From: an uncultured Actinomycetes bacterium
GTDB lineage: Bacteria; Chloroflexota; Dormibacteria; Aeolococcales; Aeolococcaceae
Direction of reading: 5' to 3'
Assembly (NCBI GenBank): GCA_964499205.1
Contig: CAZCJX010000005.1
Span: forward strand, 1,205 to 65,204
Length of the DNA stretch: 64,000 nucleotides
In this document: piece after piece, positions 1-64,000 of the stretch
Numbering within the stretch: the stretch's first letter is position 1
How the letters are laid out: each line of letters starts with the position of its first letter
The notes under the pieces: generated by a model
What the model saw: the letters and a program-made list of their open reading frames with translations, nothing else
Told to the model about the DNA's origin: nothing
The model's database searches: none
Program-made: the position numbers and the translations under genes

Positions 1-974
1 GGATACCCGGCGCGGTCCAGGGCACTGCCGACCAGCGCGCCGTCGCGCGGCCAGACGTAGCAGTAGGTGTCGCGCGCGTGTTCGAGGATGTCGCGGTCGG
101 TGGCGGCGATGACCCCGCCGCCCTCGTCGATCAGTGCGCGGGTGATCAGCAGGCTGCGGGTGTACAGCTCCTGGAGATGCGCGGGCAGCGCCTCGACCCG
201 GCGCGACGCGCTGTTGACCCAGCCGCGCCAGTACTTGCGGGTGCGGTCGAGCACCTTCTCCGGCGAGACCTCGCGCACCATGCGGTCGAGCGCCCTGACC
301 TGGCGATACGCGGTTGCCACGCACATCCAGACGTGCGCGGCGGCGCTGCCGCCGGCGGGCACGGCGAGCGAGAAGCCGACGCAGGAGTCGACGGCGCCCT
401 GCTCGATGGCGTGGCCGCTCAGTTCGCCGTCCTCGGCGTCCGCCCAGGTGCCGGCGAGGCCGTGGATGCCGGTGCGCCCGGTGGTGTAGAGGCGCACACC
501 CGCGCGGCCCTGGGCGCCGCCGTTGAAGAGGAAGTAGCGGCTCCCCTTGTAGTGCAGCAGGGCCTGCAGCTCGGGGTCGAAGAAGGCGGTGTCGCCGACG
601 TCGGTGCCGCTGACGTTGAGGTCGTGGTGGGCGAAGACGCGCACCTCGCGCGGCCGGCCGAGCAGGTCGCGCACCGTCACCTGGCGGACGAAGACGTCGG
701 CCTCGAAGTCGACCGCGGCGCGCAGGCGCACCTCGATGCCGAGGTTGGCGTGGGTGCCGACGACGTCGGTGACCAGGGTGTCGGCCTCGTAGGCGACCGA
801 CCGCTCGAAGGAGTCGAACCAGGCGAAGACGCCGTCGCTCCAGAAGCCGAGGCGGCTGGGCGCTCCGGCGTGGTGCTCGGAGCCGACGGACGGGTAGTAG
901 ATGTCACGGAGCCGGCAGGCGTCGTCGAGGTTGACGGAGAGCCTGCCGTTGCCCAGGACCAGGGAGCGCGGCAC
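1..974 (-). CDS. Glycoside hydrolase family 15 (glucoamylase-like), 3' end runs off the window
   Basis: Not in the ORF track. Manual translation from GTG at 974 gives MPRSLVLGNGRLSVNLD...RDIYYPSVGSEHH...DTYCYVWPRDGALVG; YxYxWPRD is the GH15 motif. Confidence 0.85.
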   Translation of the reverse strand, partial: MPRSLVLGNGRLSVNLDDACRLRDIYYPSVGSEHHAGAPSRLGFWSDGVFAWFDSFERSVAYEADTLVTDVVGTHANLGIEVRLRAAVDFEADVFVRQVTVRDLLGRPREVRVFAHHDLNVSGTDVGDTAFFDPELQALLHYKGSRYFLFNGGAQGRAGVRLYTTGRTGIHGLAGTWADAEDGELSGHAIEQGAVDSCVGFSLAVPAGGSAAAHVWMCVATAYRQVRALDRMVREVSPEKVLDRTRKYWRGWVNSASRRVEALPAHLQELYTRSLLITRALIDEGGGVIAATDRDILEHARDTYCYVWPRDGALVGSALDRAGY

Positions 975-1090
975 TTCCCGGCCAGTATAGGAGGGGCTCC
1001 GGGTCGCGCCTGTGACCGCGCCGTTGCCGGGCCGTCTACGGGGGGAGCCCGGCGCGACCGTATAACTGCTCCCAAGGAACCACCCTGAGG

Positions 1091-2443
1091 TTGCGTGTGC
1101 TCGCTGCCGCCCGTCGAACGACACCCTCCCCGGCGTCGCTGGAGACCGTCCCTGCCCCTGCGCGCCCGTCGGTGCGCGACCTGCCCTCCGCGGTCGAGCG
1201 CGACCGGCGGGCCGGGATCGAGCGCGTCATCGAGCTGGGCCGCTGGCTGATCCTCATCTTCGCCGCGGTCACCGCCAACTTCTCCAGCTCGGCGTCGATC
1301 CGCCTCGGCGAGGTCAACCTGCTGCTGGGCAGCTGGGCGCTCTTCAACCTCGCGGTGACCCTGGTGCTGGTGGCCAAGCACCTGCCCGGCAAGCGCACCC
1401 AGTACGCCATGACCGGCCTCGACATCGCCGTGGCCACCGCGCTGGTCTACATGACCGGCGGGTTCGCGTCGAGCTTCAGCCTCACCTTCTACGTGGTGGT
1501 GATCGCCAGCAGCCTGCGCTTCGGCATCAGCGGCAGCCTCGCCTGCGCCACCATCATCAGCCTCTGCTACATCGCCGCCGGCATGGCGGTCGGCCACCGG
1601 CTGCCCACCTACGACGTCTTCGCGTCGCACATCTTCCTGTACTTCGTCGTCGCCGTGGCCACCGGGCTGCTCGCCCGCGAGCTGGCCGGGGCGCGCGCCC
1701 GGCAGATCGCCCACACCTACGAGCTCGAGCACGCCGCCTTCATGGAGCTGCGCGAGGTCGACCGGCTCAAGACCGACTTCATCATGCTGGCCTCGCACGA
1801 GCTGCGCACCCCGCTGGCCAAGATCAAGGCCTGGCTGATGCTGATGCAGGACGCCGGCGACCGCCTCCCTCTCGACGCCCAGAAGGAGGCCACCGAGGTG
1901 CTGCGCAGCGAGACCGAGGCGCTGGCCCGGCTCACCGACAACCTGCTCTGCATCGCCCAGCTGGAGGCCGGCGAGATCCGCCTCAAGACCGGCCCGGTCG
2001 ACCTCGACGAGGTGATCGCCCAGGTCTTCGCCCGCTTCGTCGAGGCCGCCGACCGGCGCCGCTTCCAGACCAGCATCCCCGACGACGCCCGCCGCCTGCT
2101 CGCCGACCACGAACGCCTCGCCCTGGTTCTGGCCTGTCTTGTCGACAACGCGCTGAAGTTCTCGCCCGACGACGAGCCGGTGCTGCTCAGCGCCCAGCGC
2201 GAGGGACGCGAGGTGCGCATCGACGTGCGCGACCGCGGCCGCCGCCTCGCCGACGACCAGATCGACCGCATCTTCAACTCGTTCTACCAGGTGGAGTCGC
2301 CGCTCACCCGCCAGCGGGGCGGCTGCGGGGTGGGCTTGTACCTGGCCCGCCAGCTCACCGAGCGCATGGGTGGGCGGATCTGGGTGGACAACCGCGCGTC
2401 GCGCGGGAACACCTTCAGCCTGACGCTGCCGGTCAACCTGTAG
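1091..2443 (+). CDS. Membrane-bound sensor histidine kinase
   Basis: N-terminal multi-TM region, H-box SHELRTPL, N-box LVDNALKFS, G-boxes DRGRRL and GCGVGLY. Confidence 0.92.
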   Translation: MRVLAAARRTTPSPASLETVPAPARPSVRDLPSAVERDRRAGIERVIELGRWLILIFAAVTANFSSSASIRLGEVNLLLGSWALFNLAVTLVLVAKHLPGKRTQYAMTGLDIAVATALVYMTGGFASSFSLTFYVVVIASSLRFGISGSLACATIISLCYIAAGMAVGHRLPTYDVFASHIFLYFVVAVATGLLARELAGARARQIAHTYELEHAAFMELREVDRLKTDFIMLASHELRTPLAKIKAWLMLMQDAGDRLPLDAQKEATEVLRSETEALARLTDNLLCIAQLEAGEIRLKTGPVDLDEVIAQVFARFVEAADRRRFQTSIPDDARRLLADHERLALVLACLVDNALKFSPDDEPVLLSAQREGREVRIDVRDRGRRLADDQIDRIFNSFYQVESPLTRQRGGCGVGLYLARQLTERMGGRIWVDNRASRGNTFSLTLPVNL

Positions 2444-2471
2444 GCGCGACGCCGCGGGCTACCCTGGTGGC

Positions 2472-3614
2472 GTGGCAGAGCATTTCGACGTCGCCGTGGC
2501 CGGCGCCGGCATCGTCGGCACCGCCATCGCCTACGAGTGTGCCCGCCGCGGCGCCCGCGTGGTGCTGCTCGACCGTGACACGCCCGGCGCCCACGCCACC
2601 GGCGCCGCCGCGGGAATGCTGGCCCCCTGCAGCGAGGCGCACGAGGCCGGCGCCTTCCTCACCCTCGCCCGCCAGAGCCTCGACCTGTGGCCCGACTTCG
2701 CCGCCGCCGTCCGCGAGGACTCCGGCACCGACCCCGAGCTGATCCTCGAGGGCCTGCTCCGCGTCGCCCTCGACGACGCGGCCGCTGACGACGTCCGCCG
2801 GCGCCTCGACTGGCAGGCGCAGGCCGGCATCGCCGGGGGCAGCTGGCTCGACGCCGCCGGCGCCCGGGAGCTGGAGCCCGCCCTCACCGGTGACATCCGC
2901 GGCGCCGCCTGGTACCCCCGCGAGGGCCACGTCAACAGCCGGCGCGCGGTGCAGGCGCTGGCCACCGCCGCCCAGCATCGCGGCGCAGCGCTCCTGGCCG
3001 GCGCCGAGGTGGTCGGTCCCGCCGCGTCCGGCGCCGGGGTGCGCCTCGGTGACGGCGCGGAGATCGCCGCCGACCACGTCGTCCTCGCCGGCGGCGCCTG
3101 GCTCGGCGCCCTGGCGGCCGCCTTCGGCGGTGCCGTGCCCGTCGAGCCGGCCCACGGCCAGATCGCCGTCCTCCACGGCGTCAGCGGCGCGCCCCGCCGC
3201 GTGGTCTACGCCGGCCTGCACGGCTACGTCGTCGCCCGCCGCGACGGCACCGTGCTCGCCGGCGCCACCGAGGAGGACCGCGGCTTCGCCACCGAGCCGC
3301 GCCCCGAGGTCACCGCACACCTCCACACCAGGGCGCAGCGCCTCGTCCCCGGCACGGCAGCCGCCGCCGGCGTCACCGCCTGGACCGGCCTCCGCCCCCG
3401 CACTCCCGACCGCCTCCCGCTGCTCGGCCCGCTGCCCGCCAGCACCAGCGCGACGGCCACCGACGCCAGGCGCCCGCGCACCTGGATCGCCGGCGGCCAC
3501 TACCGCAACGGCGTCCTGCTCGCCCCCGCCACCGCGCGCGGCATGGCCGGCATGCTCCTCGACGGCCGCACCCCGGACGGCTGGCACGCCTTCGACCCCC
3601 GCCGCTTCGGCTGA
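2472..3614 (+). CDS. thiO: Glycine oxidase (DAO family)
   Basis: GAGIVG FAD motif, ATGAAAGMLAP, WTGLRP, GHYRNGVLLAP. Confidence 0.85.
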   Translation: MAEHFDVAVAGAGIVGTAIAYECARRGARVVLLDRDTPGAHATGAAAGMLAPCSEAHEAGAFLTLARQSLDLWPDFAAAVREDSGTDPELILEGLLRVALDDAAADDVRRRLDWQAQAGIAGGSWLDAAGARELEPALTGDIRGAAWYPREGHVNSRRAVQALATAAQHRGAALLAGAEVVGPAASGAGVRLGDGAEIAADHVVLAGGAWLGALAAAFGGAVPVEPAHGQIAVLHGVSGAPRRVVYAGLHGYVVARRDGTVLAGATEEDRGFATEPRPEVTAHLHTRAQRLVPGTAAAAGVTAWTGLRPRTPDRLPLLGPLPASTSATATDARRPRTWIAGGHYRNGVLLAPATARGMAGMLLDGRTPDGWHAFDPRRFG

Positions 3615-3638
3615 CCGCGTACCCTCGCACTTCTCACC

Positions 3639-4418
3639 ATGCGCCTCACCGTCCTCGGCAGCGGATCAGCGTTCAGCGGGGTGGGCCACAACGCCTGCTA
3701 CTGCCTCGACGGCCGCCTGCTCGTCGACTGCGGCTCGCCGGCGCAGCTGCTCCTCCCCCAGGCGGGCGGCGCCATCGAGCGGCTCGACGCCGTCCTGCTG
3801 ACCCACTTCCACGCCGACCACACCGCCATGCTCCCGGTGGTGCTCGGCGCCTGCGCCCTGGCGGTCGACCGCCCGCGGCCGGTCAGGCTGGCCGGGCCGC
3901 CCGGCGTCGCGGAGTACGTCGCCCGGGTGGTCAGCACCGGCTACGGCCAGCACCTGCACAGCCTGATCCTCGACCGCCTCGGCCTGGAGACCACGGTGCT
4001 GCAGGACGGCAGCGACGTCGAGCTGTGCGGCTTCCGCATCCGCGCCCACAGCGTGGTCCACTCCACGGGCCCGTCGCTGGCCTACGCCATCACCGGCCCC
4101 GACGGCGCCACCATCGGCTTCAGCGGCGACAGCACGCTCTGCGCCGGCCTGCGCCGCACCGCCGCCGAGTCGCACGCCATGCTCTGCGAGTGCACCGGCT
4201 GGGATCGCCCTGTCCCGTCGCACATGTGGTGGGAGGAGGTGCAGGAGCTGATCGCCGCCACCCCCGAGACCCGCTTCCTGCTCACCCACCTCTCCGAGCG
4301 CCGCCGCGTCCGCGGCGCCCTGCTGGTGCACGACCTGCTCAGCCTCGACGTCGCCGCGCCCGGCGCGCCGCTGCCGGAACCGCCGGAGACGGTCCGCGCC
4401 GCACGCCAGGCGAGCTAG
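3639..4418 (+). CDS. Metallo-beta-lactamase fold hydrolase (RNase Z-like)
   Basis: LTVLGSG start, THFHADH metal motif, FSGDS, LTHL. Confidence 0.85.
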   Translation: MRLTVLGSGSAFSGVGHNACYCLDGRLLVDCGSPAQLLLPQAGGAIERLDAVLLTHFHADHTAMLPVVLGACALAVDRPRPVRLAGPPGVAEYVARVVSTGYGQHLHSLILDRLGLETTVLQDGSDVELCGFRIRAHSVVHSTGPSLAYAITGPDGATIGFSGDSTLCAGLRRTAAESHAMLCECTGWDRPVPSHMWWEEVQELIAATPETRFLLTHLSERRRVRGALLVHDLLSLDVAAPGAPLPEPPETVRAARQAS

Positions 4419-6823
4419 GCCGGCTCGCGCCCGCGCACGCTCCGCGCCAGCACGGCCCGCCACAGCAGCAGCGGCACGTGGCGCCGCACCCGGTTCCAGG
4501 CACGCCGCCACTGCACCACCTCGCGGTCGCTGAGCCCGCTCGCCGAGAACTCCGCCTTGCCCGTCGCCGCCGCCAGCTGCTCCAGCGCGGCGACGGTGCG
4601 CGCCCGCACCGGCCGCGGCCCCACCTCGGCGGAGCCGTCGCGGTGGGTCACCGTGGTGGTATCGGGCGGCAGCGCCCGGCAGAGCCGTGCCACGTAGGCG
4701 GCATACGTCTCCGACTGCCGCCGCCTGACCCCCAGCACCGCGCCCAGGGCGGCGACCCGCCGCCACGTCGCCGGCAGGGTGCGCGGATGGGCGATCCAGT
4801 TGCGCAACAGCACCAGCAGCAGGGCGATGGCGAGCACCGCCAGCACGCCGCCGAGCAGGCCGGGCGGGATGGTCGGCGCGGTGCCGCCGGCGGCGGCGGC
4901 GCCGTTGTCGGGCCGCGGCGTGGTGGTGGGCTTCGGCGTGGGGGTGGCGCCGGCGCTGCTGCTCGGCGTCGGCACCACGGTGCTCGGCGAGGTGTCGGCG
5001 CCGCGGGGGATGGGGTTGTAGGTGCCGTCGGGTGTGGGCTCGAAGGCCACCCACCCGTACGTCGGGAAGTAGGCCTCGACCCACACGTGGGCGTCGCTGG
5101 TGGTGACCTGGTGCAGCGTCGAGCCGGTGCGGCTGTCGTCGGCGGTGCCCGGCCCGTAGCCGGAGACCAGCCGCGCCGGGATGCCCTCGACCCGCAGCAG
5201 CGCGCCCATCGCCGACGCGTAGTACTGGCAGTAGCCGGCGTGGGTGCGCAGCAGGAAGTCGGTGATCGGCCACAGGCCGGCGCGCGTCTTGGGCGGCTTC
5301 AGCGTGTAGCTGAACACCGTGGTGTCGCGCAGGTGGCGCTCGATGGCGGCAGCCTCGTCGTAGGGGTTGCTCTGCCCCACCGTCCACTGGTTGGCGAGCT
5401 GGCGCAGGGCGGCGATCTGGCTGCGGTCCGACGCGGTGGACGGGTTGAGGTCGAGGTAGGTCTTGGCCACGAAGTCGGGATAGGCGGTGCCCGCACTGCG
5501 CAGCCGGTCGGCGCTCGCCGTCGACACCAGCGCCGTCGAGGTGTAGCTGTTGGTGGTCGTGAAGATGCGGTACTGGTCGACGGTCAGCAGCGCGCTGAGG
5601 TTGTCGCGGGTCAGGCCGTTGGCCGAGCCGGCCACGTTGATCGCCTCCGGCTCACCGGGGAAGATGCCCAGCGTTCCGCCGCTGCCGCCGTCCGACCCGC
5701 TCAGCACCACCTTGGTGGTCACCGGTTGCACCGACGAGGGCGTGGCCACCGCGCCGTCGGCGGGGTCGCGGTCGCGCGGGATCTGGCCGGGGCCGGTGGG
5801 CTGGAAGGTCGAGGTGATCCCGGTGTCGGCACCGTTGCTCGGGCCGTTGGGGAACCAGTTGCCCTCGTTGAAGTAGTTGTCGTTGACCACGCGCAGGTAG
5901 AGGTTCGACGGCGTGTCGGTGGTGTAGGCGAGCACCGGCTGCGGCTGCGACACCAGCGGGCCGCCGGGGATGGTCGAGGGGTCGAAGCGGATCGTGCCCG
6001 GCCCGCTGCCGCCGCCACTGCCGCCGCTGCCCCCACCGCTGCCACCGTGCCCGCCGCCTGACGAGTTGAACTTGAAGAACACCCCGGAGATGTCGTGCGT
6101 CGACGCCGGCGGCACCACCAGTGCCGCGACCAGCAGCGCCACCGCGGCGATCAGGGTGACCCGGCCGAAGCGCCGCTCGGTGCCCGGCAGCGCCACCACG
6201 CCGCTGCGCCGCCAATGCGCCGCCAGGTCGAGCAGGTGGACGCGCCCGATGACCACCAGCGAGAAGACCACGGCCACCGCCTCGGGCACGGCGACGTGGT
6301 CCAGCGACGGTGCGTTCAGGGCATTGACGGCCAGAACTGCGTAGCAGGGCAGCACGGCGAGGATGCCGCGGCGCTCGCGCACCGCCATCCATCCCGTCCA
6401 CGACCCGATCAGCCAGAAGACGCCGCAGAGCCCCACCAGGAAGGCCCAGTCGGCCTGCACGAACAGCCCGGTGGTGAGCGCGTCGACGTACTGCTGCACC
6501 GCGTCGCCGAAGGCGATGTTGTCGGCGCCCGGCATCGAGCCGTAGGTGAGCGGCACCACCACCAGCGTTCCCACCACGGGAAGCAGCAGGAGCGCGACCA
6601 GGCGTCCCACCGACGACCGCGCCACCAGCGCCGCCTCTAGCACCGCCGCCATGGCGGCGAGCAGCATCGCGCCGGTGCCGTCCACCCACCCCGCCGACAT
6701 CACCGCCCACGCCGTCGCCGCCACCGTGCCCAGCGCGGCGAGCAGCACAGCGGTGCTGTTGCCGACGCGCGGCAGGGAGGTGGTGCCGATGCTGCCGCGC
6801 GGCCGGAGAGTTGTTGCCGACAT
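4415..6823 (-). CDS. Transglutaminase-like membrane protein (TgpA-like)
   Basis: Multiple N-terminal TM helices, GYCQYYASAM, HVWVEAYFPTYGWVAFEPTP. Start placed at MSATTLRP. Confidence 0.9.
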   Translation of the reverse strand: MSATTLRPRGSIGTTSLPRVGNSTAVLLAALGTVAATAWAVMSAGWVDGTGAMLLAAMAAVLEAALVARSSVGRLVALLLLPVVGTLVVVPLTYGSMPGADNIAFGDAVQQYVDALTTGLFVQADWAFLVGLCGVFWLIGSWTGWMAVRERRGILAVLPCYAVLAVNALNAPSLDHVAVPEAVAVVFSLVVIGRVHLLDLAAHWRRSGVVALPGTERRFGRVTLIAAVALLVAALVVPPASTHDISGVFFKFNSSGGGHGGSGGGSGGSGGGSGPGTIRFDPSTIPGGPLVSQPQPVLAYTTDTPSNLYLRVVNDNYFNEGNWFPNGPSNGADTGITSTFQPTGPGQIPRDRDPADGAVATPSSVQPVTTKVVLSGSDGGSGGTLGIFPGEPEAINVAGSANGLTRDNLSALLTVDQYRIFTTTNSYTSTALVSTASADRLRSAGTAYPDFVAKTYLDLNPSTASDRSQIAALRQLANQWTVGQSNPYDEAAAIERHLRDTTVFSYTLKPPKTRAGLWPITDFLLRTHAGYCQYYASAMGALLRVEGIPARLVSGYGPGTADDSRTGSTLHQVTTSDAHVWVEAYFPTYGWVAFEPTPDGTYNPIPRGADTSPSTVVPTPSSSAGATPTPKPTTTPRPDNGAAAAGGTAPTIPPGLLGGVLAVLAIALLLVLLRNWIAHPRTLPATWRRVAALGAVLGVRRRQSETYAAYVARLCRALPPDTTTVTHRDGSAEVGPRPVRARTVAALEQLAAATGKAEFSASGLSDREVVQWRRAWNRVRRHVPLLLWRAVLARSVRGREPA

Positions 6824-6860
6824 CAGCCTGAACTCGACACCGCGTCCCCAGCCGCCGCGG

Positions 6861-8057
6861 TCAGGAGCCGACCGCGCGAGAGCGCAGCCCGCCGCCCAGC
6901 TCGTCGCCGCGGCGGATCTGCCACCAGTCGAGGGCCAGCCGCCAGGCGGCGGGGATGCGCAGCGGCGCGCCCGGCGCACCGAACGAGGTCGGCTCGACGA
7001 AGACGGCGAGGTGGCGCTGCCCGCGCACGCCGAGGTCGAGCAGCGCCTCGACCCAGGACTGCTCGCGGTTGCTGGTGATCACCACGATCGAGCCGCGGCC
7101 GCGCCAGCCGTCGCCGTGGCGCTGCAGCGCGGTGGCCAGCGGCACGCTGCCGTCGTCGCCGCAGGTGGCCAGGTAGTCGAGGATGCGCAGGCGCTGCGCC
7201 TCGCCGCGGCCGGCGCCGAAGGCGGTGTGCTGGGCGTCGTTGGTGACCAGCCCGAAGGCCTGGCCGCGACGGATCGCCGCGTGGCACAGCGAGGCCGCCA
7301 CCGACACCGCGTACTCCAGCGAGGACTCCGGCGCCTCGCCGAAGTGGCGGCCGGCCTCGAGGTCGAGCACGACCAGCACGTCGGCGCTCTGCCGGGTGTC
7401 GTAGACGCGGCTCATCAGCTGGCCGGTGCGCGCCGATGACGGCCAGTGGATGCGGCCCATGCCGTCAGCGGGGTCGTACTCGCGGATGGTGGTGACGTCG
7501 GGCGGGGAGTCGACGGGGCGGCCGCGCCCGGCGTCGCCCAGGCCGCCCTCCGCGCTGAGCGGACCCATCTCGCCGAGCGCGTGGATGGCCGGGTAGACCA
7601 GCACCTGGGTCTCGCGGGAGACGCGCACGGTGCGCGGGAAGAGCCCGAAGGGGTCGCCGAGCCGGGCCTCCAGCGGCCCGAAGGTGTAGATGCCGCGGCG
7701 CTGGAAGACCCCGCGCGCCGACCACGAGACCACGTCGCCGCCGCGCAGCGAGCAGGCTCGCCCCGGGATGTAGCCGGGCAGGCGGGTGCGGTCGTGGACC
7801 TCGCAGTAGGCGACGGGGAGGACGCTGCGGTTGCGCACCACGAAACGCTCGGTGAACGGCTCGCCGACCATGTGCGCCCCCTCGGGCGACTCGCGCTGCA
7901 CCTCGACCTTGCGGCTCAGCGCCCTGGCCCAGAAGAAGGCGAGCACCAGGAGGAAGACCAGCACGTAGGCCAGGGTGTAGGCGAGCCGCACCCCGGTGAT
8001 GCCGGCGAAGAAGGCGAGGACGGCGATACAGGCGAGCAGCGGTGCGCGGCTGGTCAT
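6861..8057 (-). CDS. DUF58 domain protein
   Basis: DPFGLF, IREYDPADGMGRIHWPSSAR; lies between MoxR and a transglutaminase gene. Confidence 0.9.
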   Translation of the reverse strand: MTSRAPLLACIAVLAFFAGITGVRLAYTLAYVLVFLLVLAFFWARALSRKVEVQRESPEGAHMVGEPFTERFVVRNRSVLPVAYCEVHDRTRLPGYIPGRACSLRGGDVVSWSARGVFQRRGIYTFGPLEARLGDPFGLFPRTVRVSRETQVLVYPAIHALGEMGPLSAEGGLGDAGRGRPVDSPPDVTTIREYDPADGMGRIHWPSSARTGQLMSRVYDTRQSADVLVVLDLEAGRHFGEAPESSLEYAVSVAASLCHAAIRRGQAFGLVTNDAQHTAFGAGRGEAQRLRILDYLATCGDDGSVPLATALQRHGDGWRGRGSIVVITSNREQSWVEALLDLGVRGQRHLAVFVEPTSFGAPGAPLRIPAAWRLALDWWQIRRGDELGGGLRSRAVGS

Positions 8058-8070
8058 CGCACCATCCCGG

Positions 8071-9027
8071 CTACGCGAAGCGGCGCCCGGCGATGGGAAC
8101 CGTCTCGGTGTCGAGCACCTCGGTGAGCACGGTCGAGGCGGTCACCCCGCGCAGCTCGGCGTTGGGCCGCACCACGATGCGGTGGGTGAGCACGGCGGGG
8201 GCAAGCTCCTTGACGTCGTCGGGGAGCACGTAGTCGCGCCCCTCGGCGGCGGCGCGCGCCTGGGCGGCGTGGAGCAGGCCGAGGCTGCCGCGCGGCGAGG
8301 CGCCCAGGCCCACGTCGGGGTGCTGCCGGGTGCGCTGCACCAGGCGCACGCAGTACTCCTTGATCACCGCGTCGCAGTGCACCGTGGTCACCTCGTTCTG
8401 GCAGCGCTGCAGCTCGATGGCGTCGGTGACCGCCTCCAGCGCGTCCAGCGGCGAGCTCGCCTGGAAGCGGTCCAGCATGGCCACCTCGTCCTCCAGGGAG
8501 AGGTAGCCGAGGTTGACCTTGAAGAGGAAGCGGTCCACCTGGGCCTCGGGCAGCGGGAAGGTGCCGGCCAGCTCCACCGGGTTCTCGGTGGCCAGCACCA
8601 GGAAGGGATCGGGGAGGCGGCGGGTGACCCCGTCGATGGTCACCTGGTGCTCCTCCATCGCCTCCAGCAGGCTCGACTGGGTCTTCGGGGTGGCCCGGTT
8701 GATCTCGTCGGCGAGGAGGATCTGGGTGAACACCGGGCCCTCGCGGAACTCGAAGGCGGCGTCCTTGGGGTTGAAGACGTTGATGCCGGTGACGTCGCTG
8801 GGCAGCAGGTCGGGGGTGAACTGGACCCGCTCGAAGCGGCAGCCGGTGGCCCGCGCCAGCGACTTGGCCAGCAGCGTCTTGCCGACGCCGGGGACATCCT
8901 CGATGAGCAGATGGCCCCGGCAGAGCAGCGTGAGCACGCACTGCTCCACCTCGGACTCCTTGCCGATGATCACCGTGCCGACGCTGTCCACCAGCCGGCG
9001 GACGACCTGCTGGACCAGGCCTGCCAT
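8071..9027 (-). CDS. MoxR family AAA+ ATPase
   Basis: EDVPGVGKT, QFTPDLLPSD, DEINRATPKTQSSLLEAM, GTFPLPEAQVDRF. Confidence 0.95.
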   Translation of the reverse strand: MAGLVQQVVRRLVDSVGTVIIGKESEVEQCVLTLLCRGHLLIEDVPGVGKTLLAKSLARATGCRFERVQFTPDLLPSDVTGINVFNPKDAAFEFREGPVFTQILLADEINRATPKTQSSLLEAMEEHQVTIDGVTRRLPDPFLVLATENPVELAGTFPLPEAQVDRFLFKVNLGYLSLEDEVAMLDRFQASSPLDALEAVTDAIELQRCQNEVTTVHCDAVIKEYCVRLVQRTRQHPDVGLGASPRGSLGLLHAAQARAAAEGRDYVLPDDVKELAPAVLTHRIVVRPNAELRGVTASTVLTEVLDTETVPIAGRRFA

Positions 9028-9290
9028 GGGCTGCTCTCTACCCCTCAATGGTCGGGCCGTGGAAGGCGCGGCTCCGCCGGACGAGTATACGAGCGCCCCC
9101 ACCAAACCCAGCGTTTCGAGCGCATCGAGAGCAAGGGGCACACCGGGGAGGTCGACAGTCGTATACCCACAATGACAGAATCTTGTGGTGTACTAGGCGC
9201 GCATAGCCGTCAAGGCCGTCAAACGACCAGACAAATGCCCGGCCCCCCTCCTCCCCCCGGGGGGCGGCGCTGGGGAAGGGAAAGACGCTG

Positions 9291-9551
9291 ATGCCGGACA
9301 CCGACGACGAGATCCTGACCACGGGTGAGGCCGCCGCCCTCTGCGGCGTCTCCCGCTCGACCCTGCGCCGTGCCGTGGCCCAGGGCCAGCTCACCGCGTG
9401 GCACACGCCGGGCAAGCACCTGCGCTTCACCCGGGGCTCCTGCATGGACTTCGCCCGCCAGCTGGGCCGGGTCGACCTGGTCGGCCGGGGCTACACCGGC
9501 GAGGGAGCGGAGGAGGCCACGGAGCCGCAGCAGATGGGCAGCATCCGCTAG
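9291..9551 (+). CDS. Excisionase/MerR-like helix-turn-helix protein
   Basis: LTTGEAAALCGVSRSTLRR...HTPGKHLRF. Confidence 0.8.
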   Translation: MPDTDDEILTTGEAAALCGVSRSTLRRAVAQGQLTAWHTPGKHLRFTRGSCMDFARQLGRVDLVGRGYTGEGAEEATEPQQMGSIR

Positions 9552-9556
9552 AGCGC

Positions 9557-9910
9557 TTATCGGGCCGCCAGCAGCCCCACGATGTTGGCGCCGACCACCA
9601 CGGCCGTCACCGCGGTGACCACACCAACGCTCACCGCGGCGACGCGCCGGGGGAGCTTGGCCATGGCCAGCAGCAGCAGGCAGTCGACCATGATCTTCTG
9701 CAGCAGCAGCCCGGCCGAGCCGTAGGCGCGGAGCACGCTGACCGTCACCGGGTTGCGCTCGGAGAGACCGAGGTGCAGCCCGGCGGCGGTGGTGAACGCG
9801 TCGAGCAGCTGCACCACCACCGCCACCAGCAGCACCCGTCGCAGCGTCCGGTCGTGGACCACGCGGCCGACGCCGGATGTGTCCCTCGATGAGATCGCCC
9901 TGTCGATCAT
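9557..9910 (-). CDS. Small membrane protein (DUF5658-like)
   Basis: QLLDAFTT...ERNP motif with three hydrophobic segments. Confidence 0.6.
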   Translation of the reverse strand: MIDRAISSRDTSGVGRVVHDRTLRRVLLVAVVVQLLDAFTTAAGLHLGLSERNPVTVSVLRAYGSAGLLLQKIMVDCLLLLAMAKLPRRVAAVSVGVVTAVTAVVVGANIVGLLAAR

Positions 9911-9980
9911 TCCGGTCGAGTATGCGACGGGTTCGGGCGGTTCGCTGTGATCGTGGCCTGGCGTCGGTGTGATGGCCTGG

Positions 9981-10508
9981 TCACGAGGCACGGCGACGTG
10001 CCAGCAGCGCGCCGATGCTTCCCCCTACCAGTGCCAGCAGGTCGCCGGAGATGAGGCCGCCCATGCTCATCGGCCCCAGGTCGATCAGCGTGTGGGTCCC
10101 GCTGGACAGCGAGCTGTGCACCGCGCTCGCCTCCTGGCCGAACTCGAAGAGGGCGCCGACGATGATGAAGCCGACCGCCACCACGGTGCCCTGGTAGAGC
10201 TCGAAGCGACCAGCCAGCCGCGCCGCCAGGTAGGCCCCGGCGAGGACGCCGAGGAAGGTGGCCATGCCGACGATGCCGCCGTCGAGCCGGTTGCGCCCGT
10301 CGCTGCCGAAGGCGGCGTTGGCGATGGCCAGGCCGCCGTCGCTGAGCACCAGGAGGAGCACCTCGCCGGCCAGCAGGCCGATCAGGCAGTGCCGCCAGGA
10401 GACGCTGCCGCCGCCCTCTGCGTCGGTGCGCTGGGGCGCGGCGGGCGGCCGCTCGGCGACGGCGGTGCCCCCCGCGGCGGCGGCCTTGCGGCGGTTCTCC
10501 CGGGACAT
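9981..10508 (-). CDS. Hypothetical four-TM membrane protein
   Basis: Hydrophobic helices and GC3-rich codons. Confidence 0.65.
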   Translation of the reverse strand: MSRENRRKAAAAGGTAVAERPPAAPQRTDAEGGGSVSWRHCLIGLLAGEVLLLVLSDGGLAIANAAFGSDGRNRLDGGIVGMATFLGVLAGAYLAARLAGRFELYQGTVVAVGFIIVGALFEFGQEASAVHSSLSSGTHTLIDLGPMSMGGLISGDLLALVGGSIGALLARRRAS

Positions 10509-10600
10509 CGGCAGCGAGTATAGGCGCGATGGCGGGAGGGGCAACGGTGCGGTCACCGCCGCACCCGTAGGCCCTCCGCCGCCCTACGCTGCGCACTCGC

Positions 10601-12190
10601 ATGGGCGCCTCCCCCGTGGGTGCCGGCGCACCCGGCGCGACCACCTCGCGACGGCCGCCCACCCCCCATCCCACGTCGCTCTCGGGCCGCATCGCCGCGG
10701 TGCTCGCCGACCCGCGCCGTGTGCTGCTCGTCGCCGCGGTGCTGGTCGCCTTCGTCGCCTGCGTCGACGTGTTGCACGACCCCGACCTCTGGTGGCACCT
10801 CCGCCTCGGCCGCTGGATCCTCGACAACCACCAGGTCCCCCACCACGAGCTGTTCACCTTCACCGCCCAGGGCAACGGGATGACCGCCCACGAGTGGGGC
10901 AGCGAGGTGCTCTTCACCCTGCTCGACCGCGCCGGCGGGGTGCTGCTCATCGCCCTGCTGATGGCCCTGGTGGCCTGGAGCGGGCTGGTCGCCCTGGCGC
11001 TGCGGGCGCGCGATCGCGGCGCCGGCGTGGTGGTGACAGCGGTGGCGCTGCTGCTCGGTGCCCGCGCGGCGCAGCCGGTGCTGGGGACGCGGCCGCAGGT
11101 GATCACCGTGGCCCTGGTGTGCTGGACGCTGCTGGTCTACGAGCGCCACCTGGTGCGCGGCGGGCGGCTGCTCTGGGTGGTGCCGCCGGTGGCGCTGCTC
11201 TGGGCCAACCTGCATGGCGGGGTGACCCTGGCGCTGGGAGTGCTGCTGCTCTTCACCGTGCTCGAGGCGTTGCGGCGGCTTTTGCGCGCGCCGGGCGCAG
11301 CGTCGTGGCGGCGCATCGCCGAGCTTGGCGGGGCGACCGCGCTGGCGGTGCTGCTGGGATGCGTGAACCCCAACGGCCCGGGCCTCTACAGCTACGTCTC
11401 GTTGACGTCGAGGACGGAGCGGCTCAAGCCGATCACCGAGTGGCAGGCGCCCAACTTCGCCGACCCATCCAACCTCGGGTTGCTGGTGCTGCTGGTGTCG
11501 TTCGCGGTGCTGATCGGGCTGGGCGGGCGGGTCAACCGGCGCGACCTGGCGCTGGCGATCACGGGGTTCCTGGCGGCGCTGCTGGCGGTGCGCAACACCT
11601 CCCTGGCGGTGGCGCTGGCGCTGCCGGCGTGGGCATCGCTGCTGCAGCAGGTGGTGGATCGGCTGCGGGCGCGGCGCGCTGCCGCGTCGGCGCCGGCGCG
11701 TCGGGCGAGGCCGCCGGCGCGCGGGCGGTCCGCGGTGATGTTCGGTGGCGTGATCGTCGCGCTGGCGCTGGCGGTTGACGGCGTGGTGGTGGGGCGCGCC
11801 GCCCACGACGCGTCACCGAGCGGGATCGCCGCCACCTATCCCGCCTGTGACGCCTCTGCGCTGCAGGGCAGAGGCGGCGTGCGCCTCTTCGCGCCCTACT
11901 TCGACAGCGGCTACCTCATCGATCGCCTCTGGCCGCAGGGGCGCGTGTTCATCTACGGCGAGTCGGCGTCACTGGGCATGGCCGTCTTCGACGACTACCA
12001 GCGGATCCTCGCCGGCGGGCCCCGCGCCGCCGCACTTCTGGCCCGCTATGGCGCCAACGCGGTGATCATCGGGCCCGGCGCGCTGCACGACACGCTGGCC
12101 GCGGATTCACGCTGGAGCGTGGGCGCGCGAAATGTGGTGCAGGGCGAGACGCTGTTCGTGCAGCAGCCGCTGGCAGCGGCAACCTGCTAG
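10601..12190 (+). CDS. Polytopic membrane protein, possible GT-C fold glycosyltransferase
   Basis: DPDLWWHLRLG, HEWGSE, RPQ, LWANLHGG, NPNG and ITEWQAP motifs; many TM helices. Confidence 0.65.
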   Translation: MGASPVGAGAPGATTSRRPPTPHPTSLSGRIAAVLADPRRVLLVAAVLVAFVACVDVLHDPDLWWHLRLGRWILDNHQVPHHELFTFTAQGNGMTAHEWGSEVLFTLLDRAGGVLLIALLMALVAWSGLVALALRARDRGAGVVVTAVALLLGARAAQPVLGTRPQVITVALVCWTLLVYERHLVRGGRLLWVVPPVALLWANLHGGVTLALGVLLLFTVLEALRRLLRAPGAASWRRIAELGGATALAVLLGCVNPNGPGLYSYVSLTSRTERLKPITEWQAPNFADPSNLGLLVLLVSFAVLIGLGGRVNRRDLALAITGFLAALLAVRNTSLAVALALPAWASLLQQVVDRLRARRAAASAPARRARPPARGRSAVMFGGVIVALALAVDGVVVGRAAHDASPSGIAATYPACDASALQGRGGVRLFAPYFDSGYLIDRLWPQGRVFIYGESASLGMAVFDDYQRILAGGPRAAALLARYGANAVIIGPGALHDTLAADSRWSVGARNVVQGETLFVQQPLAAATC

Positions 12191-12348
12191 CCCGGCGGCG
12201 TGCGGTCCTCGTCGTCCCAGCGCTGGTAGGGCCGCCGGTACTTCGGCGGCGGCTCGGCGCGCCACTGCCGGCGCAGCGCCACCAGCCGGGCGAAGGCGCC
12301 GATCAGCACCGCGGCGGCGACGCAGAGGACGACGATGAGAACCAGCAC
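12187..12348 (-). CDS. 53-aa single-TM small protein
   Basis: Manual translation MLVLIVVLCVAAAVLIGAFARLVALRRQWRAEPPPKYRRPYQRWDDEDRTPPG; fills the gap and has host-like codons. Confidence 0.55.
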   Translation of the reverse strand: MLVLIVVLCVAAAVLIGAFARLVALRRQWRAEPPPKYRRPYQRWDDEDRTPPG

Positions 12349-12373
12349 GGCGGTGTGGCGGCGACAGGCTGGG

Positions 12374-13018
12374 TCAGCCCGTCATCGTCCCTTCGGGCGC
12401 GTGGCCCTCGTGGTTCTCGTAGAACGCCTCGACCTGGTTGATGTCGAGGCTGTCCCAGCCGATGTAGTAGTCCCACGACACCGCGGCGAACTTCTTCTCC
12501 ATGCCGGGATAGGGGATGACGATCACCTTGGCGTAGGGGATCTGGCCACCGGCGGCGGGATCGGGCAGCAGCGTCTTGTGCCAGTCGATCAACTTCTGCA
12601 CGTCGCTCTGGCAGCCGGTGGGGCAGTTGTAGAGGATGGCGACGTACCCGTGCTCCAGGTTGTGCACCCAGTACTCCGGCGGGATCACCTGGTTGTACAC
12701 GCCGGGCAGGATCGGCGCCTGGTTGGCGATGTTGTAGTGGCAGCCGCTGGTCGGCGGGTTGTGGTTGTACTGCACCTGGGCCGGGGGCGCGACGTGGAGG
12801 TGGGGCATCTCGTCGATCGCCTGGCCGATGATCTTGCTGCCGTTGACCTTGGGCAGCCCGTAGGGCGACGCGCTCGCCGTCGGGCAGCTCTGGTTGCCCA
12901 CGAACTTGATCTTGGGGTACGAGATCGACGCGTCGCTGCTCGAGTCGCCGCAGGCCACGACCAGCGCGGCGACCGCACCGAGGCCGAGGACTCCGAGGGC
13001 GAGGCGTCGTCTGCTCAT
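12374..13018 (-). CDS. DUF3105 family lipoprotein
   Basis: Lipobox LVVAC, YNHNPPTSGCH, VHNLEHGYVAILY. Confidence 0.85.
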   Translation of the reverse strand: MSRRRLALGVLGLGAVAALVVACGDSSSDASISYPKIKFVGNQSCPTASASPYGLPKVNGSKIIGQAIDEMPHLHVAPPAQVQYNHNPPTSGCHYNIANQAPILPGVYNQVIPPEYWVHNLEHGYVAILYNCPTGCQSDVQKLIDWHKTLLPDPAAGGQIPYAKVIVIPYPGMEKKFAAVSWDYYIGWDSLDINQVEAFYENHEGHAPEGTMTG

Positions 13019-13101
13019 ACCGGCAGCGGACTGTACCAGGCAACCGTGTGGCGGCGACATAAACGTTCGGTGAACGGCTCGCGATTGGTAGGGTCCGGCG
13101 T

Positions 13102-13716
13102 ATGCGGCTGATCGGACTCACCGGGGGGATCGGCACGGGCAAGAGCACCGTGGCCGGGATGCTCGCCGCCCGCGGCGCCGCCGTGGTCGACGCCGACCGG
13201 CTGGCCCGCGAGGTGGTCGAGCCGGGGACACCGGCGCTGGCCGAGATCGCCGCCGACTTCGGGCCCGGGGTGCTCAACGCCGACGGCAGCCTGGACCGCG
13301 CCGCCACCGGCGCGCTGGTGTTCGCCGACGAGGCCAAGCGCCTGCGGCTCAACGCCATCACCCATCCCCGCGTCGGCGAGCTGATGCAGCAGCGCATCGC
13401 CGCGGCGCTCTCCTCGCCGGCGCCGTTGGTGGTGGTCGACATCCCGCTGCTCTTCGAGGGCGGCCGGCAGGGGCTGTTCGAGGGGGTGATGGTGGTGTGG
13501 GCGCCGCCGCAGGTGCAGCTCGCCCGCCTGGTGGAGCGCGACGGCTGGGACGAGGCCGAGGCGCGGCAGCGCATCGATTCGCAGATGCCCATCGACGAGA
13601 AGCGGGCGCTGGCGACCTGGGTGATCGACAACGCGGGACCGGTGGCAGCCACCGAGCGGCAGGTGGCGGCGTGGTGGGAGGAGCACGTCGGGGCGGCGGC
13701 AGGAGGGCAGGGCTGA
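13102..13716 (+). CDS. coaE: Dephospho-CoA kinase
   Basis: IGLTGGIGTGKSTV, DAD, ITHPRV, DIPLLFE, RIDSQMP. Confidence 0.95.
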   Translation: MRLIGLTGGIGTGKSTVAGMLAARGAAVVDADRLAREVVEPGTPALAEIAADFGPGVLNADGSLDRAATGALVFADEAKRLRLNAITHPRVGELMQQRIAAALSSPAPLVVVDIPLLFEGGRQGLFEGVMVVWAPPQVQLARLVERDGWDEAEARQRIDSQMPIDEKRALATWVIDNAGPVAATERQVAAWWEEHVGAAAGGQG

Positions 13717-13805
13717 AGGTCCCTGGCGCGGCGCGGCCTCCGGCCCTGGTGGCGCGCCGGGTGCGGCGCCTAGCGTGGACTCGTCCGGTCAAGGAGGCCG
13801 ATGCC

Positions 13806-14273
13806 ATGCCCGATCTCGCCGTCATCAACGACTTCATGGCTCACCGGCGGCTCGCCCTGGTCGGCGTGTCGCACGAGCCCAAGGCGTTCGCCAACGCCGT
13901 CTTCCGTGAGCTCAAGGGCGCGGGGTACGACGTGGTGCCCATCGCCGCCGTCGCCGACGAGGTCGACGGCGAGCACTGCTACCGCAGCATCACCGAGGTG
14001 CCCGAACCGGTCGACGGCGTGATCGTCATGGTCAGGCCCGAGGCGGCGGCCGCCGTGGTCCACCAGGCCGTCGACGCCGGGGTGCCGCGGGTCTGGCTGC
14101 ACAAGGGCGTCGGGCGCGGCTCGGTTTCTGACGAAGCTGTCGCATACTGCAGGGACCGCGGCGTGCCGGTGGTGGCGGGGGCGTGCCCGCTGATGTTCAC
14201 CGAGCATCCGGTGTTCATCCACCGCGCCCATCGCGGCATGATGCGCGCGCGAGGAGCCTTCCGCGCCGCCTAG
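13806..14273 (+). CDS. CoA-binding protein (YccU-like)
   Basis: ALVGVSHEP, CYRSITEVPEPVD, VWLHKG, GACPLMF. Confidence 0.85.
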   Translation: MPDLAVINDFMAHRRLALVGVSHEPKAFANAVFRELKGAGYDVVPIAAVADEVDGEHCYRSITEVPEPVDGVIVMVRPEAAAAVVHQAVDAGVPRVWLHKGVGRGSVSDEAVAYCRDRGVPVVAGACPLMFTEHPVFIHRAHRGMMRARGAFRAA

Positions 14274-15025
14274 TGCGCGGCCAGCCCGTCGGTCATCAGC
14301 GCGATGAGCTGCGCCTCGTCGCGGGCGTACTCCTCGCGCGTCTCGCGGCGCAGGGTGCCGATGACGTAGCCGGTGAGGATCATCTCGGCCATGCCCATGA
14401 CGGCGTAGGTGACCAGCTTGGCGTCGAGGTCGTCACGCACCTCGCGCCGCTGCTGGGCGCGCCCGATGAGCCGCTCCACGGCGTCGAAGGCGACCAGCAC
14501 GGTGCCCACGTCGTGGGCCTCCATGAACTCGTAGGAGCGCGAGATCTCGTTGATCATCACCGTCATCAGGTGGGGGTCCTGGCGGAAGGTCTCCACCCAG
14601 AAGTGCACCAGGTGGCCGATCTGCTCGCGGAAGGTCTGCGGCGAGGAGGCGATGTCGTCGACGTAGCGGACGTACAGCGACCAGCGCTCGCTGAAGATGG
14701 CGGCGAGGATCTCGTCCTTGTTGCGGAAGTGGTGGTAGACGAGGCCGTAGGCGATGCCGGCCAGCTCGGCGATGTCGGCGACGCGGGCGCCGTGGAAGCC
14801 CCGCCGGGCGAAGACCTCGGTGGCCGCCTGGAGGATGCGCTCGCGGGTGCGGGCGCTGCGCCGCGTCCGCCGCTTGGCGCCGTCCGCGGCTCCGCCATCC
14901 TGCCGGAGGGGGGCGTCGCGCCCTCCTGCCGCTCCGCGCGGCAGAGCCGCGCTGCGCTCCTCCCCCCGCTCGGCGCGTGCCCGCGGATCGCGGTGACGCG
15001 CCGAGCTCCCTCCGGTCGCTGTCAT
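14270..15025 (-). CDS. TetR/AcrR family regulator
   Basis: RERILQAATEVFARRGFHGARVADIAELAGIAYGLVYHHFRNKDEIL; overlaps the upstream stop (ATGA). Confidence 0.92.
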   Translation of the reverse strand: MTATGGSSARHRDPRARAERGEERSAALPRGAAGGRDAPLRQDGGAADGAKRRTRRSARTRERILQAATEVFARRGFHGARVADIAELAGIAYGLVYHHFRNKDEILAAIFSERWSLYVRYVDDIASSPQTFREQIGHLVHFWVETFRQDPHLMTVMINEISRSYEFMEAHDVGTVLVAFDAVERLIGRAQQRREVRDDLDAKLVTYAVMGMAEMILTGYVIGTLRRETREEYARDEAQLIALMTDGLAAH

Positions 15026-16188
15026 GCCGTGCCTCCGGCGGCGACCAGGGCGTCGTACGCGGCGTCGTCGTAGCCGACCTCGGCGAGCAGCTCGCGGGTG
15101 TTCTCGCCGTAGCCGGGTGCGGGGGTGCGCACCCGCGGCGGCGTGGCGGAGAGCTGGAAGGGGAAGCCGGTCTGCGGCAGCGGGCCGCCCGCGCCGGCGG
15201 GGATCTCCAGGCCGCGATGCCTGACCTGCTCGTTGGCGAAGACCTCGTCGAAGCGCAGCACCGGCTCGCAGCAGACGTCGCGCCCGGCCAGGCGCTCGGC
15301 CCACTCGGCCCGGGTGGCGGTGAGGAACACCGCCTCGATCTCACCGTGCACCCGGCGCGCCTCCTCGCCGGCGGCGAAGGCCTCGCCGACCAGGTGGGGC
15401 AGGTCGAGCGCCGCCATCAGCTCGGCCCAGAACTTCGGCTCCAACGCGCCCACGCTCATCCAACCGTCCTTGCAGCGATACACGTTGTAGCAGGGGTGGG
15501 CCCCGTTGAGGTGCATGGTGCCGGGGCCGGGCGCCACGCCGCCCTCGAAGAAGCGGGCGGCGTGGATGGACAGCCAGGAGACGATGCCGTCGAGCATGCT
15601 GACGTCGCAGTGCTGGCCCTCGCCGGTGGCGTTGCGGTGCTGCAGCGCGGCGAGGATGGCGATGGCCGCGCTCATCGCCCCGCCACCGATGTCGCCGACC
15701 TGCACCCCGGGCATGGCCACCGTGCCGTCGGCGGTGCCGGTGATGCCCAGCGCGCCCCCGATGGCCATGTAGTTGAGGTCATGTCCGGCACGATCGCGAT
15801 ATGGCCCGTCCTGGCCATAACCGCTGATGCTGCAGAGGATCAGCCGGGGGTTGAGCGCGTGCAGCGCCGCCCACCCCACGCCGAGCCGGTCCATCACGCC
15901 GGGCCGAAAGGACTCGACGACCACGTCGGCGGTGGCGGCCAGCCGGTTGAAGGCCTCGCGCCCCGCGTCGCTCTTGAGGTTGAGCTTGACCGAGCGCTTG
16001 TTGCGGTTGAGGGTGTGGTACATCGCCGAGTACTCGCCGTGCATCGGCGGCGACCAGCGGATGTAGTCACCGCCGACAGGGTCCTCCACCTTGACCACGT
16101 CGGCGCCGAGATCGGCCAGCAGCATGGTGCAGAACGGGCCGGGCAGCAGACGGGAGAGGTCGAGGACGCGCAGTCCGGTGAGCGGCAT
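15022..16188 (-). CDS. CaiB/BaiF family III CoA-transferase
   Basis: LDLSRLLPGP, LNRNKRSV, ESFRPGVMDRLG, GHDLNY. Confidence 0.93.
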   Translation of the reverse strand: MPLTGLRVLDLSRLLPGPFCTMLLADLGADVVKVEDPVGGDYIRWSPPMHGEYSAMYHTLNRNKRSVKLNLKSDAGREAFNRLAATADVVVESFRPGVMDRLGVGWAALHALNPRLILCSISGYGQDGPYRDRAGHDLNYMAIGGALGITGTADGTVAMPGVQVGDIGGGAMSAAIAILAALQHRNATGEGQHCDVSMLDGIVSWLSIHAARFFEGGVAPGPGTMHLNGAHPCYNVYRCKDGWMSVGALEPKFWAELMAALDLPHLVGEAFAAGEEARRVHGEIEAVFLTATRAEWAERLAGRDVCCEPVLRFDEVFANEQVRHRGLEIPAGAGGPLPQTGFPFQLSATPPRVRTPAPGYGENTRELLAEVGYDDAAYDALVAAGGTA

Positions 16189-16275
16189 GTCGGCGCGGGA
16201 GTGTAGCAAGCTGCCACACGTCGATTTCGGCGCCGCACACCTGTGCTAGATTCGCCCAAAGGAGCCTCTTCGCCA

Positions 16276-17310
16276 ATGGTGGGCAACGCCGACGTCGTCA
16301 GGACCCTGGAGCGGATCGCGGACTTCCTGGAGATCCGGGGAGAGAACGCCTTCAAGGTGCGCGCCTACCGGCTGGCCGCGGTGCAGGTGGAGAACCTCGG
16401 CGAGGAGCTGAGCGACATCCTCGCCCGCGAGGGCTCGCTGGACAGCATCGAGGGCTTCGGTCCGGCCATCTCCGACAAGGTGACCGTCCTGCTGCAGACC
16501 GGGCGCTCGCCCTACCTCGAAGGGCTGGAGGCGGAGATTCCCGCCACCCTGCTGGAGATCACCGGCCTGGCCGGCGTGGGGCCGCGCACCGCGGCGATGC
16601 TGTGGAAGGAGGCGGGCATCACCACCCTCGCCGACCTGGAGGAGGCCTGTCGCTCGGGGCGGTTGGCCGGGCTGCCGCGCATGGGGGCCAAGACGGTGGA
16701 GAAGATCCTCGCCGCCTGCCAGGCGCAGCGGGTCGAGGGGGTGAAGCAGCGGCGGCCGCGCGCGGAAGCGGAGCCGCTTGTCGCGATGCTTTTGGACACG
16801 CTGCGCTCGCTGCCGGCGGCGCAGCGGGTCGAGGTGGCGGGCTCGTACCGGCGCGGGCGCGACACCGTCGGCGACCTCGACCTGCTGGTGGCCACGTCGG
16901 CGCCCGCGGAGGTGCTGGTGGCATTCGCCGCACTGCCGCAGGTGGAACGGGTGCTGGCCCGCGGCGACACCAAGTCGTCGGTGGTGATCGACGGGCTGCA
17001 GGTCGACTGCCGCGCCGTCGCTTCCGACCAGTTCGGCGCCGCCTGGCAGTACTTCACCGGCTCGCAGAACCACAACATCCGGCTGCGCGGGCTGGCGCTG
17101 CGCATGGGGTTGACGCTCAACGAGTACGGCGTCTTCCGCGTCGACGACAACACGCGGGTCGCGGGGGAGACGGAGGAACAGGTCTACGCGGCGCTGGGTC
17201 TGCGTTGGATCCCGCCGGAGTCGAGGGAGGACCGCGGTGAGGTCGAGGCGGCGCGCATCGCGCCGTTGCCTGCCGAGCCGGAGCCGGCGGCCACCACCCG
17301 GGAGGTGTGA
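16276..17310 (+). CDS. polX: Family X DNA polymerase without PHP domain
   Basis: ENAFKVRAY, HhH motifs GVGP and GAK, AGSYRRGRDTVGDLDLL, YFTGSQNHN, LNEYG. Confidence 0.9.
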   Translation: MVGNADVVRTLERIADFLEIRGENAFKVRAYRLAAVQVENLGEELSDILAREGSLDSIEGFGPAISDKVTVLLQTGRSPYLEGLEAEIPATLLEITGLAGVGPRTAAMLWKEAGITTLADLEEACRSGRLAGLPRMGAKTVEKILAACQAQRVEGVKQRRPRAEAEPLVAMLLDTLRSLPAAQRVEVAGSYRRGRDTVGDLDLLVATSAPAEVLVAFAALPQVERVLARGDTKSSVVIDGLQVDCRAVASDQFGAAWQYFTGSQNHNIRLRGLALRMGLTLNEYGVFRVDDNTRVAGETEEQVYAALGLRWIPPESREDRGEVEAARIAPLPAEPEPAATTREV

Positions 17311-17316
17311 ATCGAC

Positions 17317-17862
17317 ATGGAGGAGCTGGTCATCAAGGTGCCGGCGCCGTTCAGCGGCGTCGACGATCTCGGCTTCAGCGCGCGCTACCCCGCGCAGGAC
17401 GTCAGCGAGCGCCTGCGCGACGTGCCGCTCTTCGTCGAGGGGCCGCCGCGGCCTATGGCGCGCCTGGTCGAGCGGCTCGCGCTGCTCGCCGAGAAGGACC
17501 GGCTGGTCGCCGACGGCGAGGACGAGGCGTACGCCTGGACGCCGCCGGTGCAGCTCACCGACGAGGTGTGCATCCTGGCCTTTCGCGACCGCAGCCTGGG
17601 GGCCGAGGCGGGGCCGGCGGGGGTGAGCGGAGCCGCGGCCGGGCCGCTGGGGCTGGCCCCGAGCGGACGGCAGTACCTCTGGAACCTGGTGCGGCCGATG
17701 GCCTTCACTTTCCTGCGCGACTGCATGCGCATCGGCGGGCTGCGGATCGCCGAGCGCATCGCCTTCGTGCTCGACGCGGGGCGGCCGCCGCTGATCGACC
17801 TCGAGGTCGAGCGGCGGGCGATCTGGCCGCAGAACGGGACGCTGCTGCTCTTCGAGGTGTAG
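17317..17862 (+). CDS. Hypothetical protein, probably co-transcribed with polX
   Basis: GGAGG RBS, starts 6 bp after polX, host-like codon bias. Confidence 0.7.
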   Translation: MEELVIKVPAPFSGVDDLGFSARYPAQDVSERLRDVPLFVEGPPRPMARLVERLALLAEKDRLVADGEDEAYAWTPPVQLTDEVCILAFRDRSLGAEAGPAGVSGAAAGPLGLAPSGRQYLWNLVRPMAFTFLRDCMRIGGLRIAERIAFVLDAGRPPLIDLEVERRAIWPQNGTLLLFEV

Positions 17863-17874
17863 GCGGAGCGCTGG

Positions 17875-18255
17875 TTACCCGATCGGGGTGGCGATCGGGG
17901 TCGGCAGCGGCGTCTGCGGTGCCGTCGGCGACGCCGTCGCGCCCGGCGTCGGCGTCGTGCCCGGCTTGGGCGTCGGCGTCGGCGGCGCCGTGGGCGGCAG
18001 CGGCGGCGTCGGGCAGTTGGCGAAGGCCGCGTTGAAGGGCGTCGGCGAGGCCGACGGGGTGGCGGGCAGGGTCGCGCCGGGGGAGAGTGACGGCCACGGC
18101 GTGTAGGAGGGGCAGGGGGGCAGCGGCGCGATGGCCTGGGTGTGGGCGCCGTTGACCAGCAGCGAGATGGCCACCGCGATGGCGCCGACGCCGACGGTGA
18201 TCACGAAGGTCGCCGCACCCCATTCCCGCTTCATCACTCGCCAGATGCGACTCAC
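17875..18255 (-). CDS. Single-TM protein with Pro/Thr-rich tail
   Basis: GTGA overlap with the galU stop; TM FVITVGVGAIAVAISLLV followed by PT-rich repeats. Confidence 0.6.
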   Translation of the reverse strand: MSRIWRVMKREWGAATFVITVGVGAIAVAISLLVNGAHTQAIAPLPPCPSYTPWPSLSPGATLPATPSASPTPFNAAFANCPTPPLPPTAPPTPTPKPGTTPTPGATASPTAPQTPLPTPIATPIG

Positions 18256-19115
18256 GCCACGTACTCCTCGAGCGCCTGCTGCAGCGCCGGACCGAAGGTG
18301 GGATGGTCGCGTGCCGTCCGCACCAGTGTCTTGATCCACCCCTCCGGGGTGCCCACGTCGAGCAACTCGCCCTCGAACTCCAATCCCCAGACCTCCCCGC
18401 CGGACAGCGCGCCCGCGATGCCGTCGGTGAGCTGGATCTCGCCCCCCGCGCCGGGCCTGGTGCTCTGCAGGGCCTCCATCACCGCGGGAGTGAGCACGTA
18501 TCGTCCCATGATCGCCAGGTCACTCGGCGCCTCGTCCCGCTTGGGCTTCTCGACCATGGCGGTGACCCGGTGCAGCCGGCCGCGCGACTCGGCCACCGCG
18601 ACGGCGCCGTAGCGGGTGATCTGGTCGGGGGTGACGCGCATGAGCGCGAGGATAGGGGTGCGCAGTCTTTCGTACGCCTGGACCAGCTGAGCGAGGACCG
18701 GCGTCCTTCCCCAGCTGAGGTCGTCGGGGAGCAGGCAGGCGAAGGGGCGGTCGCCCACCACCGGCGCCGCCTGGAGCACGGCGTGGCCGAGGCCGAGCGG
18801 CTCGGCCTGGTAGACGTAGGCGAAGTTGGCGAGGTGCTCGGCGTGGCGGACGGACTCGAGGCCCTCCAGCTTGCCGCGGGCCTCCAGGGTGCGCTCCAGC
18901 TCGGGGGCGCTGTCGAAGTGGCTGGCCAGTAGCTCCTTGCCCCGGGCGATGACCATCACCATGGTCTCGATCCCCGCCGCCACCGCCTCCTCGACCCCCC
19001 ACTGGATCACCGGCTTGTCGAGCACCGGCAGCAGCTCCTTGGGGAGCGCCTTGGTGGCCGGCAGGAACCTGGTGCCCAGGCCGGCGGCGGGTATGACGCA
19101 GTGACGGACGTCCAC
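18252..19115 (-). CDS. galU: UTP-glucose-1-phosphate uridylyltransferase
   Basis: VIPAAGLGTRFLPATKALPKELLP, QAEPLGLGHAV, VEKP, GEIQLTD. Confidence 0.95.
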   Translation of the reverse strand: MDVRHCVIPAAGLGTRFLPATKALPKELLPVLDKPVIQWGVEEAVAAGIETMVMVIARGKELLASHFDSAPELERTLEARGKLEGLESVRHAEHLANFAYVYQAEPLGLGHAVLQAAPVVGDRPFACLLPDDLSWGRTPVLAQLVQAYERLRTPILALMRVTPDQITRYGAVAVAESRGRLHRVTAMVEKPKRDEAPSDLAIMGRYVLTPAVMEALQSTRPGAGGEIQLTDGIAGALSGGEVWGLEFEGELLDVGTPEGWIKTLVRTARDHPTFGPALQQALEEYVA

Positions 19116-19160
19116 GGCGGCGCATTGTCCCCTCTGGAGCCGCTTCGGCGCCACTTCGCC

Positions 19161-19189
19161 TCGGCCCGCGCCGTCGCCGCACGTATAAT
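19161..19189 (+). promoter_or_regulatory. Probable tRNA promoter
   Basis: Perfect TATAAT at 19184-19189, 23 bp upstream of the tRNA; the -35 is weak. Confidence 0.5.
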
Positions 19190-19212
19190 TCGGCCCCGCT
19201 GCCCGCCAGCCC

Positions 19213-19289
19213 GCCCCGTTCGTCTAGTGGTCCAGGACACCGCCCTCTCAAGGCGGAGATCATCGGTTCGAATCCGATACGGGGTACCA
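19213..19289 (+). tRNA. tRNA-Glu (CTC)
   Basis: Acceptor stem GCCCCGT/ACGGGGT, anticodon arm CCGCC-CTCTCAA-GGCGG, T-arm ATCGG-TTCGAAT-CCGAT, encoded CCA. Confidence 0.95.
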
Positions 19290-20807
19290 AATCTCGTTAT
19301 TCAAACCCTCATTCGCGCCATACAGCGCTGCGAAGAAGGGCGTGAACTCGTGGTCGGCGATGCGGCCTCCGCGGACCGAGAGTTGCGCGAAGACGGTCGT
19401 GGCGAACTGCTGGCGGACGCGCGGGTTGCCCTTGCGGTAGCCGAGAGCGCAGTGCGGGACGAAGGCGCGGGCCTTGTTGAGGATGCGGCGCCACTGCTCC
19501 AGCTTCGCGTCCACCACCTTGAGCCGGTCGTTGATCTGCGTGACCTCGCGGTCGATCGTCTGCTGCTCGGACTTGAGCATGGCGATATCCACCGCCCCGG
19601 CGTAGTAGGCGTCGATGATCTTGCGCCGCTTCTGCTCCAGGCGGGCGAGACGCCGAGTCTGGAAGTCGCGCTCCGCGGCGTTGCGGTCCTCGCGACCGAC
19701 CAGCTCCTGCTCCATGCCGTCGATGAGTTCCACGGCCATGTCGGCGGGGAGCTGCACCTTCTCCCACAGGGCCTCCATGTCAGCGTCCAGCTTCTCGGCC
19801 AGGACGAAGGGCTCGCGGCAGTCCGACGGCTTGCGGGCGTCACGGCGACCGAGGCAGAAGAAGTAGAGCTGGCCCTTCGCCACCTGGAGCGACATGCGGC
19901 GCTTGCAGACGCCGCAGAACAGCAGTCCCTTCAAGGGGTGATGGTGACGCCGGTTGCGGACGTCCCGCACCGACCGGGACTCGAGGATCGCCTGGACCTT
20001 GTGGAAGGTCTGCGGATCGATCAGGGGCTCGTGACGCCCTGGGCTCTCGATGCCGTTCCACTCCACGGTGCCGATGTAGAACTTATTCCCGAGAATGTGT
20101 CCGAGGCCGCCGACCGGAATGGGTCTCGGCGGCGTGCCACGGCGACCGCGCGTCATCAGGCCGCGAACTCGCAACTCTTCGGCCAACGCCTCCAGCGTGT
20201 ACTCGCCGGTCGCGTAGAGCTGGAAGGCCTTCTTGATGAGGCCGGCGCGGTCGGCGTCCACCTCGACGTAGGACACGCGGCGCCCCTCGATCCACTCCCG
20301 CCGGTTGACGTAGCCCAGCGGCGCCCGGAACGGCGCACCACCAAGCTCGGCCTTCTTGCGCATTCCCTTCTTGACCTCCGTCGCGAGGTTCGCCGAGTGG
20401 TACTCGTTGACAAGAGCCTGAATCCCTTCGACCAACCGTCCCGAGGCCGTCTCCTCGATCTTCTCGGTGACCGAGATCAGGGCGACGCCCTGCTTGCGGA
20501 GGGTGGCTCGCACCATGAGGTGCAGCGCCGCATCGCGTGAGAAGCGGTCCAGCTTGTGGACGATGACGGCATCGACGTCACCCTGGTCGCGAATGCGGCG
20601 GAGCATCTGGCTGAACTGCGGCCGATCCGCTGACCGCTTGGAGGCGGACTCGCCGCGATCCACGTACTCGTCGATGCAGGACCAGCCCTGCTCCCGAATG
20701 AACTGGAGGCACGCGTCACGCTGCGCCGGGAGCGAATAGCCCTCTTCGGTGTCGTCGCGCTCGGCCTGTTCTTTGGCTGAGACGCGGAGGTAGATCACGC
20801 AGCGCAT
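19260..20807 (-). CDS. Large serine recombinase (integrase)
   Basis: IYLRVS with catalytic Ser, DRGES, HKLDRFSR, APLGY, GRHEPLI, Zn ribbon CGVC...C...C, coiled coil; the stop lies inside the antisense tRNA. Confidence 0.95.
   Translation of the reverse strand: MRCVIYLRVSAKEQAERDDTEEGYSLPAQRDACLQFIREQGWSCIDEYVDRGESASKRSADRPQFSQMLRRIRDQGDVDAVIVHKLDRFSRDAALHLMVRATLRKQGVALISVTEKIEETASGRLVEGIQALVNEYHSANLATEVKKGMRKKAELGGAPFRAPLGYVNRREWIEGRRVSYVEVDADRAGLIKKAFQLYATGEYTLEALAEELRVRGLMTRGRRGTPPRPIPVGGLGHILGNKFYIGTVEWNGIESPGRHEPLIDPQTFHKVQAILESRSVRDVRNRRHHHPLKGLLFCGVCKRRMSLQVAKGQLYFFCLGRRDARKPSDCREPFVLAEKLDADMEALWEKVQLPADMAVELIDGMEQELVGREDRNAAERDFQTRRLARLEQKRRKIIDAYYAGAVDIAMLKSEQQTIDREVTQINDRLKVVDAKLEQWRRILNKARAFVPHCALGYRKGNPRVRQQFATTVFAQLSVRGGRIADHEFTPFFAALYGANEGLNNEIWYPVSDSNR
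19284..19378 (+). repeat. Left copy of the direct repeat (attL junction, within the integrase 3' end)
   Basis: 19284-19369 is identical to 42784-42869 (86 bp) and extends to 95 bp with 2 mismatches. Confidence 0.95.
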
Positions 20808-20959
20808 GGGATGCTCGCTCCACTGCACTGTGTCGGGCTACACTGACTCATGTCTACCCTCCACTAAGGGTTAGACCGTGGGGTCGGCCGTTCGAGCGGC
20901 GCGGCCCCTTTTGTATGTTTGCGACAAATTATACCAAATCATGTTTGCGTCCGGGTGCG

Positions 20960-21142
20960 TCAGCGACGCTGACGACCGCGCCCGCTGCCGAGCAGCGAAC
21001 GCAACTCGTCCTCTTCTGCACACGCCTGAATCGCCACGTCGAGGAACGCACGCGCAAGGCCGCGGATGGCCGCGGCGCGCACGTCGGCAGGAACATGAGC
21101 GACGCGCTCGTCGTAGCTGTAGCGGCGGTGCCCTTGAGTCAT
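20960..21142 (-). CDS. 60-aa hypothetical protein coupled to rep (candidate directionality factor)
   Basis: ATG overlaps the rep stop (ATGA); MTQGHRRYSYDERVAHVPADVRAAAIRGLARAFLDVAIQACAEEDELRSLL... Confidence 0.55.
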   Translation of the reverse strand: MTQGHRRYSYDERVAHVPADVRAAAIRGLARAFLDVAIQACAEEDELRSLLGSGRGRQRR

Positions 21143-22293
21143 TTGGGACTTTCCCCTGTGCGGCCGCGCAAATCCCCTTGTTGGCACCGTCTGACTGTCA
21201 AGGACGGTTGGACACTTCGTCGGAGAGCGCGCTTACGCGCGATGACCTCATCGAGTGACATGCCGCTGCGCACCACATAGCGCTGCGCTACGGGGACTGA
21301 AGCGATCACCGATTCCACATCGGCGAAGGCGTCCGCGGCGGCGAGGGATGTCCCGTATCCCACGAAGCCACGGACCAGGCGCTCGACGCTGGCCTCGTTG
21401 ATGCGCTGGCGGACCAACCCGCTCCGCGGCGATCCCATCTGTGCGGCGCGGATGGCACGCCAGACGCGAAGCTCCGGCCAGCGGCACGGCTGGAGGCGGT
21501 GAATGGGTCGGCGCAGCGACAGCCAGTGCGTTCCGTACTCCCAGAGGTCCTGGCGCCCGGCGAGCAGCTCGTGCACGTGGCCGATGCCGAACTCGTGCAG
21601 GGCACGCCGGCGGTACTGGAATTCCACTCGCCAGACCGGCTGCTCGGGGTCGCGGTCGTTCCAGATCACTTCGGGCCATGTCTCGCCACTGTGCACCAGC
21701 TCCAACGTCTTGTCGTAGATGCGGGCGACGATGTCGCCCTTGCCGAACACGAATCCCGAGAACCGGCGCCCGATGCAGTGCAGGCGGCGCGGCACCTCGG
21801 TCGTGGCCGCGGGCTCCTCGAAGAGGCGGCGCCAGGATGCGCGGCATAGGAAGCGGTGCAGGTCGCGCGGATGCGGCTGCCAGCCTTGGACGTCCGCGTA
21901 GACGTCGGCACGGGACGCTTGGAGCGGGACGGGAGTGGCGAAGAGGTCGCGCTCGACCATCTCGTGCGTCAGAGCGAGGGCGTCCTCTGCACCGACGTGG
22001 TGCAGGAACGACGACCGCACCATGACGTACACTGGAGGGAAGGGCTTGGCGGCGCCGATGCAGACGGTGTAGTTCGGCGCGTCCATCCGAATTGGGTAGC
22101 CGCGCCAGCCGTGCGGCTGCAGGAGGAAGGCGCCGGCGTCCTCGCGGAACTCGATGACCGCGGGCTCCCGGTCCTCGGCCGCGCTGCGCTGGATGCTCTG
22201 CAGGACGGTCACAAGGCCAGGGCGCAGCACCCCGCGTGCCGACACGTAGACGCTGTCGAGGCCTGCCGCGAGAACGCGTACCACCCGCGTCAT
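21139..22293 (-). CDS. Rep_trans-family rolling-circle initiator / MOBT-like relaxase
   Basis: LDSVYVS, SRADVYAD, RIYDKT (likely catalytic Tyr), WRVEFQYRR. Confidence 0.8.
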   Translation of the reverse strand: MTRVVRVLAAGLDSVYVSARGVLRPGLVTVLQSIQRSAAEDREPAVIEFREDAGAFLLQPHGWRGYPIRMDAPNYTVCIGAAKPFPPVYVMVRSSFLHHVGAEDALALTHEMVERDLFATPVPLQASRADVYADVQGWQPHPRDLHRFLCRASWRRLFEEPAATTEVPRRLHCIGRRFSGFVFGKGDIVARIYDKTLELVHSGETWPEVIWNDRDPEQPVWRVEFQYRRRALHEFGIGHVHELLAGRQDLWEYGTHWLSLRRPIHRLQPCRWPELRVWRAIRAAQMGSPRSGLVRQRINEASVERLVRGFVGYGTSLAAADAFADVESVIASVPVAQRYVVRSGMSLDEVIARKRALRRSVQPSLTVRRCQQGDLRGRTGESPK

Positions 22294-23675
22294 CGCGACT
22301 GCTCGGCATGCATGGAGTCGTCTCCATAGTTAAGGGGCGCCCACGCCGCTGCACTTTGGGGGCACGGTGTTACAGGGACCGTGCCCCACCGATCCCGGAG
22401 CAGCTGCTCACTCTCCGCGGCGCTGATGTAGACCGCCTGGAACTCCTCCATGCGCTCGTGCGCCCACACGGCACGGCCCGGTCGAGGCGGCAACATGGCG
22501 GCCCGGTCGGAGTCGAGCAGGATCTGGCTGTTGACCCGCGAGCGCACGCGGAACGCGACCGTCCCGGCCAGGTTGGCCTTGAGCTGCCCCGGCACGGCCT
22601 CGGCGTCGGGTCGCTGCGTGCAGCAGAGCAGGTGGATTCCCGCCGCGCGTCCCAGACGGGCGATCTCGCACAGCCGCGCGCTCGCCCCTTGTTGGTGCTC
22701 GCGGGCGGCTTTGTCTTGCCCGAGGTCCCGCAGCGTGAGCTCGGCCAGCTCGTCCACGGCGACCAGGACGCGCGGCCAGCGGGGCAGCCCGGCGGCCGCC
22801 CTGGCCTCGAGGTCGCGATGCCCGGTCGCTCGCAGGGCCGCCAGCCGGCGATCCAGCTCGGCCCGCACCAGGGTCAGCACCTCGTTGGCCGCCTCGACCG
22901 TGTCGGCGACGGGCGTGAGCGCGTGGGGCAGGCGGCCGAACGGGGTTAGCTCAACGCCACCCTTCAGGTCAATGCAGACCAGCTGCAGCTCGTCCGGTGT
23001 GGCGCTGAGCAGTAGGCCGGTCAGGGCTTGCGCGAGGAAGACGGACTTGCCGCCGCCTGTCATGCCGCCCACCAGCAGGTGGGGCACGGTCGACAGGTCC
23101 GCCCACAGCGGGCCGCGGCGCCCGACCCCGAGACCCACGGCCAGCGGCGAGGCTGGGCGCGGACCGCCGTAGAAGTCGACGAACTCGACGCGGCTCGGGA
23201 TGCGGCGGCGCAGCAGCTCGATGTGGAGCAGGCCGCCGTCCATCCAGCACGACAGCTCGCAGGACAGGCGCTGCTCGATGATGTCCTGACGCTCCTGCAC
23301 GGCGCGCAGGCCCAACCCTGGCGGCAGGAGCCAGCGGGTGAAAAGCGTGTCGCCGCGGCGGCGTGGGCGCCCCTTCTGGACCGGTGCCCGGACGTGGTCG
23401 ACGCCGGTGCGCTGGTGGAGGCCCACGTCGACCATCGCGCGGCGGAGCTGCGCCGGTGTCGACAGGACCATCGTCCAGAGGGTCACCGCGCCGACGGCTG
23501 ATGTGACGACGGCGCAGGCGGCGAGGGAGACGCCGCCAGGGAGCCGGAGCCCCCTGACGACGAGGAGTGCCGCGATCCCCGCAAGCGCGGCTGGGGTGGT
23601 CGCGGCGTGCACGGCGCCGTCGACCAGGGCGTCCACAAGGCTGCGGCGGGGCGGGGCGCCCGCTGACTGAGTCAC
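22290..23675 (-). CDS. FtsK/SpoIIIE-family translocase (TcpA-like coupling protein)
   Basis: N-terminal TMs, PHLLVGGMTGGGKS, IDLKGGVEL, VDELAEL, RLGRAAGIHLLCCTQRP. Confidence 0.9.
   Translation of the reverse strand: MTQSAGAPPRRSLVDALVDGAVHAATTPAALAGIAALLVVRGLRLPGGVSLAACAVVTSAVGAVTLWTMVLSTPAQLRRAMVDVGLHQRTGVDHVRAPVQKGRPRRRGDTLFTRWLLPPGLGLRAVQERQDIIEQRLSCELSCWMDGGLLHIELLRRRIPSRVEFVDFYGGPRPASPLAVGLGVGRRGPLWADLSTVPHLLVGGMTGGGKSVFLAQALTGLLLSATPDELQLVCIDLKGGVELTPFGRLPHALTPVADTVEAANEVLTLVRAELDRRLAALRATGHRDLEARAAAGLPRWPRVLVAVDELAELTLRDLGQDKAAREHQQGASARLCEIARLGRAAGIHLLCCTQRPDAEAVPGQLKANLAGTVAFRVRSRVNSQILLDSDRAAMLPPRPGRAVWAHERMEEFQAVYISAAESEQLLRDRWGTVPVTPCPQSAAAWAPLNYGDDSMHAEQSR
22359..22387 (-). other. 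Candidate nic/dso hairpin
   Basis: Perfect 10-bp stem GGGGCACGGT/ACCGTGCCCC with minus-strand loop CCCTGTAAC, about 65 bp upstream of the rep start. Confidence 0.6.
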
Positions 23676-24061
23676 CGGGCCTTCGCCGCTCCCTTGGCGG
23701 CGGCGGCCGTGTCGTCCGTCGCGGGCGGGGTGAGGTAGACGATCTCCTCGGCGACGACGACGGTGCGGAGCTGACCACCACGGTCGCCTCCGTCCGGGTT
23801 GTAGAACTCGCCGCGGATGCGGCCCTTGACGGCGACGCGCGACCCCTTGTCGTTGAACTTGACGAGGTTGCGCGCCTGCGTGCCCCAGGTCTCGACCCGG
23901 ATCATGTCGGCCTTGGGCCGACCCTCGGTGCGACGACCGCCGACACGCCGAACCGCGATGAGGAACGTCGCCTTGACGCGCGCCTCGCCGCCGGTGCGGG
24001 CGGCGAACTCCTGCAGCTTGATCTCCGAGGCGACCTTACCAACCAGGTCGACGCTGTTCAT
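23672..24061 (-). CDS. ssb: Single-stranded DNA-binding protein
   Basis: MNSVDLVG, VETWG, DKGSRVAVKGRI OB-fold pattern. Confidence 0.85.
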   Translation of the reverse strand: MNSVDLVGKVASEIKLQEFAARTGGEARVKATFLIAVRRVGGRRTEGRPKADMIRVETWGTQARNLVKFNDKGSRVAVKGRIRGEFYNPDGGDRGGQLRTVVVAEEIVYLTPPATDDTAAAAKGAAKAR

Positions 24062-24186
24062 GCGCGCCCCTCGCGCCGTACGCGCAGCACCAACACCCAC
24101 GCCTTGCGGTGTGCTGCACGCTCTGACAGCCAACGGCGTCGCGCGCGTCGACTATCGGCAGCCATGCCCCGATCCGTCATCTTCAT
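24058..24186 (-). CDS. 42-aa basic hypothetical protein
   Basis: AAAGGAGG RBS; its stop overlaps the ssb ATG (ATGA); MKMTDRGMAADSRRARRRWLSERAAHRKAWVLVLRVRREGRA. Confidence 0.55.
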   Translation of the reverse strand: MKMTDRGMAADSRRARRRWLSERAAHRKAWVLVLRVRREGRA

Positions 24187-24378
24187 GCGCTGTCCTCCTT
24201 TGCATCGCGGTGCCGGTATCCGTAGACCCGTGCGGGACAGCGGGTTAGATCACAGGAGGGGCCCCAGCCTTACGGTCTGCCGTGAAGGTCGCTGGCGCTC
24301 GCGGTGCCCTCCGCTAGCCGATTTCGTGGTAACACTGCGACCATGTGGACAGTTGTCGCGAACTGGGGTGGGTAGACG

Positions 24379-25206
24379 GTGGCAGATGCACTTTTTGAGA
24401 AGGGGTTCTCCAAGCTCCTAGCGACCGCGAACGAACTGCCTCGCCTCCTCCTCGATCTCGATCCAACTTATCCGGGCCCCACGCAGCCGGACGACTTTCC
24501 GGCTGTCACGCTCGGCTGGCTGCGAACCGCCGCGGTCCTACAGTTCCAGGCGCTACTCGCAGTGCTTGCGCACCCGCAGTGCGCCGGCGAGGCGGAGATT
24601 CTGTTGCGACCGATGCTCGACGCATTGGGCCAAGTGATCTTCATCGACGCTGGCATACCCAATGCGGCCGAACAGAACGCTGCCACACGCGCCTTGTGCC
24701 TTGAGTTGGGAATAGAGAAGCAGCGCAGATTGGAGGTGCGCGATCGGTTCCTCGTCATGGACGAGCAGGAACGAGACTTCTATGTGCAGCAAGCTGACAG
24801 GCGCCTCGCGCAAATACAAGCCCTCCACACCGGCACCGGCTGTACATGTCCAGGTAGGCGCTATTCCGCTGCCGTGCAGACCCTTCGTGAGATTGGTGAG
24901 GACGATCGCTCTTACGGCATGCTGCACGACCAGTGGATTTGGAGCTCGGGCGCGGCTCATTCGTACTTCCCGAGCCGACTCTATCGCCCTGGCCCGGAAG
25001 GTTTCACCATCGTGGGCGGCGAAGTGCGCGCGGGATTTCGTGCGATGATCCTCAAGCACGCGATCGACATCGTCGTCGATCTGGGATCACGCATTCTCAC
25101 GGTCAACGGCGTCGCCGAGACCGAGAAGCGGCGCCTGATCCACTGGGCCGCGCAGTACGTGGAGACGCCTCCCTTGCGGAATGCACTCCGCGGGGAGTTC
25201 GACTAG
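24379..25206 (+). CDS. Helical hypothetical protein, DUF5677/HEPN-like
   Basis: LLRPMLD and a late SGAAHS motif resemble DUF5677; lower GC; opposite strand to the backbone. Confidence 0.5.
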   Translation: MADALFEKGFSKLLATANELPRLLLDLDPTYPGPTQPDDFPAVTLGWLRTAAVLQFQALLAVLAHPQCAGEAEILLRPMLDALGQVIFIDAGIPNAAEQNAATRALCLELGIEKQRRLEVRDRFLVMDEQERDFYVQQADRRLAQIQALHTGTGCTCPGRRYSAAVQTLREIGEDDRSYGMLHDQWIWSSGAAHSYFPSRLYRPGPEGFTIVGGEVRAGFRAMILKHAIDIVVDLGSRILTVNGVAETEKRRLIHWAAQYVETPPLRNALRGEFD

Positions 25207-25224
25207 CCCTCTCCGACGTCCGCG

Positions 25225-27867
25225 CTAGTCCTGAAACCGCAGACCATAGCGCTGGCCACGTCGACGGAAGGCGTCGAGGCCGCCTTCAAGTAGCGCGCAG
25301 ACATGTGCGCGCGTAGTGAGACGGTCAACCGCTCCGGGATCACGCGGCTCACCGTGCCCTGCGTCCGCGTACATGGGTATCACCAATTCAGCGTCACCGA
25401 GAACGGTTAGGTTTGGGCTGTGGGTCGCGAGGATCACCTGACGTCGTTCTTTCGCCGCTTCAAGGTGCCCCACGAGGGCCGTCGCGATGTACTGTGCGTC
25501 CAAGTGGTCCTCCGGCTGGTCAACGACGAGGGGGTCACTACCTTCGGCACACAACAAGAGACTCAACAGGATTGATCGTTGTTGACCCGCTGATAGCTGA
25601 TCGAACTTGCGGTTGACGGTCCCTCCCGCCTCGCGTACCTCGATGCGGAGTAGGTCCTCCAAACGCATCGTCTCCAAGGCGAAAATGCCTTCCCAGTTCC
25701 GGAGATCTGGCACACACTCCGAGATCAACGCCAAGTCAAAGAACTTCTCGCCGCGCCACTCGACCGCCTGTAGGCCTTGTCCACCCTGTAGTATGTGCTC
25801 CGCCATCTGAGCAGGCGTGATAGCACGCGCCACACGCTCAACGCGCGGAGACCGGAACTTGAAGGATCGTCCGAGCCAGCTTTCCCAGGGTTCGCGGATG
25901 CCTGTCTTCTCATACCGCAGATGAATGGTCAGGCCATCGGCCGCGGCATTGGCGGCATCGACCACCTTCTTCAATGCTGCGCGACGCCTCTGGAATCGAG
26001 CATCGCGGTTAGCCCGAAGATCGGAGAGTAGTCCCCGACGGTATGCACGCGCCTGGTTGTGTTCAGCCTGACGCTGCTTCAGGATGTCGATTTCCTTGCG
26101 CAGCGCCTCGATCCCATCTGCCACCGCCTTGACGGCGCCGACCTGTACCTTGAGCCCTTGTGCGGTCAGCTCCTTCTGCTTCGCCTCCAGCTGCTTCTTC
26201 AGTGCCCGGTGATCGTCCTCCCAGCCGGAGAGGGCTTGTCGCACACTTTCAGCGGCACCCGCCACAACCTCCCCCCATGCTTTCCCCGCGACCTGTCGCT
26301 GACTTTCCAGGGCTGCGACTTTCGCTCGCAGCCCGTCATCCCCGCCAAGAAATTTCATGGCTCGAGCGCTGTTGGGATCGACCCCGACCCGCGCCGCCAG
26401 CTTATCCAGGTCGATCGTCGCCCGAGGACGGTCTGAGACAAAGGCCTCCACGGCAGACCGAATACTCTCTAGAAGTGGACCTTCCGAGGCGAGCAGCGCT
26501 GCCCACTGTGCGACAGACTCAAGGCGGCTGCTCTGCGCAGCGGCAAGCTGACTCTCTTGCGCGCGGAGCTTCTTCTCAAGCTCAGGCAACTTCGACAGCC
26601 CTGTACTGCTGCGCACGACTTCGGCGCCGTTGTCCGCCAAAGCCGCCATCAGCTCGTTCTCGCGGCTGTCATATGTCCCCAAATCGACAAATTGCTCCAT
26701 GAACTCAACGATGTTCTGGGGGGACGTGTCGTACCCTCGCGCCAGACGGCCCGGTTCGTCCTGGCCAAAGCCTTGGAGCGTGAGGCTAATAGGTGCGTCG
26801 CTGGTCGCATCGACCGGGTCGCCTCCCCGCCTCCGAACGGCTATGCGTGCCGTGCCAAAGGCATCAATGAACGTCACTCGCGTTCTTGTGGGCATCCGAT
26901 ATGGGTCATCCGGATCGTCGCCGCTTATCGGATCTACGGTTTCTCCGAGGGCAGTCCTGATCGCAAGCAGCGCCGTAGACTTTCCCGAGCCACGCCCGCC
27001 GATCAAGCAATTGAGGTTCTGGGAGAAGTCCATGACGACCCCGTCGAGGAAACCTCCTTCGAACTCAGCCTTCAAGATTCGTGGATACGCCGGGGGTAGG
27101 TTTACCTCCGCCTTGCAGCGTGCTCTTGGCGCATACACCAGTGCGTTTCGCACGGCTGTGAAGTTGAGATCATCAATGCGCAGTCGTGTGAGTGTCCGTG
27201 AGTTCCGATCCAGCCCAACCTTGTCGGGTGAGTGCGCGTCCGACGACATGATGCGCGCAAGCCCTCGTTCCTTGAGCTCTGGCACAGCCTGCCGCGCCAT
27301 CCATGCGCCTTGACGCGCCCCATCGCTATCAGTCGCGGTGATCCAGTCGCGTAAGGACTCGGCGCGAGTGAACTCCAGCGCGGCGAGGTCCGGCGATGCC
27401 AGAAGGCTGGCGAGTGCCTGACTTGTCGTTCCGGCGAGTAGTCCGTCCTGAGCATCCACATGGGCAGCGATTGCCAGACCGCCACGCTTGCCAATCTCAC
27501 TGACGAGATCGAGCATCCCCCGCTGCGATCGAGTGGCCTGGTCACGTGGATCACGAATGAGATGCAACACGCCTTGTGTTGCAAACTCTTCCAGTGCGTC
27601 GACGTGGTCGGGGTCGAAGAGAGCAAGCAGGTGGCCCTCATGGGTCGTCACCTCAATGCCTGGCAGGACGAGAAGATCGACTCCTGCCGCAGCGTCAATG
27701 GCGGCGCGCACCCGGTCAACTCGGTTGTGATCCGTAATACCGAGAATGCGGATGCCTTGTGCGACCGCTGCCTGAATAAAGTCGGCAACCGGATGCTCGC
27801 GGGCGCCAGGATTGTCGGGCACCGTATGAACATGGAGGTCTGCCCGCACAAACTCCGCCCCTGCCAT
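25225..27867 (-). CDS. PHP phosphoesterase fused to SMC/ABC-type ATPase (Ppl/TrlF-like, candidate anti-phage protein)
   Basis: DLHVHT, ITDHN, PGIEV, AH, SSDAHS (PHP); GGRGSGKS, coiled coil, LSAGQ, VVDQPED, ATHSPN. Confidence 0.85.
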   Translation of the reverse strand: MAGAEFVRADLHVHTVPDNPGAREHPVADFIQAAVAQGIRILGITDHNRVDRVRAAIDAAAGVDLLVLPGIEVTTHEGHLLALFDPDHVDALEEFATQGVLHLIRDPRDQATRSQRGMLDLVSEIGKRGGLAIAAHVDAQDGLLAGTTSQALASLLASPDLAALEFTRAESLRDWITATDSDGARQGAWMARQAVPELKERGLARIMSSDAHSPDKVGLDRNSRTLTRLRIDDLNFTAVRNALVYAPRARCKAEVNLPPAYPRILKAEFEGGFLDGVVMDFSQNLNCLIGGRGSGKSTALLAIRTALGETVDPISGDDPDDPYRMPTRTRVTFIDAFGTARIAVRRRGGDPVDATSDAPISLTLQGFGQDEPGRLARGYDTSPQNIVEFMEQFVDLGTYDSRENELMAALADNGAEVVRSSTGLSKLPELEKKLRAQESQLAAAQSSRLESVAQWAALLASEGPLLESIRSAVEAFVSDRPRATIDLDKLAARVGVDPNSARAMKFLGGDDGLRAKVAALESQRQVAGKAWGEVVAGAAESVRQALSGWEDDHRALKKQLEAKQKELTAQGLKVQVGAVKAVADGIEALRKEIDILKQRQAEHNQARAYRRGLLSDLRANRDARFQRRRAALKKVVDAANAAADGLTIHLRYEKTGIREPWESWLGRSFKFRSPRVERVARAITPAQMAEHILQGGQGLQAVEWRGEKFFDLALISECVPDLRNWEGIFALETMRLEDLLRIEVREAGGTVNRKFDQLSAGQQRSILLSLLLCAEGSDPLVVDQPEDHLDAQYIATALVGHLEAAKERRQVILATHSPNLTVLGDAELVIPMYADAGHGEPRDPGAVDRLTTRAHVCALLEGGLDAFRRRGQRYGLRFQD

Positions 27868-27919
27868 GGCCGAGCATCATAAATCGCCGAGCACTCGGGT
27901 GGTGTCACTTGACCGGCGG

Positions 27920-29164
27920 TCAGGGTCCCGTGTCCATCAGCCAGCGTTCAGAGCGGCTGTAGCGATGCTCTACTACTCGGCTGCGGTGACCGACTTTCCA
28001 CAGGGCGCACCCGCGCGGCAACCCGGACACCACCTCTGCCTCTGCCGCGCTCAGGCCCAGCAGCTCCCTTGTGGCTGTGACCTCCTCCGGCGGCAGCGAG
28101 TGGATGACCCGCGTCTCGGAGTCGGCCAGGAGCCCGCGAGCCAGCTGCACCTGCTCGCTGCCCGCATCGCCGGCGGCGGTCAGGTCGGAAAGGCGGTGGG
28201 TGACGGCGATGCACTGCACGCCGTGCGCGCGGGCCAGCTTCCAGGAAGCCGCCAGCCAGCGGGCGACGCCCAGGTTGCGGAGGATGGCCCAGGCCTCGTC
28301 GACGACGAGGATGTGGCGCCCGCCGCCTCGACGGGTGACGGAGCGGTGCAGCCAGGCCGCGGCGCAGGCCATGAGGACGCCGAGGGCGGACGAGGAGTAG
28401 ACGGCGGACAGGTCGAGGGAGACCAGGGGGTTCTCCAAGTCGATGCCGCCGGTCGTGGGACCGTCGAACATGCCGCGGAGGTCGCCGTCGCAGAGACGGC
28501 GGAGCTCCAGGGCGGCGGCCCGGCTCTGCTCGGCGAGCTGGTCGCGCCGCATGGCGATGCGGTCAGCGGCGTCGGCTGTGGGGCGCAGCATGGCCGCCAC
28601 CACCTCCGGGATGACCGGCTCGGGCGTGCGAGCGGCCACCTCGGCGAGAGCCAGTTCGCAGGCCGCCCGCTCCACTGCTGTGAGGTCCCGGCCCAGGCTC
28701 GCCGCGGTGAGCGCCTGCAGAACGCCGAGCTGGTCGAGGGCGATCCGCTCCGGCGCGGCGTCGGAGCCGGCGACCGCCGGGTCTAGGGGGTTAAGGCGGA
28801 CGGCGCCGCCAGGCTCCAGCCGGATGGGCACCACCCCGACCACCTCGCAGAGGCGGTCGTTCTCGCCGGGCTTGACGCTCAGCATCACAGCGCGGCGCCC
28901 CATGGCGATCTGCCGGTGCACATAGGCTTTGACGATGGCCGACTTCCCCTCGCCGAGCTCGCCGAGCACGATCATTCCGGGGCCGGTCAGGACGCAGCCG
29001 GTGAGCTCCCAGGGGTCGTAGACGAAAGAGCCACCGCCGCCGCAGAGGTCGGTGCCGATGTAGACGCCGCGGGAGCCGAGGCCGTCCTCGGCCATGAAGG
29101 GGTAGGCGGCGCGGAGGGTCGCGGTCGTGGCGCGGTGGGCGGGCTGGCGGGAGCGTGTCCTCAT
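27920..29164 (-). CDS. VirB4-like conjugation ATPase
   Basis: FVYDPW, GELGEGKS, VDEAWAIL, KLARAHG, HRLSDL. Confidence 0.85.
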   Translation of the reverse strand: MRTRSRQPAHRATTATLRAAYPFMAEDGLGSRGVYIGTDLCGGGGSFVYDPWELTGCVLTGPGMIVLGELGEGKSAIVKAYVHRQIAMGRRAVMLSVKPGENDRLCEVVGVVPIRLEPGGAVRLNPLDPAVAGSDAAPERIALDQLGVLQALTAASLGRDLTAVERAACELALAEVAARTPEPVIPEVVAAMLRPTADAADRIAMRRDQLAEQSRAAALELRRLCDGDLRGMFDGPTTGGIDLENPLVSLDLSAVYSSSALGVLMACAAAWLHRSVTRRGGGRHILVVDEAWAILRNLGVARWLAASWKLARAHGVQCIAVTHRLSDLTAAGDAGSEQVQLARGLLADSETRVIHSLPPEEVTATRELLGLSAAEAEVVSGLPRGCALWKVGHRSRVVEHRYSRSERWLMDTGP

Positions 29165-30612
29165 CGCAGGCCTCGCGCCAGCGGCAGTGTGTAGGTCCAA
29201 GCCACGTCCTGCTCGCCGACCAAGCGGTGAAGCTGGAGCTGGGATTGCTGGGCGCGCTGCTCGACGTCGGCGCACGCCTCCTCCAGCTCCTCGGCCGTCG
29301 TCGCGGTGACGGTGACGTAGGCGGAGAACCGCACGGAGGCGTGGCCGTCTGCGATCTCCTCGCCGCGCCGCACGACGTTCTCCTGCTCCCGCTGGCGCCG
29401 GAACCCGGTGATGAACCCCCCGCGCCGGCGCACGTCGTCGTCGGCCAGGTCGGCGGTCAGGGCGGCTTCTGCCTCACGCTGCGCCCGCAGCGGTGGCTCG
29501 ACCTGCATGGTCATGGCGACCGTGCGGCGCACCGTCGTCTGCAGGAGGAGCGGCGCCAGCACGTCGGCGCCGACGTCCATCCGCGGCCACTCCCGCACCC
29601 AGTACGTCGCGTGCACGGCACCGTCGGTTCGGTAGGAGCGCCACGAGGCCACGGTCGCCGTGGGCCAGCAGACGTCCGGCGGGGTGTCGATGCAGGTTGG
29701 GTCGGCAGCCGTGCGCAGGACCGTCGCCAGGTGCCGGGGGCCAAGGATTCCGTCGACGGTGACCTCGCCGCCACCGAGCTGCGACCACAGCGCCGTGAGC
29801 TCGCGCTCCAGGACCGCGCACGCCCCACGGTCGCCACCACCGGCGCGGCGGATAGCCCGACGGGACGACGCCATGCGGATCTGCACGGCCAAGTAGGTCT
29901 CGTGTCGCTGCGTGCTCGCCGCCGCGCCGCTGACCAGCTCGCGGTACGACTGCACGACCGGGGAGTCATCGTCGGGCGGGTGATGCTCGTTGAGGTAGCC
30001 AACAAGTGCGTCGCTCGTCTCGGGGATGGCCCGCTCCACCCACTGCACGCGCTGGACATGGCCGCCATCGCGGGACAGGCCATCGAGAAGTCCGCCCCAC
30101 CAGGCCAACCGGCGTGCCTTGTCGTGCTCGTCGAGCAGCGTGAAGCCGGAACCGCGCACCGCGATGACAGCCGTGTACGTGCCGCTCATGGCGTCCTTGA
30201 CGACTCCCATGTCGGCACCGTGGGGCAGCGGCGCGCTGAGGATGGTGACGCCGCGCAATGGCGGTGGAGCGTCCGTCGACGGCCTCCGCAGTGTGGCCCC
30301 GTTCGCGACGTGCCCTCGGTGATGCGCACCCGAGACGTATCTCCGCTCACCGGAGACCGCGCGCCACCACCAGCTGGTGCAGGTGGGCATCCATTCGTCG
30401 GCCGTCCGTCCCGCGACGGGAAGGACTGAGACCGTGACACCGCCACCGAGGGCTCCCAGCGCAACGACGATCGCCGCAGGGGATGTGGAGACGGCCAGCA
30501 TGCAGACGGCGACGACGCAACCGCCGATCATGATGGCGAGCTGTCCGAGACGGAGGCCGAGGAGAAGTCCGCGGCGCTCCAGAGGACCGAAGCGATAGCG
30601 CTGCTCAGCCAT
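29161..30612 (-). CDS. SCO6880-family / PrgI-like T4SS protein
   Basis: YRFGPLERRGLLLGL N-terminus, HATYWVREWPR, terminal LPLARGL. Confidence 0.8.
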   Translation of the reverse strand: MAEQRYRFGPLERRGLLLGLRLGQLAIMIGGCVVAVCMLAVSTSPAAIVVALGALGGGVTVSVLPVAGRTADEWMPTCTSWWWRAVSGERRYVSGAHHRGHVANGATLRRPSTDAPPPLRGVTILSAPLPHGADMGVVKDAMSGTYTAVIAVRGSGFTLLDEHDKARRLAWWGGLLDGLSRDGGHVQRVQWVERAIPETSDALVGYLNEHHPPDDDSPVVQSYRELVSGAAASTQRHETYLAVQIRMASSRRAIRRAGGGDRGACAVLERELTALWSQLGGGEVTVDGILGPRHLATVLRTAADPTCIDTPPDVCWPTATVASWRSYRTDGAVHATYWVREWPRMDVGADVLAPLLLQTTVRRTVAMTMQVEPPLRAQREAEAALTADLADDDVRRRGGFITGFRRQREQENVVRRGEEIADGHASVRFSAYVTVTATTAEELEEACADVEQRAQQSQLQLHRLVGEQDVAWTYTLPLARGLR

Positions 30613-32170
30613 CGACGCTCCCTCCTGGTGTCTGCGGTCCGGCGTCGCGACGCGGTGGCGGTTTCGGTCGGCCGGAGATGCCCGGTGGTGTCGCTCGGCG
30701 GACTGTCGACGCTCCGGACGCGGCCGCCGCCGTGTTCCTGACGGCTGTCGTTGCTGTGCGGGCGGCGCGTGCTGCCGTCGCGGCTGCTGCCGTTGCCGGT
30801 GTGGACCAAGCCGCGACGGTAACGCCCGAGCTGCCCCTCGGTGTAGGACGACCTCCGCGCCAGGGTCCGCGTCCCGTTGGTGTCGGCGCACCGCGCGATG
30901 CGACCCGCATGCCACCATGCAGCCAGCGCCCCGTCACGGCCATCTCGACGCCGGGGAGCAGGCGAAAGACGAGATAGGGACACACGGCGGCCAGGAGCAG
31001 CAGGACGACACCGACCAAGATGGCCTTGATCCCGCCGTCGTTGGTGTTGTCAGCGAGGGCTGACGCCGAGAGCGCCAGCACGGCGACAATGACGAACTTG
31101 GAGAGCACGATGGCGGCCAGCGTGTTCAAGAACCGGCGCAGCCACCGGGACGTCGCCGGCCAGACGAAGGCTGCGAGGACCAGCGGCAGGAACAGGACGC
31201 ACAGGTCGATGGCGGCCTGCCGGACCAGGAGCTCGAGCCAGAGGATCACCGCCACCACGACGGCGACGAGGGCGCCGAGGAAGGCGACGAAGAGCGATCC
31301 GTCGCCGGTGACCCGGCTCGCCAGAACCACCGCCTTGCCCACCCGCTCGGCGATGCGCGCGACGTCGTGGTGCAGATGCGCCGACACCGCGGTGCTCATC
31401 GCGTCGGTCGCCTGGAGGCCGTGCGAGACGAGTGCGATGGCCAGCACCGTGCCGAGGGCCGCGATGGGCGCGTGGAGCAGGTAGGCGCGCAGGATCATCG
31501 ACGGCTTGTTGGCGACGATCCCTTGCACTGTGGCGAAGAACAGGAAAACGGCGAGCAGTACGCCGGCGAGGGTGACCATGGTCGCGTAGTTGCGCCGGAA
31601 CCACTGCGCCGTCAGGTCCGGCGTGGTGCCGTTGTCCATGAGCGTAGTGACCTGGTTGAGCACCCAGGCGGCGCCGTCCGCGACCCATCGGGTCATCGCG
31701 CCGATGATCGAGTCCCCGACGCTTGATGCCACACCGCCGACGATGGCCCCAGGCGCGTTCTGGATGGCATGCCCGGCGCTGCAGAACGCGCGCAGGATGG
31801 GCGAGACACCGCACGGCCCCGCGTCATCTGGCGAGTCGGTCGATGACGGTGACGGTTCAGGAGTCGGAGACGGGTCAGGGTTTGGGGACGGCGACAGCGA
31901 TGGTGGGATAGTCGGCGCGGCCGGGGTATCGACAGACGCCGCAGGCGACTCTTCGACAGCGCGCGCCGCGGCGCGCGCGGGGTAAGCCTGCGGCATCACC
32001 AAGGCCGCGCCGGCCAGGAATGTTCCGAGGAGGACGACAACGGCTGTGCGGCGCCGCCATCCCACGGGCCGCGGTATCGCGGCTGCGCGCCCCGTGCGCA
32101 CTGGCGTGCGCACCAACGCCTGCGGCGCCCACGAAGCCACGGCAGCCCACCAGCTACGGAGCCGGGACAT
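30605..32170 (-). CDS. VirB6/TrbL-like (SCO6881-like) membrane protein
   Basis: Multi-TM core with ILWLELLVRQAAI, WP and VLSKFVI motifs. Confidence 0.8.
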   Translation of the reverse strand: MSRLRSWWAAVASWAPQALVRTPVRTGRAAAIPRPVGWRRRTAVVVLLGTFLAGAALVMPQAYPARAAARAVEESPAASVDTPAAPTIPPSLSPSPNPDPSPTPEPSPSSTDSPDDAGPCGVSPILRAFCSAGHAIQNAPGAIVGGVASSVGDSIIGAMTRWVADGAAWVLNQVTTLMDNGTTPDLTAQWFRRNYATMVTLAGVLLAVFLFFATVQGIVANKPSMILRAYLLHAPIAALGTVLAIALVSHGLQATDAMSTAVSAHLHHDVARIAERVGKAVVLASRVTGDGSLFVAFLGALVAVVVAVILWLELLVRQAAIDLCVLFLPLVLAAFVWPATSRWLRRFLNTLAAIVLSKFVIVAVLALSASALADNTNDGGIKAILVGVVLLLLAAVCPYLVFRLLPGVEMAVTGRWLHGGMRVASRGAPTPTGRGPWRGGRPTPRGSSGVTVAAWSTPATAAAATAARAARTATTAVRNTAAAASGASTVRRATPPGISGRPKPPPRRDAGPQTPGGSVDG

Positions 32171-32900
32171 GCCGGTACTCCTGGAAGCTGCCGATCTCCG
32201 GCGGCAGGGCCGCCGAGACGGTGGCCTGCTGCTGCGCCTGCGGCACCGGCCCGGCGATCGTGCGCACGTCGTCGAGACGCCACCCGCCGTCCGTCCACTC
32301 GACGTCGAACTCACCACTGGCCCACACCGCCGTCGCGGGGAGGCTGCCGTCCTCGGCGACGAGACCGACCGCCCAGATCCGTACTGTTGCCGCGGTGCCG
32401 CTGTAGCGCTCGACGTGCCAGCTCACCGGGACCGCGCGCACGGCGACCTGGGCGTTCTGCGCCGCAGCGCTGACCACCCCGAGCTGCGCGTCGACGGCGG
32501 CGACCAGCTGCTCCGCGCGGGCGAGCAGCGCGTCGCGGTGGGACGCTGCGGCGATGGCAGCGACGGCGGTGCGGTAGGCGTCCGCCTGCGTGACTGTGGG
32601 ACCGCTGAGGATCGCGGCCATGGCGGTCGCCGCCTCGGCTGCACCGGCGGCCGTGTGCGTGGTCAAGTCCCGCGCCGATGCCTCCTGCGCGGTGTCGGGC
32701 GCGGTGGAGGGCGACGGCGACGCGCTCGGGACGGCGCCCGGTGGGCGGTGCGTCACCGTGACGGTGCAGGTCGACGTGGCGCGCCCGAAGGCGAACCCGG
32801 ACCCCGCCACAGCAACTGCGGCGGCCGTCGTCAGGGCGATGCGGATGCCGCGCCAGGAGACGCTGACGTCCATGTCGGGGGCGTAGGTGGAGCGTCGCAT
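32154..32900 (-). CDS. Bitopic T4SS component (VirB8/NTF2-like)
   Basis: One N-terminal TM, ATVRIW, VEWTDGGWRL; operon position. Confidence 0.6.
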   Translation of the reverse strand: MRRSTYAPDMDVSVSWRGIRIALTTAAAVAVAGSGFAFGRATSTCTVTVTHRPPGAVPSASPSPSTAPDTAQEASARDLTTHTAAGAAEAATAMAAILSGPTVTQADAYRTAVAAIAAASHRDALLARAEQLVAAVDAQLGVVSAAAQNAQVAVRAVPVSWHVERYSGTAATVRIWAVGLVAEDGSLPATAVWASGEFDVEWTDGGWRLDDVRTIAGPVPQAQQQATVSAALPPEIGSFQEYRHVPAP

Positions 32901-33187
32901 CAGTGCAGCGCCTGCCCCGCCTTGAAGAAGAAGTTGATGATCGCGGCGGCGGCACCAATGAGCAGCGCGGCGATGATCGAGGCGCCGACGCCACGGCGAC
33001 CGATCGACGCGTACTGGAAGTTCCCACTGGGTCCGCTGAGGCCCCAGATCGCGGCGCTCACCAAGAACCCGATGCCGGTGACGATCAGCGCAAGCGCCAT
33101 GACGCCGTTGGCGATGGCCTGCAAGGTGGACCCGCCGGGTAGCGCCTGCGGGTCCGGGGTCAGGTTGATGTCGGCCAGATGCAGCAT
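32900..33187 (-). CDS. DUF6112 / VirB2-like pilin
   Basis: INLTPDPQALPGG followed by two TMs; AGGAGG RBS; first gene of the T4SS operon. Confidence 0.75.
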   Translation of the reverse strand: MLHLADINLTPDPQALPGGSTLQAIANGVMALALIVTGIGFLVSAAIWGLSGPSGNFQYASIGRRGVGASIIAALLIGAAAAIINFFFKAGQALH

Positions 33188-33311
33188 GCACAGTCCTCCT
33201 GCGTGTGGATGCGATGTGCACGCCCTTCGCCGTCATGGCGACGTGCCGGTCCGCTGCTGCGGACCCTGGTGCGGCGGGCGGCAGCGGCCGCCCGCCGGCT
33301 TGGGCCGTGAC

Positions 33312-34997
33312 CTACGAGAGAACGAGCGCGCCGGATGGCGCGGCGACGGTCACGGGGACGTTGAAGTCCGAGAAGGTCACCGTGTCGATGCCGTTGCTGG
33401 CGCGGCGCGGTTCGGCGCCGAAGCGTGTGACCGACATCGTTCCGGTGTCGTCTCGGAGAACGACCAGCTGCTCGCCGTTGGCGCTGTCCGTGCCATCGAA
33501 GTGCACAGCGCCGTCCGGTTGCAGCAGCGTGTCGGCAAGCTGGTGGGGATCGGCCCACATCGACAGGGTGCGGTCGATGATGGTGGCGGTGTCGGAGCGC
33601 GCCTGGTCGCCGGTGAGCTGCAGCCAGCCCGTACCGAGCTGCGCTGCCTGGTCCGGTGTCAGGCCGAAGATGTCCGGCTGGTGCTGGATCGCCGCGCCGC
33701 CCTGCGCGTATAGGGTGCCGTTCACCTTGCGTACCCCGAAGGCGTTGGGACCGGCCAGGGCGAGCGTCGCCGTCCCGGCGTAGTCGCCACTTCGCGCGAA
33801 GTGCACGTCGAACTGCGTGACCTCGTCGCTGAGCGACGTGGTGGTGAAAGCGATGTGGTAGCTCTGCGCGGCGCGGACGGTGGATGCCATGTCAGCCCAC
33901 GCCGCGTCCGCGCTCTTGCCGCTCTCGTCCTGCGCGCCGGGCGTCGGCGTCGCGGTTGGTGCCGTCGTCGGGGCTGCGGCGCTAGACGGTGATGTCGACC
34001 GCGGTGCCGTGGCCGACGCGCCGGTGAGGGGCGTCACCGTCCGATGTGTGACCGCGGCAATGCCACCGGCGATTCCTGCCGTCGCGACCACACCTGCGAC
34101 GCCCAGGGCTGCCAACGGGAACCGACCGCCGCGGCCGATGCGACGCATGCCCCGGTCCCACAGCGACGGCCGCGCGGCCCGCGCCGCGCCGTGCAGCCAG
34201 TGGGGCTTGGCCAGGGCGGCGGGCAGCGGCAGGAACACCAGCCCCGACAGAAGCTCGGCCGGTGCGGTCATCCGGTCGGCGAGTGACCGGCACTCGTCGC
34301 AGGAGCGCATATGGTGCTCGACGCTGCGACGCTGGGACGGGGTGAGTGGGCCGGTCTCTCCCACGGGGACCAGCTCGCGCAACCGCGGGCAGACCGTCTG
34401 CAACCGCGCGACGGTGTCGACGCGGAAGGCGACGCCGAAGGCCTCGCGGGCGCGATGAAGAAGGACGGAGGTGTGCGCCGGTGTCGTGCCGATGACACCC
34501 GCGATCTCCGTCGAGCCCATGCCGTGGCGCAGGTTGAGGTCGAGGATGGTGAACTGCCGCGCGTCGAGGCTGCGAGCGGCAGTCCAGACCCGCGCGGCCA
34601 TGTCCCGCGACACGGCAGTGTCCTCGGGGCCGTGTCCCTGGACGGCGGGCTCCACACCGCGTTCCTCGACGAGCGCATCCAGGGACTCGGTGTACCGGCC
34701 GCCCTTGTGGTGGCGGGCGCAGTTGTAGGCGATGCTGAACAGCCAGGTGCTGACGAGCTCGGTGTCGCGCAGCTTCCCGATGCCGCGCAATGCCCGCAGG
34801 AACGTCGTCTGCATGAGGTCTTCGGCGTCGGTCTCGTCCTGCACCAGGTCGATGAGGAAGTTGTAGACACGGCTGGCATGGCGCTCGTACAGGGCGCCGA
34901 AGGCATCGCCGTCACCGTCGCGAGCACGCGCCGCGAGCTCGGCGTCCGTCGGCCGCTGGTGCGCCGGCGTGGCCGCCGGGATCTGCGTCTCCGTCAT
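33312..34997 (-). CDS. ECF sigma factor fused to zinc-finger anti-sigma, TM and extracellular LolA/LppX-like domain
   Basis: DAEDLMQTTF, WLFSIAYN, sigma4 HTH; C...HMRSCDEC; TM; ST/P linker; AQSYHIAF...TVTFSDFNVPVTVAAP. Confidence 0.85.
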   Translation of the reverse strand: MTETQIPAATPAHQRPTDAELAARARDGDGDAFGALYERHASRVYNFLIDLVQDETDAEDLMQTTFLRALRGIGKLRDTELVSTWLFSIAYNCARHHKGGRYTESLDALVEERGVEPAVQGHGPEDTAVSRDMAARVWTAARSLDARQFTILDLNLRHGMGSTEIAGVIGTTPAHTSVLLHRAREAFGVAFRVDTVARLQTVCPRLRELVPVGETGPLTPSQRRSVEHHMRSCDECRSLADRMTAPAELLSGLVFLPLPAALAKPHWLHGAARAARPSLWDRGMRRIGRGGRFPLAALGVAGVVATAGIAGGIAAVTHRTVTPLTGASATAPRSTSPSSAAAPTTAPTATPTPGAQDESGKSADAAWADMASTVRAAQSYHIAFTTTSLSDEVTQFDVHFARSGDYAGTATLALAGPNAFGVRKVNGTLYAQGGAAIQHQPDIFGLTPDQAAQLGTGWLQLTGDQARSDTATIIDRTLSMWADPHQLADTLLQPDGAVHFDGTDSANGEQLVVLRDDTGTMSVTRFGAEPRRASNGIDTVTFSDFNVPVTVAAPSGALVLS

Positions 34998-35085
34998 GCA
35001 TTCGTCCTCCCGTGGTGCTGGTGATGGAGGGTTGGATCGGAGACGGGCACTGCGATTACGGTCAGCGCCCGCCTCCCCACACCAC

Positions 35086-35647
35086 CTAGGCGCCGAGCAC
35101 CACGGTGCCTCCCGCACGGTCGTACCAGGTCTGCCGCTTGGGGTCGCGGCCGAGCAGCATCACCAGGAAGGCGAGGCTGCCGGCGAGGTAGAGCACGACG
35201 AAGCGGCGCCACGCCTGCCGTCCGCTGATGGGACCGCGGGTGCGGGCATCGGCGACGTAGATGCGCGCCAGCTTCATGCCGAGGGTCGCCTCGAAGAGCA
35301 TCCAGCACCCGATGAAGTACCCGGCCGCGATGACAGAGGTGATGAGCAGCGCGCCCAGCGCGAGGTTGTCGGGGCTGGGTCCATAGGGCGACGCGCCTCC
35401 CTGCAGGAAGGCCGTCAGCCCTCGGTTGACCAGGCCGACCAGCGCGACGTCGACCACGCCGCCGGCGAATCGCCGCCCGATGCTGGCCGCGACCGCGGGG
35501 TCTGCCGCGATCTCCCGCTTGAGCCGGTCCAGCAGCTCGTCCCGCGGGGGGCACCAGCTGGTTAATCTCCGGCCTCGGCTGTCCCGCCCGGGCGGCGCGA
35601 GCCTCCTGCATCCACGCAGGCACGTCCACATGTGTCTGCTCGCTCAT
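35086..35647 (-). pseudogene. RDD family membrane protein with apparent +1 frameshift
   Basis: ASIGRRFAGGVVD, ATLGMKL, RQTWYDRAGGTVV. The RBS-led ATG at 35647 is out of frame, shifting at a C6 run (G6 at 35546-35551 on +). Confidence 0.65.
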
Positions 35648-35899
35648 GACCGATCCTCCCTTGGGGGTGGTGTGACCACCCTTAGATCCGGACGGCGGCC
35701 GGATCTTACGGTCAGCTCTCCGCTGATCCGGCCCTCCACCTATGAAGTACTCGCCGGAGCCTGCGAACCCGTACACGGCGCCGTACTTCGGTCCGGGATG
35801 GCTCGCTGATTCGGTTCCACCTACCTAGTACCCGCGGACCCCCGCCAAGGGGTACACGGGCCTCGGATTCACCCGGAAGCCTGCCCGGCGTGCGCTCGA

Positions 35900-37009
35900 T
35901 CACTGCTGCGGCTGGAGGTCGAAGCCCGACCCATTCCACGTGAGGGTCACCGTGAACCCGCCGCCGTCCTTGTCCTGCTGGTGCTCCTGCAGCGTTTCGA
36001 AGGGGCCGTGGTAGGTGTCGTCGAAGGCCACGGTCATCGCCCAGTTGCCGGTCGCTGTGGCGCTGGTGAGCGTCGCCACCTGCATGGTGGCGTCGCTACC
36101 GTCCTGCGTCAGCGTCCAGTGGACGTTGGTGATGCTGTCCGATCGGTACACGTTCTGCGGGCACCCGTTCCCAGGCTGGAGCTGCGTGGCGCCGGCGCAT
36201 TTCGTTAGCCACGCGTGGATGGCCTGATGGGCAGCGGCCGTCGCGGCTGGAGTGAACGTCGGCGTGAGAGTCACGTCTGCGGTCTTGTACGGCTCCACGG
36301 GCGTCGACACCACGTCGAGTGCGTTGACGATGGCTGAGCCGTTCATGTGGACGCGGTGGGCACCGGGGAACACGTCGAGCTCCACACCACCATTGGCGTT
36401 GCCATGCACCGGCACGCCGTCGACGGTGACGGTGGTGTCCAGGTCGGGAAGCTCGACGCTCAGGATGCTCGGGTACATGGCGATCTGCCAATGCCCCTGC
36501 ACCCGGCGCACGTCGAGCCGCATGAAGTACGGCACACCGTTGTAGCGCATCGTCACGGTGACGCTGGTCACGTCGGCCTGCGTCGCCGTGTCGGTGATCT
36601 TGACGTCCATCATCAGCCGGCGGTTCTGCGGCAGGCTCAGCATCGAGGCCAGCGCCTTCTGATCCCAGGCGATCCCGGTCTGCGCCTGGCCGCTCCGCTG
36701 GAGCACGCTGTCCCGCGCTACCGTGCCGGCGTCCCCCCGCGACCAGGCGGCGAAGAACTCGCGGACTGTCGATTCGGGTGTCGAGCCGCCGGCGCCGCTG
36801 ACGACTTTCAGGGCGACCACGGCGATCGCGGCCGCTGCCACGAGGCCGGCCAGCCCGATCAGGACGCGGGGCGGGCGGCCGCTCCGGGAACGCGGAACAC
36901 CTGGCGGTTGGGCGTGGCCGGTGAGCTCGACATCCGATCGGCGCTCGGCCGCGGGCACAGGGGCGCTGGCGGACAGCGGCCCACGCACTGTGGGGTCTGC
37001 CTCTCCCAT
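35900..37009 (-). CDS. Bitopic membrane protein with extracellular NTF2-like domain
   Basis: TM, PESTVREFFAAW, beta-rich domains, Cys pair. Confidence 0.7.
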   Translation of the reverse strand: MGEADPTVRGPLSASAPVPAAERRSDVELTGHAQPPGVPRSRSGRPPRVLIGLAGLVAAAAIAVVALKVVSGAGGSTPESTVREFFAAWSRGDAGTVARDSVLQRSGQAQTGIAWDQKALASMLSLPQNRRLMMDVKITDTATQADVTSVTVTMRYNGVPYFMRLDVRRVQGHWQIAMYPSILSVELPDLDTTVTVDGVPVHGNANGGVELDVFPGAHRVHMNGSAIVNALDVVSTPVEPYKTADVTLTPTFTPAATAAAHQAIHAWLTKCAGATQLQPGNGCPQNVYRSDSITNVHWTLTQDGSDATMQVATLTSATATGNWAMTVAFDDTYHGPFETLQEHQQDKDGGGFTVTLTWNGSGFDLQPQQ

Positions 37010-37294
37010 CTCCGATCCTTCCTCGTGCGCCGCGAGCTGCACGGCCCGCCCTCTCGCGGTGTGGAGCCACTATGCCACGGGGTACCGGCTAGTTCCAGCA
37101 TCCTCGGATGCCTGTGTGGCTGCCATCAGCTCGACGGGCCCACCACTACCCAGAGAAGGCCCGCGGAGCTCCTGCCGTAAGCAATCCTGTCGCTGGACGC
37201 CCTTGGAGCGGTGCATCCCTCGGAGACAGGAATGCCGGCCCAGGCGCCAACGAGGCCCGCGGTCAGCGTGAGGTCCGCGACGGACTCGGCGCTG

Positions 37295-37753
37295 CTACGA
37301 GCTCGGATTGCGCACAACGACCCGCCTCTGGGCAACCGGGCTCGCCAGGCGAACCATTGCGACCCCCCGCGCCGCAACGCTGCTGCAGACGCGGCGCCCC
37401 CCCTGGTTTGCGCCGGGTGCGTCGCCTAGGTACACCGAGAGGTCAATCTCGCTGTTGTCCTCCTGGACGTCAATTCGCTGGAGTTGATCGCAGGCATCGC
37501 CGATCGGCGCGGCCACAAAGCGAACGTACACGGTCCGATCGTCCGAGCCACGAACCGCCTCGGCAGCAACCTGATGGGGGTTGCTGAGCTGAGGGCACGG
37601 AGACCTCAGGATGCTGCCGGCGAGGGGAGAGCCGGGCGGCGCGGTGGGGCCCATCGTCGGGGAGGCGACGAGGCACGCCGCGTCGGACACGTCACCTGCG
37701 GGGCCGCACCCAGCCAGTGACACGAGCCAGCCGCAGGCGCAGGCGGCCATCAT
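37295..37753 (-). CDS. Putative Cys-containing lipoprotein
   Basis: Lipobox SLAGC; directly downstream of the protease gene. Confidence 0.55.
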   Translation of the reverse strand: MMAACACGWLVSLAGCGPAGDVSDAACLVASPTMGPTAPPGSPLAGSILRSPCPQLSNPHQVAAEAVRGSDDRTVYVRFVAAPIGDACDQLQRIDVQEDNSEIDLSVYLGDAPGANQGGRRVCSSVAARGVAMVRLASPVAQRRVVVRNPSS

Positions 37754-37787
37754 GGCCGCCGCGCCTGTGCTCTGCCGGCCTGCCTTC

Positions 37788-39215
37788 TTAGGACGCGAAG
37801 TTGTACGGATAAAACTGAACACCCAGTGCTGTCAGCTCATCGTAGATATGCTGGAAGATATCTTGGCTATTGCCGAACGTGTAGGTTGCGTTGCCAGAGG
37901 TGATCCCCACAGCCGCCGTGGAGTCGAAGTTGGGTCCACCGCTATCGCCGGGAATTGAACCATACGACGCTTCGCGCATGTACGTGAAGCACTGGTTATT
38001 CGGGTAGCAGACAGACTCATTGTGGATGGCCTCGTCGCCGCAGTTGTAGTTCGACGAGATGCCAGCCTGGCACATCGGTTCACCCACGTAATCACCGTCC
38101 TGCGCCTGCGCATGGTTCACCTGCACATAGGTCGGCGAGTTCACGGGCGTGGCGTACAGCAACACAGTATCGATGATGCCGGGATGCGTATTGATGTTGA
38201 TGATCATTCCGTCTCGGCTGATCGGGACGCCGTTTGCGGCGACCGTCCCCATGGGCGTCACTTCCTGGACCCACGGGTCGCTGGCCGATCCAGTCATGCA
38301 ATGGCCCGCGGTGAGGATGTAGAAGTTGCTCAGGTTGAAATTGAGGGAGTTCGGCGAATACACCGGGAAGCCCGCCGAGCAGATGGCACCGTTGACGTTG
38401 TCGACGATCTCATCCCCGCCGCCGAACGGTGGAGTGTCGACGTAGCCGCACTTCGGCGTATTCTGGCCGACCATGTCACATGGCAGCTTCTGGTATGTCT
38501 CGGAGACATCGACCTGCTCGACCGACACAATGGCAGACCCGAAGAGCCCTTGGAGCGTCGCCAGTGCCGTGCTCGGCTGGCTGGTCACGCCAACCGCAAT
38601 CCCATTGTGCGGTGTATCGACGGCGACCTTCGAGAGTGAAATACCGTGATCTGCAAGCGTTGCCCGTGCCGCCACCACATGGCTCTGGATCGACTCCAAT
38701 TCGGCCTCCGTGCGTGAAACTCGCACAACGCGCACCTGGTCGCCGAAGGGAAGGAGTTCTTGGATTGTACTCAGGCGCAGCGGAGAACTCGATTTTGTGA
38801 AGAGTACGTTCACAACTCCGCCGTTGCGCTGATCGGTCCAGATGCCCGCAAAGTCCGACTGCGCATGGATGTAGCGCTGAAACGCCGGATTCTGGATGGC
38901 ATGATCCACCTCCATCCGATGGCTCATGTCCGCAGTTTCGGCCGGCGTGAGGAAGACGCCCCACTCCTGCCGTTGTTCCACCGCGAGCGAACGACCTGCG
39001 ATCAGAGAGGCGATGAAGTGCGGATCGGTGTTGAGCCCGAACGTAGCGCGGAATCGCTGGTCGCGACCTACCTGGGTCGTCGCGGAAAGAAAGGTCTTGG
39101 GAGTTGCTTCGCCTCGCGCCGCCACAGTCGATGGTGAGGCAGCCAGGGCTGGCGTGGCGATGAGGCCCATTAACACACCGCCGACTAGGAGAGACCTTCC
39201 GAACGTAGACGTCAT
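37788..39215 (-). CDS. Secreted S1 (alpha-lytic/streptogrisin-like) serine protease with pro-region
   Basis: Signal peptide (ATPALA), CSAGF, LTAGHC, GDSGGP. Confidence 0.88.
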   Translation of the reverse strand: MTSTFGRSLLVGGVLMGLIATPALAASPSTVAARGEATPKTFLSATTQVGRDQRFRATFGLNTDPHFIASLIAGRSLAVEQRQEWGVFLTPAETADMSHRMEVDHAIQNPAFQRYIHAQSDFAGIWTDQRNGGVVNVLFTKSSSPLRLSTIQELLPFGDQVRVVRVSRTEAELESIQSHVVAARATLADHGISLSKVAVDTPHNGIAVGVTSQPSTALATLQGLFGSAIVSVEQVDVSETYQKLPCDMVGQNTPKCGYVDTPPFGGGDEIVDNVNGAICSAGFPVYSPNSLNFNLSNFYILTAGHCMTGSASDPWVQEVTPMGTVAANGVPISRDGMIININTHPGIIDTVLLYATPVNSPTYVQVNHAQAQDGDYVGEPMCQAGISSNYNCGDEAIHNESVCYPNNQCFTYMREASYGSIPGDSGGPNFDSTAAVGITSGNATYTFGNSQDIFQHIYDELTALGVQFYPYNFAS

Positions 39216-39292
39216 CTCATGCTCCCTTCCTTGCCGACGAGGTATGCGCGTCGAACCCGCCGCATGTATCGGACCCTCGCCGACGTCGCCGC

Positions 39293-39322
39293 ATCCTAGC
39301 GGTTGTCCCGGAAAGGTGTCAA
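39293..39322 (-). promoter_or_regulatory. Sigma70-type promoter of the protease gene
   Basis: TTGACA-N18-TAGGAT on the minus strand. Confidence 0.55.
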
Positions 39323-40093
39323 TCGCCGCAGCCGGGTTGCCGCGGGAAGTTGGCTAGCGACCGACGCTGACCGGCAGTCAGCGATTGGCGTGCAGCGTTC
39401 CCATTTCCTCAGCCGCCGTCGCTAGCGAAACCGTGCCGTCGCCGCGCTCACCTGCCTCCTCCCTCCTGACGACCGGGTCTCTCTTCCATCCTGCGTCACC
39501 GGCCGCTGTGGCTGTGGCTCACGCGCAGATGAATCGTCCAACCCGCGCACCCTTCCCATCGACCACGCGTCGCGGGGTGCACCGGCAGGGGCGGCACGCC
39601 CCTGCACCCCACCTGTCGCGGCGTCCGTACCCCTGCGCGCGACCGCTCCCGGACGTCTGTGGAACACCAGCGCCTATTTCGACAAGGAGGAAGTGGGACT
39701 GGGACCAACGCCGCTTGCCAGGGGCCGCGGCGCCGCGGTGTTCCGGGACGTGCGCGCGCGATGGTGGGTGGCCTGGGAGGCCTCGGGACGCACCGAGCCC
39801 GTGCCGGTGGCCTGGCCGTGGCGGTCATGTGATGGCTTGTGGCGGTGGCTCGGCGTTGGTCCCGAGCAGCCCTGGGCCGCTCTCCTACGCGGCGACGGGA
39901 GCTGTGCGTCGGGTGAGCGGGTCTCGCTGGCTGACGATGGCCCCGCTCCGCTAACCGGACTCGCGGACGACCTCGCGCAGCGATCCGAAAGGTCGCGGTG
40001 GGGACGGCGCTGTGAGTGGTGATGGTCGGTGAGGGCTGCTCCCGCCGCACTCAAGGGCAAAGAACACGACGGCGGCGGGAGCAGCGGAGACGA

Positions 40094-41140
40094 TCAGGCG
40101 GCGGGCATGGGCGCCCCTTCCAGCGCCCACGCGGTCTGAGGTGCAGGGGAGGTGCCCTCGGCTTCGCAGGCTGGGCCAACGCAGGCCGGGTCGATGATGC
40201 CGCTTGTGTAGCCGCACCCCTCGACCACGCGGGCCAGGTCGCGCTCCGTCGTGCGATACGTCTCCGCAAGGCGACGCAGGGTTGGCGCCTGGATGGGAGC
40301 GATAGCGAGGACGCCGTGCTTGGTGGCGATGTCGTGGAAGTTGGTCCGCGCCTCGATCCAGCGCCCGTGCGTCAGCACGGGGAACACGAGACGGCGGGAC
40401 ACGGGCAGCCCGTCGCTGAGCCCGAGGTCGACGGCGCCTTGGACGGTCGCCTCAATGTCGCGTGCGGCAGCATCCAACGGGGACGTGCTGCCCGTGGGGT
40501 GGACGAGGAGGACGACGCCATGTTCACGAGAGGCGTCCAGCCCGGCTGCGGCCGAAGCGGCACCCAACTCATCGTCGGACAGGCGCCCGTCGAGCAGTCG
40601 CAGCAGGACACTGGACTTGTCCTTCCCGTCGGGGGTGGGGCTGTGCATCCCCTGGCGCAGTTCCCTCTCGGCCTCGACGGCGAAAGCCTCCGCCTCCGAC
40701 TTCAGGTGGTCGAGCACGCCCAGCTGCGTGCGGTACGGCGCCGAACCGCTCTTCAGATCGCCGCGTGCAGTGGCGATCGCCCCCTCGATGCCCGACGTCA
40801 TGGCGCCGATGACCTCGTGCTCGGCCAGCCCAGCCCGTGCCGCTAGGGCGCCAAGCATGCGGAAGGCGCTGGCCTCCACCGGCCGCATCGACCGCTTGCG
40901 GTTCCACAGGCAACCCAGGATCAGGGCGGTCTGACAAGCGACGTGCAGCGCCGCCGTGGCACGGGCATCGACGTGTGGCGGCGCATCGCGTCCGACCTGC
41001 CGCATGACCGCGTTCACGCAGCGCGTGTCGATGTCCACGGTCAGGTCACGGCGAACCGCATACCGTCGCCGCCTCTCGGCATTCCACCGCGATGCCCAGG
41101 TGTCGGGCGCCGACCGCAGGACGTGAGTAGAGTCCACCAT
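40094..41140 (-). CDS. PucR/CdaR-like protein apparently lacking the C-terminal HTH
   Basis: LLRLLDG...AAAGLD...HGVVLL and LRRLAETYR resemble the CdaR GGDEF-like core; no HTH follows. Confidence 0.5.
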   Translation of the reverse strand: MVDSTHVLRSAPDTWASRWNAERRRRYAVRRDLTVDIDTRCVNAVMRQVGRDAPPHVDARATAALHVACQTALILGCLWNRKRSMRPVEASAFRMLGALAARAGLAEHEVIGAMTSGIEGAIATARGDLKSGSAPYRTQLGVLDHLKSEAEAFAVEAERELRQGMHSPTPDGKDKSSVLLRLLDGRLSDDELGAASAAAGLDASREHGVVLLVHPTGSTSPLDAAARDIEATVQGAVDLGLSDGLPVSRRLVFPVLTHGRWIEARTNFHDIATKHGVLAIAPIQAPTLRRLAETYRTTERDLARVVEGCGYTSGIIDPACVGPACEAEGTSPAPQTAWALEGAPMPAA

Positions 41141-41299
41141 GTCAATCACCTCACTCGTGATTGGCCACGACCCCGGGTGCGTCAACACCGCGGGGTCACT
41201 ACATTTGTGAGTATACACCTTTTGGTGGTGGCTGTGCCGCCTCTAAATCCATTGCTCTCGCAATTGGCAGCTTCCCGATGTTGGGAACAAAAGGGGGAG

Positions 41300-41989
41300 C
41301 TACACAGCCGGTCGGCGCTGGAACCAGGGCACCTCGGGCCCCGGCTCGACCTTGCACCAGTCGCGTTCCCCGATGACGACGTGGTGCAGGAACAGCAAGC
41401 CGACCATGTCACCCGCCGTCGCCATGCGGCTAGTGACGGCGCCGTCCTCCACGCTTGGCCGGGCCTCCCCGCTGGGGTGGTTATGCGCCAATGCAAAGGC
41501 GCGGCCTTTGTGTCGCAGCACGCACCCGAGAACCTCGCTCGGGGAGACGGGGGCCCAGTCAGCTGTTCCCGTGGCCACGATCTCGGTGTGGATCAGGCGG
41601 AGGTTGGCGTTGGCCACCAGAAGCAGCAGGCATTCGCGGTCGCGGTGGCCCAACTCTCGGAACGCCACGCGAGCCGTGGCCTCCGGGGAGGTCAGGGTGA
41701 TGCATTCACGGGGGTCGGACAAAGCACGTCGGGCCAGCGTGAAGGCTGCGACCAATGCCGATGCCTTGGCTGGCCCAACTCCCCGTGTCCACATCAGGTC
41801 TTCGGCACGAGCCTTCGACAGGCCATGGAGTCCGCCCCAGTCGCGCAGCAGCGCGTCGGCGATCTCGTGGGCCCTCTGCAGAGGAAGGCCGGAGCCGAGG
41901 ACCGCGGCGAGGAGGTCGCGCGCCGGCGGCAGGTCGTCGCGCGACGACGCGTCGGGCGGAGCCAGTGTGACTACGCGAGCGTGGCGCAT
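41300..41989 (-). CDS. radC: RadC family JAB/MPN protein with HhH
   Basis: GVGPAKA HhH, RECLLLL, AHNHPSGEARPSVED, LHHVVIG. Confidence 0.9.
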   Translation of the reverse strand: MRHARVVTLAPPDASSRDDLPPARDLLAAVLGSGLPLQRAHEIADALLRDWGGLHGLSKARAEDLMWTRGVGPAKASALVAAFTLARRALSDPRECITLTSPEATARVAFRELGHRDRECLLLLVANANLRLIHTEIVATGTADWAPVSPSEVLGCVLRHKGRAFALAHNHPSGEARPSVEDGAVTSRMATAGDMVGLLFLHHVVIGERDWCKVEPGPEVPWFQRRPAV

Positions 41990-42570
41990 GTCGTATACAG
42001 CTCGTCGGTCATGATCGCGTACCAGGTGGAGCGGGTCACGACTAGGTGCTCGATGAGGGGGACACCAAGGCGCTTGAGCCAAAGGTCGAATCTGCGTGTC
42101 TGGAGGCGGTCGGCCTGGGAGGGGTACGGGTTGCCTGTCGGGTGGTTGTGCGCCAGGATCGTGCCCGTCGCTCCGACGAGGAACGCCGGTCGCAGTACGT
42201 CCCGGGGATCTACGCTCGCCCGGTTCAGCGTTCCGCGTGCCACCTCCGTGTAGCCCATGAACCGGCGGTGCACATCGAAGAAGAAGGCGAGCACCGACTC
42301 ATCGGTCTGCCCGCCGATGATCTGCTGTGCCATCTCAGCCACCAGCGCGACGGCGCGCAGCTGCGAGCTGCACTCCGCGAAGAACCAGCCAGTCCCGAGC
42401 TGGAACCGGTACCGCCTCGCGACGACCTCGATGGTGGGCGCGTCGGCGGGGCTCTTGGTCGGTACGGTCAGCGGCAGCCGGACGGGACGAACCGTGACGC
42501 CAGGCGGCGGCCAGCCGTCGTCGCGCCGCCTGCGTGACTGCGCGAACACAGGGACTCTAGAGTCAGTCAA
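41971..42570 (-). CDS. Second RadC-like JAB domain protein (no HhH)
   Basis: DESV, ARGTLNRASVDPRDV, AHNHPTGNPYPSQAD, IEHLVV; AGGAGG RBS before a TTG start. Confidence 0.85.
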   Translation of the reverse strand: MTDSRVPVFAQSRRRRDDGWPPPGVTVRPVRLPLTVPTKSPADAPTIEVVARRYRFQLGTGWFFAECSSQLRAVALVAEMAQQIIGGQTDESVLAFFFDVHRRFMGYTEVARGTLNRASVDPRDVLRPAFLVGATGTILAHNHPTGNPYPSQADRLQTRRFDLWLKRLGVPLIEHLVVTRSTWYAIMTDELYTTCATLA

Positions 42571-42600
42571 GGCCGTGACCTCCTAATCAGGTTGCGGCTC

Positions 42601-42636
42601 GGCCTCGCGGAGGGACCAACTCCGCGGGGCCTCTTT
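42601..42636. terminator. GC-rich hairpin in the radC leader (terminator-like on +)
   Basis: GGCCTCGCGGAG-GGACCAA-CTCCGCGGGGCC followed by TCTTT. Confidence 0.5.
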
Positions 42637-42661
42637 CGGCTTGTTACCTACACACAATTGT

Positions 42662-42690
42662 AGTGTATTCGCGCCCGGTTGGGGCGTCAA
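42662..42690 (-). promoter_or_regulatory. Near-consensus sigma70 promoter driving the radC pair
   Basis: TTGACG-N17-TACACT on the minus strand. Confidence 0.75.
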
Positions 42691-42696
42691 CCGGAC

Positions 42697-42783
42697 TCAC
42701 AGGGACCCGTCGGCGGCGGCGCTCAGGAGCTTGCCAAGCTTCTCATCGAGGTCGCTGAGGTCTTGAATAAGACCTGATTGGGT
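42697..42783 (-). other. Alternative 28-aa integrase C-terminus (joined on excision)
   Basis: In frame with ...NNEIWY across the GT core: TQSGLIQDLSDLDEKLGKLLSAAADGSL*. Confidence 0.7.
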
Positions 42784-42878
42784 GTACCAAATCTCGTTAT
42801 TCAAACCCTCATTCGCGCCATACAGCGCTGCGAAGAAGGGCGTGAACTCGTGGTCGGCGATGCGGCCTCTGCGGATCG
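42758..42878 (+). repeat. attP-like site plus right copy of the direct repeat (integrase stub)
   Basis: GATTGGGT-GT-ACCAAATC inner arms and TTGAATAA/TTATTCAA outer arms; 42784-42878 matches 19284-19378. Confidence 0.85.
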
Positions 42879-42904
42879 GTCAGCGCCTCGTGACGCCCCG
42901 GGCT

Positions 42905-45127
42905 CTATTTCCACCACGGCACGGATGCACTGAGCGCGACCTGGTCCGCGGGCGCCTCCAAATCGCGCAGGTCCTTGTCGATCAGCTCCAGCCAGTCGCA
43001 GGTCCAGGCCACCGCCATCGCCGGCCGGATGCTCATCGACGGCGCAGCTCTCCATGCGTCGAGGCACTGCAGCGCCGCCTGGCGCAGCTCCGCGCGATCG
43101 ACCGCCACGATGTGCACGGCGGGGAGACCATCGATGCGCTCGGCCAGCATGAACCAGGAGGCGACGACGGCACTCCCCTGTGCGGAGATTTGGCGCGCGC
43201 CCTCATGGCAATCGGCCGCGACGTATCCCTGGTCCACCAGCACGTCCAGGGTCTCGGATGCCATCACCAGCTGGTCACTGGCGCCCACCAGCATCTCCGC
43301 GGTTTCGGGCGCAACGTGGTGTGCGCTGCGTTCTCCGAGCAGCTGATCGAGGGCTTCGCCCAGCTTCTCCTGCGCCTCCTCCACGTCGGCGCGCGCATCC
43401 GTGGTGGCGGCCATGCTGCCTTTACCCACCTGCACATTGAGTGATTCGGCGAAGTACACGGCCGCATGGCGGTAAAGGCGAGAAACGGCGCTGGCGAAAT
43501 CGGCGCGCGCGCCTCGCGGCCAGACCAGCAGGGAGACGAGAAGCCCGATGCCGGTCCCGATGGCGATGTCCTCGACGCGCACGAGGCCCACCTGCCAGCC
43601 GGTGGGGACGAGCAGGTTGAAGACGACGATGAGAAGAATGGTGAACGCCGCCTGCCCGACCGTGAACGAGATCGCCGACGGCGCGTACGCGGCGAAGAAG
43701 ACTGCAAGGGGCAGGACTGCCCAGAGCACTGCAGAGTCCTGGGCGAACCAATAGGTGAAAAGCCCGCCGACGACAAAGCCGATCACCGTGCCTGCCAGCG
43801 CCTGCACGGTGCTGCGTCCGGTCGCGAGAACACTCGAGCGCAACACGGACAGGGTTCCCAGCACCACCCAGAAGGCGCGGTCCAGTGAGAACGAGCGCGC
43901 CACAACCACCGCCGCGGCCAGTCCGATGGCCGCGCGCACGCTGGTGTGCAACAGCGACGAGGTCCACGAGAAGTGCGCCGCGGCGGTTCGCCAGACGCGC
44001 GATGCAGCGGCGCGAACGCCGTGTTGGACCGTCGCGCCGTAGGGAACCTGCAGGCTGTGCGTGTCGACGTCGCGCCCTCCGGCGATCGCGGCATTGGTCC
44101 CCATGGCCAGGGTCAGAAAGGAGAGGACGCGAACACGGTGCTCGACCTCCAAACCATCGAGCACCTGCGCGCCGTCGTCGCCTGCACGCAGGTGGCTGCT
44201 CGCCCAGGCGTCGAGCGCCTGCCGATGAGCGATGCGCGCCTCTTCCAAGCGCTCCAGGTCTGGTGGCGGTCCTCCACACAACGCCGCGCCGCTCGCGGAG
44301 AGGACCGCGACCACGCAGGCTGCGAGGACGTCGCCCTCGGGAATCCGGGAGTCGCCGTGTCGCACTGTCCATGCAGTGGCGAACCGCACCGCCCGCTGCA
44401 GCTCCATGACCAACTCGGCGAGGGCGCGTTTGCGACGGGCCGGCCCGGCAAGCCTGCGGTTCCCGGCCATATCTGCGCGCAACCTGGCGAGCGCATCGTC
44501 GGCACGTCGCAGCGGCTCGGTGAGATCGGCATCCACTCGCATCCGCGCGACGAACGCGGCCACGGCGTCGAGGGCGTCCGCGGCGGAGCGGCGCAGCACG
44601 TCGCGGTCGCGGTTGGGCCACAGCAGCATGGCCGCCGGCGTCGCTGCAGCGCCGCCCAGCATCCAGCCGGCCACGCGCTGTGGCACCTGGGTGACAGGCG
44701 CCTGCAGCGATGCAGAGATGACGAAGGCGAGGATGAGTGGAACGGTCGATGCCGCGATGTACCCGCCGAACATAGCAGCGAACTGGATGACGAAGACGAC
44801 CCCCAGAGTCGCCACTGCGGCCGTCCACGGATATGGCGATGCGACGGTGCCCAGCGCCACCAGCGCTGCGCCGGCAAGGGTCGTTCCGGCGAGCGCGCCC
44901 AGGCGGTGCGCCGGTGCGCCACCGAAGTTGCCCAGCACCAGCAGGGCGAACACGGCGAAGAAGGCGAACAACGTCACCTGTCCGTTGTCCAGGACCAACA
45001 GCGCGAAGGCGAATACAAGGGGATTGACGACCGCGACGCGCGCGGCCGTTCGCAGATTGCTGAGCCCGGGGTCCGCCATGATGACCCGCGGCCGCATGCG
45101 CTGCCAGGTCGTGGCTGCAGCTGCCAT
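42905..45127 (-). CDS. FUSC family membrane protein
   Basis: Two multi-TM blocks; FWVVLGTLSVLR and VRVEDIAIG motifs. Confidence 0.85.
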   Translation of the reverse strand: MAAAATTWQRMRPRVIMADPGLSNLRTAARVAVVNPLVFAFALLVLDNGQVTLFAFFAVFALLVLGNFGGAPAHRLGALAGTTLAGAALVALGTVASPYPWTAAVATLGVVFVIQFAAMFGGYIAASTVPLILAFVISASLQAPVTQVPQRVAGWMLGGAAATPAAMLLWPNRDRDVLRRSAADALDAVAAFVARMRVDADLTEPLRRADDALARLRADMAGNRRLAGPARRKRALAELVMELQRAVRFATAWTVRHGDSRIPEGDVLAACVVAVLSASGAALCGGPPPDLERLEEARIAHRQALDAWASSHLRAGDDGAQVLDGLEVEHRVRVLSFLTLAMGTNAAIAGGRDVDTHSLQVPYGATVQHGVRAAASRVWRTAAAHFSWTSSLLHTSVRAAIGLAAAVVVARSFSLDRAFWVVLGTLSVLRSSVLATGRSTVQALAGTVIGFVVGGLFTYWFAQDSAVLWAVLPLAVFFAAYAPSAISFTVGQAAFTILLIVVFNLLVPTGWQVGLVRVEDIAIGTGIGLLVSLLVWPRGARADFASAVSRLYRHAAVYFAESLNVQVGKGSMAATTDARADVEEAQEKLGEALDQLLGERSAHHVAPETAEMLVGASDQLVMASETLDVLVDQGYVAADCHEGARQISAQGSAVVASWFMLAERIDGLPAVHIVAVDRAELRQAALQCLDAWRAAPSMSIRPAMAVAWTCDWLELIDKDLRDLEAPADQVALSASVPWWK

Positions 45128-45305
45128 CGACACCGAGTCTCACTCGCCGCGCGATCCGGCGCAATCGGGACCTTGCACCGAGGGAAGACCGATCCTCGCC
45201 CGGCGCAGCATCCGGCGACTCTGGGGTGGCCACGCGCCGTTGACGCTGTTCAACGCCCCGCTCGATCCAGCGTCGCGCCGCGGCATACTGCGCCGTGTCC
45301 GAAGC

Positions 45306-46346
45306 ATGATCAAGGAACGCCTCACCGCACAGCTTCTCGCCGGCCCGCCGGCGCGCGATCCGGTCGCCGTGGTGGAGCGGCTGCTCGCGGTGCAGGCGCA
45401 GGATCCGCGCGGTGCGCGGCTGGCCATCCGCTCGCGCAGCGAGGGATTGACGGCGGCCGACGTCGACCGCGCCCTCACCGACGATCGCTCGCTGGTGATC
45501 ACCTGGCTCAACCGCGGCACCCTGCATCTGGTCCGCCGCGAGGACTACCCCTGGCTGCAGGCGCTGACCACACCGCGGCTGATCACCGGCAATACGCGTC
45601 GTCTTTCCCAGGAAGGCGTGCCGCCCGAAGCGGCCGAGCGTGGCGTGGCGGTTGTCGAGCGTTCGCTGGCCAGCGAGGGGCCGCTCACCCGCGAGCAGCT
45701 GCGCGACCGCATCCGCGCCGCGGGCATCCGCACCGAGGGGCAGGCGCTCATCCACATCCTCTTCCGTGCCGCTCTGCGCGGGCTCATCGTCCGCGGGCCG
45801 ATGCGCGGCCGCCAGCACTGCTTCGCGCTCACCCGAGACTGGCTGGGCGAGCCCGAGCCGGTCGAGCGCGACCTCGCCCTCGCCGAGCTGGCCCGCCGCT
45901 ACCTCGCTGGCCACGGCCCCGCCGACCAGCGCGACCTGGCGCGCTGGTCCGGGGTGGCTCTGGGCGAAGCGCGCGCCGGGCTGCGGGCCATCGCGTCGCA
46001 GCTCGACGAGCGTCCCGACGGGCTCGTCGATCTCCGCGGCCGGCCACCCGCCGCCGAGCTGCCTCCACCCCGCCTGCTCGGCGCGTACGAGCCGCTGCTG
46101 CTCGGCTGGGCGTCGCGGCGACTGATCGTCGCCGAGCACGAGCAGCGGCTGGTCACCAGCAATGGGCTGTTCCGACCCTTCGCGCTGGTTCGCGGGCGAG
46201 TGGCGGCGACGTGGTCGATGGCGGGTGGCCGGGTCGAGCTGGCACCGTTGTCACCGATCGCCCGCGCCGACCGCAACGCGCTCGAGACCGACGCGGCCGC
46301 GGTGCTGCGCTTCCTCGGCGGCGCCACCGGCGCAGCGGCGGATTGA
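45306..46346 (+). CDS. AlkZ/YcaQ (HTH_42) family DNA glycosylase-like protein
   Basis: AVQAQD, WLNRGTLHLV, RRYLAGHGPA...DLARWSG. Confidence 0.85.
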   Translation: MIKERLTAQLLAGPPARDPVAVVERLLAVQAQDPRGARLAIRSRSEGLTAADVDRALTDDRSLVITWLNRGTLHLVRREDYPWLQALTTPRLITGNTRRLSQEGVPPEAAERGVAVVERSLASEGPLTREQLRDRIRAAGIRTEGQALIHILFRAALRGLIVRGPMRGRQHCFALTRDWLGEPEPVERDLALAELARRYLAGHGPADQRDLARWSGVALGEARAGLRAIASQLDERPDGLVDLRGRPPAAELPPPRLLGAYEPLLLGWASRRLIVAEHEQRLVTSNGLFRPFALVRGRVAATWSMAGGRVELAPLSPIARADRNALETDAAAVLRFLGGATGAAAD

Positions 46347-46464
46347 GCCGAGAGGGGCCCACGCCTTGGACGCCACAACTAGGGTCCGCCTACCGGCGTC
46401 CGGCCGCGAAGCCCGTCACAGCGCCAGGCGCATGCCAGGTAAGACTAAGTGTTACTCTTTCCAC

Positions 46465-46722
46465 ATGCGCACCTCTGAGACCATCACCATCTCCCTCCCG
46501 CCGGAGCTCATGGAAGAGGTCGATCGGCTGGCGGCGACTGAGCATCGGACGAGGAGCGAACTGCTGCGGGAGGCCTTTCGCCAGTACATGGAGAGGCAGC
46601 GGCGTTGGGAACAACTCTTCACGCTGGGTCGCCGCTCGGCCGCTCGCCGCAAGCTGACAGAGGAAGCCATTTCCAACGCGGTGAAGGTACGCCGCCGGGC
46701 TCGTGCTCAACAACCGCGCTGA
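46465..46722 (+). CDS. Ribbon-helix-helix (CopG) antitoxin
   Basis: TITISLPPELMEEVDRLA...RSELLREA; abuts the PIN gene. Confidence 0.85.
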   Translation: MRTSETITISLPPELMEEVDRLAATEHRTRSELLREAFRQYMERQRRWEQLFTLGRRSAARRKLTEEAISNAVKVRRRARAQQPR

Positions 46723-47154
46723 ATGCGCCTGCTCCTAGACACCAACGTACTGGTGTCGGCCCTGCACTTTGAAAGCTCGAATCCGAGGAAGGCGCTGGAG
46801 CTCGTCCTGCACGGACAGCATCGCCTCGTGATCAGCCCGGCGCTCCTCACCGAGTTGGAGGAAGTCTTGGTCGAGGTCTGCGACTGGGAGCCGTCACAGG
46901 CGCGTGCTGCGCGTCTTCTGGTTGAAGACGTCGCTGATGTCGTGCCGCCCCTGAACAGGCCTTCGATCTGCCGTGATCCGGACGACAACGAGGTCCTCGC
47001 GGTCGCCCATTGGGGACAGGTGAACACCATCGTGACTGGAGACAAGGATCTGCTTACTCTGGGTCAGTACGCAGACGCGCAGATACTGCAGCCAGGCGCT
47101 TTTCTGGATTACCTAGAGGACAGCGAGAAGACAACGACCCAACCCGACCGCTGA
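46723..47154 (+). CDS. PIN-domain toxin (VapC-like)
   Basis: LLDTNVLVSA, CRDPDDNEVL, IVTGDKDLL. Confidence 0.9.
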   Translation: MRLLLDTNVLVSALHFESSNPRKALELVLHGQHRLVISPALLTELEEVLVEVCDWEPSQARAARLLVEDVADVVPPLNRPSICRDPDDNEVLAVAHWGQVNTIVTGDKDLLTLGQYADAQILQPGAFLDYLEDSEKTTTQPDR

Positions 47155-47172
47155 ACAGGACCGGAAATCGGC

Positions 47173-48027
47173 TCAGCGGCGTGGGCCCGTCGCGGGCTCC
47201 GGCGAGGGCGCGCTGTCGGGCGCTGTGGGCTGGGTGGCCGGAGGCGCGCTGCCATCGGGGCCCGACGGACGGGTGCGCATCTCCAGCAGCGGCTGCAGCA
47301 GGTCGATGGGCATGGGGAAGATGATCACGGAGTTGTGCTCGACGCCGATCTCGGTGAGCGTCTGCAGATAGCGAAGCTGCAGGGCGCTCGGTTGGGCAGC
47401 GATCACCGTGGCGGCTTCGGTGAGCTGCTTGGCGGCGACGAACTCGCCTTCGGCGTGGATGATCTTGGCCCGCTTCTCGCGCTCGGCCTCGGCCTGCTTG
47501 GCCATCGCCCGCTGCATCGTGGGCGGCAGCTCGACATCCTTGATCTCCACCGTCGAAACCTTGATCCCCCACGGTTCGGTCTGCTCGTCGATGATGCGCT
47601 GCAGCTTCGCGTTGATCTGTTCGCGATTGGCCAGCAGCTCGTCCAGCGACGACTGTCCGAGCACACTGCGCAGCGTCGTCTGCGCGATCTGGGAGGTCGC
47701 GCTGACGTAGTTCACCACCTTCACGACCGCACTGTTGGCGTCCACGACGCGGAAGTAGTTGACGGCGCTGACCTTGACGGTGACGTTGTCGAGGGTGATG
47801 ACCTCCTGCTGCGGAACCTCCAGGGTGACGGTTCGAAGGTCGACCTTGACGAGTCGGTCGATGCCGAAGGGGATGATCAGCCGCAGTCCGGGCCCCTTCA
47901 GGTCCATGAGTCGTCCGAGTCGGAACATGACCCCCCGTTGGTACTCGGTGATGATCCGGACGGACGCGGCGAGCGCGATCAATCCCAGGAAGACGAGCAC
48001 CACCACGACCGTCAATGCGGCAACCAT
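47173..48027 (-). CDS. Slipin/stomatin (SPFH) protein
   Basis: [44 protein letters not shown]. Confidence 0.93.
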
Positions 48028-49475
48028 GAGGTTCTCCTTTTCAGCGACCACCGTCGCAGGCCGTTCGGGGTCCTCCGCGACACCTCGTCGCCGGCGGCGG
48101 TGGCGGTGATGCCGGCTGGCTCGACCTGCAGGGTCAGCCCGTCAATGCGCACAACGCGCACCGACGCGCCGGGTTCCAGCATTCCCGCCCTGAACCTCGC
48201 CCGCCACAGCGCACCGTCGACGAACACCAGGCCCTCCGGTGCAAGCGCCTCCCGCACCGTGCCGGTGGCGCCGACGAGCTCCTCGGGGCCGATGGCGACG
48301 GGACGATGCCGGGCGGCGACGACCTTGCGAACGACGTAGCCGAAGCACGCGGCCAGGGCCAGGGTGGTCCCGAAGATCACCCCCCGGTTGACGCCCTCGT
48401 CGAGCATGCCGGTGTCGATGAGGAGCATGCCGCCGAGGGCCATGGCGATGATGCCGCCGACGGTGAGCGCTCCGTGTGTGGGGGCCTTGATGTCGACGAC
48501 GAAGAGCGCGATGGCGAGCACGATGAGCAGGATGCCCGCGAGGGTGACGGGCAGATTGGCGAAGCTCATGAAGGCGAGGATCGCCGCGACCGCGCCGACG
48601 ACCCCGGGCACGACGAGACCCGGGTGCGCGATCCAGACGCCGATGGTGACGATGGCCAGCAGCAGCAGCAGGTAGGCCACGGTAGGGTCGGCTGCGGTCT
48701 GCAGCAGCGAATCGAAGCCGGCCAGGTCGATGCGCTCCACCGCGGCGCCTGCCGTGTGCAGGCTGTAGGTGTGGCCCTGCTTGACCACCTGCTTCCCGTC
48801 GAGCGCGGTGAGCAGGGTGCCGAGGTCGCGGCTCTGGAGGTCGACGACCTTGAGCTGAACGGCGACGTCAGCTGGCACGTTGACGCTCTGGCGCACCGCC
48901 TGCTCGGCCCAGTCGGCGTTGTGCTGATGCAGAGTCGCCAGCGCCCGGATGTAGGCGACCGCGTCGTTCTCCACCTTCTGGCTGAGCACGTCCTGGTTAG
49001 CCGCGCCGGGCGTCGCCGAGGCCTGCGGCGCAAGGTTCGCCCCACCGATATCGGCCGGGTGCGCCGACCCGATGTTGGTGCCGGGCGCCATCGCGGCGAT
49101 GTCGGCAGCCTCGGTGACGAACAGCCCGGCCGACGCTGCGCGCGCACCGGACGGAGAGACGTAGACGACCACCGGCAGCGGGGCCGACAGGATGCGCTGG
49201 TTGATGCTCCTCATCGACGTGTCGAGGCCGCCGGGGGTGTCGAGCGCGATGATCAGTGCGTTGGCGCCGTCTCTCGTCGCCTGGTCGACGGCTCGACCGA
49301 CGTACGCGTCGGTGATCGGGTCGATCTCGCCCTTGAGGGTGGCCAGCAGGACGTGCTCACCGGCTCCATGCACCGAGCGCGGCGGCCCGGCCGCCAGGAG
49401 ACCGGCGCCGAAGAGGCAAAGGGCCAGCCCGGCACACCGTGCCGCGATCCGACCCCACCGGACCCGTGGTGCCAT
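48012..49475 (-). CDS. nfeD: NfeD long form (ClpP-like protease + TM + OB domain)
   Basis: [36 protein letters not shown]. Confidence 0.9.
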
Positions 49476-49562
49476 CGTCCGTCTCCGCCCTGGTCAGCCA
49501 GGTCTCAGCGTACGCCTCCGCGGGCGGCACGCGAGGAGCCCGGCGAGGGCGGCGGCTCACCC

Positions 49563-50165
49563 TCAGGCCCTTGCGACGCCGCGAGAATCCCATCGGCGTC
49601 CGACCTGGCGCATCAGTGCCGGGTAGACGATGAGGTGGCGGAAAGGCTGGATGAGCATCAGGTAAGCCTGGCCCAGCAGCCCGCGGGGCTTGACGTAGAC
49701 CGCCATCTGCGCGCGATAACGGCCATCGCCTTGCTCGACCCATGCAAGGTGCAGAACGCCGTGCACGGTGGCGTTGGATATCTCGGCAGCCCACTCGTCG
49801 TCGGTGCGATACAGGGGGACAAAGCCGCCTTCGGCTCGCAACATCGCGTCGCTGCTCGCGGGACTCTGGGCGCTACCTCGAAGATGGTCGGGAAGGCGAG
49901 CACGCAGCGTGGTTTCGGTGCAGCCGGGGATGGGACGTTTACGGGTGGCATCGTCCCAGCCGAACCAGGCCCCCAGGCGATAGCGCAACGCGAAGAGTGT
50001 GCGCGTGGCCGCTGAGTCCGATCTGGCGGGATCGAACGACTCGATCATTGCCAGGAACGAGGGGAAGTCGTCGCGAGTCCCGTGGACCGGCAGTGCCCAA
50101 ACGTCGAGCAGTTCGAAATCGCGCGCCATCTGCGCGATCACCCACCGGTGCGACTCATCTTTCAT
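49563..50165 (-). CDS. DUF2867 family protein
   Basis: DFELLDVWALP, EISNATVHGVLHLAW, YLMLIQPFRHLIVYP. Confidence 0.75.
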   Translation of the reverse strand: MKDESHRWVIAQMARDFELLDVWALPVHGTRDDFPSFLAMIESFDPARSDSAATRTLFALRYRLGAWFGWDDATRKRPIPGCTETTLRARLPDHLRGSAQSPASSDAMLRAEGGFVPLYRTDDEWAAEISNATVHGVLHLAWVEQGDGRYRAQMAVYVKPRGLLGQAYLMLIQPFRHLIVYPALMRQVGRRWDSRGVARA

Positions 50166-50566
50166 CTGGACGCCTTCCAGCACAGCACGGCGATCACCAC
50201 CCACAGCGACCACACCACCACAGCGGGTGGACGCAGCAGGTAGCGTGCGCGGTGCCGCCCGACCCAGAAGGCCAAGGCCGTCACAGCGAGGAACATCCCG
50301 GCAAGCCAGCGCAGCAACAGCGTCTTCGGATCGGCGGTCGCACCCCAGGCGAGCGTCATGAGCAGCGTGCCGAAGGCCAGGCAGAAGACGGTGATGATGT
50401 GCCACGTCACACGGACCATTCCCTCGGTCATCGACGGCGGCCCGAACGGCGTCGTCGGGAGTCGCTCCGCTGCAAGGCCGGGGAGGACCCAGGCCAGACC
50501 AACAGTCGCGTGGCCGAGCGCGAGACCCACGCAGATCAGCCCGGCGATCCCCAACCCGACGTTCAT
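50162..50566 (-). CDS. Four-TM hypothetical membrane protein
   Basis: ATGA-coupled on both sides; hydrophobic. Confidence 0.7.
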   Translation of the reverse strand: MNVGLGIAGLICVGLALGHATVGLAWVLPGLAAERLPTTPFGPPSMTEGMVRVTWHIITVFCLAFGTLLMTLAWGATADPKTLLLRWLAGMFLAVTALAFWVGRHRARYLLRPPAVVVWSLWVVIAVLCWKASR

Positions 50567-51141
50567 GCGCTTCCCTCCTTGTGTCCCCCCGCCCCGCGGC
50601 GGTCAGAACGAGACGATGGCCCTTCGATGGGGAGTGGCACCAGGGCGCGACGCAGAGGCTGTGGGGCGAACGGCTCACCCTGGCTGAATGCGCTTAGTCC
50701 GGCGTCGACGGCGGTGAAGAACTCGCGGAGTGCCGCCAGCCGCCGCACGCGAATGTCGTTCTGCCCGCGGCGCCTCCCGGCCGCCGCGATCGCGCGCTCC
50801 GTCTCCTCAGCAGCGGCCACCACCTGCCGGAGGTTCCAGCGAAACCGGCGTTCCATGATCTCCTGCATCACACGCCAGAAGTCGGTGGCGGCCTCGTAGT
50901 GATCCTTCCGTGATCCGGGAATGTGCAGCCGCCGCACCAGCTGCCAATCGACCAGTCCGCGCACGCTCACCGAGACATTGCTCTTGCTCTGCTGCAGTTC
51001 CTCGGTGATCTCGTCGAGGGACATCGGACCTTCGTGCATGTACAGCGCCGCGAAGATGCGTCCCTGCAGCTGGGTGAGGACGCCCGAGGTGGCAGCCGCA
51101 GCACCCATGCCCTCCACGAACAACGCCGTCACCCGGTCCAT
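50563..51141 (-). CDS. GbsR/MarR family regulator
   Basis: GRIFAALY...MSLDEITEELQQSKSNVS...PGSRKDHY. Confidence 0.85.
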   Translation of the reverse strand: MDRVTALFVEGMGAAAATSGVLTQLQGRIFAALYMHEGPMSLDEITEELQQSKSNVSVSVRGLVDWQLVRRLHIPGSRKDHYEAATDFWRVMQEIMERRFRWNLRQVVAAAEETERAIAAAGRRRGQNDIRVRRLAALREFFTAVDAGLSAFSQGEPFAPQPLRRALVPLPIEGPSSRSDRRGAGGHKEGSA

Positions 51142-51167
51142 CAGTTTCCTCGCCTGATTTCCTAACG

Positions 51168-51183
51168 TTCTGAGATTACAGAA
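51168..51183. promoter_or_regulatory. Probable autoregulatory operator
   Basis: TTCTG-N6-CAGAA inverted repeat in an AT-rich patch just upstream of the GbsR-like gene. Confidence 0.5.
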
Positions 51184-51230
51184 TATAGCAAACCAGCTCG
51201 GACGGGTGCGACCCGCGGGAGGGATGACGA

Positions 51231-51746
51231 TCAGGTGTCCGGACGCTGCTCCACCAGCTCGCCCGCCGCGCGGAGGGCCACTTCCCAACGCCACATCGGT
51301 CCCTCGTCGGGGTCGAGGAACTCGCCGACGTGGACGAACGCGCACCGGCGTAGCACCGTCGTGGACGCTGAGTCCCTTGGGAGGGTGTGGGCGACGACGA
51401 CGCGCACGCCAGCGCGGCGGGCGCGGCGGATCAGCACCTCGACGGCGGCGGTGGCGATGCCGCGCCCGCGCCGTGACGGGGCCACCGCGTAGCCGAGTTC
51501 GGCGACGCCGTTGACCGGAGCTCCCTTCCACCCGGCGGTCCCGACGAGGGCGCCATCGTCATCGAAGACGAGATGTGGTCGCCAGTCGGGCGGTGTGCCG
51601 TTGCGGAGCGCATGAAGCAGCATGGGAATCGTTTCGGGAACAACCGCCCAACCCGGTGCCACCTCGATGCCGAAGCGTTCGCGGATGGCGTCATCGCCGG
51701 CGGCAAGGGCTTCGGCCCACTCGCTGGTCACCGGCTCCAGTCGCAC
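51231..51746 (-). CDS. GNAT (RimJ-like) acetyltransferase
   Basis: AELGYAVAPSRRGRGIAT, AHTL. Confidence 0.85.
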   Translation of the reverse strand: MRLEPVTSEWAEALAAGDDAIRERFGIEVAPGWAVVPETIPMLLHALRNGTPPDWRPHLVFDDDGALVGTAGWKGAPVNGVAELGYAVAPSRRGRGIATAAVEVLIRRARRAGVRVVVAHTLPRDSASTTVLRRCAFVHVGEFLDPDEGPMWRWEVALRAAGELVEQRPDT

Positions 51747-51874
51747 AGCGTGGCGGAGTATGGCATGGCGGTGGTGCTGCGTCGAATCGGCCGCGCAGGC
51801 GCCCTTGACCGACGCCTGAACACGGCCCACCATCACCGCGAACGTCGAAGTGTCCTGAGCCCGGAGCACGGTCG

Positions 51875-53668
51875 GTGGTACCGCCAATTTGGGGGGCAGG
51901 AGTCACCCGTTTTGCGCGGTATCTGGCCTCACGGCCGCGACATGTGGTGGCCTTGGTGGCACTCGCCGTGGTGTTGCTGCCGCTCGCAGCGTGCACGTCG
52001 AACACCCCGACGGCGCCGGTGTATCTCCCGGTGACCCAGGCAGGCCAGATCACCTTCTACCTTTCGCTCCCCAGCTCGAAGGCAGCGCTCGCCACGTCAG
52101 CGGCCGCAGTGTCGACGCCGGGAACCTCGCAGTACCGCCACTTCAGCTCGTTGTCCGGCGCCGCCAGCCAGTACGGCGCCACCGACAAGCAGATCAACGC
52201 GGTGGCGGCATCGATCACGTCCCTCGGTCTGCAATTCGTCGCCGACCCCACGAGGTTGTTCGGGCGCGTGACCGGCACGACGCAGCAATGGCAGAAGGCA
52301 CTGGGAGGGACTCCGCTGTCCATGCGGGCGGCGACCGCTGCCAACCCATTCATCAGCTACACCCTCCCCGCCAACACGCCCGGCGCGCTGCAGCCGTCGG
52401 GCACCAGCCTGCTGCTGCCGCTGGCCCTGGTGTACGACCCCACGGCCGAGGGAAACCGGCCGCCCACCGGGAACCGTCCCACGCCGACGCCGACGTCCTT
52501 CAGAACCGTGCCGGCCGTGGCGACCCAGGCATGGCCGTTCAACACCGGCACCCCGCTGCTTGCCAACTGCTTGGCGCCGCTTTTGCAGCAGCGCCGCGTC
52601 TACGCCGAGCAGCAAGTTCAGACTGCGTATGGCATCAACACCCTGCAGGCGCACGCCGCCGGCACACCGGTGATCACCGTTGTCGACCTCGGCGGCGGTT
52701 GGCTGTCCGGCGACCTCAAGTTGGCCGGGCAGTGCTTCGGATACTCCCCGCCCAGCGTCAGCCAGAGCCAGGGCGACGGCGTGGCCAGCGCCATCGCCAA
52801 CGCCGACGACGAGACCTCGCTGGATCTCCAGACCGCTGCAGCGGTGGCGCCGCACGCGCAACTGCGCGTGGTGCAGAGCACCACCGCCGGCATGCTGGAC
52901 GCGTTCAGTCGAGCGGTCGGCGACAGTCGCGGCGCGCCGGACGTCATCTCCCTGTCCTACGGCGGCTGCGCGCTCGCCGAGAACCAGAACCTGCCCGCGT
53001 TCACCTCGGTGCTCGACGCCGTCCTGGCGATGATCGCGCTCACCGGCGTGTCCTCCTTCGTCGCCGCGGGCGACTCCGGATCGACCACCTGCGGGACCAG
53101 CGTGCCCGGAACCACGCTCTCCTATCCGGCGGTGTCGCCCTTCGTCACCGCGGTGGGCGGCACCCGGCTCGCTCTCGGCGCGGGCAACACCAGGGTCTCC
53201 GAGGTGGTCTGGAACGACTCGGTGTACGGGTCGAGTGCGGCCGGAGGCGGCGGCATCACCCGCGTTGAGCCGCGGCCGGCATACCAGAACGGCGTCAACC
53301 CGCAGAACCACCGCGCCGTCCCCGATGTCAGCGCCCTGGCCGACATCGTGCCCGGCTGGCCCGACGTCATCAAGTCGACACTGCAGACCGTCGGCGGAAC
53401 CAGCGGCTCGACGCCGTTGACCGCCGCCGCCACCGCGCTGGTGGACGCCGCACAGCGCAACGCCGGTCACCCCCGCATCGGACTGGCAAACGGCTGGTTC
53501 TACAAGGCCGCGTCGCAGGCGGCCTCGACCTTCTTCGACGTCACCCAGGGCAGCAACGATCTCGCCGGCGTGGGATGCTGCCAGGCCACCCCGGGCTACG
53601 ACCCGGCGAGTGGTATCGGCGTGCCCAACTGGGCCACCCTGCCGGCGACGCTGCCTGCGCCAGGCTGA
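51875..53668 (+). CDS. S53 sedolisin/kumamolisin-family peptidase, lipoprotein
   Basis: LPLAAC lipobox, ETSLD, SLSYG, AAGDSG, GGTSGSTP, GYDPASGIG; start uncertain. Confidence 0.88.
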   Translation: MVPPIWGAGVTRFARYLASRPRHVVALVALAVVLLPLAACTSNTPTAPVYLPVTQAGQITFYLSLPSSKAALATSAAAVSTPGTSQYRHFSSLSGAASQYGATDKQINAVAASITSLGLQFVADPTRLFGRVTGTTQQWQKALGGTPLSMRAATAANPFISYTLPANTPGALQPSGTSLLLPLALVYDPTAEGNRPPTGNRPTPTPTSFRTVPAVATQAWPFNTGTPLLANCLAPLLQQRRVYAEQQVQTAYGINTLQAHAAGTPVITVVDLGGGWLSGDLKLAGQCFGYSPPSVSQSQGDGVASAIANADDETSLDLQTAAAVAPHAQLRVVQSTTAGMLDAFSRAVGDSRGAPDVISLSYGGCALAENQNLPAFTSVLDAVLAMIALTGVSSFVAAGDSGSTTCGTSVPGTTLSYPAVSPFVTAVGGTRLALGAGNTRVSEVVWNDSVYGSSAAGGGGITRVEPRPAYQNGVNPQNHRAVPDVSALADIVPGWPDVIKSTLQTVGGTSGSTPLTAAATALVDAAQRNAGHPRIGLANGWFYKAASQAASTFFDVTQGSNDLAGVGCCQATPGYDPASGIGVPNWATLPATLPAPG

Positions 53669-53676
53669 TCCACCAC

Positions 53677-54390
53677 TCAGCGCACGACCGCCGAACCACG
53701 GAACCCAACGGCGGCAACGAGCAGGACAACGGCGACCCCGCCGAGCGGCAGCGCAGCGGCGGCGCGAGGAACGTCGAACGTCAGCACCGCCCCCACGAGC
53801 GCCCCAGCCAACATGCCGCCCAGGACGACCAGGCTGCGGGTGGGAAACCGCGCGCGCCGGCTGGCGATGCTGGCAACGAGCTGGGTCAGCATGCCGGTCC
53901 CGTACGTCGTCGAAATCCCCGGAATCCCCAACCCCAGCACGGCGCTGCTCTGGATTCCCAGCGCACCCGCGCTGACGCCGTTGAGCGCGTAGCCGGCTCC
54001 GCCCAGCGGCTGCCCGCCGGACGCCACCCACCACGCGGCGAACACAGCGAACAGCCCCAGCTCAACCGCCAAAGCCGTCGTGACCGAACGGGGCCACACC
54101 GATTCTCCACTCGCCGGGTGGCCGGCAACACGTGCGCCCACCCAAGCCCCCACGACATAGCCGCCGAGTGCGGCACCGGCGTGCAGCGCCAGCGAGCGGT
54201 CGCCCTTCCCGGCCGACACGCCGAGCAGCACCAGGTTCCCCGTCATCACGCTGGAGAACACTCCACCGAGGCGGACGAACCCGAGAGCATCCGTCGCACC
54301 CGAGGCGACCGCCAGCGCCACCGCGAGAACGTCGCGGATGCGCTCCGGCCGCGCCCGGACGTGGAGGGTCGCCATGCCGCGCTCGATCAT
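53677..54390 (-). CDS. YoaK/DUF1275 membrane protein
   Basis: GATDALGF, FSSVMTGNLV, LGIQS, STTYGTG. Confidence 0.85.
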   Translation of the reverse strand: MIERGMATLHVRARPERIRDVLAVALAVASGATDALGFVRLGGVFSSVMTGNLVLLGVSAGKGDRSLALHAGAALGGYVVGAWVGARVAGHPASGESVWPRSVTTALAVELGLFAVFAAWWVASGGQPLGGAGYALNGVSAGALGIQSSAVLGLGIPGISTTYGTGMLTQLVASIASRRARFPTRSLVVLGGMLAGALVGAVLTFDVPRAAAALPLGGVAVVLLVAAVGFRGSAVVR

Positions 54391-54647
54391 AGAGGCGGCG
54401 GCGGTAAAGACCCATGAAGGCGTGGGCGAGCGTGGAACGGGGAAAGCGCCGCCCTGCCGTAAAGCTCCGTTCGAATCCGTATGACGGCCGTGTCTCGGGC
54501 CCGCGTCGCCGGCCCGCAACGACCCTACACTCGCTGACGGTTCGGTCATGGCGCCGCGAGCCCCGACGCCATGGCGGCAACCGTGCAGAAACAGGGGATG
54601 GCGCCGGCTTCCGACAGTGACCGGATGGCGGCGCGACGGAGGCAGAG

Positions 54648-54851
54648 ATGGGACTGAACTCAGTCAGCTCGCGCACGCCTGCGAGCTTCAGCGCACGCGG
54701 CATCGACGCGCATGGCATCGTCGCCGGCCCGCGCATGCCGCTGCTGAGTCCCCGTCGCCGCGCCATGGTGCTGCTGGGCAGCGCCGTGCTGGGCGCCTCC
54801 ATCCTGGGCACTGTCGTCGGCCATCTGCTCTCGGCGCCGTCGCCGATCTGA
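54648..54851 (+). CDS. Small single-TM hypothetical protein
   Basis: GGAGG RBS; C-terminal hydrophobic helix. Confidence 0.45.
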   Translation: MGLNSVSSRTPASFSARGIDAHGIVAGPRMPLLSPRRRAMVLLGSAVLGASILGTVVGHLLSAPSPI

Positions 54852-54917
54852 GCTGCGGGACAGGGAAAACTCCGGCCGGAGCCGGCGTGCCGGGGGCACG
54901 CGAGGGGAAAGGGAAGG

Positions 54918-54950
54918 AAAAAGGGCCGGGCGCCTTGCGGTGCCCGGCCC
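54918..54950 (-). terminator. Intrinsic terminator
   Basis: GGGCCGGGCACC-GCAA-GGCGCCCGGCCC-TTTTT on the minus strand, downstream of 55007-56413. Confidence 0.8.
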
Positions 54951-55006
54951 CGAGAGGGGGGTCGTCAGACGTGGCGCTCCGGGACGAGCGCCGCGTCGGA
55001 AGGGAT

Positions 55007-56413
55007 CTAGCTCTGGCGGGTGAAGAACAGCGTCGTCCCCGACGATGCGTTGCCCGCGGTGTAGATGATGTTGGCCTTGCCGTTGTGATCGACCACCAGC
55101 TGGAAGAAGTCGAGCAGGCTGCGGTCGGTGCACAGCGAGCTGCCCGAGCCGCCGGTCTGGATGCAGCCGGTGTGGATGCCGGTCACCGCCGCCGACGGGG
55201 TGAAGCTCGGCGTTGCGGTGTTGGCACCGGTCACCTGCGCCCAGTCGACGTCCCACGACGCGCTGGAGCCGACCAGGTTGGGATCGCCGGTCGCCGAGCT
55301 GCCGTACCAGGCGACGTCGATGACGCCGGGCGAAACCACGTCGAGGGTGGGGAAGGTGGCGGTGTTGCTGGTGGTCGACAGCGTCACCGGGGTGCTCCAC
55401 GACGTGCCGTGGTTGCTGCTGTACGCGTACTTGACGACCACGCCGCCGGTGGCGACGCTGTTGCCGTTGGCGTCGGTCTTGATGTTCCTGCCCTCGGCCC
55501 AGGCGACGTACACCGTGCCGTTGCTGTCGACCTTCACCGGGGCGAAGTTGTACTCGGTGTCGAAGGCGCTGCCGGTGCTGCCGGTGCCGGGGATCGAGGT
55601 GTTGGTCCAGGTCAGCCCGCTGTTGCTGCTGATCCCGACACCAACGCCGCCGCCGTTGCTGCCGCCGTTCTGCTTGCTGTAGGTGACGTAGATGTTGCCA
55701 CCATTGGCAGAATTGTCGACGGCGACGCCACCCGGCGGGCAGACGCACTCACGCGCCGACGAGGTGCCGCCGACGCTGAGGCCGACGCTCACCGCCGTCT
55801 CGGGAATCACCGGGGTGGTCTGCCCCGGCAGGATGCCCAGCTGCGGCGCGGTCAGCGGCGCGCTCTTCTGCGCGTACAGCGCGGTCACGCCGTCCCACAC
55901 CATGTAGAGCGCGTTGTCCTTCTTGGAGTAGGCCAGCCAGGGGCGGTCGTCGCCCGGCGTGGTGTGGCCGTACTCGTTGGCGATGAAGCTGGCGCCGTGG
56001 TCGGTGGACACCGCCAGCGCCGAGTTCCCCAGCCAGAGGTCGGCCTGGTAGACGTCGTCGGCGGCGTCGATGGCCAGGTCGGTGTCGCCGCCGCTCACCG
56101 GGTCGCCGGTGGGAGCGACGCCGTTGTTCCAGGTGGAGCCGGCGTTGGTCGACGTCCACACCGGGCTGCCGCCGCCGGTGACGGTGCCCAGGCTCTGCGG
56201 CGCGGTGACGAACAGGCGTCCCGCGCTGTCGACGGCCAGGCTGGGCTCACCGAGCCCGCTGGAGTTGGGGATCGCCACCGGCGCGGTGAAGCCGGTGGCC
56301 ACCGAGCCGCCGCCACCCGCGGCCAGCGCGCTGCCGCCGAGCGCCGCGCCCAGGGTGATGGTGACCGTCGCGGCGGCGCCGAGTGTCCGGCGCTGCTTGG
56401 CAATGTGCTTCAT
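55007..56413 (-). CDS. Secreted Asp-box (BNR)/sialidase-like beta-propeller protein
   Basis: Signal peptide; repeated STNAGSTW, STDHGASF, SSNSGLTW, SSNHGTSW; DRPW. Confidence 0.8.
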   Translation of the reverse strand: MKHIAKQRRTLGAAATVTITLGAALGGSALAAGGGGSVATGFTAPVAIPNSSGLGEPSLAVDSAGRLFVTAPQSLGTVTGGGSPVWTSTNAGSTWNNGVAPTGDPVSGGDTDLAIDAADDVYQADLWLGNSALAVSTDHGASFIANEYGHTTPGDDRPWLAYSKKDNALYMVWDGVTALYAQKSAPLTAPQLGILPGQTTPVIPETAVSVGLSVGGTSSARECVCPPGGVAVDNSANGGNIYVTYSKQNGGSNGGGVGVGISSNSGLTWTNTSIPGTGSTGSAFDTEYNFAPVKVDSNGTVYVAWAEGRNIKTDANGNSVATGGVVVKYAYSSNHGTSWSTPVTLSTTSNTATFPTLDVVSPGVIDVAWYGSSATGDPNLVGSSASWDVDWAQVTGANTATPSFTPSAAVTGIHTGCIQTGGSGSSLCTDRSLLDFFQLVVDHNGKANIIYTAGNASSGTTLFFTRQS

Positions 56414-56772
56414 GAGGTGCTGACTCCTTCCTCGACCTCGAGATTCCGCCTCTCGGCATCATCCCCTGACGTGATGCCGACGAGTCCAGGACGTGCTCGC
56501 AATGTGTCGTTGCTGCATGAGCGATGCGCGCCGGACGTGCTCATTCTGCGGATCGGCACCGCGCTGCGCAACTCTCGACGCGAAGTTGCCCATATGTGTC
56601 AAGAACGCGGAGCTGATGCGTCCAGTTGGACGAAGGCCACGCAACACACGACTCTGCCGCGGCAATTGCGCCGACGATTGCGCGCGCGACTGCGCACCTG
56701 CTACTTAAGGGGACGCACCACGGCCGCAGCCCGGCCGACCGAAGCACCACCACCACCGTGGAGTCGTCATCC

Positions 56773-56901
56773 ATGCTCTCGGCCACGGCACCCAACCTGC
56801 TCTACGTCCTGGGCATCCCCGGCGGTTCGCTGCTGGTCTCGGTCCTGATCTGCTACGGGCTCTACGTGGTGTGGGGCCGCTTCGAGCACTCCAAGCACTA
56901 G
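56773..56901 (+). CDS. 42-aa single-TM protein
   Basis: MLSATAPNLLYVLGIPGGSLLVSVLICYGLYVVWGRFEHSKH; ends 6 bp before lhgO. Confidence 0.6.
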   Translation: MLSATAPNLLYVLGIPGGSLLVSVLICYGLYVVWGRFEHSKH

Positions 56902-56907
56902 CCCGCG

Positions 56908-58146
56908 ATGGCCGCCCGGCGCTCCGCCGTGGTGGTGGGCGCGGGCATCGTCGGGCTGGCGGCGGCCCGTGAGCTGCTCCTCCGGCACCCGGGCCTCGAG
57001 CTCACCGTGCTGGAGAAGGAGATGGACGTCGCCCGGCACCAGACCGGGCACAACTCCGGCGTCATCCATTCCGGCGTGTACTACGCACCCGGCTCGCTGC
57101 GGGCGCGCCTCTGCGTCGCCGGCGCGGCGGCGCTGGTCGCCTGGTGCGCTGAGCGCGGCGTGCCGGTGCAGCGGCGGGGAAAGCTCATCGTCGCCGTGCA
57201 CCCGCGCGAGCTGGCGCGGTTGGAGGAGCTGCGGCGGCGCGGCGAGGCCAACGGGGTGGCGACGCGCGTGGTCGGGCCGGAGGAGATGGCCGAGATCGAG
57301 CCGCACGTGGCCGGGGTGCGAGCGCTGCACGTGCCGAGCACGGCGACGGTGGACTTCGTGGCGGTGGCTCGGGCGCTGGCCGACGAGGTGCACCAGCGCG
57401 GCGGCCTGGTGCGGTGCGGGGTGCGCGTGCAGCGGATCGCGGGGTCAGCGGACGCCGGGGCCGACGCGGGCCGCACGCACGCGGTGGTGGAGACCGACCA
57501 GGGCGACTGGCTCGTCGACGCCGTGGTCGCCTGCGCCGGCCTGCAGTCCGACCGCCTCGCACGCGCCGCCGACGATCCCGACCCCGACCGCGACGCCCCC
57601 GCGGTGGTCCCCTTCCGCGGCGACTACTGGCTCCTCCGCCCCGACCGCGCCCACCTCGTCCGCGGCCTGGTCTACCCCGTCCCCGACCCCGCCCTCCCCT
57701 TCCTCGGCGTCCACGCCACCCGCCGTGCCGACGAGCAGGTCTGGCTCGGCCCCAACGCGGTGCCCGCCCTGGCTCGCGAGGGCTACCGCCGCGGCGCCAT
57801 CGACCGCGACGACCTCCGCGACATGGCCCGGGACACCCGCCTCCTCCGCCTCATGGCCCGCCACTGGCGCGCCGGCGCCGTCGAGCTGGCCCGCGACCGC
57901 AGCCCGCGCCTGCTGGTCCGCGCCCTGCGCCGCTACCTCCCCGAGCTGAGCGTTGCCGACGTCCAGCCCGGCCCGTGCGGCATCCGCGCCCAGGCGGTCA
58001 CCCGCGACGGCCGCATGGTCGACGACTTCGTGCTCAGCCGCGCCGGCCGCACCCTGCACGTGCGCAACGCGCCAAGCCCCGCCGCCACCGCCTGCCTGGC
58101 CATCGCCGCGCGCATCGCCGACGAGGTCGAGCCGCTGCTCGCCTGA
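56908..58146 (+). CDS. lhgO: L-2-hydroxyglutarate oxidase
   Basis: GAGIVG, HQTGHNSGVIHSGVYY, YPVPDP.LPFLGVH, GIRAQA, NAPSPAAT. Confidence 0.92.
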   Translation: MAARRSAVVVGAGIVGLAAARELLLRHPGLELTVLEKEMDVARHQTGHNSGVIHSGVYYAPGSLRARLCVAGAAALVAWCAERGVPVQRRGKLIVAVHPRELARLEELRRRGEANGVATRVVGPEEMAEIEPHVAGVRALHVPSTATVDFVAVARALADEVHQRGGLVRCGVRVQRIAGSADAGADAGRTHAVVETDQGDWLVDAVVACAGLQSDRLARAADDPDPDRDAPAVVPFRGDYWLLRPDRAHLVRGLVYPVPDPALPFLGVHATRRADEQVWLGPNAVPALAREGYRRGAIDRDDLRDMARDTRLLRLMARHWRAGAVELARDRSPRLLVRALRRYLPELSVADVQPGPCGIRAQAVTRDGRMVDDFVLSRAGRTLHVRNAPSPAATACLAIAARIADEVEPLLA

Positions 58147-58171
58147 CCGGCACCGCCGCGCGCCGAGCCGG

Positions 58172-58396
58172 TCAGTCCTCGCGCGCCTCCCACCACTGGC
58201 ACCACCAGTCGTCGCCGACCAGGATCTCCAGCTTGGGGTGGTCGCAGTAGGCGATCTTCTTGTATTCGCCGACGAAGTAGCGGCAGTTGTCGCAGCGCTG
58301 GTCGCCGCTGGGAGAACCCTTCAGCTTGGCCTCGCGGATCAGGGCCTGGAGCTGCTGGTTCTCCTGCTCCATCAGCTCCTCGCGGCTGGCGCTCAC
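58172..58396 (-). CDS. HiPIP-like four-Cys mini-protein B (74 aa)
   Basis: CDNCRYF...YCDHPKLEILVGDDWWCQWWE; GTGA overlap with paralog A. Confidence 0.75.
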   Translation of the reverse strand: MSASREELMEQENQQLQALIREAKLKGSPSGDQRCDNCRYFVGEYKKIAYCDHPKLEILVGDDWWCQWWEARED

Positions 58397-58620
58397 CCCT
58401 CGTCCTCCACCGGCTCCCACCACTGGCACCACCAGCGCTCCCCAACCAGGATGCGCAGCTTCATGTGGTTGCAGTAGGCGATGTCGCCGATGCCGACGTA
58501 GTAGCGGCAGGTGCCGCACTTCTCGTCGTCGTAGGGCATGCCCTGCAGGATGCTGTCCTCGATCTTGTAGATCAGCAGCCGGTGCTTGTCGTCGACGGGC
58601 GTGGGGTACTGGCTGGACAT
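58393..58620 (-). CDS. HiPIP-like four-Cys mini-protein A (75 aa)
   Basis: CGTCRYY...YCNHMKLRILVGERWWCQWWE. Confidence 0.75.
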   Translation of the reverse strand: MSSQYPTPVDDKHRLLIYKIEDSILQGMPYDDEKCGTCRYYVGIGDIAYCNHMKLRILVGERWWCQWWEPVEDEG

Positions 58621-58681
58621 GGTCGCGGCCAAGCGTAGCGAAACGAGGTGGGGCGGCTGGGACAGGGCATGATGGGCGGCG

Positions 58682-59851
58682 ATGTACGACGTGGTGGTCG
58701 CCGGCGGCGGCCCGGCCGGGCTCAGCACCGCGCTCAGCGCCGCCCGCGAGGGCATGAGCGTCGCCGTGCTGGAGCGCGAGGGCGCCTTCGGCATCCCCAC
58801 CCGCACCAGCGGCGGCACCTTCCTCGCCGACATGCGCCGGCTCGGCGTGCCCGACCGCCTGCTCAACCCCATCCGCCGCGTCCGCTTCCTCGGGCCAACC
58901 GCGGCCACCGAGGTGGTCCTCGACCCGCCGGTGGTCGGCGTGCTCGACGTGCGCGGGCTCTACCAGTGGCTGGCCGAGCGGGCCGCCGAGGAGGGCTGCG
59001 AGCTGCACCTGCGCTCCACCGTGACCGGGGTGGAGACGCGGCCCGACGGGGTGGTGGTCAGCGTGCGGGGGCACGGCGGCGAGTGGCGCGCGGCGGCGCG
59101 CTACGCGGTGGACGCCACCGGGGTGGCCGCGGTGCTGAGCAGGGCGAGCCGGCCGTCCTTCGTGCGCCGTGGCGTCGGAGCCGAGCTCGACGTGGCCGCG
59201 CCCGGCTTTCCCATGGACACCTGCTGGCTGATCATGGGCAGCAGCGTGGCGCCGTCGGGATACGGCTGGGTCTTCCCCTACCGCGAGGGACGGGTGCGCG
59301 TCGGCGTCGGCGTGCTCCGGCCCGACGCGGATGCCGACCCGCGCGACCACCTCGACGCGCTGATGGCCCTGCCCGAGCTCCGCGCCGTGCTCGGCGCCGC
59401 CCAGCCGGTCGAGGTGCACGCCGGCCTCATCCCCGCCGAGCCGCTGCGCTCGGCGATGGTCGCGCCGCGGCTGCTGGCAATCGGCGACGCCTCGGCGCAG
59501 GCCTCGACGCTGGTCGGCGAGGGAATTCGCTTCGTGATGCGCGCCGGCACCGGCGCCGGGCGGGCCGTGGCCGAGTCGGTCAGGCGCGGCGACGACACCC
59601 CGCTGCGCGCCTTCGACGACGCCTGGCGCGCCCGCCACCGCCGCGACTTCGCCGTCGCCTACCGGCTCAGCCTGAGCATGGCCCGCTTCGGCGACGCCTC
59701 CTGGGACCGCGCGGTGTGGGCGATCGGGGAGCTGCCGCCCTGGTTCGTCGCCGAGGCGCTGAGCACGCGCTTCCGGCCGGCGGCGATCGCGCGGATGGTC
59801 GCCACCCACCCCGGCGTGATGCGACGCGTGCTGCGCGCCGCCCGGGGCTGA
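58682..59851 (+). CDS. Geranylgeranyl reductase-family FAD oxidoreductase
   Basis: GGGPAG, APSGYGWVFP, IGDAS...GEGI. Confidence 0.85.
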   Translation: MYDVVVAGGGPAGLSTALSAAREGMSVAVLEREGAFGIPTRTSGGTFLADMRRLGVPDRLLNPIRRVRFLGPTAATEVVLDPPVVGVLDVRGLYQWLAERAAEEGCELHLRSTVTGVETRPDGVVVSVRGHGGEWRAAARYAVDATGVAAVLSRASRPSFVRRGVGAELDVAAPGFPMDTCWLIMGSSVAPSGYGWVFPYREGRVRVGVGVLRPDADADPRDHLDALMALPELRAVLGAAQPVEVHAGLIPAEPLRSAMVAPRLLAIGDASAQASTLVGEGIRFVMRAGTGAGRAVAESVRRGDDTPLRAFDDAWRARHRRDFAVAYRLSLSMARFGDASWDRAVWAIGELPPWFVAEALSTRFRPAAIARMVATHPGVMRRVLRAARG

Positions 59852-59869
59852 GCGCCCGCGCTCAGCGGG

Positions 59870-60457
59870 TCAGCCGATCGACACCACCTCGACGTCGAAC
59901 ACCAGCGTGGAGTTGGCGGGGATGGTGGGCGGGTAGCCCTGGGCGCCGTAGCCCAGCGCGGGCGGGATGATCAGCCGGCGCTTGCCGCCGACGCGCATGC
60001 CCGGGATGCCCTCCTCCCAGCCCTGGATGACCTGGTGCTGGCCCAGGGTGAGCGGGAAGGGGCCCCGGCCCGCCTGCCGCGAGGTGTCGAAGCGCACCCC
60101 GGTGGACTGCAGCCAGCCCGTGTACTGCATGGTCACCTTGTCGCCGGTCTTGACCACCGGGCCGGTGCCGACGGTGATGTCGCCGTACTGGAGGCCGTCG
60201 GGCTGGTCGGTGCTGATGCCGACCAGGCGGCAGAAGTTGTCGTCGTTGGGGCCGGGCTGGGGGCTCTGGGTGCAGGTGCCGGTGCTGCTCGACCCGGCGC
60301 TGGTCGACTCGCTGCCGCTGGTGCAGGTGGACGCGGCGGCGCCGACGGGGCAGCCCGAGGCGGCGGGCGCACCCTCGCCGTTGGCGCCGCAGGCGGCGAG
60401 CAGGACAGTGGCGAGAAGGCCGAGGAGCAGGCCGGAGCGGCGCAGGGCGGAAATCAT
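59870..60457 (-). CDS. FKBP-type peptidyl-prolyl isomerase, lipoprotein
   Basis: LLAAC lipobox, YTGWL, FDTS, VIQGWEEG, IPPALGYG, IPANSTLVFDVE. Confidence 0.92.
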   Translation of the reverse strand: MISALRRSGLLLGLLATVLLAACGANGEGAPAASGCPVGAAASTCTSGSESTSAGSSSTGTCTQSPQPGPNDDNFCRLVGISTDQPDGLQYGDITVGTGPVVKTGDKVTMQYTGWLQSTGVRFDTSRQAGRGPFPLTLGQHQVIQGWEEGIPGMRVGGKRRLIIPPALGYGAQGYPPTIPANSTLVFDVEVVSIG

Positions 60458-60625
60458 GGCGGTGCATGGTAGCGGCAGGCGGCCGGCCCGCGACTGCACT
60501 CCGCTCTTGATCGACTGTTGACGGCGTTGCGACGGATGGCCCCCCGAAGCCCCGTACAATTGCGCCCTGTGCCCGGGCGACCGGGCCCGTGTGCCTGTTT
60601 CGCCTGTACCGGGAGCTGTTCGGCC

Positions 60626-60826
60626 ATGGCCAACAACATCAAGGAGTCCAAGGGAGTCAACTCCCAGAAGGACATCATCACCAACGTCCGCTGCCCCGTC
60701 TGCAACAACCTGATGCGGCAGAACGAGATCAGCGTGGAGATCGCCTTCCGCCACACCCGCAAGCCGGGTGAGCCCAAGCGGGAGCGCATCGTCAAGCACG
60801 CCCGCAACTGCGGGAAGGCGGCCTGA
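60626..60826 (+). CDS. 66-aa basic zinc-binding protein
   Basis: CPVC...HARNC; GGAG RBS; strongly biased codons. Confidence 0.7.
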   Translation: MANNIKESKGVNSQKDIITNVRCPVCNNLMRQNEISVEIAFRHTRKPGEPKRERIVKHARNCGKAA

Positions 60827-60827
60827 T

Positions 60828-60867
60828 CCGCTGAGAATCCGCCCCCGGCCGCCGCGATTCTCAGCGG
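60828..60867. terminator. Inverted repeat after the small Zn protein
   Basis: CCGCTGAGAATC...GATTCTCAGCGG 12-bp stem, no U-tract. Confidence 0.45.
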
Positions 60868-60887
60868 TGGCCGGTGTGCCGGCTGCG

Positions 60888-60952
60888 GCGACGTGAAGTC
60901 GCCTACGCCGGCGGGTTCTTTCCGGGTCTGCGCGACGTGAAGTCGCCTACGC
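60888..60952 (+). repeat. Two exact 21-bp repeats, period 44 bp
   Basis: GCGACGTGAAGTCGCCTACGC at 60888 and 60932. Confidence 0.85.
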
Positions 60953-61120
60953 TCGCCGGCTCTCTGTCCGGGTTCCGCGTCTGCGGAGCGTGTAGCGCCG
61001 CAGTAACGCGGCGAGCACGAGTCGGATCGACGCGGAGAAGCGGCGCCGACCCGGTGCTAGCTTCGGATCCCAGGTGGGTGGGGCGCGCAGATTGCCCCCC
61101 GAACGGAGATCCGATCCCGC

Positions 61121-62455
61121 ATGCGCACAGCACTCGACAGCTTCATCAGCCTGCTCGGCGACAACCGGGACTACGTCCTGCTTGCCCTCGCCGTCCTCGT
61201 CCTGGTCGAGGGGGCGATCATCGTCCTCTGGGCGCGCCGGGCCATCCGGGTGCAGCGCCGTCTCGACGCGGCGCTGGCTGAGAGCGAGCGGGCCGGCGCC
61301 CGCGCCGCGGCCGCCGAGGCCAAGGCCAAGCAGCTTCCCCAGACGTATCGCGTCGCCGACGCGTCGCGCGACGAGCTCGCCGGCGGCGTCACCGTGCGCG
61401 ACGGCGAGCGCCAGGTGTACTCGGCGGGTGGACGGACCACTGCCCTTCCCCCGGCGCCCCCGGCGGCGCCCAACCGCATCGCCCCGGCCGCACCCGCCAC
61501 AGCCCCGACTGCCGCTGCCACACCGCAACCGGCCCACCCTGAGCAGCCCGCCGAGTACACCACCCCCGTCGCCGAGAAGGCCGCCGCCTGGGTGCTGCCC
61601 GAGGTGGCGGCGAGCCAGCCGGACGGCGCGCCCGCCGGCCACGCGCAGACGCCCACCGGCCACGCGCAGACGCCCGCAGGCCAGGCACAGCCGCCCGGCC
61701 TGCCCACCCCGCCGCGCCCGGTGCTCAACTGGTCGCCCGCGGACCTGGGTGGCGGGACTGCGCCCGCAGAGCCCACCCCCGCGCCCGCGGAGCTCATGCC
61801 CGCACCGGCGCCGCAAACACCGGCGCCGCAGACGCCGGCCCCCACCACCCTCGGCTGGTCGGGCAGCTCCGTCCCCGTCGAGCCCGCCCCCGACTTCGCC
61901 GTGATCAGCGACCCCGAGGCGCTGGCCAGCTTCGTCCCCGCCCCGCGCCCCTCCCACGCCAACGGCAACGGCAACGGCCACAGCCAGAGCAACGGCGTCA
62001 CCCATGCCGCCGTCGCCTGGGATATGGCCATGCTCGACAGCAACGACGACGCCGTCGACGACCTGCCCAGCACCGGCGACATCCTGCTGGTCGAGGACGA
62101 CCCCACCATCACCAAGCTCTACAAGGTGCTGCTGGAGAGCCGCGGCTACACCGTGCGCGTCGCCGCCGACGGCCTCGAGGGCCTCGACCGCGCCAACGAG
62201 AAGCGTCCCGACCTGGTGCTGCTCGACATCATGATGCCGCGCATGAACGGCATTGCCTTCCTGCAGGCGGTGCGCTCCAGCGCGCTGCGCGACCTGCCCG
62301 TGGTGGTGCTGAGCAACTTCATGGAGAAGCAGCTCGTCGACGACGCGCTCTCGCTGGGCGCGCTGGAGTACATGGTCAAGGCGCAGACGCGTCCCGAGGC
62401 GCTGGCCGGTGCGCTGCCGCACTGGCTGCGCGGCGAGCGCGCCTTCACCTCGTAA
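61121..62455 (+). CDS. Membrane-anchored receiver-domain protein
   Basis: N-terminal TM, Pro/Ala-rich linker, C-terminal REC (LLVEDD, LLDIMMP, YMVK). Confidence 0.85.
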   Translation: MRTALDSFISLLGDNRDYVLLALAVLVLVEGAIIVLWARRAIRVQRRLDAALAESERAGARAAAAEAKAKQLPQTYRVADASRDELAGGVTVRDGERQVYSAGGRTTALPPAPPAAPNRIAPAAPATAPTAAATPQPAHPEQPAEYTTPVAEKAAAWVLPEVAASQPDGAPAGHAQTPTGHAQTPAGQAQPPGLPTPPRPVLNWSPADLGGGTAPAEPTPAPAELMPAPAPQTPAPQTPAPTTLGWSGSSVPVEPAPDFAVISDPEALASFVPAPRPSHANGNGNGHSQSNGVTHAAVAWDMAMLDSNDDAVDDLPSTGDILLVEDDPTITKLYKVLLESRGYTVRVAADGLEGLDRANEKRPDLVLLDIMMPRMNGIAFLQAVRSSALRDLPVVVLSNFMEKQLVDDALSLGALEYMVKAQTRPEALAGALPHWLRGERAFTS

Positions 62456-62519
62456 CCCCGCGGGGCGGGCCAGGCCAACCGGCGGCCACGACGGTCGCGA
62501 TGACTAGACTGGCTCGACG

Positions 62520-63173
62520 ATGGCCGTGGAGATCCCCCTCTTCGAGCTGGGCGTCGTGCTCTTCCCGCACATGCCGCTGGGGCTGCACGTGTTCGAGGAG
62601 CGCTACCGCGCCATGCTGCGCGACTGCGAGGAGCAGGGCATCGGCTTCGGCGTCGTCGGCATCCGCGAGGGCGTCGAGGTGGGCGGCGGCGCCGTCGCCT
62701 ACGACGTCGGCACGCTGGCCCAGATCCGCCGCCTGGAACGCCTCGACGACGGGCGCGCCAACCTGCTGGTCACCGGTGCCACCCGCTTTCGCGTGGTGCG
62801 CCGCATCAGCGATCGCCAATACCCAGCAGGCGAGGTGGAGTACCTGAGCGACGCGGCCGGCGACGAGGCGGCGATGCAGCGCCTCGCCGCCGAAGTGCTG
62901 CCCGCCTTCCGCCGCTACGTCGCCTCGCTGCAGCAGCTCTCCGCGCGCGACCTGCCGGCGCTCGACGAGCTTCCCGACGACCCCGAGCTGCTCGGCTACC
63001 TCGTCGCCGCAGCGCTGCAGATCGAGACGGCGCACAAGCAGCGCCTGCTCGAAGCCGACTCGACGCAGCGGCGCCTGGCCATGTGCGCCGAGCTGCTGCG
63101 CCGCGAGGAGGCGCTGCTGGAGCGCCGCCTGGCCCGCAGCAACCCGCGCATCGCCGGCATCTCGCCGAACTGA
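62520..63173 (+). CDS. LON peptidase substrate-binding domain protein
   Basis: IPLFELGVVLFP..PLGLHVFEERYRAML, FGVV, DGRANL. Confidence 0.9.
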   Translation: MAVEIPLFELGVVLFPHMPLGLHVFEERYRAMLRDCEEQGIGFGVVGIREGVEVGGGAVAYDVGTLAQIRRLERLDDGRANLLVTGATRFRVVRRISDRQYPAGEVEYLSDAAGDEAAMQRLAAEVLPAFRRYVASLQQLSARDLPALDELPDDPELLGYLVAAALQIETAHKQRLLEADSTQRRLAMCAELLRREEALLERRLARSNPRIAGISPN

Positions 63174-63214
63174 ACTGCCGCAGCCGCGGCGCGCGGCACG
63201 ACGCGCGAACGAGG

Positions 63215-64000
63215 TCAGAAGCGCGAGCGCCGTCCCCATACCCGCCCTCGCTGGAACGGGTTGGGCAACCGTCCGAGCACCAGCGCCGCCGCATATCCGC
63301 CGACCATCGCCGCCAGCAGCGAGGCCAGCCCGGCGACCAGCAGCGGCCGCGACCCTTTCCCACTGTTGTTGCCAGATGTGACGGCAACGGGCGCGGTCGT
63401 CGGGTGCGGCGTCGGCGACGGGGTGGACCGGGCCTCGGCGTGCAGGCTGATGTCGGTGGCCGCGTTGCCCGACACCGCGTGCACCACGGTGTCGCCCGGC
63501 TGGTCACCGGTGCGCACGGTCACCACCACCACGCCGGTGTCGCCGCTGTCCGCCTGGGCGGGGTCGACCGCCGCGCCGCTGCCCGGCGCCGAGGTGATGC
63601 TGAAGCTCACCGTGGCGTGCGGCACCGCGTAGGTGTCGCTGCCGCGCTGCGCCTCCAGGGTGGCCTGCACCAGCACCTCGCTGCCCGGCGCCGGCGGCGC
63701 CGAGGAGGCCAGCGCCAGCTGGATGGTCTGCACCTCCAGCGTCGGCGGCTGCGGCGGCGCACCGGGGCTGGGCGGGGGCAGGGTGGGCAGCGGCGTGCCG
63801 CCGGGCGGCACATATGCAGGCGCGGTCGATCCGGGCACCGCGCTGCGCGTCGGCGGCGGGTTGCTGGGCGGGGGCTTCGGCGTCGCCGACCTGGTCGGCG
63901 GTGGCGAGGTCGGCGGCGGCGGCGAGGGTTGGCAGGTGATCAGCGGCGGGGCGCACACCTGGGCCGCGGTGCGCACGGGCGCGGCGGGGCCGGTGGCCAC
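63215..64000 (-). CDS. Pro-rich surface protein with Ig-like (Big_1) domain and C-terminal anchor, 5' end off the window
   Basis: PHATVSFSIT...DSGDTG...GDTVVHAVSG, then TM and basic tail. Confidence 0.65.
   Translation of the reverse strand: MATGPAAPVRTAAQVCAPPLITCQPSPPPPTSPPPTRSATPKPPPSNPPPTRSAVPGSTAPAYVPPGGTPLPTLPPPSPGAPPQPPTLEVQTIQLALASSAPPAPGSEVLVQATLEAQRGSDTYAVPHATVSFSITSAPGSGAAVDPAQADSGDTGVVVVTVRTGDQPGDTVVHAVSGNAATDISLHAEARSTPSPTPHPTTAPVAVTSGNNSGKGSRPLLVAGLASLLAAMVGGYAAALVLGRLPNPFQRGRVWGRRSRF

Follow-up and report, generated by a model that had tools for sequence, protein, structure and literature searches.

The window, by which is meant the whole stretch of DNA that was analysed (64,000 nucleotides), holds an integrative element that starts at the 3' end of a tRNA-Glu gene, where the gene of a large serine recombinase (LSR) runs into the tRNA from the opposite strand. 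The features of the locus are as follows.

19213..19289, plus strand: tRNA-Glu(CTC), called by ARAGORN, the sole tRNA in the window; its 3' end is the B half-site
19260..20807, minus strand: large serine recombinase gene (int) in its integrated form, 515 aa, adjoining tRNA-Glu(CTC)
19267..19273, plus strand: T-loop sequence TTCGAAT, with its start 17 nt to the left of the core
19284..19287: core GTAC common to both junctions, left copy; junction identity begins at 19284
19286..42785: integrative element, 23,500 bp from the repeat spacing
19298..19305, plus strand: P' half-site, motif TATTCAAA (consensus of the family TATTCGAA), within the last int codons and 14 nt to the right of the core
41971..42570, minus strand: RadC-like JAB gene (PF04002, E 8.9e-27), the last element gene on the int strand
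42662..42690, minus strand: sigma-70-like promoter site TTGACG-17-TACACT, upstream of radC, a consensus match only
42697..42783, minus strand: distal int tail, TQSGLIQDLSDLDEKLGKLLSAAADGSL plus stop; 28 codons from 42783 to 42700, stop 42697-42699
42762..42769, plus strand: P half-site, motif CTTGAATA (consensus of the family TTCGAATA), with its start 22 nt to the left of the core
42784..42906, minus strand: integrase gene remnant of ~120 bp; 86 nt are the int 3' end and 39 nt match int 20009-20047 at 90%

The minus-strand open reading frame 19260-20828, with an ATG at 20807, is the integrase, it ends as ...GLNNEIWYPVSDSNR* and is the database protein P0002. Pfam places a catalytic Resolvase domain (PF00239, E 3.2e-31) in it, then Recombinase (PF07508, E 2.4e-10) and the zinc ribbon Zn_ribbon_recom (PF13408, E 2.9e-7), the domains also found in phiC31, Bxb1, A118/LI and SPbeta. 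The motif YLRVS and four Cys are invariant in an alignment of 44 homologues, and the amount of sequence separating the Cys motifs from the C-terminal part hints at a coiled-coil insertion within the zinc ribbon. Among solved structures the nearest are weak matches, these being the catalytic domain of TP901-1 (E 1e-12) and the C-terminal domain of A118 (E 1.6e-4).

The element is probably both integrative and conjugative. It carries an FtsK/SpoIIIE gene above the Pfam cutoff (E 5.8e-35), matches to TraG P-loop, AAA_10 and TrbL that all fall below it, and further Pfam matches to an EccE-like protein, sigma-70 with zf-HC2, trypsin and RadC; the 10 element ORFs scanned with Pfam gave neither a relaxase nor a Rep. 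Its GC content is 0.60-0.74 compared with 0.70-0.78 in the flanks. The depth of the int contig is 0.67-0.74 of flank depth in four runs of one study, as contigs that cannot show a circle, and this lower depth suggests that part of the sampled population, about 30%, is without the element.

An integrase frame divided between two junctions

A reading made from the sequence alone had proposed that the int frame crosses the left junction and ends in the antisense tRNA-Glu, which is borne out, with a C-terminus of ...NNEIWY-PVSDSNR* and the stop at 19260-19262. Some 23,500 bp from this end the frame resumes as ...NNEIWY-TQSGLIQDLSDLDEKLGKLLSAAADGSL. The minus-strand translation of 42694-42909 reads ...RGRIADHEFTPFFAALYGANEGLNNEIWYTQSGLIQDLSDLDEKLGKLLSAAADGSL, therefore the 28-codon tail is in the int frame, and the claim that far-end sequence (42783 to 42697) prolongs that frame holds. 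The GC3-rich codons ascribed to the tail are seen in its coding-like GC by codon position (0.71/0.39/0.71), and it does end just ahead of a putative radC promoter, as the sigma-70-like site (one found, 0.0 expected from shuffles) begins 7 nt past its stop. Only the attP configuration joins the tail to int.

The tRNA-Glu genes of two same-genus relatives (G051 and G049) end ...GGGGTAC|G with no encoded CCA, and this native end has only GTAC in common with the P-arm side; in the window the last tRNA-Glu bases, the discriminator and CCA, come from the element. The crossover dinucleotide lies within GTAC and is most likely the GT at 19284-19285. The GT named as a shared core by the sequence-only reading is indeed shared, but it is only the first 2 nt of a perfect direct repeat of 86 nt (19284-19369 = 42784-42869). 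The three readable half-sites (B, which is the tRNA T-loop, P and P') carry GTTCGAAT-like motifs, and no clear motif was seen on the B' side. The T-loop TTCGAAT is a candidate for the zinc-ribbon-domain (DBD2) motif of the B half-site; this distal motif sits at -17 in the T-loop versus -22 in the P arm, 5 nt closer to the core, in agreement with the rule described for canonical LSRs, by which the DBD2 motif of a B-type half-site is closer to the centre by 4-5 bp than that of a P-type one (PMC11722253).

At the right junction the 86-nt repeat is followed by a further 39 nt (42868-42906) that match integrase positions 20009-20047 at 90% identity; between the two pieces about 630 bp of int are absent. 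A stop lies upstream, and against int the remnant is 76% identical over residues 478-518 with one TGA. The repeat and the second match together mean that an integrase remnant, and not a chance similarity, flanks the junction. The tail is physically contiguous with this copy of the int 3' end, and as the copy follows the core, an attP-type sequence (P arm-core-P') is physically present in the chromosome. The right junction had been taken for a plain attR with native flank; instead it is P arm-core-P' beside an integrase scar, therefore the window by itself cannot demonstrate an attP x attB crossover. It is because of this scar that the two junctions share 86 nt, unlike the short-identity sites typical of LSRs. 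A phmmer search with the 56 residues of remnant plus tail against 1.84 billion representatives matched only the window's own protein, at residues 1-31.

The layout and the tail in homologous elements

Database proteins matching the integrase at E<=1e-20 number 881, and a homologue at E<=1e-40 is present in 12 of 161 order-level genomes, the window's own counted. Homologues at 45-60% identity in Actinomycetota and Dormibacterota MAGs have the same layout; a tail-to-tail tRNA is found at 7 of the 11 homologue loci scanned in other genomes, and a decayed copy in the window's own genome also lies tail-to-tail with a tRNA. At 48 of 78 genome loci the gene end adjoins the 3' end of a tRNA and TATTCGAA follows 14 nt beyond the core (49 tRNA junctions, the motif being counted at <=2 mismatches). 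Among 120 database matches listed, 102 have the C-terminal motif and 84 of these continue directly into antisense T-arm peptide. The target tRNA genes are of at least ten amino-acid types. Judged from these sequences, the layout is common to a large family of soil-bacterial elements, beyond the window.

P arms were sought by the same core, the element's own motif inverted with at most one mismatch, and at least 5 of 7 identities around the core. Of the 49 element-side flanks (362 kb), 15 contain one, with 2 matches in the outside flanks (323 kb), and these 15 together with the window and G049 give 17 far ends, placed by a geometric rule that was derived from the window and G049; validation against an empty site was tried for one placed far end and was unsuccessful. 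The 17 elements span 3-33 kb, a 3.2-kb one holding only int and a cupredoxin gene, and in 13 of the 17 junction pairs attL and attR are identical over only 4-8 nt, so that these sites are short with little attP/attB identity, as in canonical LSRs.

The sequence-only reading had proposed that homologous islands be searched for an in-frame distal tail, and all 17 placed far ends hold one, open for 23-38 codons (23-24 in 10 of them) and with the amphipathic pattern kept. The common pattern is YSN-phi-x-[DEQ]-phi-[RK]-x-[RQK]-phi-x-x-phi. Counting residues on 18 tails, the 17 and that of the database protein P0092, positions +4, +8 and +11 after YSN are hydrophobic in 16, +3 is D/E/Q in 15 and +7 is R/K/Q in 16, although the 17 elements are related and the counts therefore overstate independence. 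The window tail, in which the P motif is read in another frame to give LIQ and not YSN, was anchored one residue off in these counts and makes up one of the two exceptions among the hydrophobic positions (+4, +8 and +11); a shift by one residue brings it into line with the amphipathic pattern. The pattern arose in 0 of 20,000 shuffles, a figure that is inflated because the hydrophobic positions were picked after the alignment was viewed. GC by codon position is 0.76/0.44/0.73 in the tails, 0.61/0.65/0.65 in the next 60 nt and 0.68/0.42/0.84 in int. Some tails are irregular, L063 being without clean periodicity and those of L081, G049 and L156 having 36, 38 and more than 90 codons.

Genes in the attP form also occur naturally. 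P0092 has a contiguous tail ending ...RVEVRCRYSNLGQLRDRLVQLLDVTPS*, matching the tail predicted for L077 at 13 of 21 positions, and its relative P0078 is 80% identical to it up to the junction and then reads antisense tRNA; a search with the P0092 C-terminus matched 17 proteins, the tail being covered by P0092 alone. The metagenome contig L156 encodes a full three-domain LSR contiguous through P-core-P', the contig L141 has 421-nt ends that are 95% alike, and P-core-P' is repeatedly seen in metagenome contigs beside truncated int pieces. The claim that recombination at the int 3' end swaps the C-terminus, a 28-aa tail for one of 7 aa, is thus supported by the frames in the window and by the 17 in-frame far ends.

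What the exchanged tail may do

It is very probable that the 23,500-bp element was inserted by the LSR at the 3' end of tRNA-Glu(CTC), using an attachment site inside the end of its own gene. The P' half-site would be the last int codons (...GLNNEIWY), with the P half-site and a further 28 codons at the element's other end. In the attP configuration, be it an excised circle or a tandem junction, the gene would end in a 28-aa tail with an amphipathic-helix pattern, LSDLDEKLGKLL, which integration would replace by 7 residues read from antisense tRNA. The right junction would be attP-like because the element adjoins the ~120-bp scar of an earlier family member.

Whether the window element itself came in by attP x attB is close to an even call, as it may instead have entered via RecA at the integrase scar, or be part of a tandem array that a deletion reduced afterwards, and the junction would then mark homology and not the cut of the enzyme. 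Such an entry is favoured by the 86-nt identity in the assembly (57 nt perfect in independent contigs) together with the second int fragment, by the recurrence of P-core-P' beside truncated int in metagenome contigs, and by G049, the far end of which has a 36-nt P' copy whilst empty tRNA-Gln sites are without any such sequence. To our knowledge, canonical LSRs recombine attP only with attB. The published model holds the attL-bound integrase to be locked (PMC11722253). Against such an entry, identity begins exactly at the geometric core common to the 13 canonical junctions. The family-level result, which rests on scar-free junctions, is left untouched by this alternative.

As to function, the sequence-only reading had proposed that the two isoforms could control directionality or stability. 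A tentative but quite plausible reading, by analogy with Mx8, is that the tailed protein would be the complete, integration-competent enzyme, that integration would strip the helix and so retune or weaken it, as in the change of Mx8 IntP to IntX, and that run-on into the convergent tRNA gene would further damp expression. The swap may also be a neutral by-product that regulates nothing, attP lying in the gene end only since P' happens to be coding, the helix being a part of the enzyme, and the tail-less isoform being equally good. In the integrated form the tails are arbitrary, with anything from 2 to more than 60 residues read from antisense tRNA, and the int ORFs of integrated elements are intact (508-840 open codons), therefore the tail-less protein is no obvious dead end. 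However, the helix pattern is kept across the 18 tails examined, even with the window's DNA motif in another frame, which argues for a function of the tail that is absent by construction after integration, and in the Mx8 precedent specificity is changed (PMC6070905); a neutral swap is on this evidence somewhat doubtful.

An assembly artefact is highly improbable; it would mean that the MAG assembly collapsed the repeat or joined it wrongly, and that the element lies elsewhere than between these junctions. The sequencing runs were examined as k-mer contigs, and these are interrupted by the 57-86-nt repeat. At 19341 and 19352 the int-linked contigs of four runs read T and A, the window the C and G of the remnant, so the left repeat copy is probably chimeric. 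Yet k-mer contigs from the four runs, which may be the source reads, support the tRNA-to-P', P'-to-int, P'-to-remnant flank and P-arm-to-P' connections, and the same architecture is found in unrelated assemblies. Least probable of all is that the tail is not translated with the integrase, its open frame being attP-arm DNA conservation or chance, for whilst the P half-site overlaps roughly the first 9 codons of the tail, so that YSN is dictated by TTCGAATA, and stops are scarce in GC-rich DNA (other frames stay open up to 100 codons), the periodic pattern is found at 25-70 nt from the core, outside the ~50-bp attP (size from PMC11722253), substitutions are conservative (L/I/V/M, R/K, D/E/Q), the GC2 dip to 0.44 is confined to the tail, stops cluster at 23-24 codons, and both the gene caller's P0092 and the full LSR ORF of L156 include the tail.

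A stronger proposal, and an unlikely one, is that the swappable helix is a built-in directionality switch without a separate factor and that the family reads the universal tRNA T-loop as its distal motif. In the circle the helix would act in cis on the zinc-ribbon/coiled-coil module, licensing attP x attB synapsis, and its deletion on integration would change which site pairs the enzyme joins. Events of the attP x attL type might then become possible, which would explain the recurrent P-core-P' junctions beside scars, and the T-loop as distal DNA motif would explain retargeting among at least ten tRNA types.

Known systems and the meaning of the finding

Phage Mx8 targets tRNA loci, and in mycobacteriophage BPs the gene concerned is the repressor and the integrase a tyrosine recombinase. 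Both had been invoked as precedents and both are in print: the attP of Mx8 is within the int coding sequence, and integration gives a new 3' end and altered properties (PMC6070905), and that of BPs is inside a coding gene, the C-terminus of whose protein is altered by integration (PMC4557955). The likeness to Mx8 IntP/IntX, an attP inside int and a new C-terminus once integrated, extends to P0092 and P0078. Mx8 differs in having a tyrosine recombinase, with other chemistry and site structure, and in being a single phage, whereas here the exchange is family-wide over many tRNA targets and affects only about 25 residues, a conserved helix; unlike in BPs, it is the recombinase and not the repressor that is re-tailed. 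The SSV1-type precedent is also in print, but the gene there is split and inactivated rather than re-tailed, in 'suicidal' integrases that a review describes as exclusive to archaea (PMC8371274). A suicidal integrase of this kind was rejected for the window, as only the last 28 codons are separated and all Pfam domains stay in the integrated gene; where SSV1-type enzymes are tyrosine recombinases of archaeal viruses, this is a bacterial serine recombinase that keeps its catalytic and DNA-binding domains and loses its tail only.

Canonical LSRs, which have separate directionality factors, mostly target protein genes, unlike the present family, and in the papers searched no attP inside int is described for them. 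Closer in habit are the actinobacterial integrative conjugative elements (AICEs) of Mycobacterium in tRNA-Leu, where a serine recombinase targets a tRNA gene, a choice of target that was called rare (Ghinet et al. 2011, PMC3218068); two members of the present family (L077 and L080) are likewise inserted at tRNA-Leu(taa). The available text of PMC3218068 makes no mention of an attP inside int or of a swapped tail for these AICEs. That a C-terminal peptide can set the direction of a serine integrase is known from an engineered integrase-RDF fusion (PMC5737554), also used in PMC11722253. That fusion is artificial, contains a whole RDF and favours excision, whereas here the appendage is natural and belongs to the form that has to integrate.

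The directionality of LSRs is explained by site geometry, the coiled-coil and a separate cofactor. If the functional reading is true, an enzyme whose own reaction removes its conserved helix would add a state-dependent isoform to this picture. The finding marks out a large group of serine integrases that target tRNA genes and had so far drawn little notice, 881 proteins at E<=1e-20 set against the 'rare' of PMC3218068, and gives a simple rule for locating both ends of these elements in genomes. It further suggests that the C-terminus is wrong in database sequences of these integrases that were predicted from integrated copies (84 of 102 among the matches listed). In genome annotation it accounts for the short scars of integrase genes beside tRNA genes. 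The element supplies the last bases of the tRNA after integration, therefore imprecise loss must keep those bases. If the T-loop reading is also true, the family would offer a portable design for landing sites at tRNA genes.

Two ends for one integrase gene

The integrase gene, int, and a tRNA gene converge at the left end of the element.

19213-19289, plus strand: tRNA-Glu(ctc), the sole tRNA in the window
20828 (GTG; ATG at 20807) to stop at 19260-19262, minus strand: int open reading frame, with Resolvase, Recombinase and zinc-ribbon domains

These three domains identify the int product as a large serine recombinase (LSR). Its C-terminus, ...GLNNEIWY-PVSDSNR, spans the tRNA 3' end with the stop lying within the antisense tRNA, and exactly 23,500 bp rightward the same frame resumes and translates as ...NNEIWY-TQSGLIQDLSDLDEKLGKLLSAAADGSL before a stop. 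This tail has a coding-like GC by codon position of 0.71/0.39/0.71, and a sigma-70-like site begins 7 nt past its stop, upstream of the RadC gene. The sequence-only reading had described an integrase C-terminus that is swapped between the junctions, and as a sequence observation this is borne out, with both frames and both junctions found as it stated. Its shared GT core needs amending: GT is common to both junctions, but the identity is far longer, with an 86-nt perfect direct repeat in the assembly (19284-19369 and 42784-42869) that starts GTACCA. At 42868-42906 follow 39 nt with 90% identity to an internal piece of int, with a stop in frame upstream of it; taken together, the repeat and this piece make the right flank a ~120-bp integrase-gene remnant. 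The stretch 42697-42870 is a physical attP-type junction consisting of P arm, core and P'. The P arm and tail occur in one copy only in the window's own genome, thus the assembly holds no separate circle-junction contig.

On the sequence, attP falls within the last codons of int, the attP form (circle or tandem junction) encodes a conserved amphipathic tail, and in the integrated form this tail is exchanged for arbitrary antisense-tRNA residues. As anatomy the layout is solid; any regulatory role is putative.

Between the junctions the Pfam matches include FtsK/SpoIIIE clearly above cutoff, weak TraG/VirB4-like and TrbL-like matches, a sigma-70/zf-HC2 protein and a trypsin-like protein, and the GC of the element is below that of its flanks. 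The sigma-70/zf-HC2 match lies in a 601-aa ORF (33312-35117, minus strand) that has sigma-70 regions 2 and 4 and the zf-HC2 anti-sigma motif in one frame. The lowest-GC segment of the element (0.61-0.63), at 25225-27867 on the minus strand, encodes an 880-aa PHP and ABC-type ATPase protein that matches the PADLOC model Ppl (E 1.6e-36), so that an anti-phage defence gene is probably among the cargo of the element. Right of the remnant, 42905-55007 holds ordinary genes (FUSC, SPFH/NfeD, DUF2867, MarR, subtilase); the 10 ORFs scanned there include none of a mobile element, and synteny with same-genus genomes returns only at 55007. Three same-genus genomes lack the region 19290-55007 and carry other DNA in its place, different in each, making this a variable hotspot.

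A family of integrases at tRNA genes and their conserved tails

A homologue of the integrase at E<=1e-40 was found in 12 of 161 same-order genomes, including the window's own. Thirteen loci were scanned for tRNAs, these being 11 homologue loci of other genomes, the window's own remnant and L003, a locus on another contig (C14) of the same genome; a tail-to-tail tRNA (Ala, Gln, Gly) stands at 7 of the 11, and L003 has one likewise. L003 is a second, decayed family member at a tRNA-Gly(ccc) (locus 1188-1263), where the P' motif follows the tRNA and a nearby N-terminal integrase fragment, 78% identical over residues 9-45, contains a TGA. At E<=1e-20 the protein database yields 881 relatives out of 8,000 candidates scored. 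A conserved C-terminal PF..LF...FEY motif is present in 102 of the 120 relatives listed, and missing, or the protein truncated, in the other 18. The majority of the motif-bearing proteins (84/102) run directly into an antisense tRNA T-arm peptide (G[FILV]EP...), 17 have other endings, and one, P0092, ends in a helix-like tail unlike these. Among species-representative genomes a scan recovered 78 loci, in MAGs whose titles name Acidimicrobiales, Actinomycetes, Actinomycetota and Candidatus Dormibacterota, and at 48 of these (49 junctions, one spurious) a tRNA 3' end is followed at a fixed distance by TATTCGAA, with <=2 mismatches. The tRNAs targeted are Gly, Ala, Val, Glu, Gln, Leu, Tyr, Met, Arg and Lys.

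The opposite ends of these elements were sought with a geometry taken from the window and from G049, a relative with its element at tRNA-Gln: the start of the P' motif is 14 nt to the right of the core and, at the opposite end, that of the inverted motif TTCGAATA is 22 nt to the left. With each element's own motif inverted (<=1 mismatch), the same core dinucleotide and >=5/7 identities around the core, a candidate far-end site was found in 15 of 49 element-side flanks (362 kb) versus 2 matches in outside flanks (323 kb). Two of the 15 are junctions found earlier in genomes G012 and G160, each being counted once. The elements so delimited are 3.2-15.8 kb in size (n=15), compared with 23.5 kb in the window and 33 kb in G049. 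The smallest (L057, 3,185 bp, at a tRNA-Ala(cgc)) has the integrase and a cupredoxin-type copper protein only, with no recognisable excision helper. For G062, where int has 2 stops, no P arm was found within 40 kb, and for the element of G050 no P' motif was found in 60 kb of sequence, the left limit of which already lay past the tRNA.

The in-frame distal tail that the sequence-only reading looked to homologous islands for is there: when the int frame is carried over by codon phase all 17 placed tails stay open over 23-38 codons before a stop, which falls at 23-24 codons in 10 of them, with the other two frames open for 0 to 100 codons. Beyond the first nine codons the GC by codon position is 0.76/0.44/0.73, compared with 0.61/0.65/0.65 in the next 60 nt and 0.68/0.42/0.84 in int. 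When the 17 tails and that of P0092 are aligned on YSN, the residues encoded by the P motif, they follow the pattern phi-x-[DEQ]-phi-[RK]-x-[RQK]-phi-x-x-phi-phi, with positions +4, +8 and +11 hydrophobic in 16 of 18, position +3 D/E/Q in 15/18 and position +7 R/K/Q in 16/18. A shuffle test gave 0/20,000, for positions chosen post hoc in related sequences. In the window the reading frame through the DNA motif differs and gives LIQ, not YSN; its tail is hence anchored one residue off in this count and makes up one of the two cases that break the pattern at +4, +8 and +11; moved by one residue it matches the family pattern (LSDLDEKLGKLL). That it fits despite the other motif frame argues for selection on the peptide, not on the DNA alone.

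P0092 (27 member sequences) is a database integrase in which the tail is contiguous, ending ...EFEHGTRVEVRCRYSNLGQLRDRLVQLLDVTPS before the stop; P0078 is 80% identical to it up to the junction and then runs into antisense tRNA. The P0092 tail equals that predicted for locus L077 at 13 of 21 positions. In this one subclade (L077:8996-11554, plus strand; P0092; P0078) a Replic_Relax ORF runs in frame into the integrase without a stop (809-852 aa), as a genuine fusion or through a run-on in gene calling. A C-terminal word search with P0092 gave 17 proteins, with the tail covered in P0092 itself only, and phmmer with remnant plus tail gave 4 matches, the sole relevant one being the window's own protein. 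The search of solved structures gave weak matches only, none covering the tail region. A tblastn of the plasmid collection with P0092 gave 277 records, all <60% identity (24-34% among the matches listed) and none a family member, thus no plasmid-borne attP form is found there.

Scanning metagenome contigs for the pattern P motif-N26-28-P' motif gave 30 stretches, and of 13 picked by eye and tested by tblastn 7 have integrase homology. L156 is a full three-domain LSR that is contiguous through P-core-P', with a tail of >90 codons. L141, a 6,001-bp contig, begins and ends with 421-nt stretches that are 95% identical, and its integrase wraps over the ends; it represents a ~5.6-kb element in one of two states, a circle with variants or a tandem copy. 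The frame of the L141 int is broken between residues ~211 and 235. L147 has the C-terminal integrase half only (residues 235-497; by Pfam the zinc ribbon only). In L129, L149, L153 and L158 tails are fused to truncated integrase pieces, resembling the scar in the window, and L137, with no integrase by tblastn, has a shorter scar of that kind whose junction and tail are identical to those of G049. The arrangement of P arm, core and P' with a short integrase piece recurs in eight metagenome contigs (L129, L134, L137, L148, L149, L153, L154, L158), so tail-plus-scar arrangements are common.

Scars beside tRNA genes and the state of the site

No P'-like sequence is present at the empty tRNA-Gln sites of G051 and of the window's own genome. 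This rules out P' as part of the native attB, and the far-end P' copies in the window and in G049 are thus leftovers of earlier elements. Similar scars lie beside tRNA-Glu in G050 and beside tRNA-Gly in the window's own genome. In G050 (locus L025) CCA is encoded after the tRNA-Glu and ~20 nt on is CTATTCGAACTCTCA, a P'-like scar with no integrase beside it. The native tRNA-Glu of two same-genus genomes ends GGGGTAC, followed by G, with CCA not encoded, so that the discriminator-CCA end comes from the element; GTAC alone is common to the native tRNA-Glu site and the P-arm side. As the element supplies the last bases of the tRNA, any imprecise loss has to leave the start of P' in place, which explains the accumulation of scars.

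Canonical LSRs are not known to recombine site pairs other than attP with attB. A scarred site is attL in all but name, and a published model keeps the integrase on attL in a locked dimer (PMC11722253). An element may have entered such a site by RecA-mediated recombination through 36-86 nt of homology, the scarred junction may derive from a tandem array later reduced by deletion, or the integrase of this family may be specifically tolerant of such sites.

As a check on the predicted ends, empty sites were also sought among relatives. For tRNA-Glu, the left flank and tRNA are retained in three same-genus genomes, all of which differ just downstream, leaving the native B' unreadable. For tRNA-Gln, G051 and G000 are empty, yet their right flank is not near the G049 or G050 elements. 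For the far end in G160, homologues of the flank gene occur in 4 of 25 relatives, with a tRNA adjacent at none of the 4 loci scanned.

Four soil-metagenome runs from one study, possibly the source of the assembly, contain the region as k-mer contigs, which end at the repeat and so do not distinguish circle from chromosome. The depth of the left-flank contig in the four runs is 19.8, 22.9, 23.1 and 50.5 and that of the remnant-side contig 19.2, 23.2, 24.2 and 57.6, with the int contig at 13.3, 17.0, 15.6 and 36.4, equivalent to 0.67-0.74 of the flank depth. A 57-nt unitig (19284-19340) has a depth close to the int and remnant-side depths summed. From the deficit of int and the sum at the unitig, ~30% of genomes seem to be without the element, with the tRNA joined to the scar instead. 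A mixture of strains, some with another element at the site, could also give the depth deficit. In all four runs the contig linked to int differs from the window at 19341, with T (a synonymous change), and at 19352, with A (which would replace His by Tyr in ...ADHEFTPFF), whereas the window has the C and G of the remnant; the left repeat copy in the window is therefore probably a chimera of assembly, and the true perfect identity 57 nt.

Precedents, a possible role of the tail and the choice of target

Of known systems the closest is Mx8, in which attP lies within the gene of a tyrosine integrase and the new 3' end of that gene brings changed specificity (PMC6070905). SSV-type integrases have their own gene split by integration (PMC8371274), and in BPs attP lies inside the repressor gene (PMC4557955). 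A 2011 paper described the targeting of tRNA genes by serine recombinases as rare and noted eight Mycobacterium AICEs at tRNA-Leu (PMC3218068). In the literature searched, no serine integrase with attP inside its own gene was found described; the main text of PMC10083194 has 0 occurrences of 'tRNA', and its att-site table might include such cases.

It is possible that the tailed protein is the complete integration enzyme, and that on integration the self-inflicted truncation alters its activity or stability. Run-on into the convergent tRNA gene may in addition lower int expression.

The junctions follow LSR logic. Identity between attL and attR is 4-8 nt in 13 of 17 pairs (e.g. CCAC, CCACCA, GCTCTCG) and longer in L063 and L081 (16-18 nt), G049 (36) and the window (86). 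Identity this short is what LSR sites show, in contrast to the long identity seen with tyrosine integrases at tRNA genes; a long segment of the tyrosine type is ruled out, as canonical junctions share 4-8 nt only. The crossover falls at tRNA positions 71-76, an argument that is partly circular as the sole dinucleotide common to all blocks was a requirement of the scan. Counted leftward from the core, the tRNA T-loop sequence TTCGAAT has its start at 17 nt and the P-arm motif at 22 nt. By the rule published in PMC11722253, attB half-sites have the motif of the second DNA-binding domain closer to the centre than attP half-sites do, by 5 bp (4 bp in SPbeta). A candidate motif for the zinc-ribbon domain is GTTCGAAT, with a putative offset of -17 versus -22; on the B' side no clear motif was seen. 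We infer that the zinc-ribbon domain of this family may read the near-universal T-loop sequence of tRNA genes, which, if true, would account for the spread of the family over many tRNA types.
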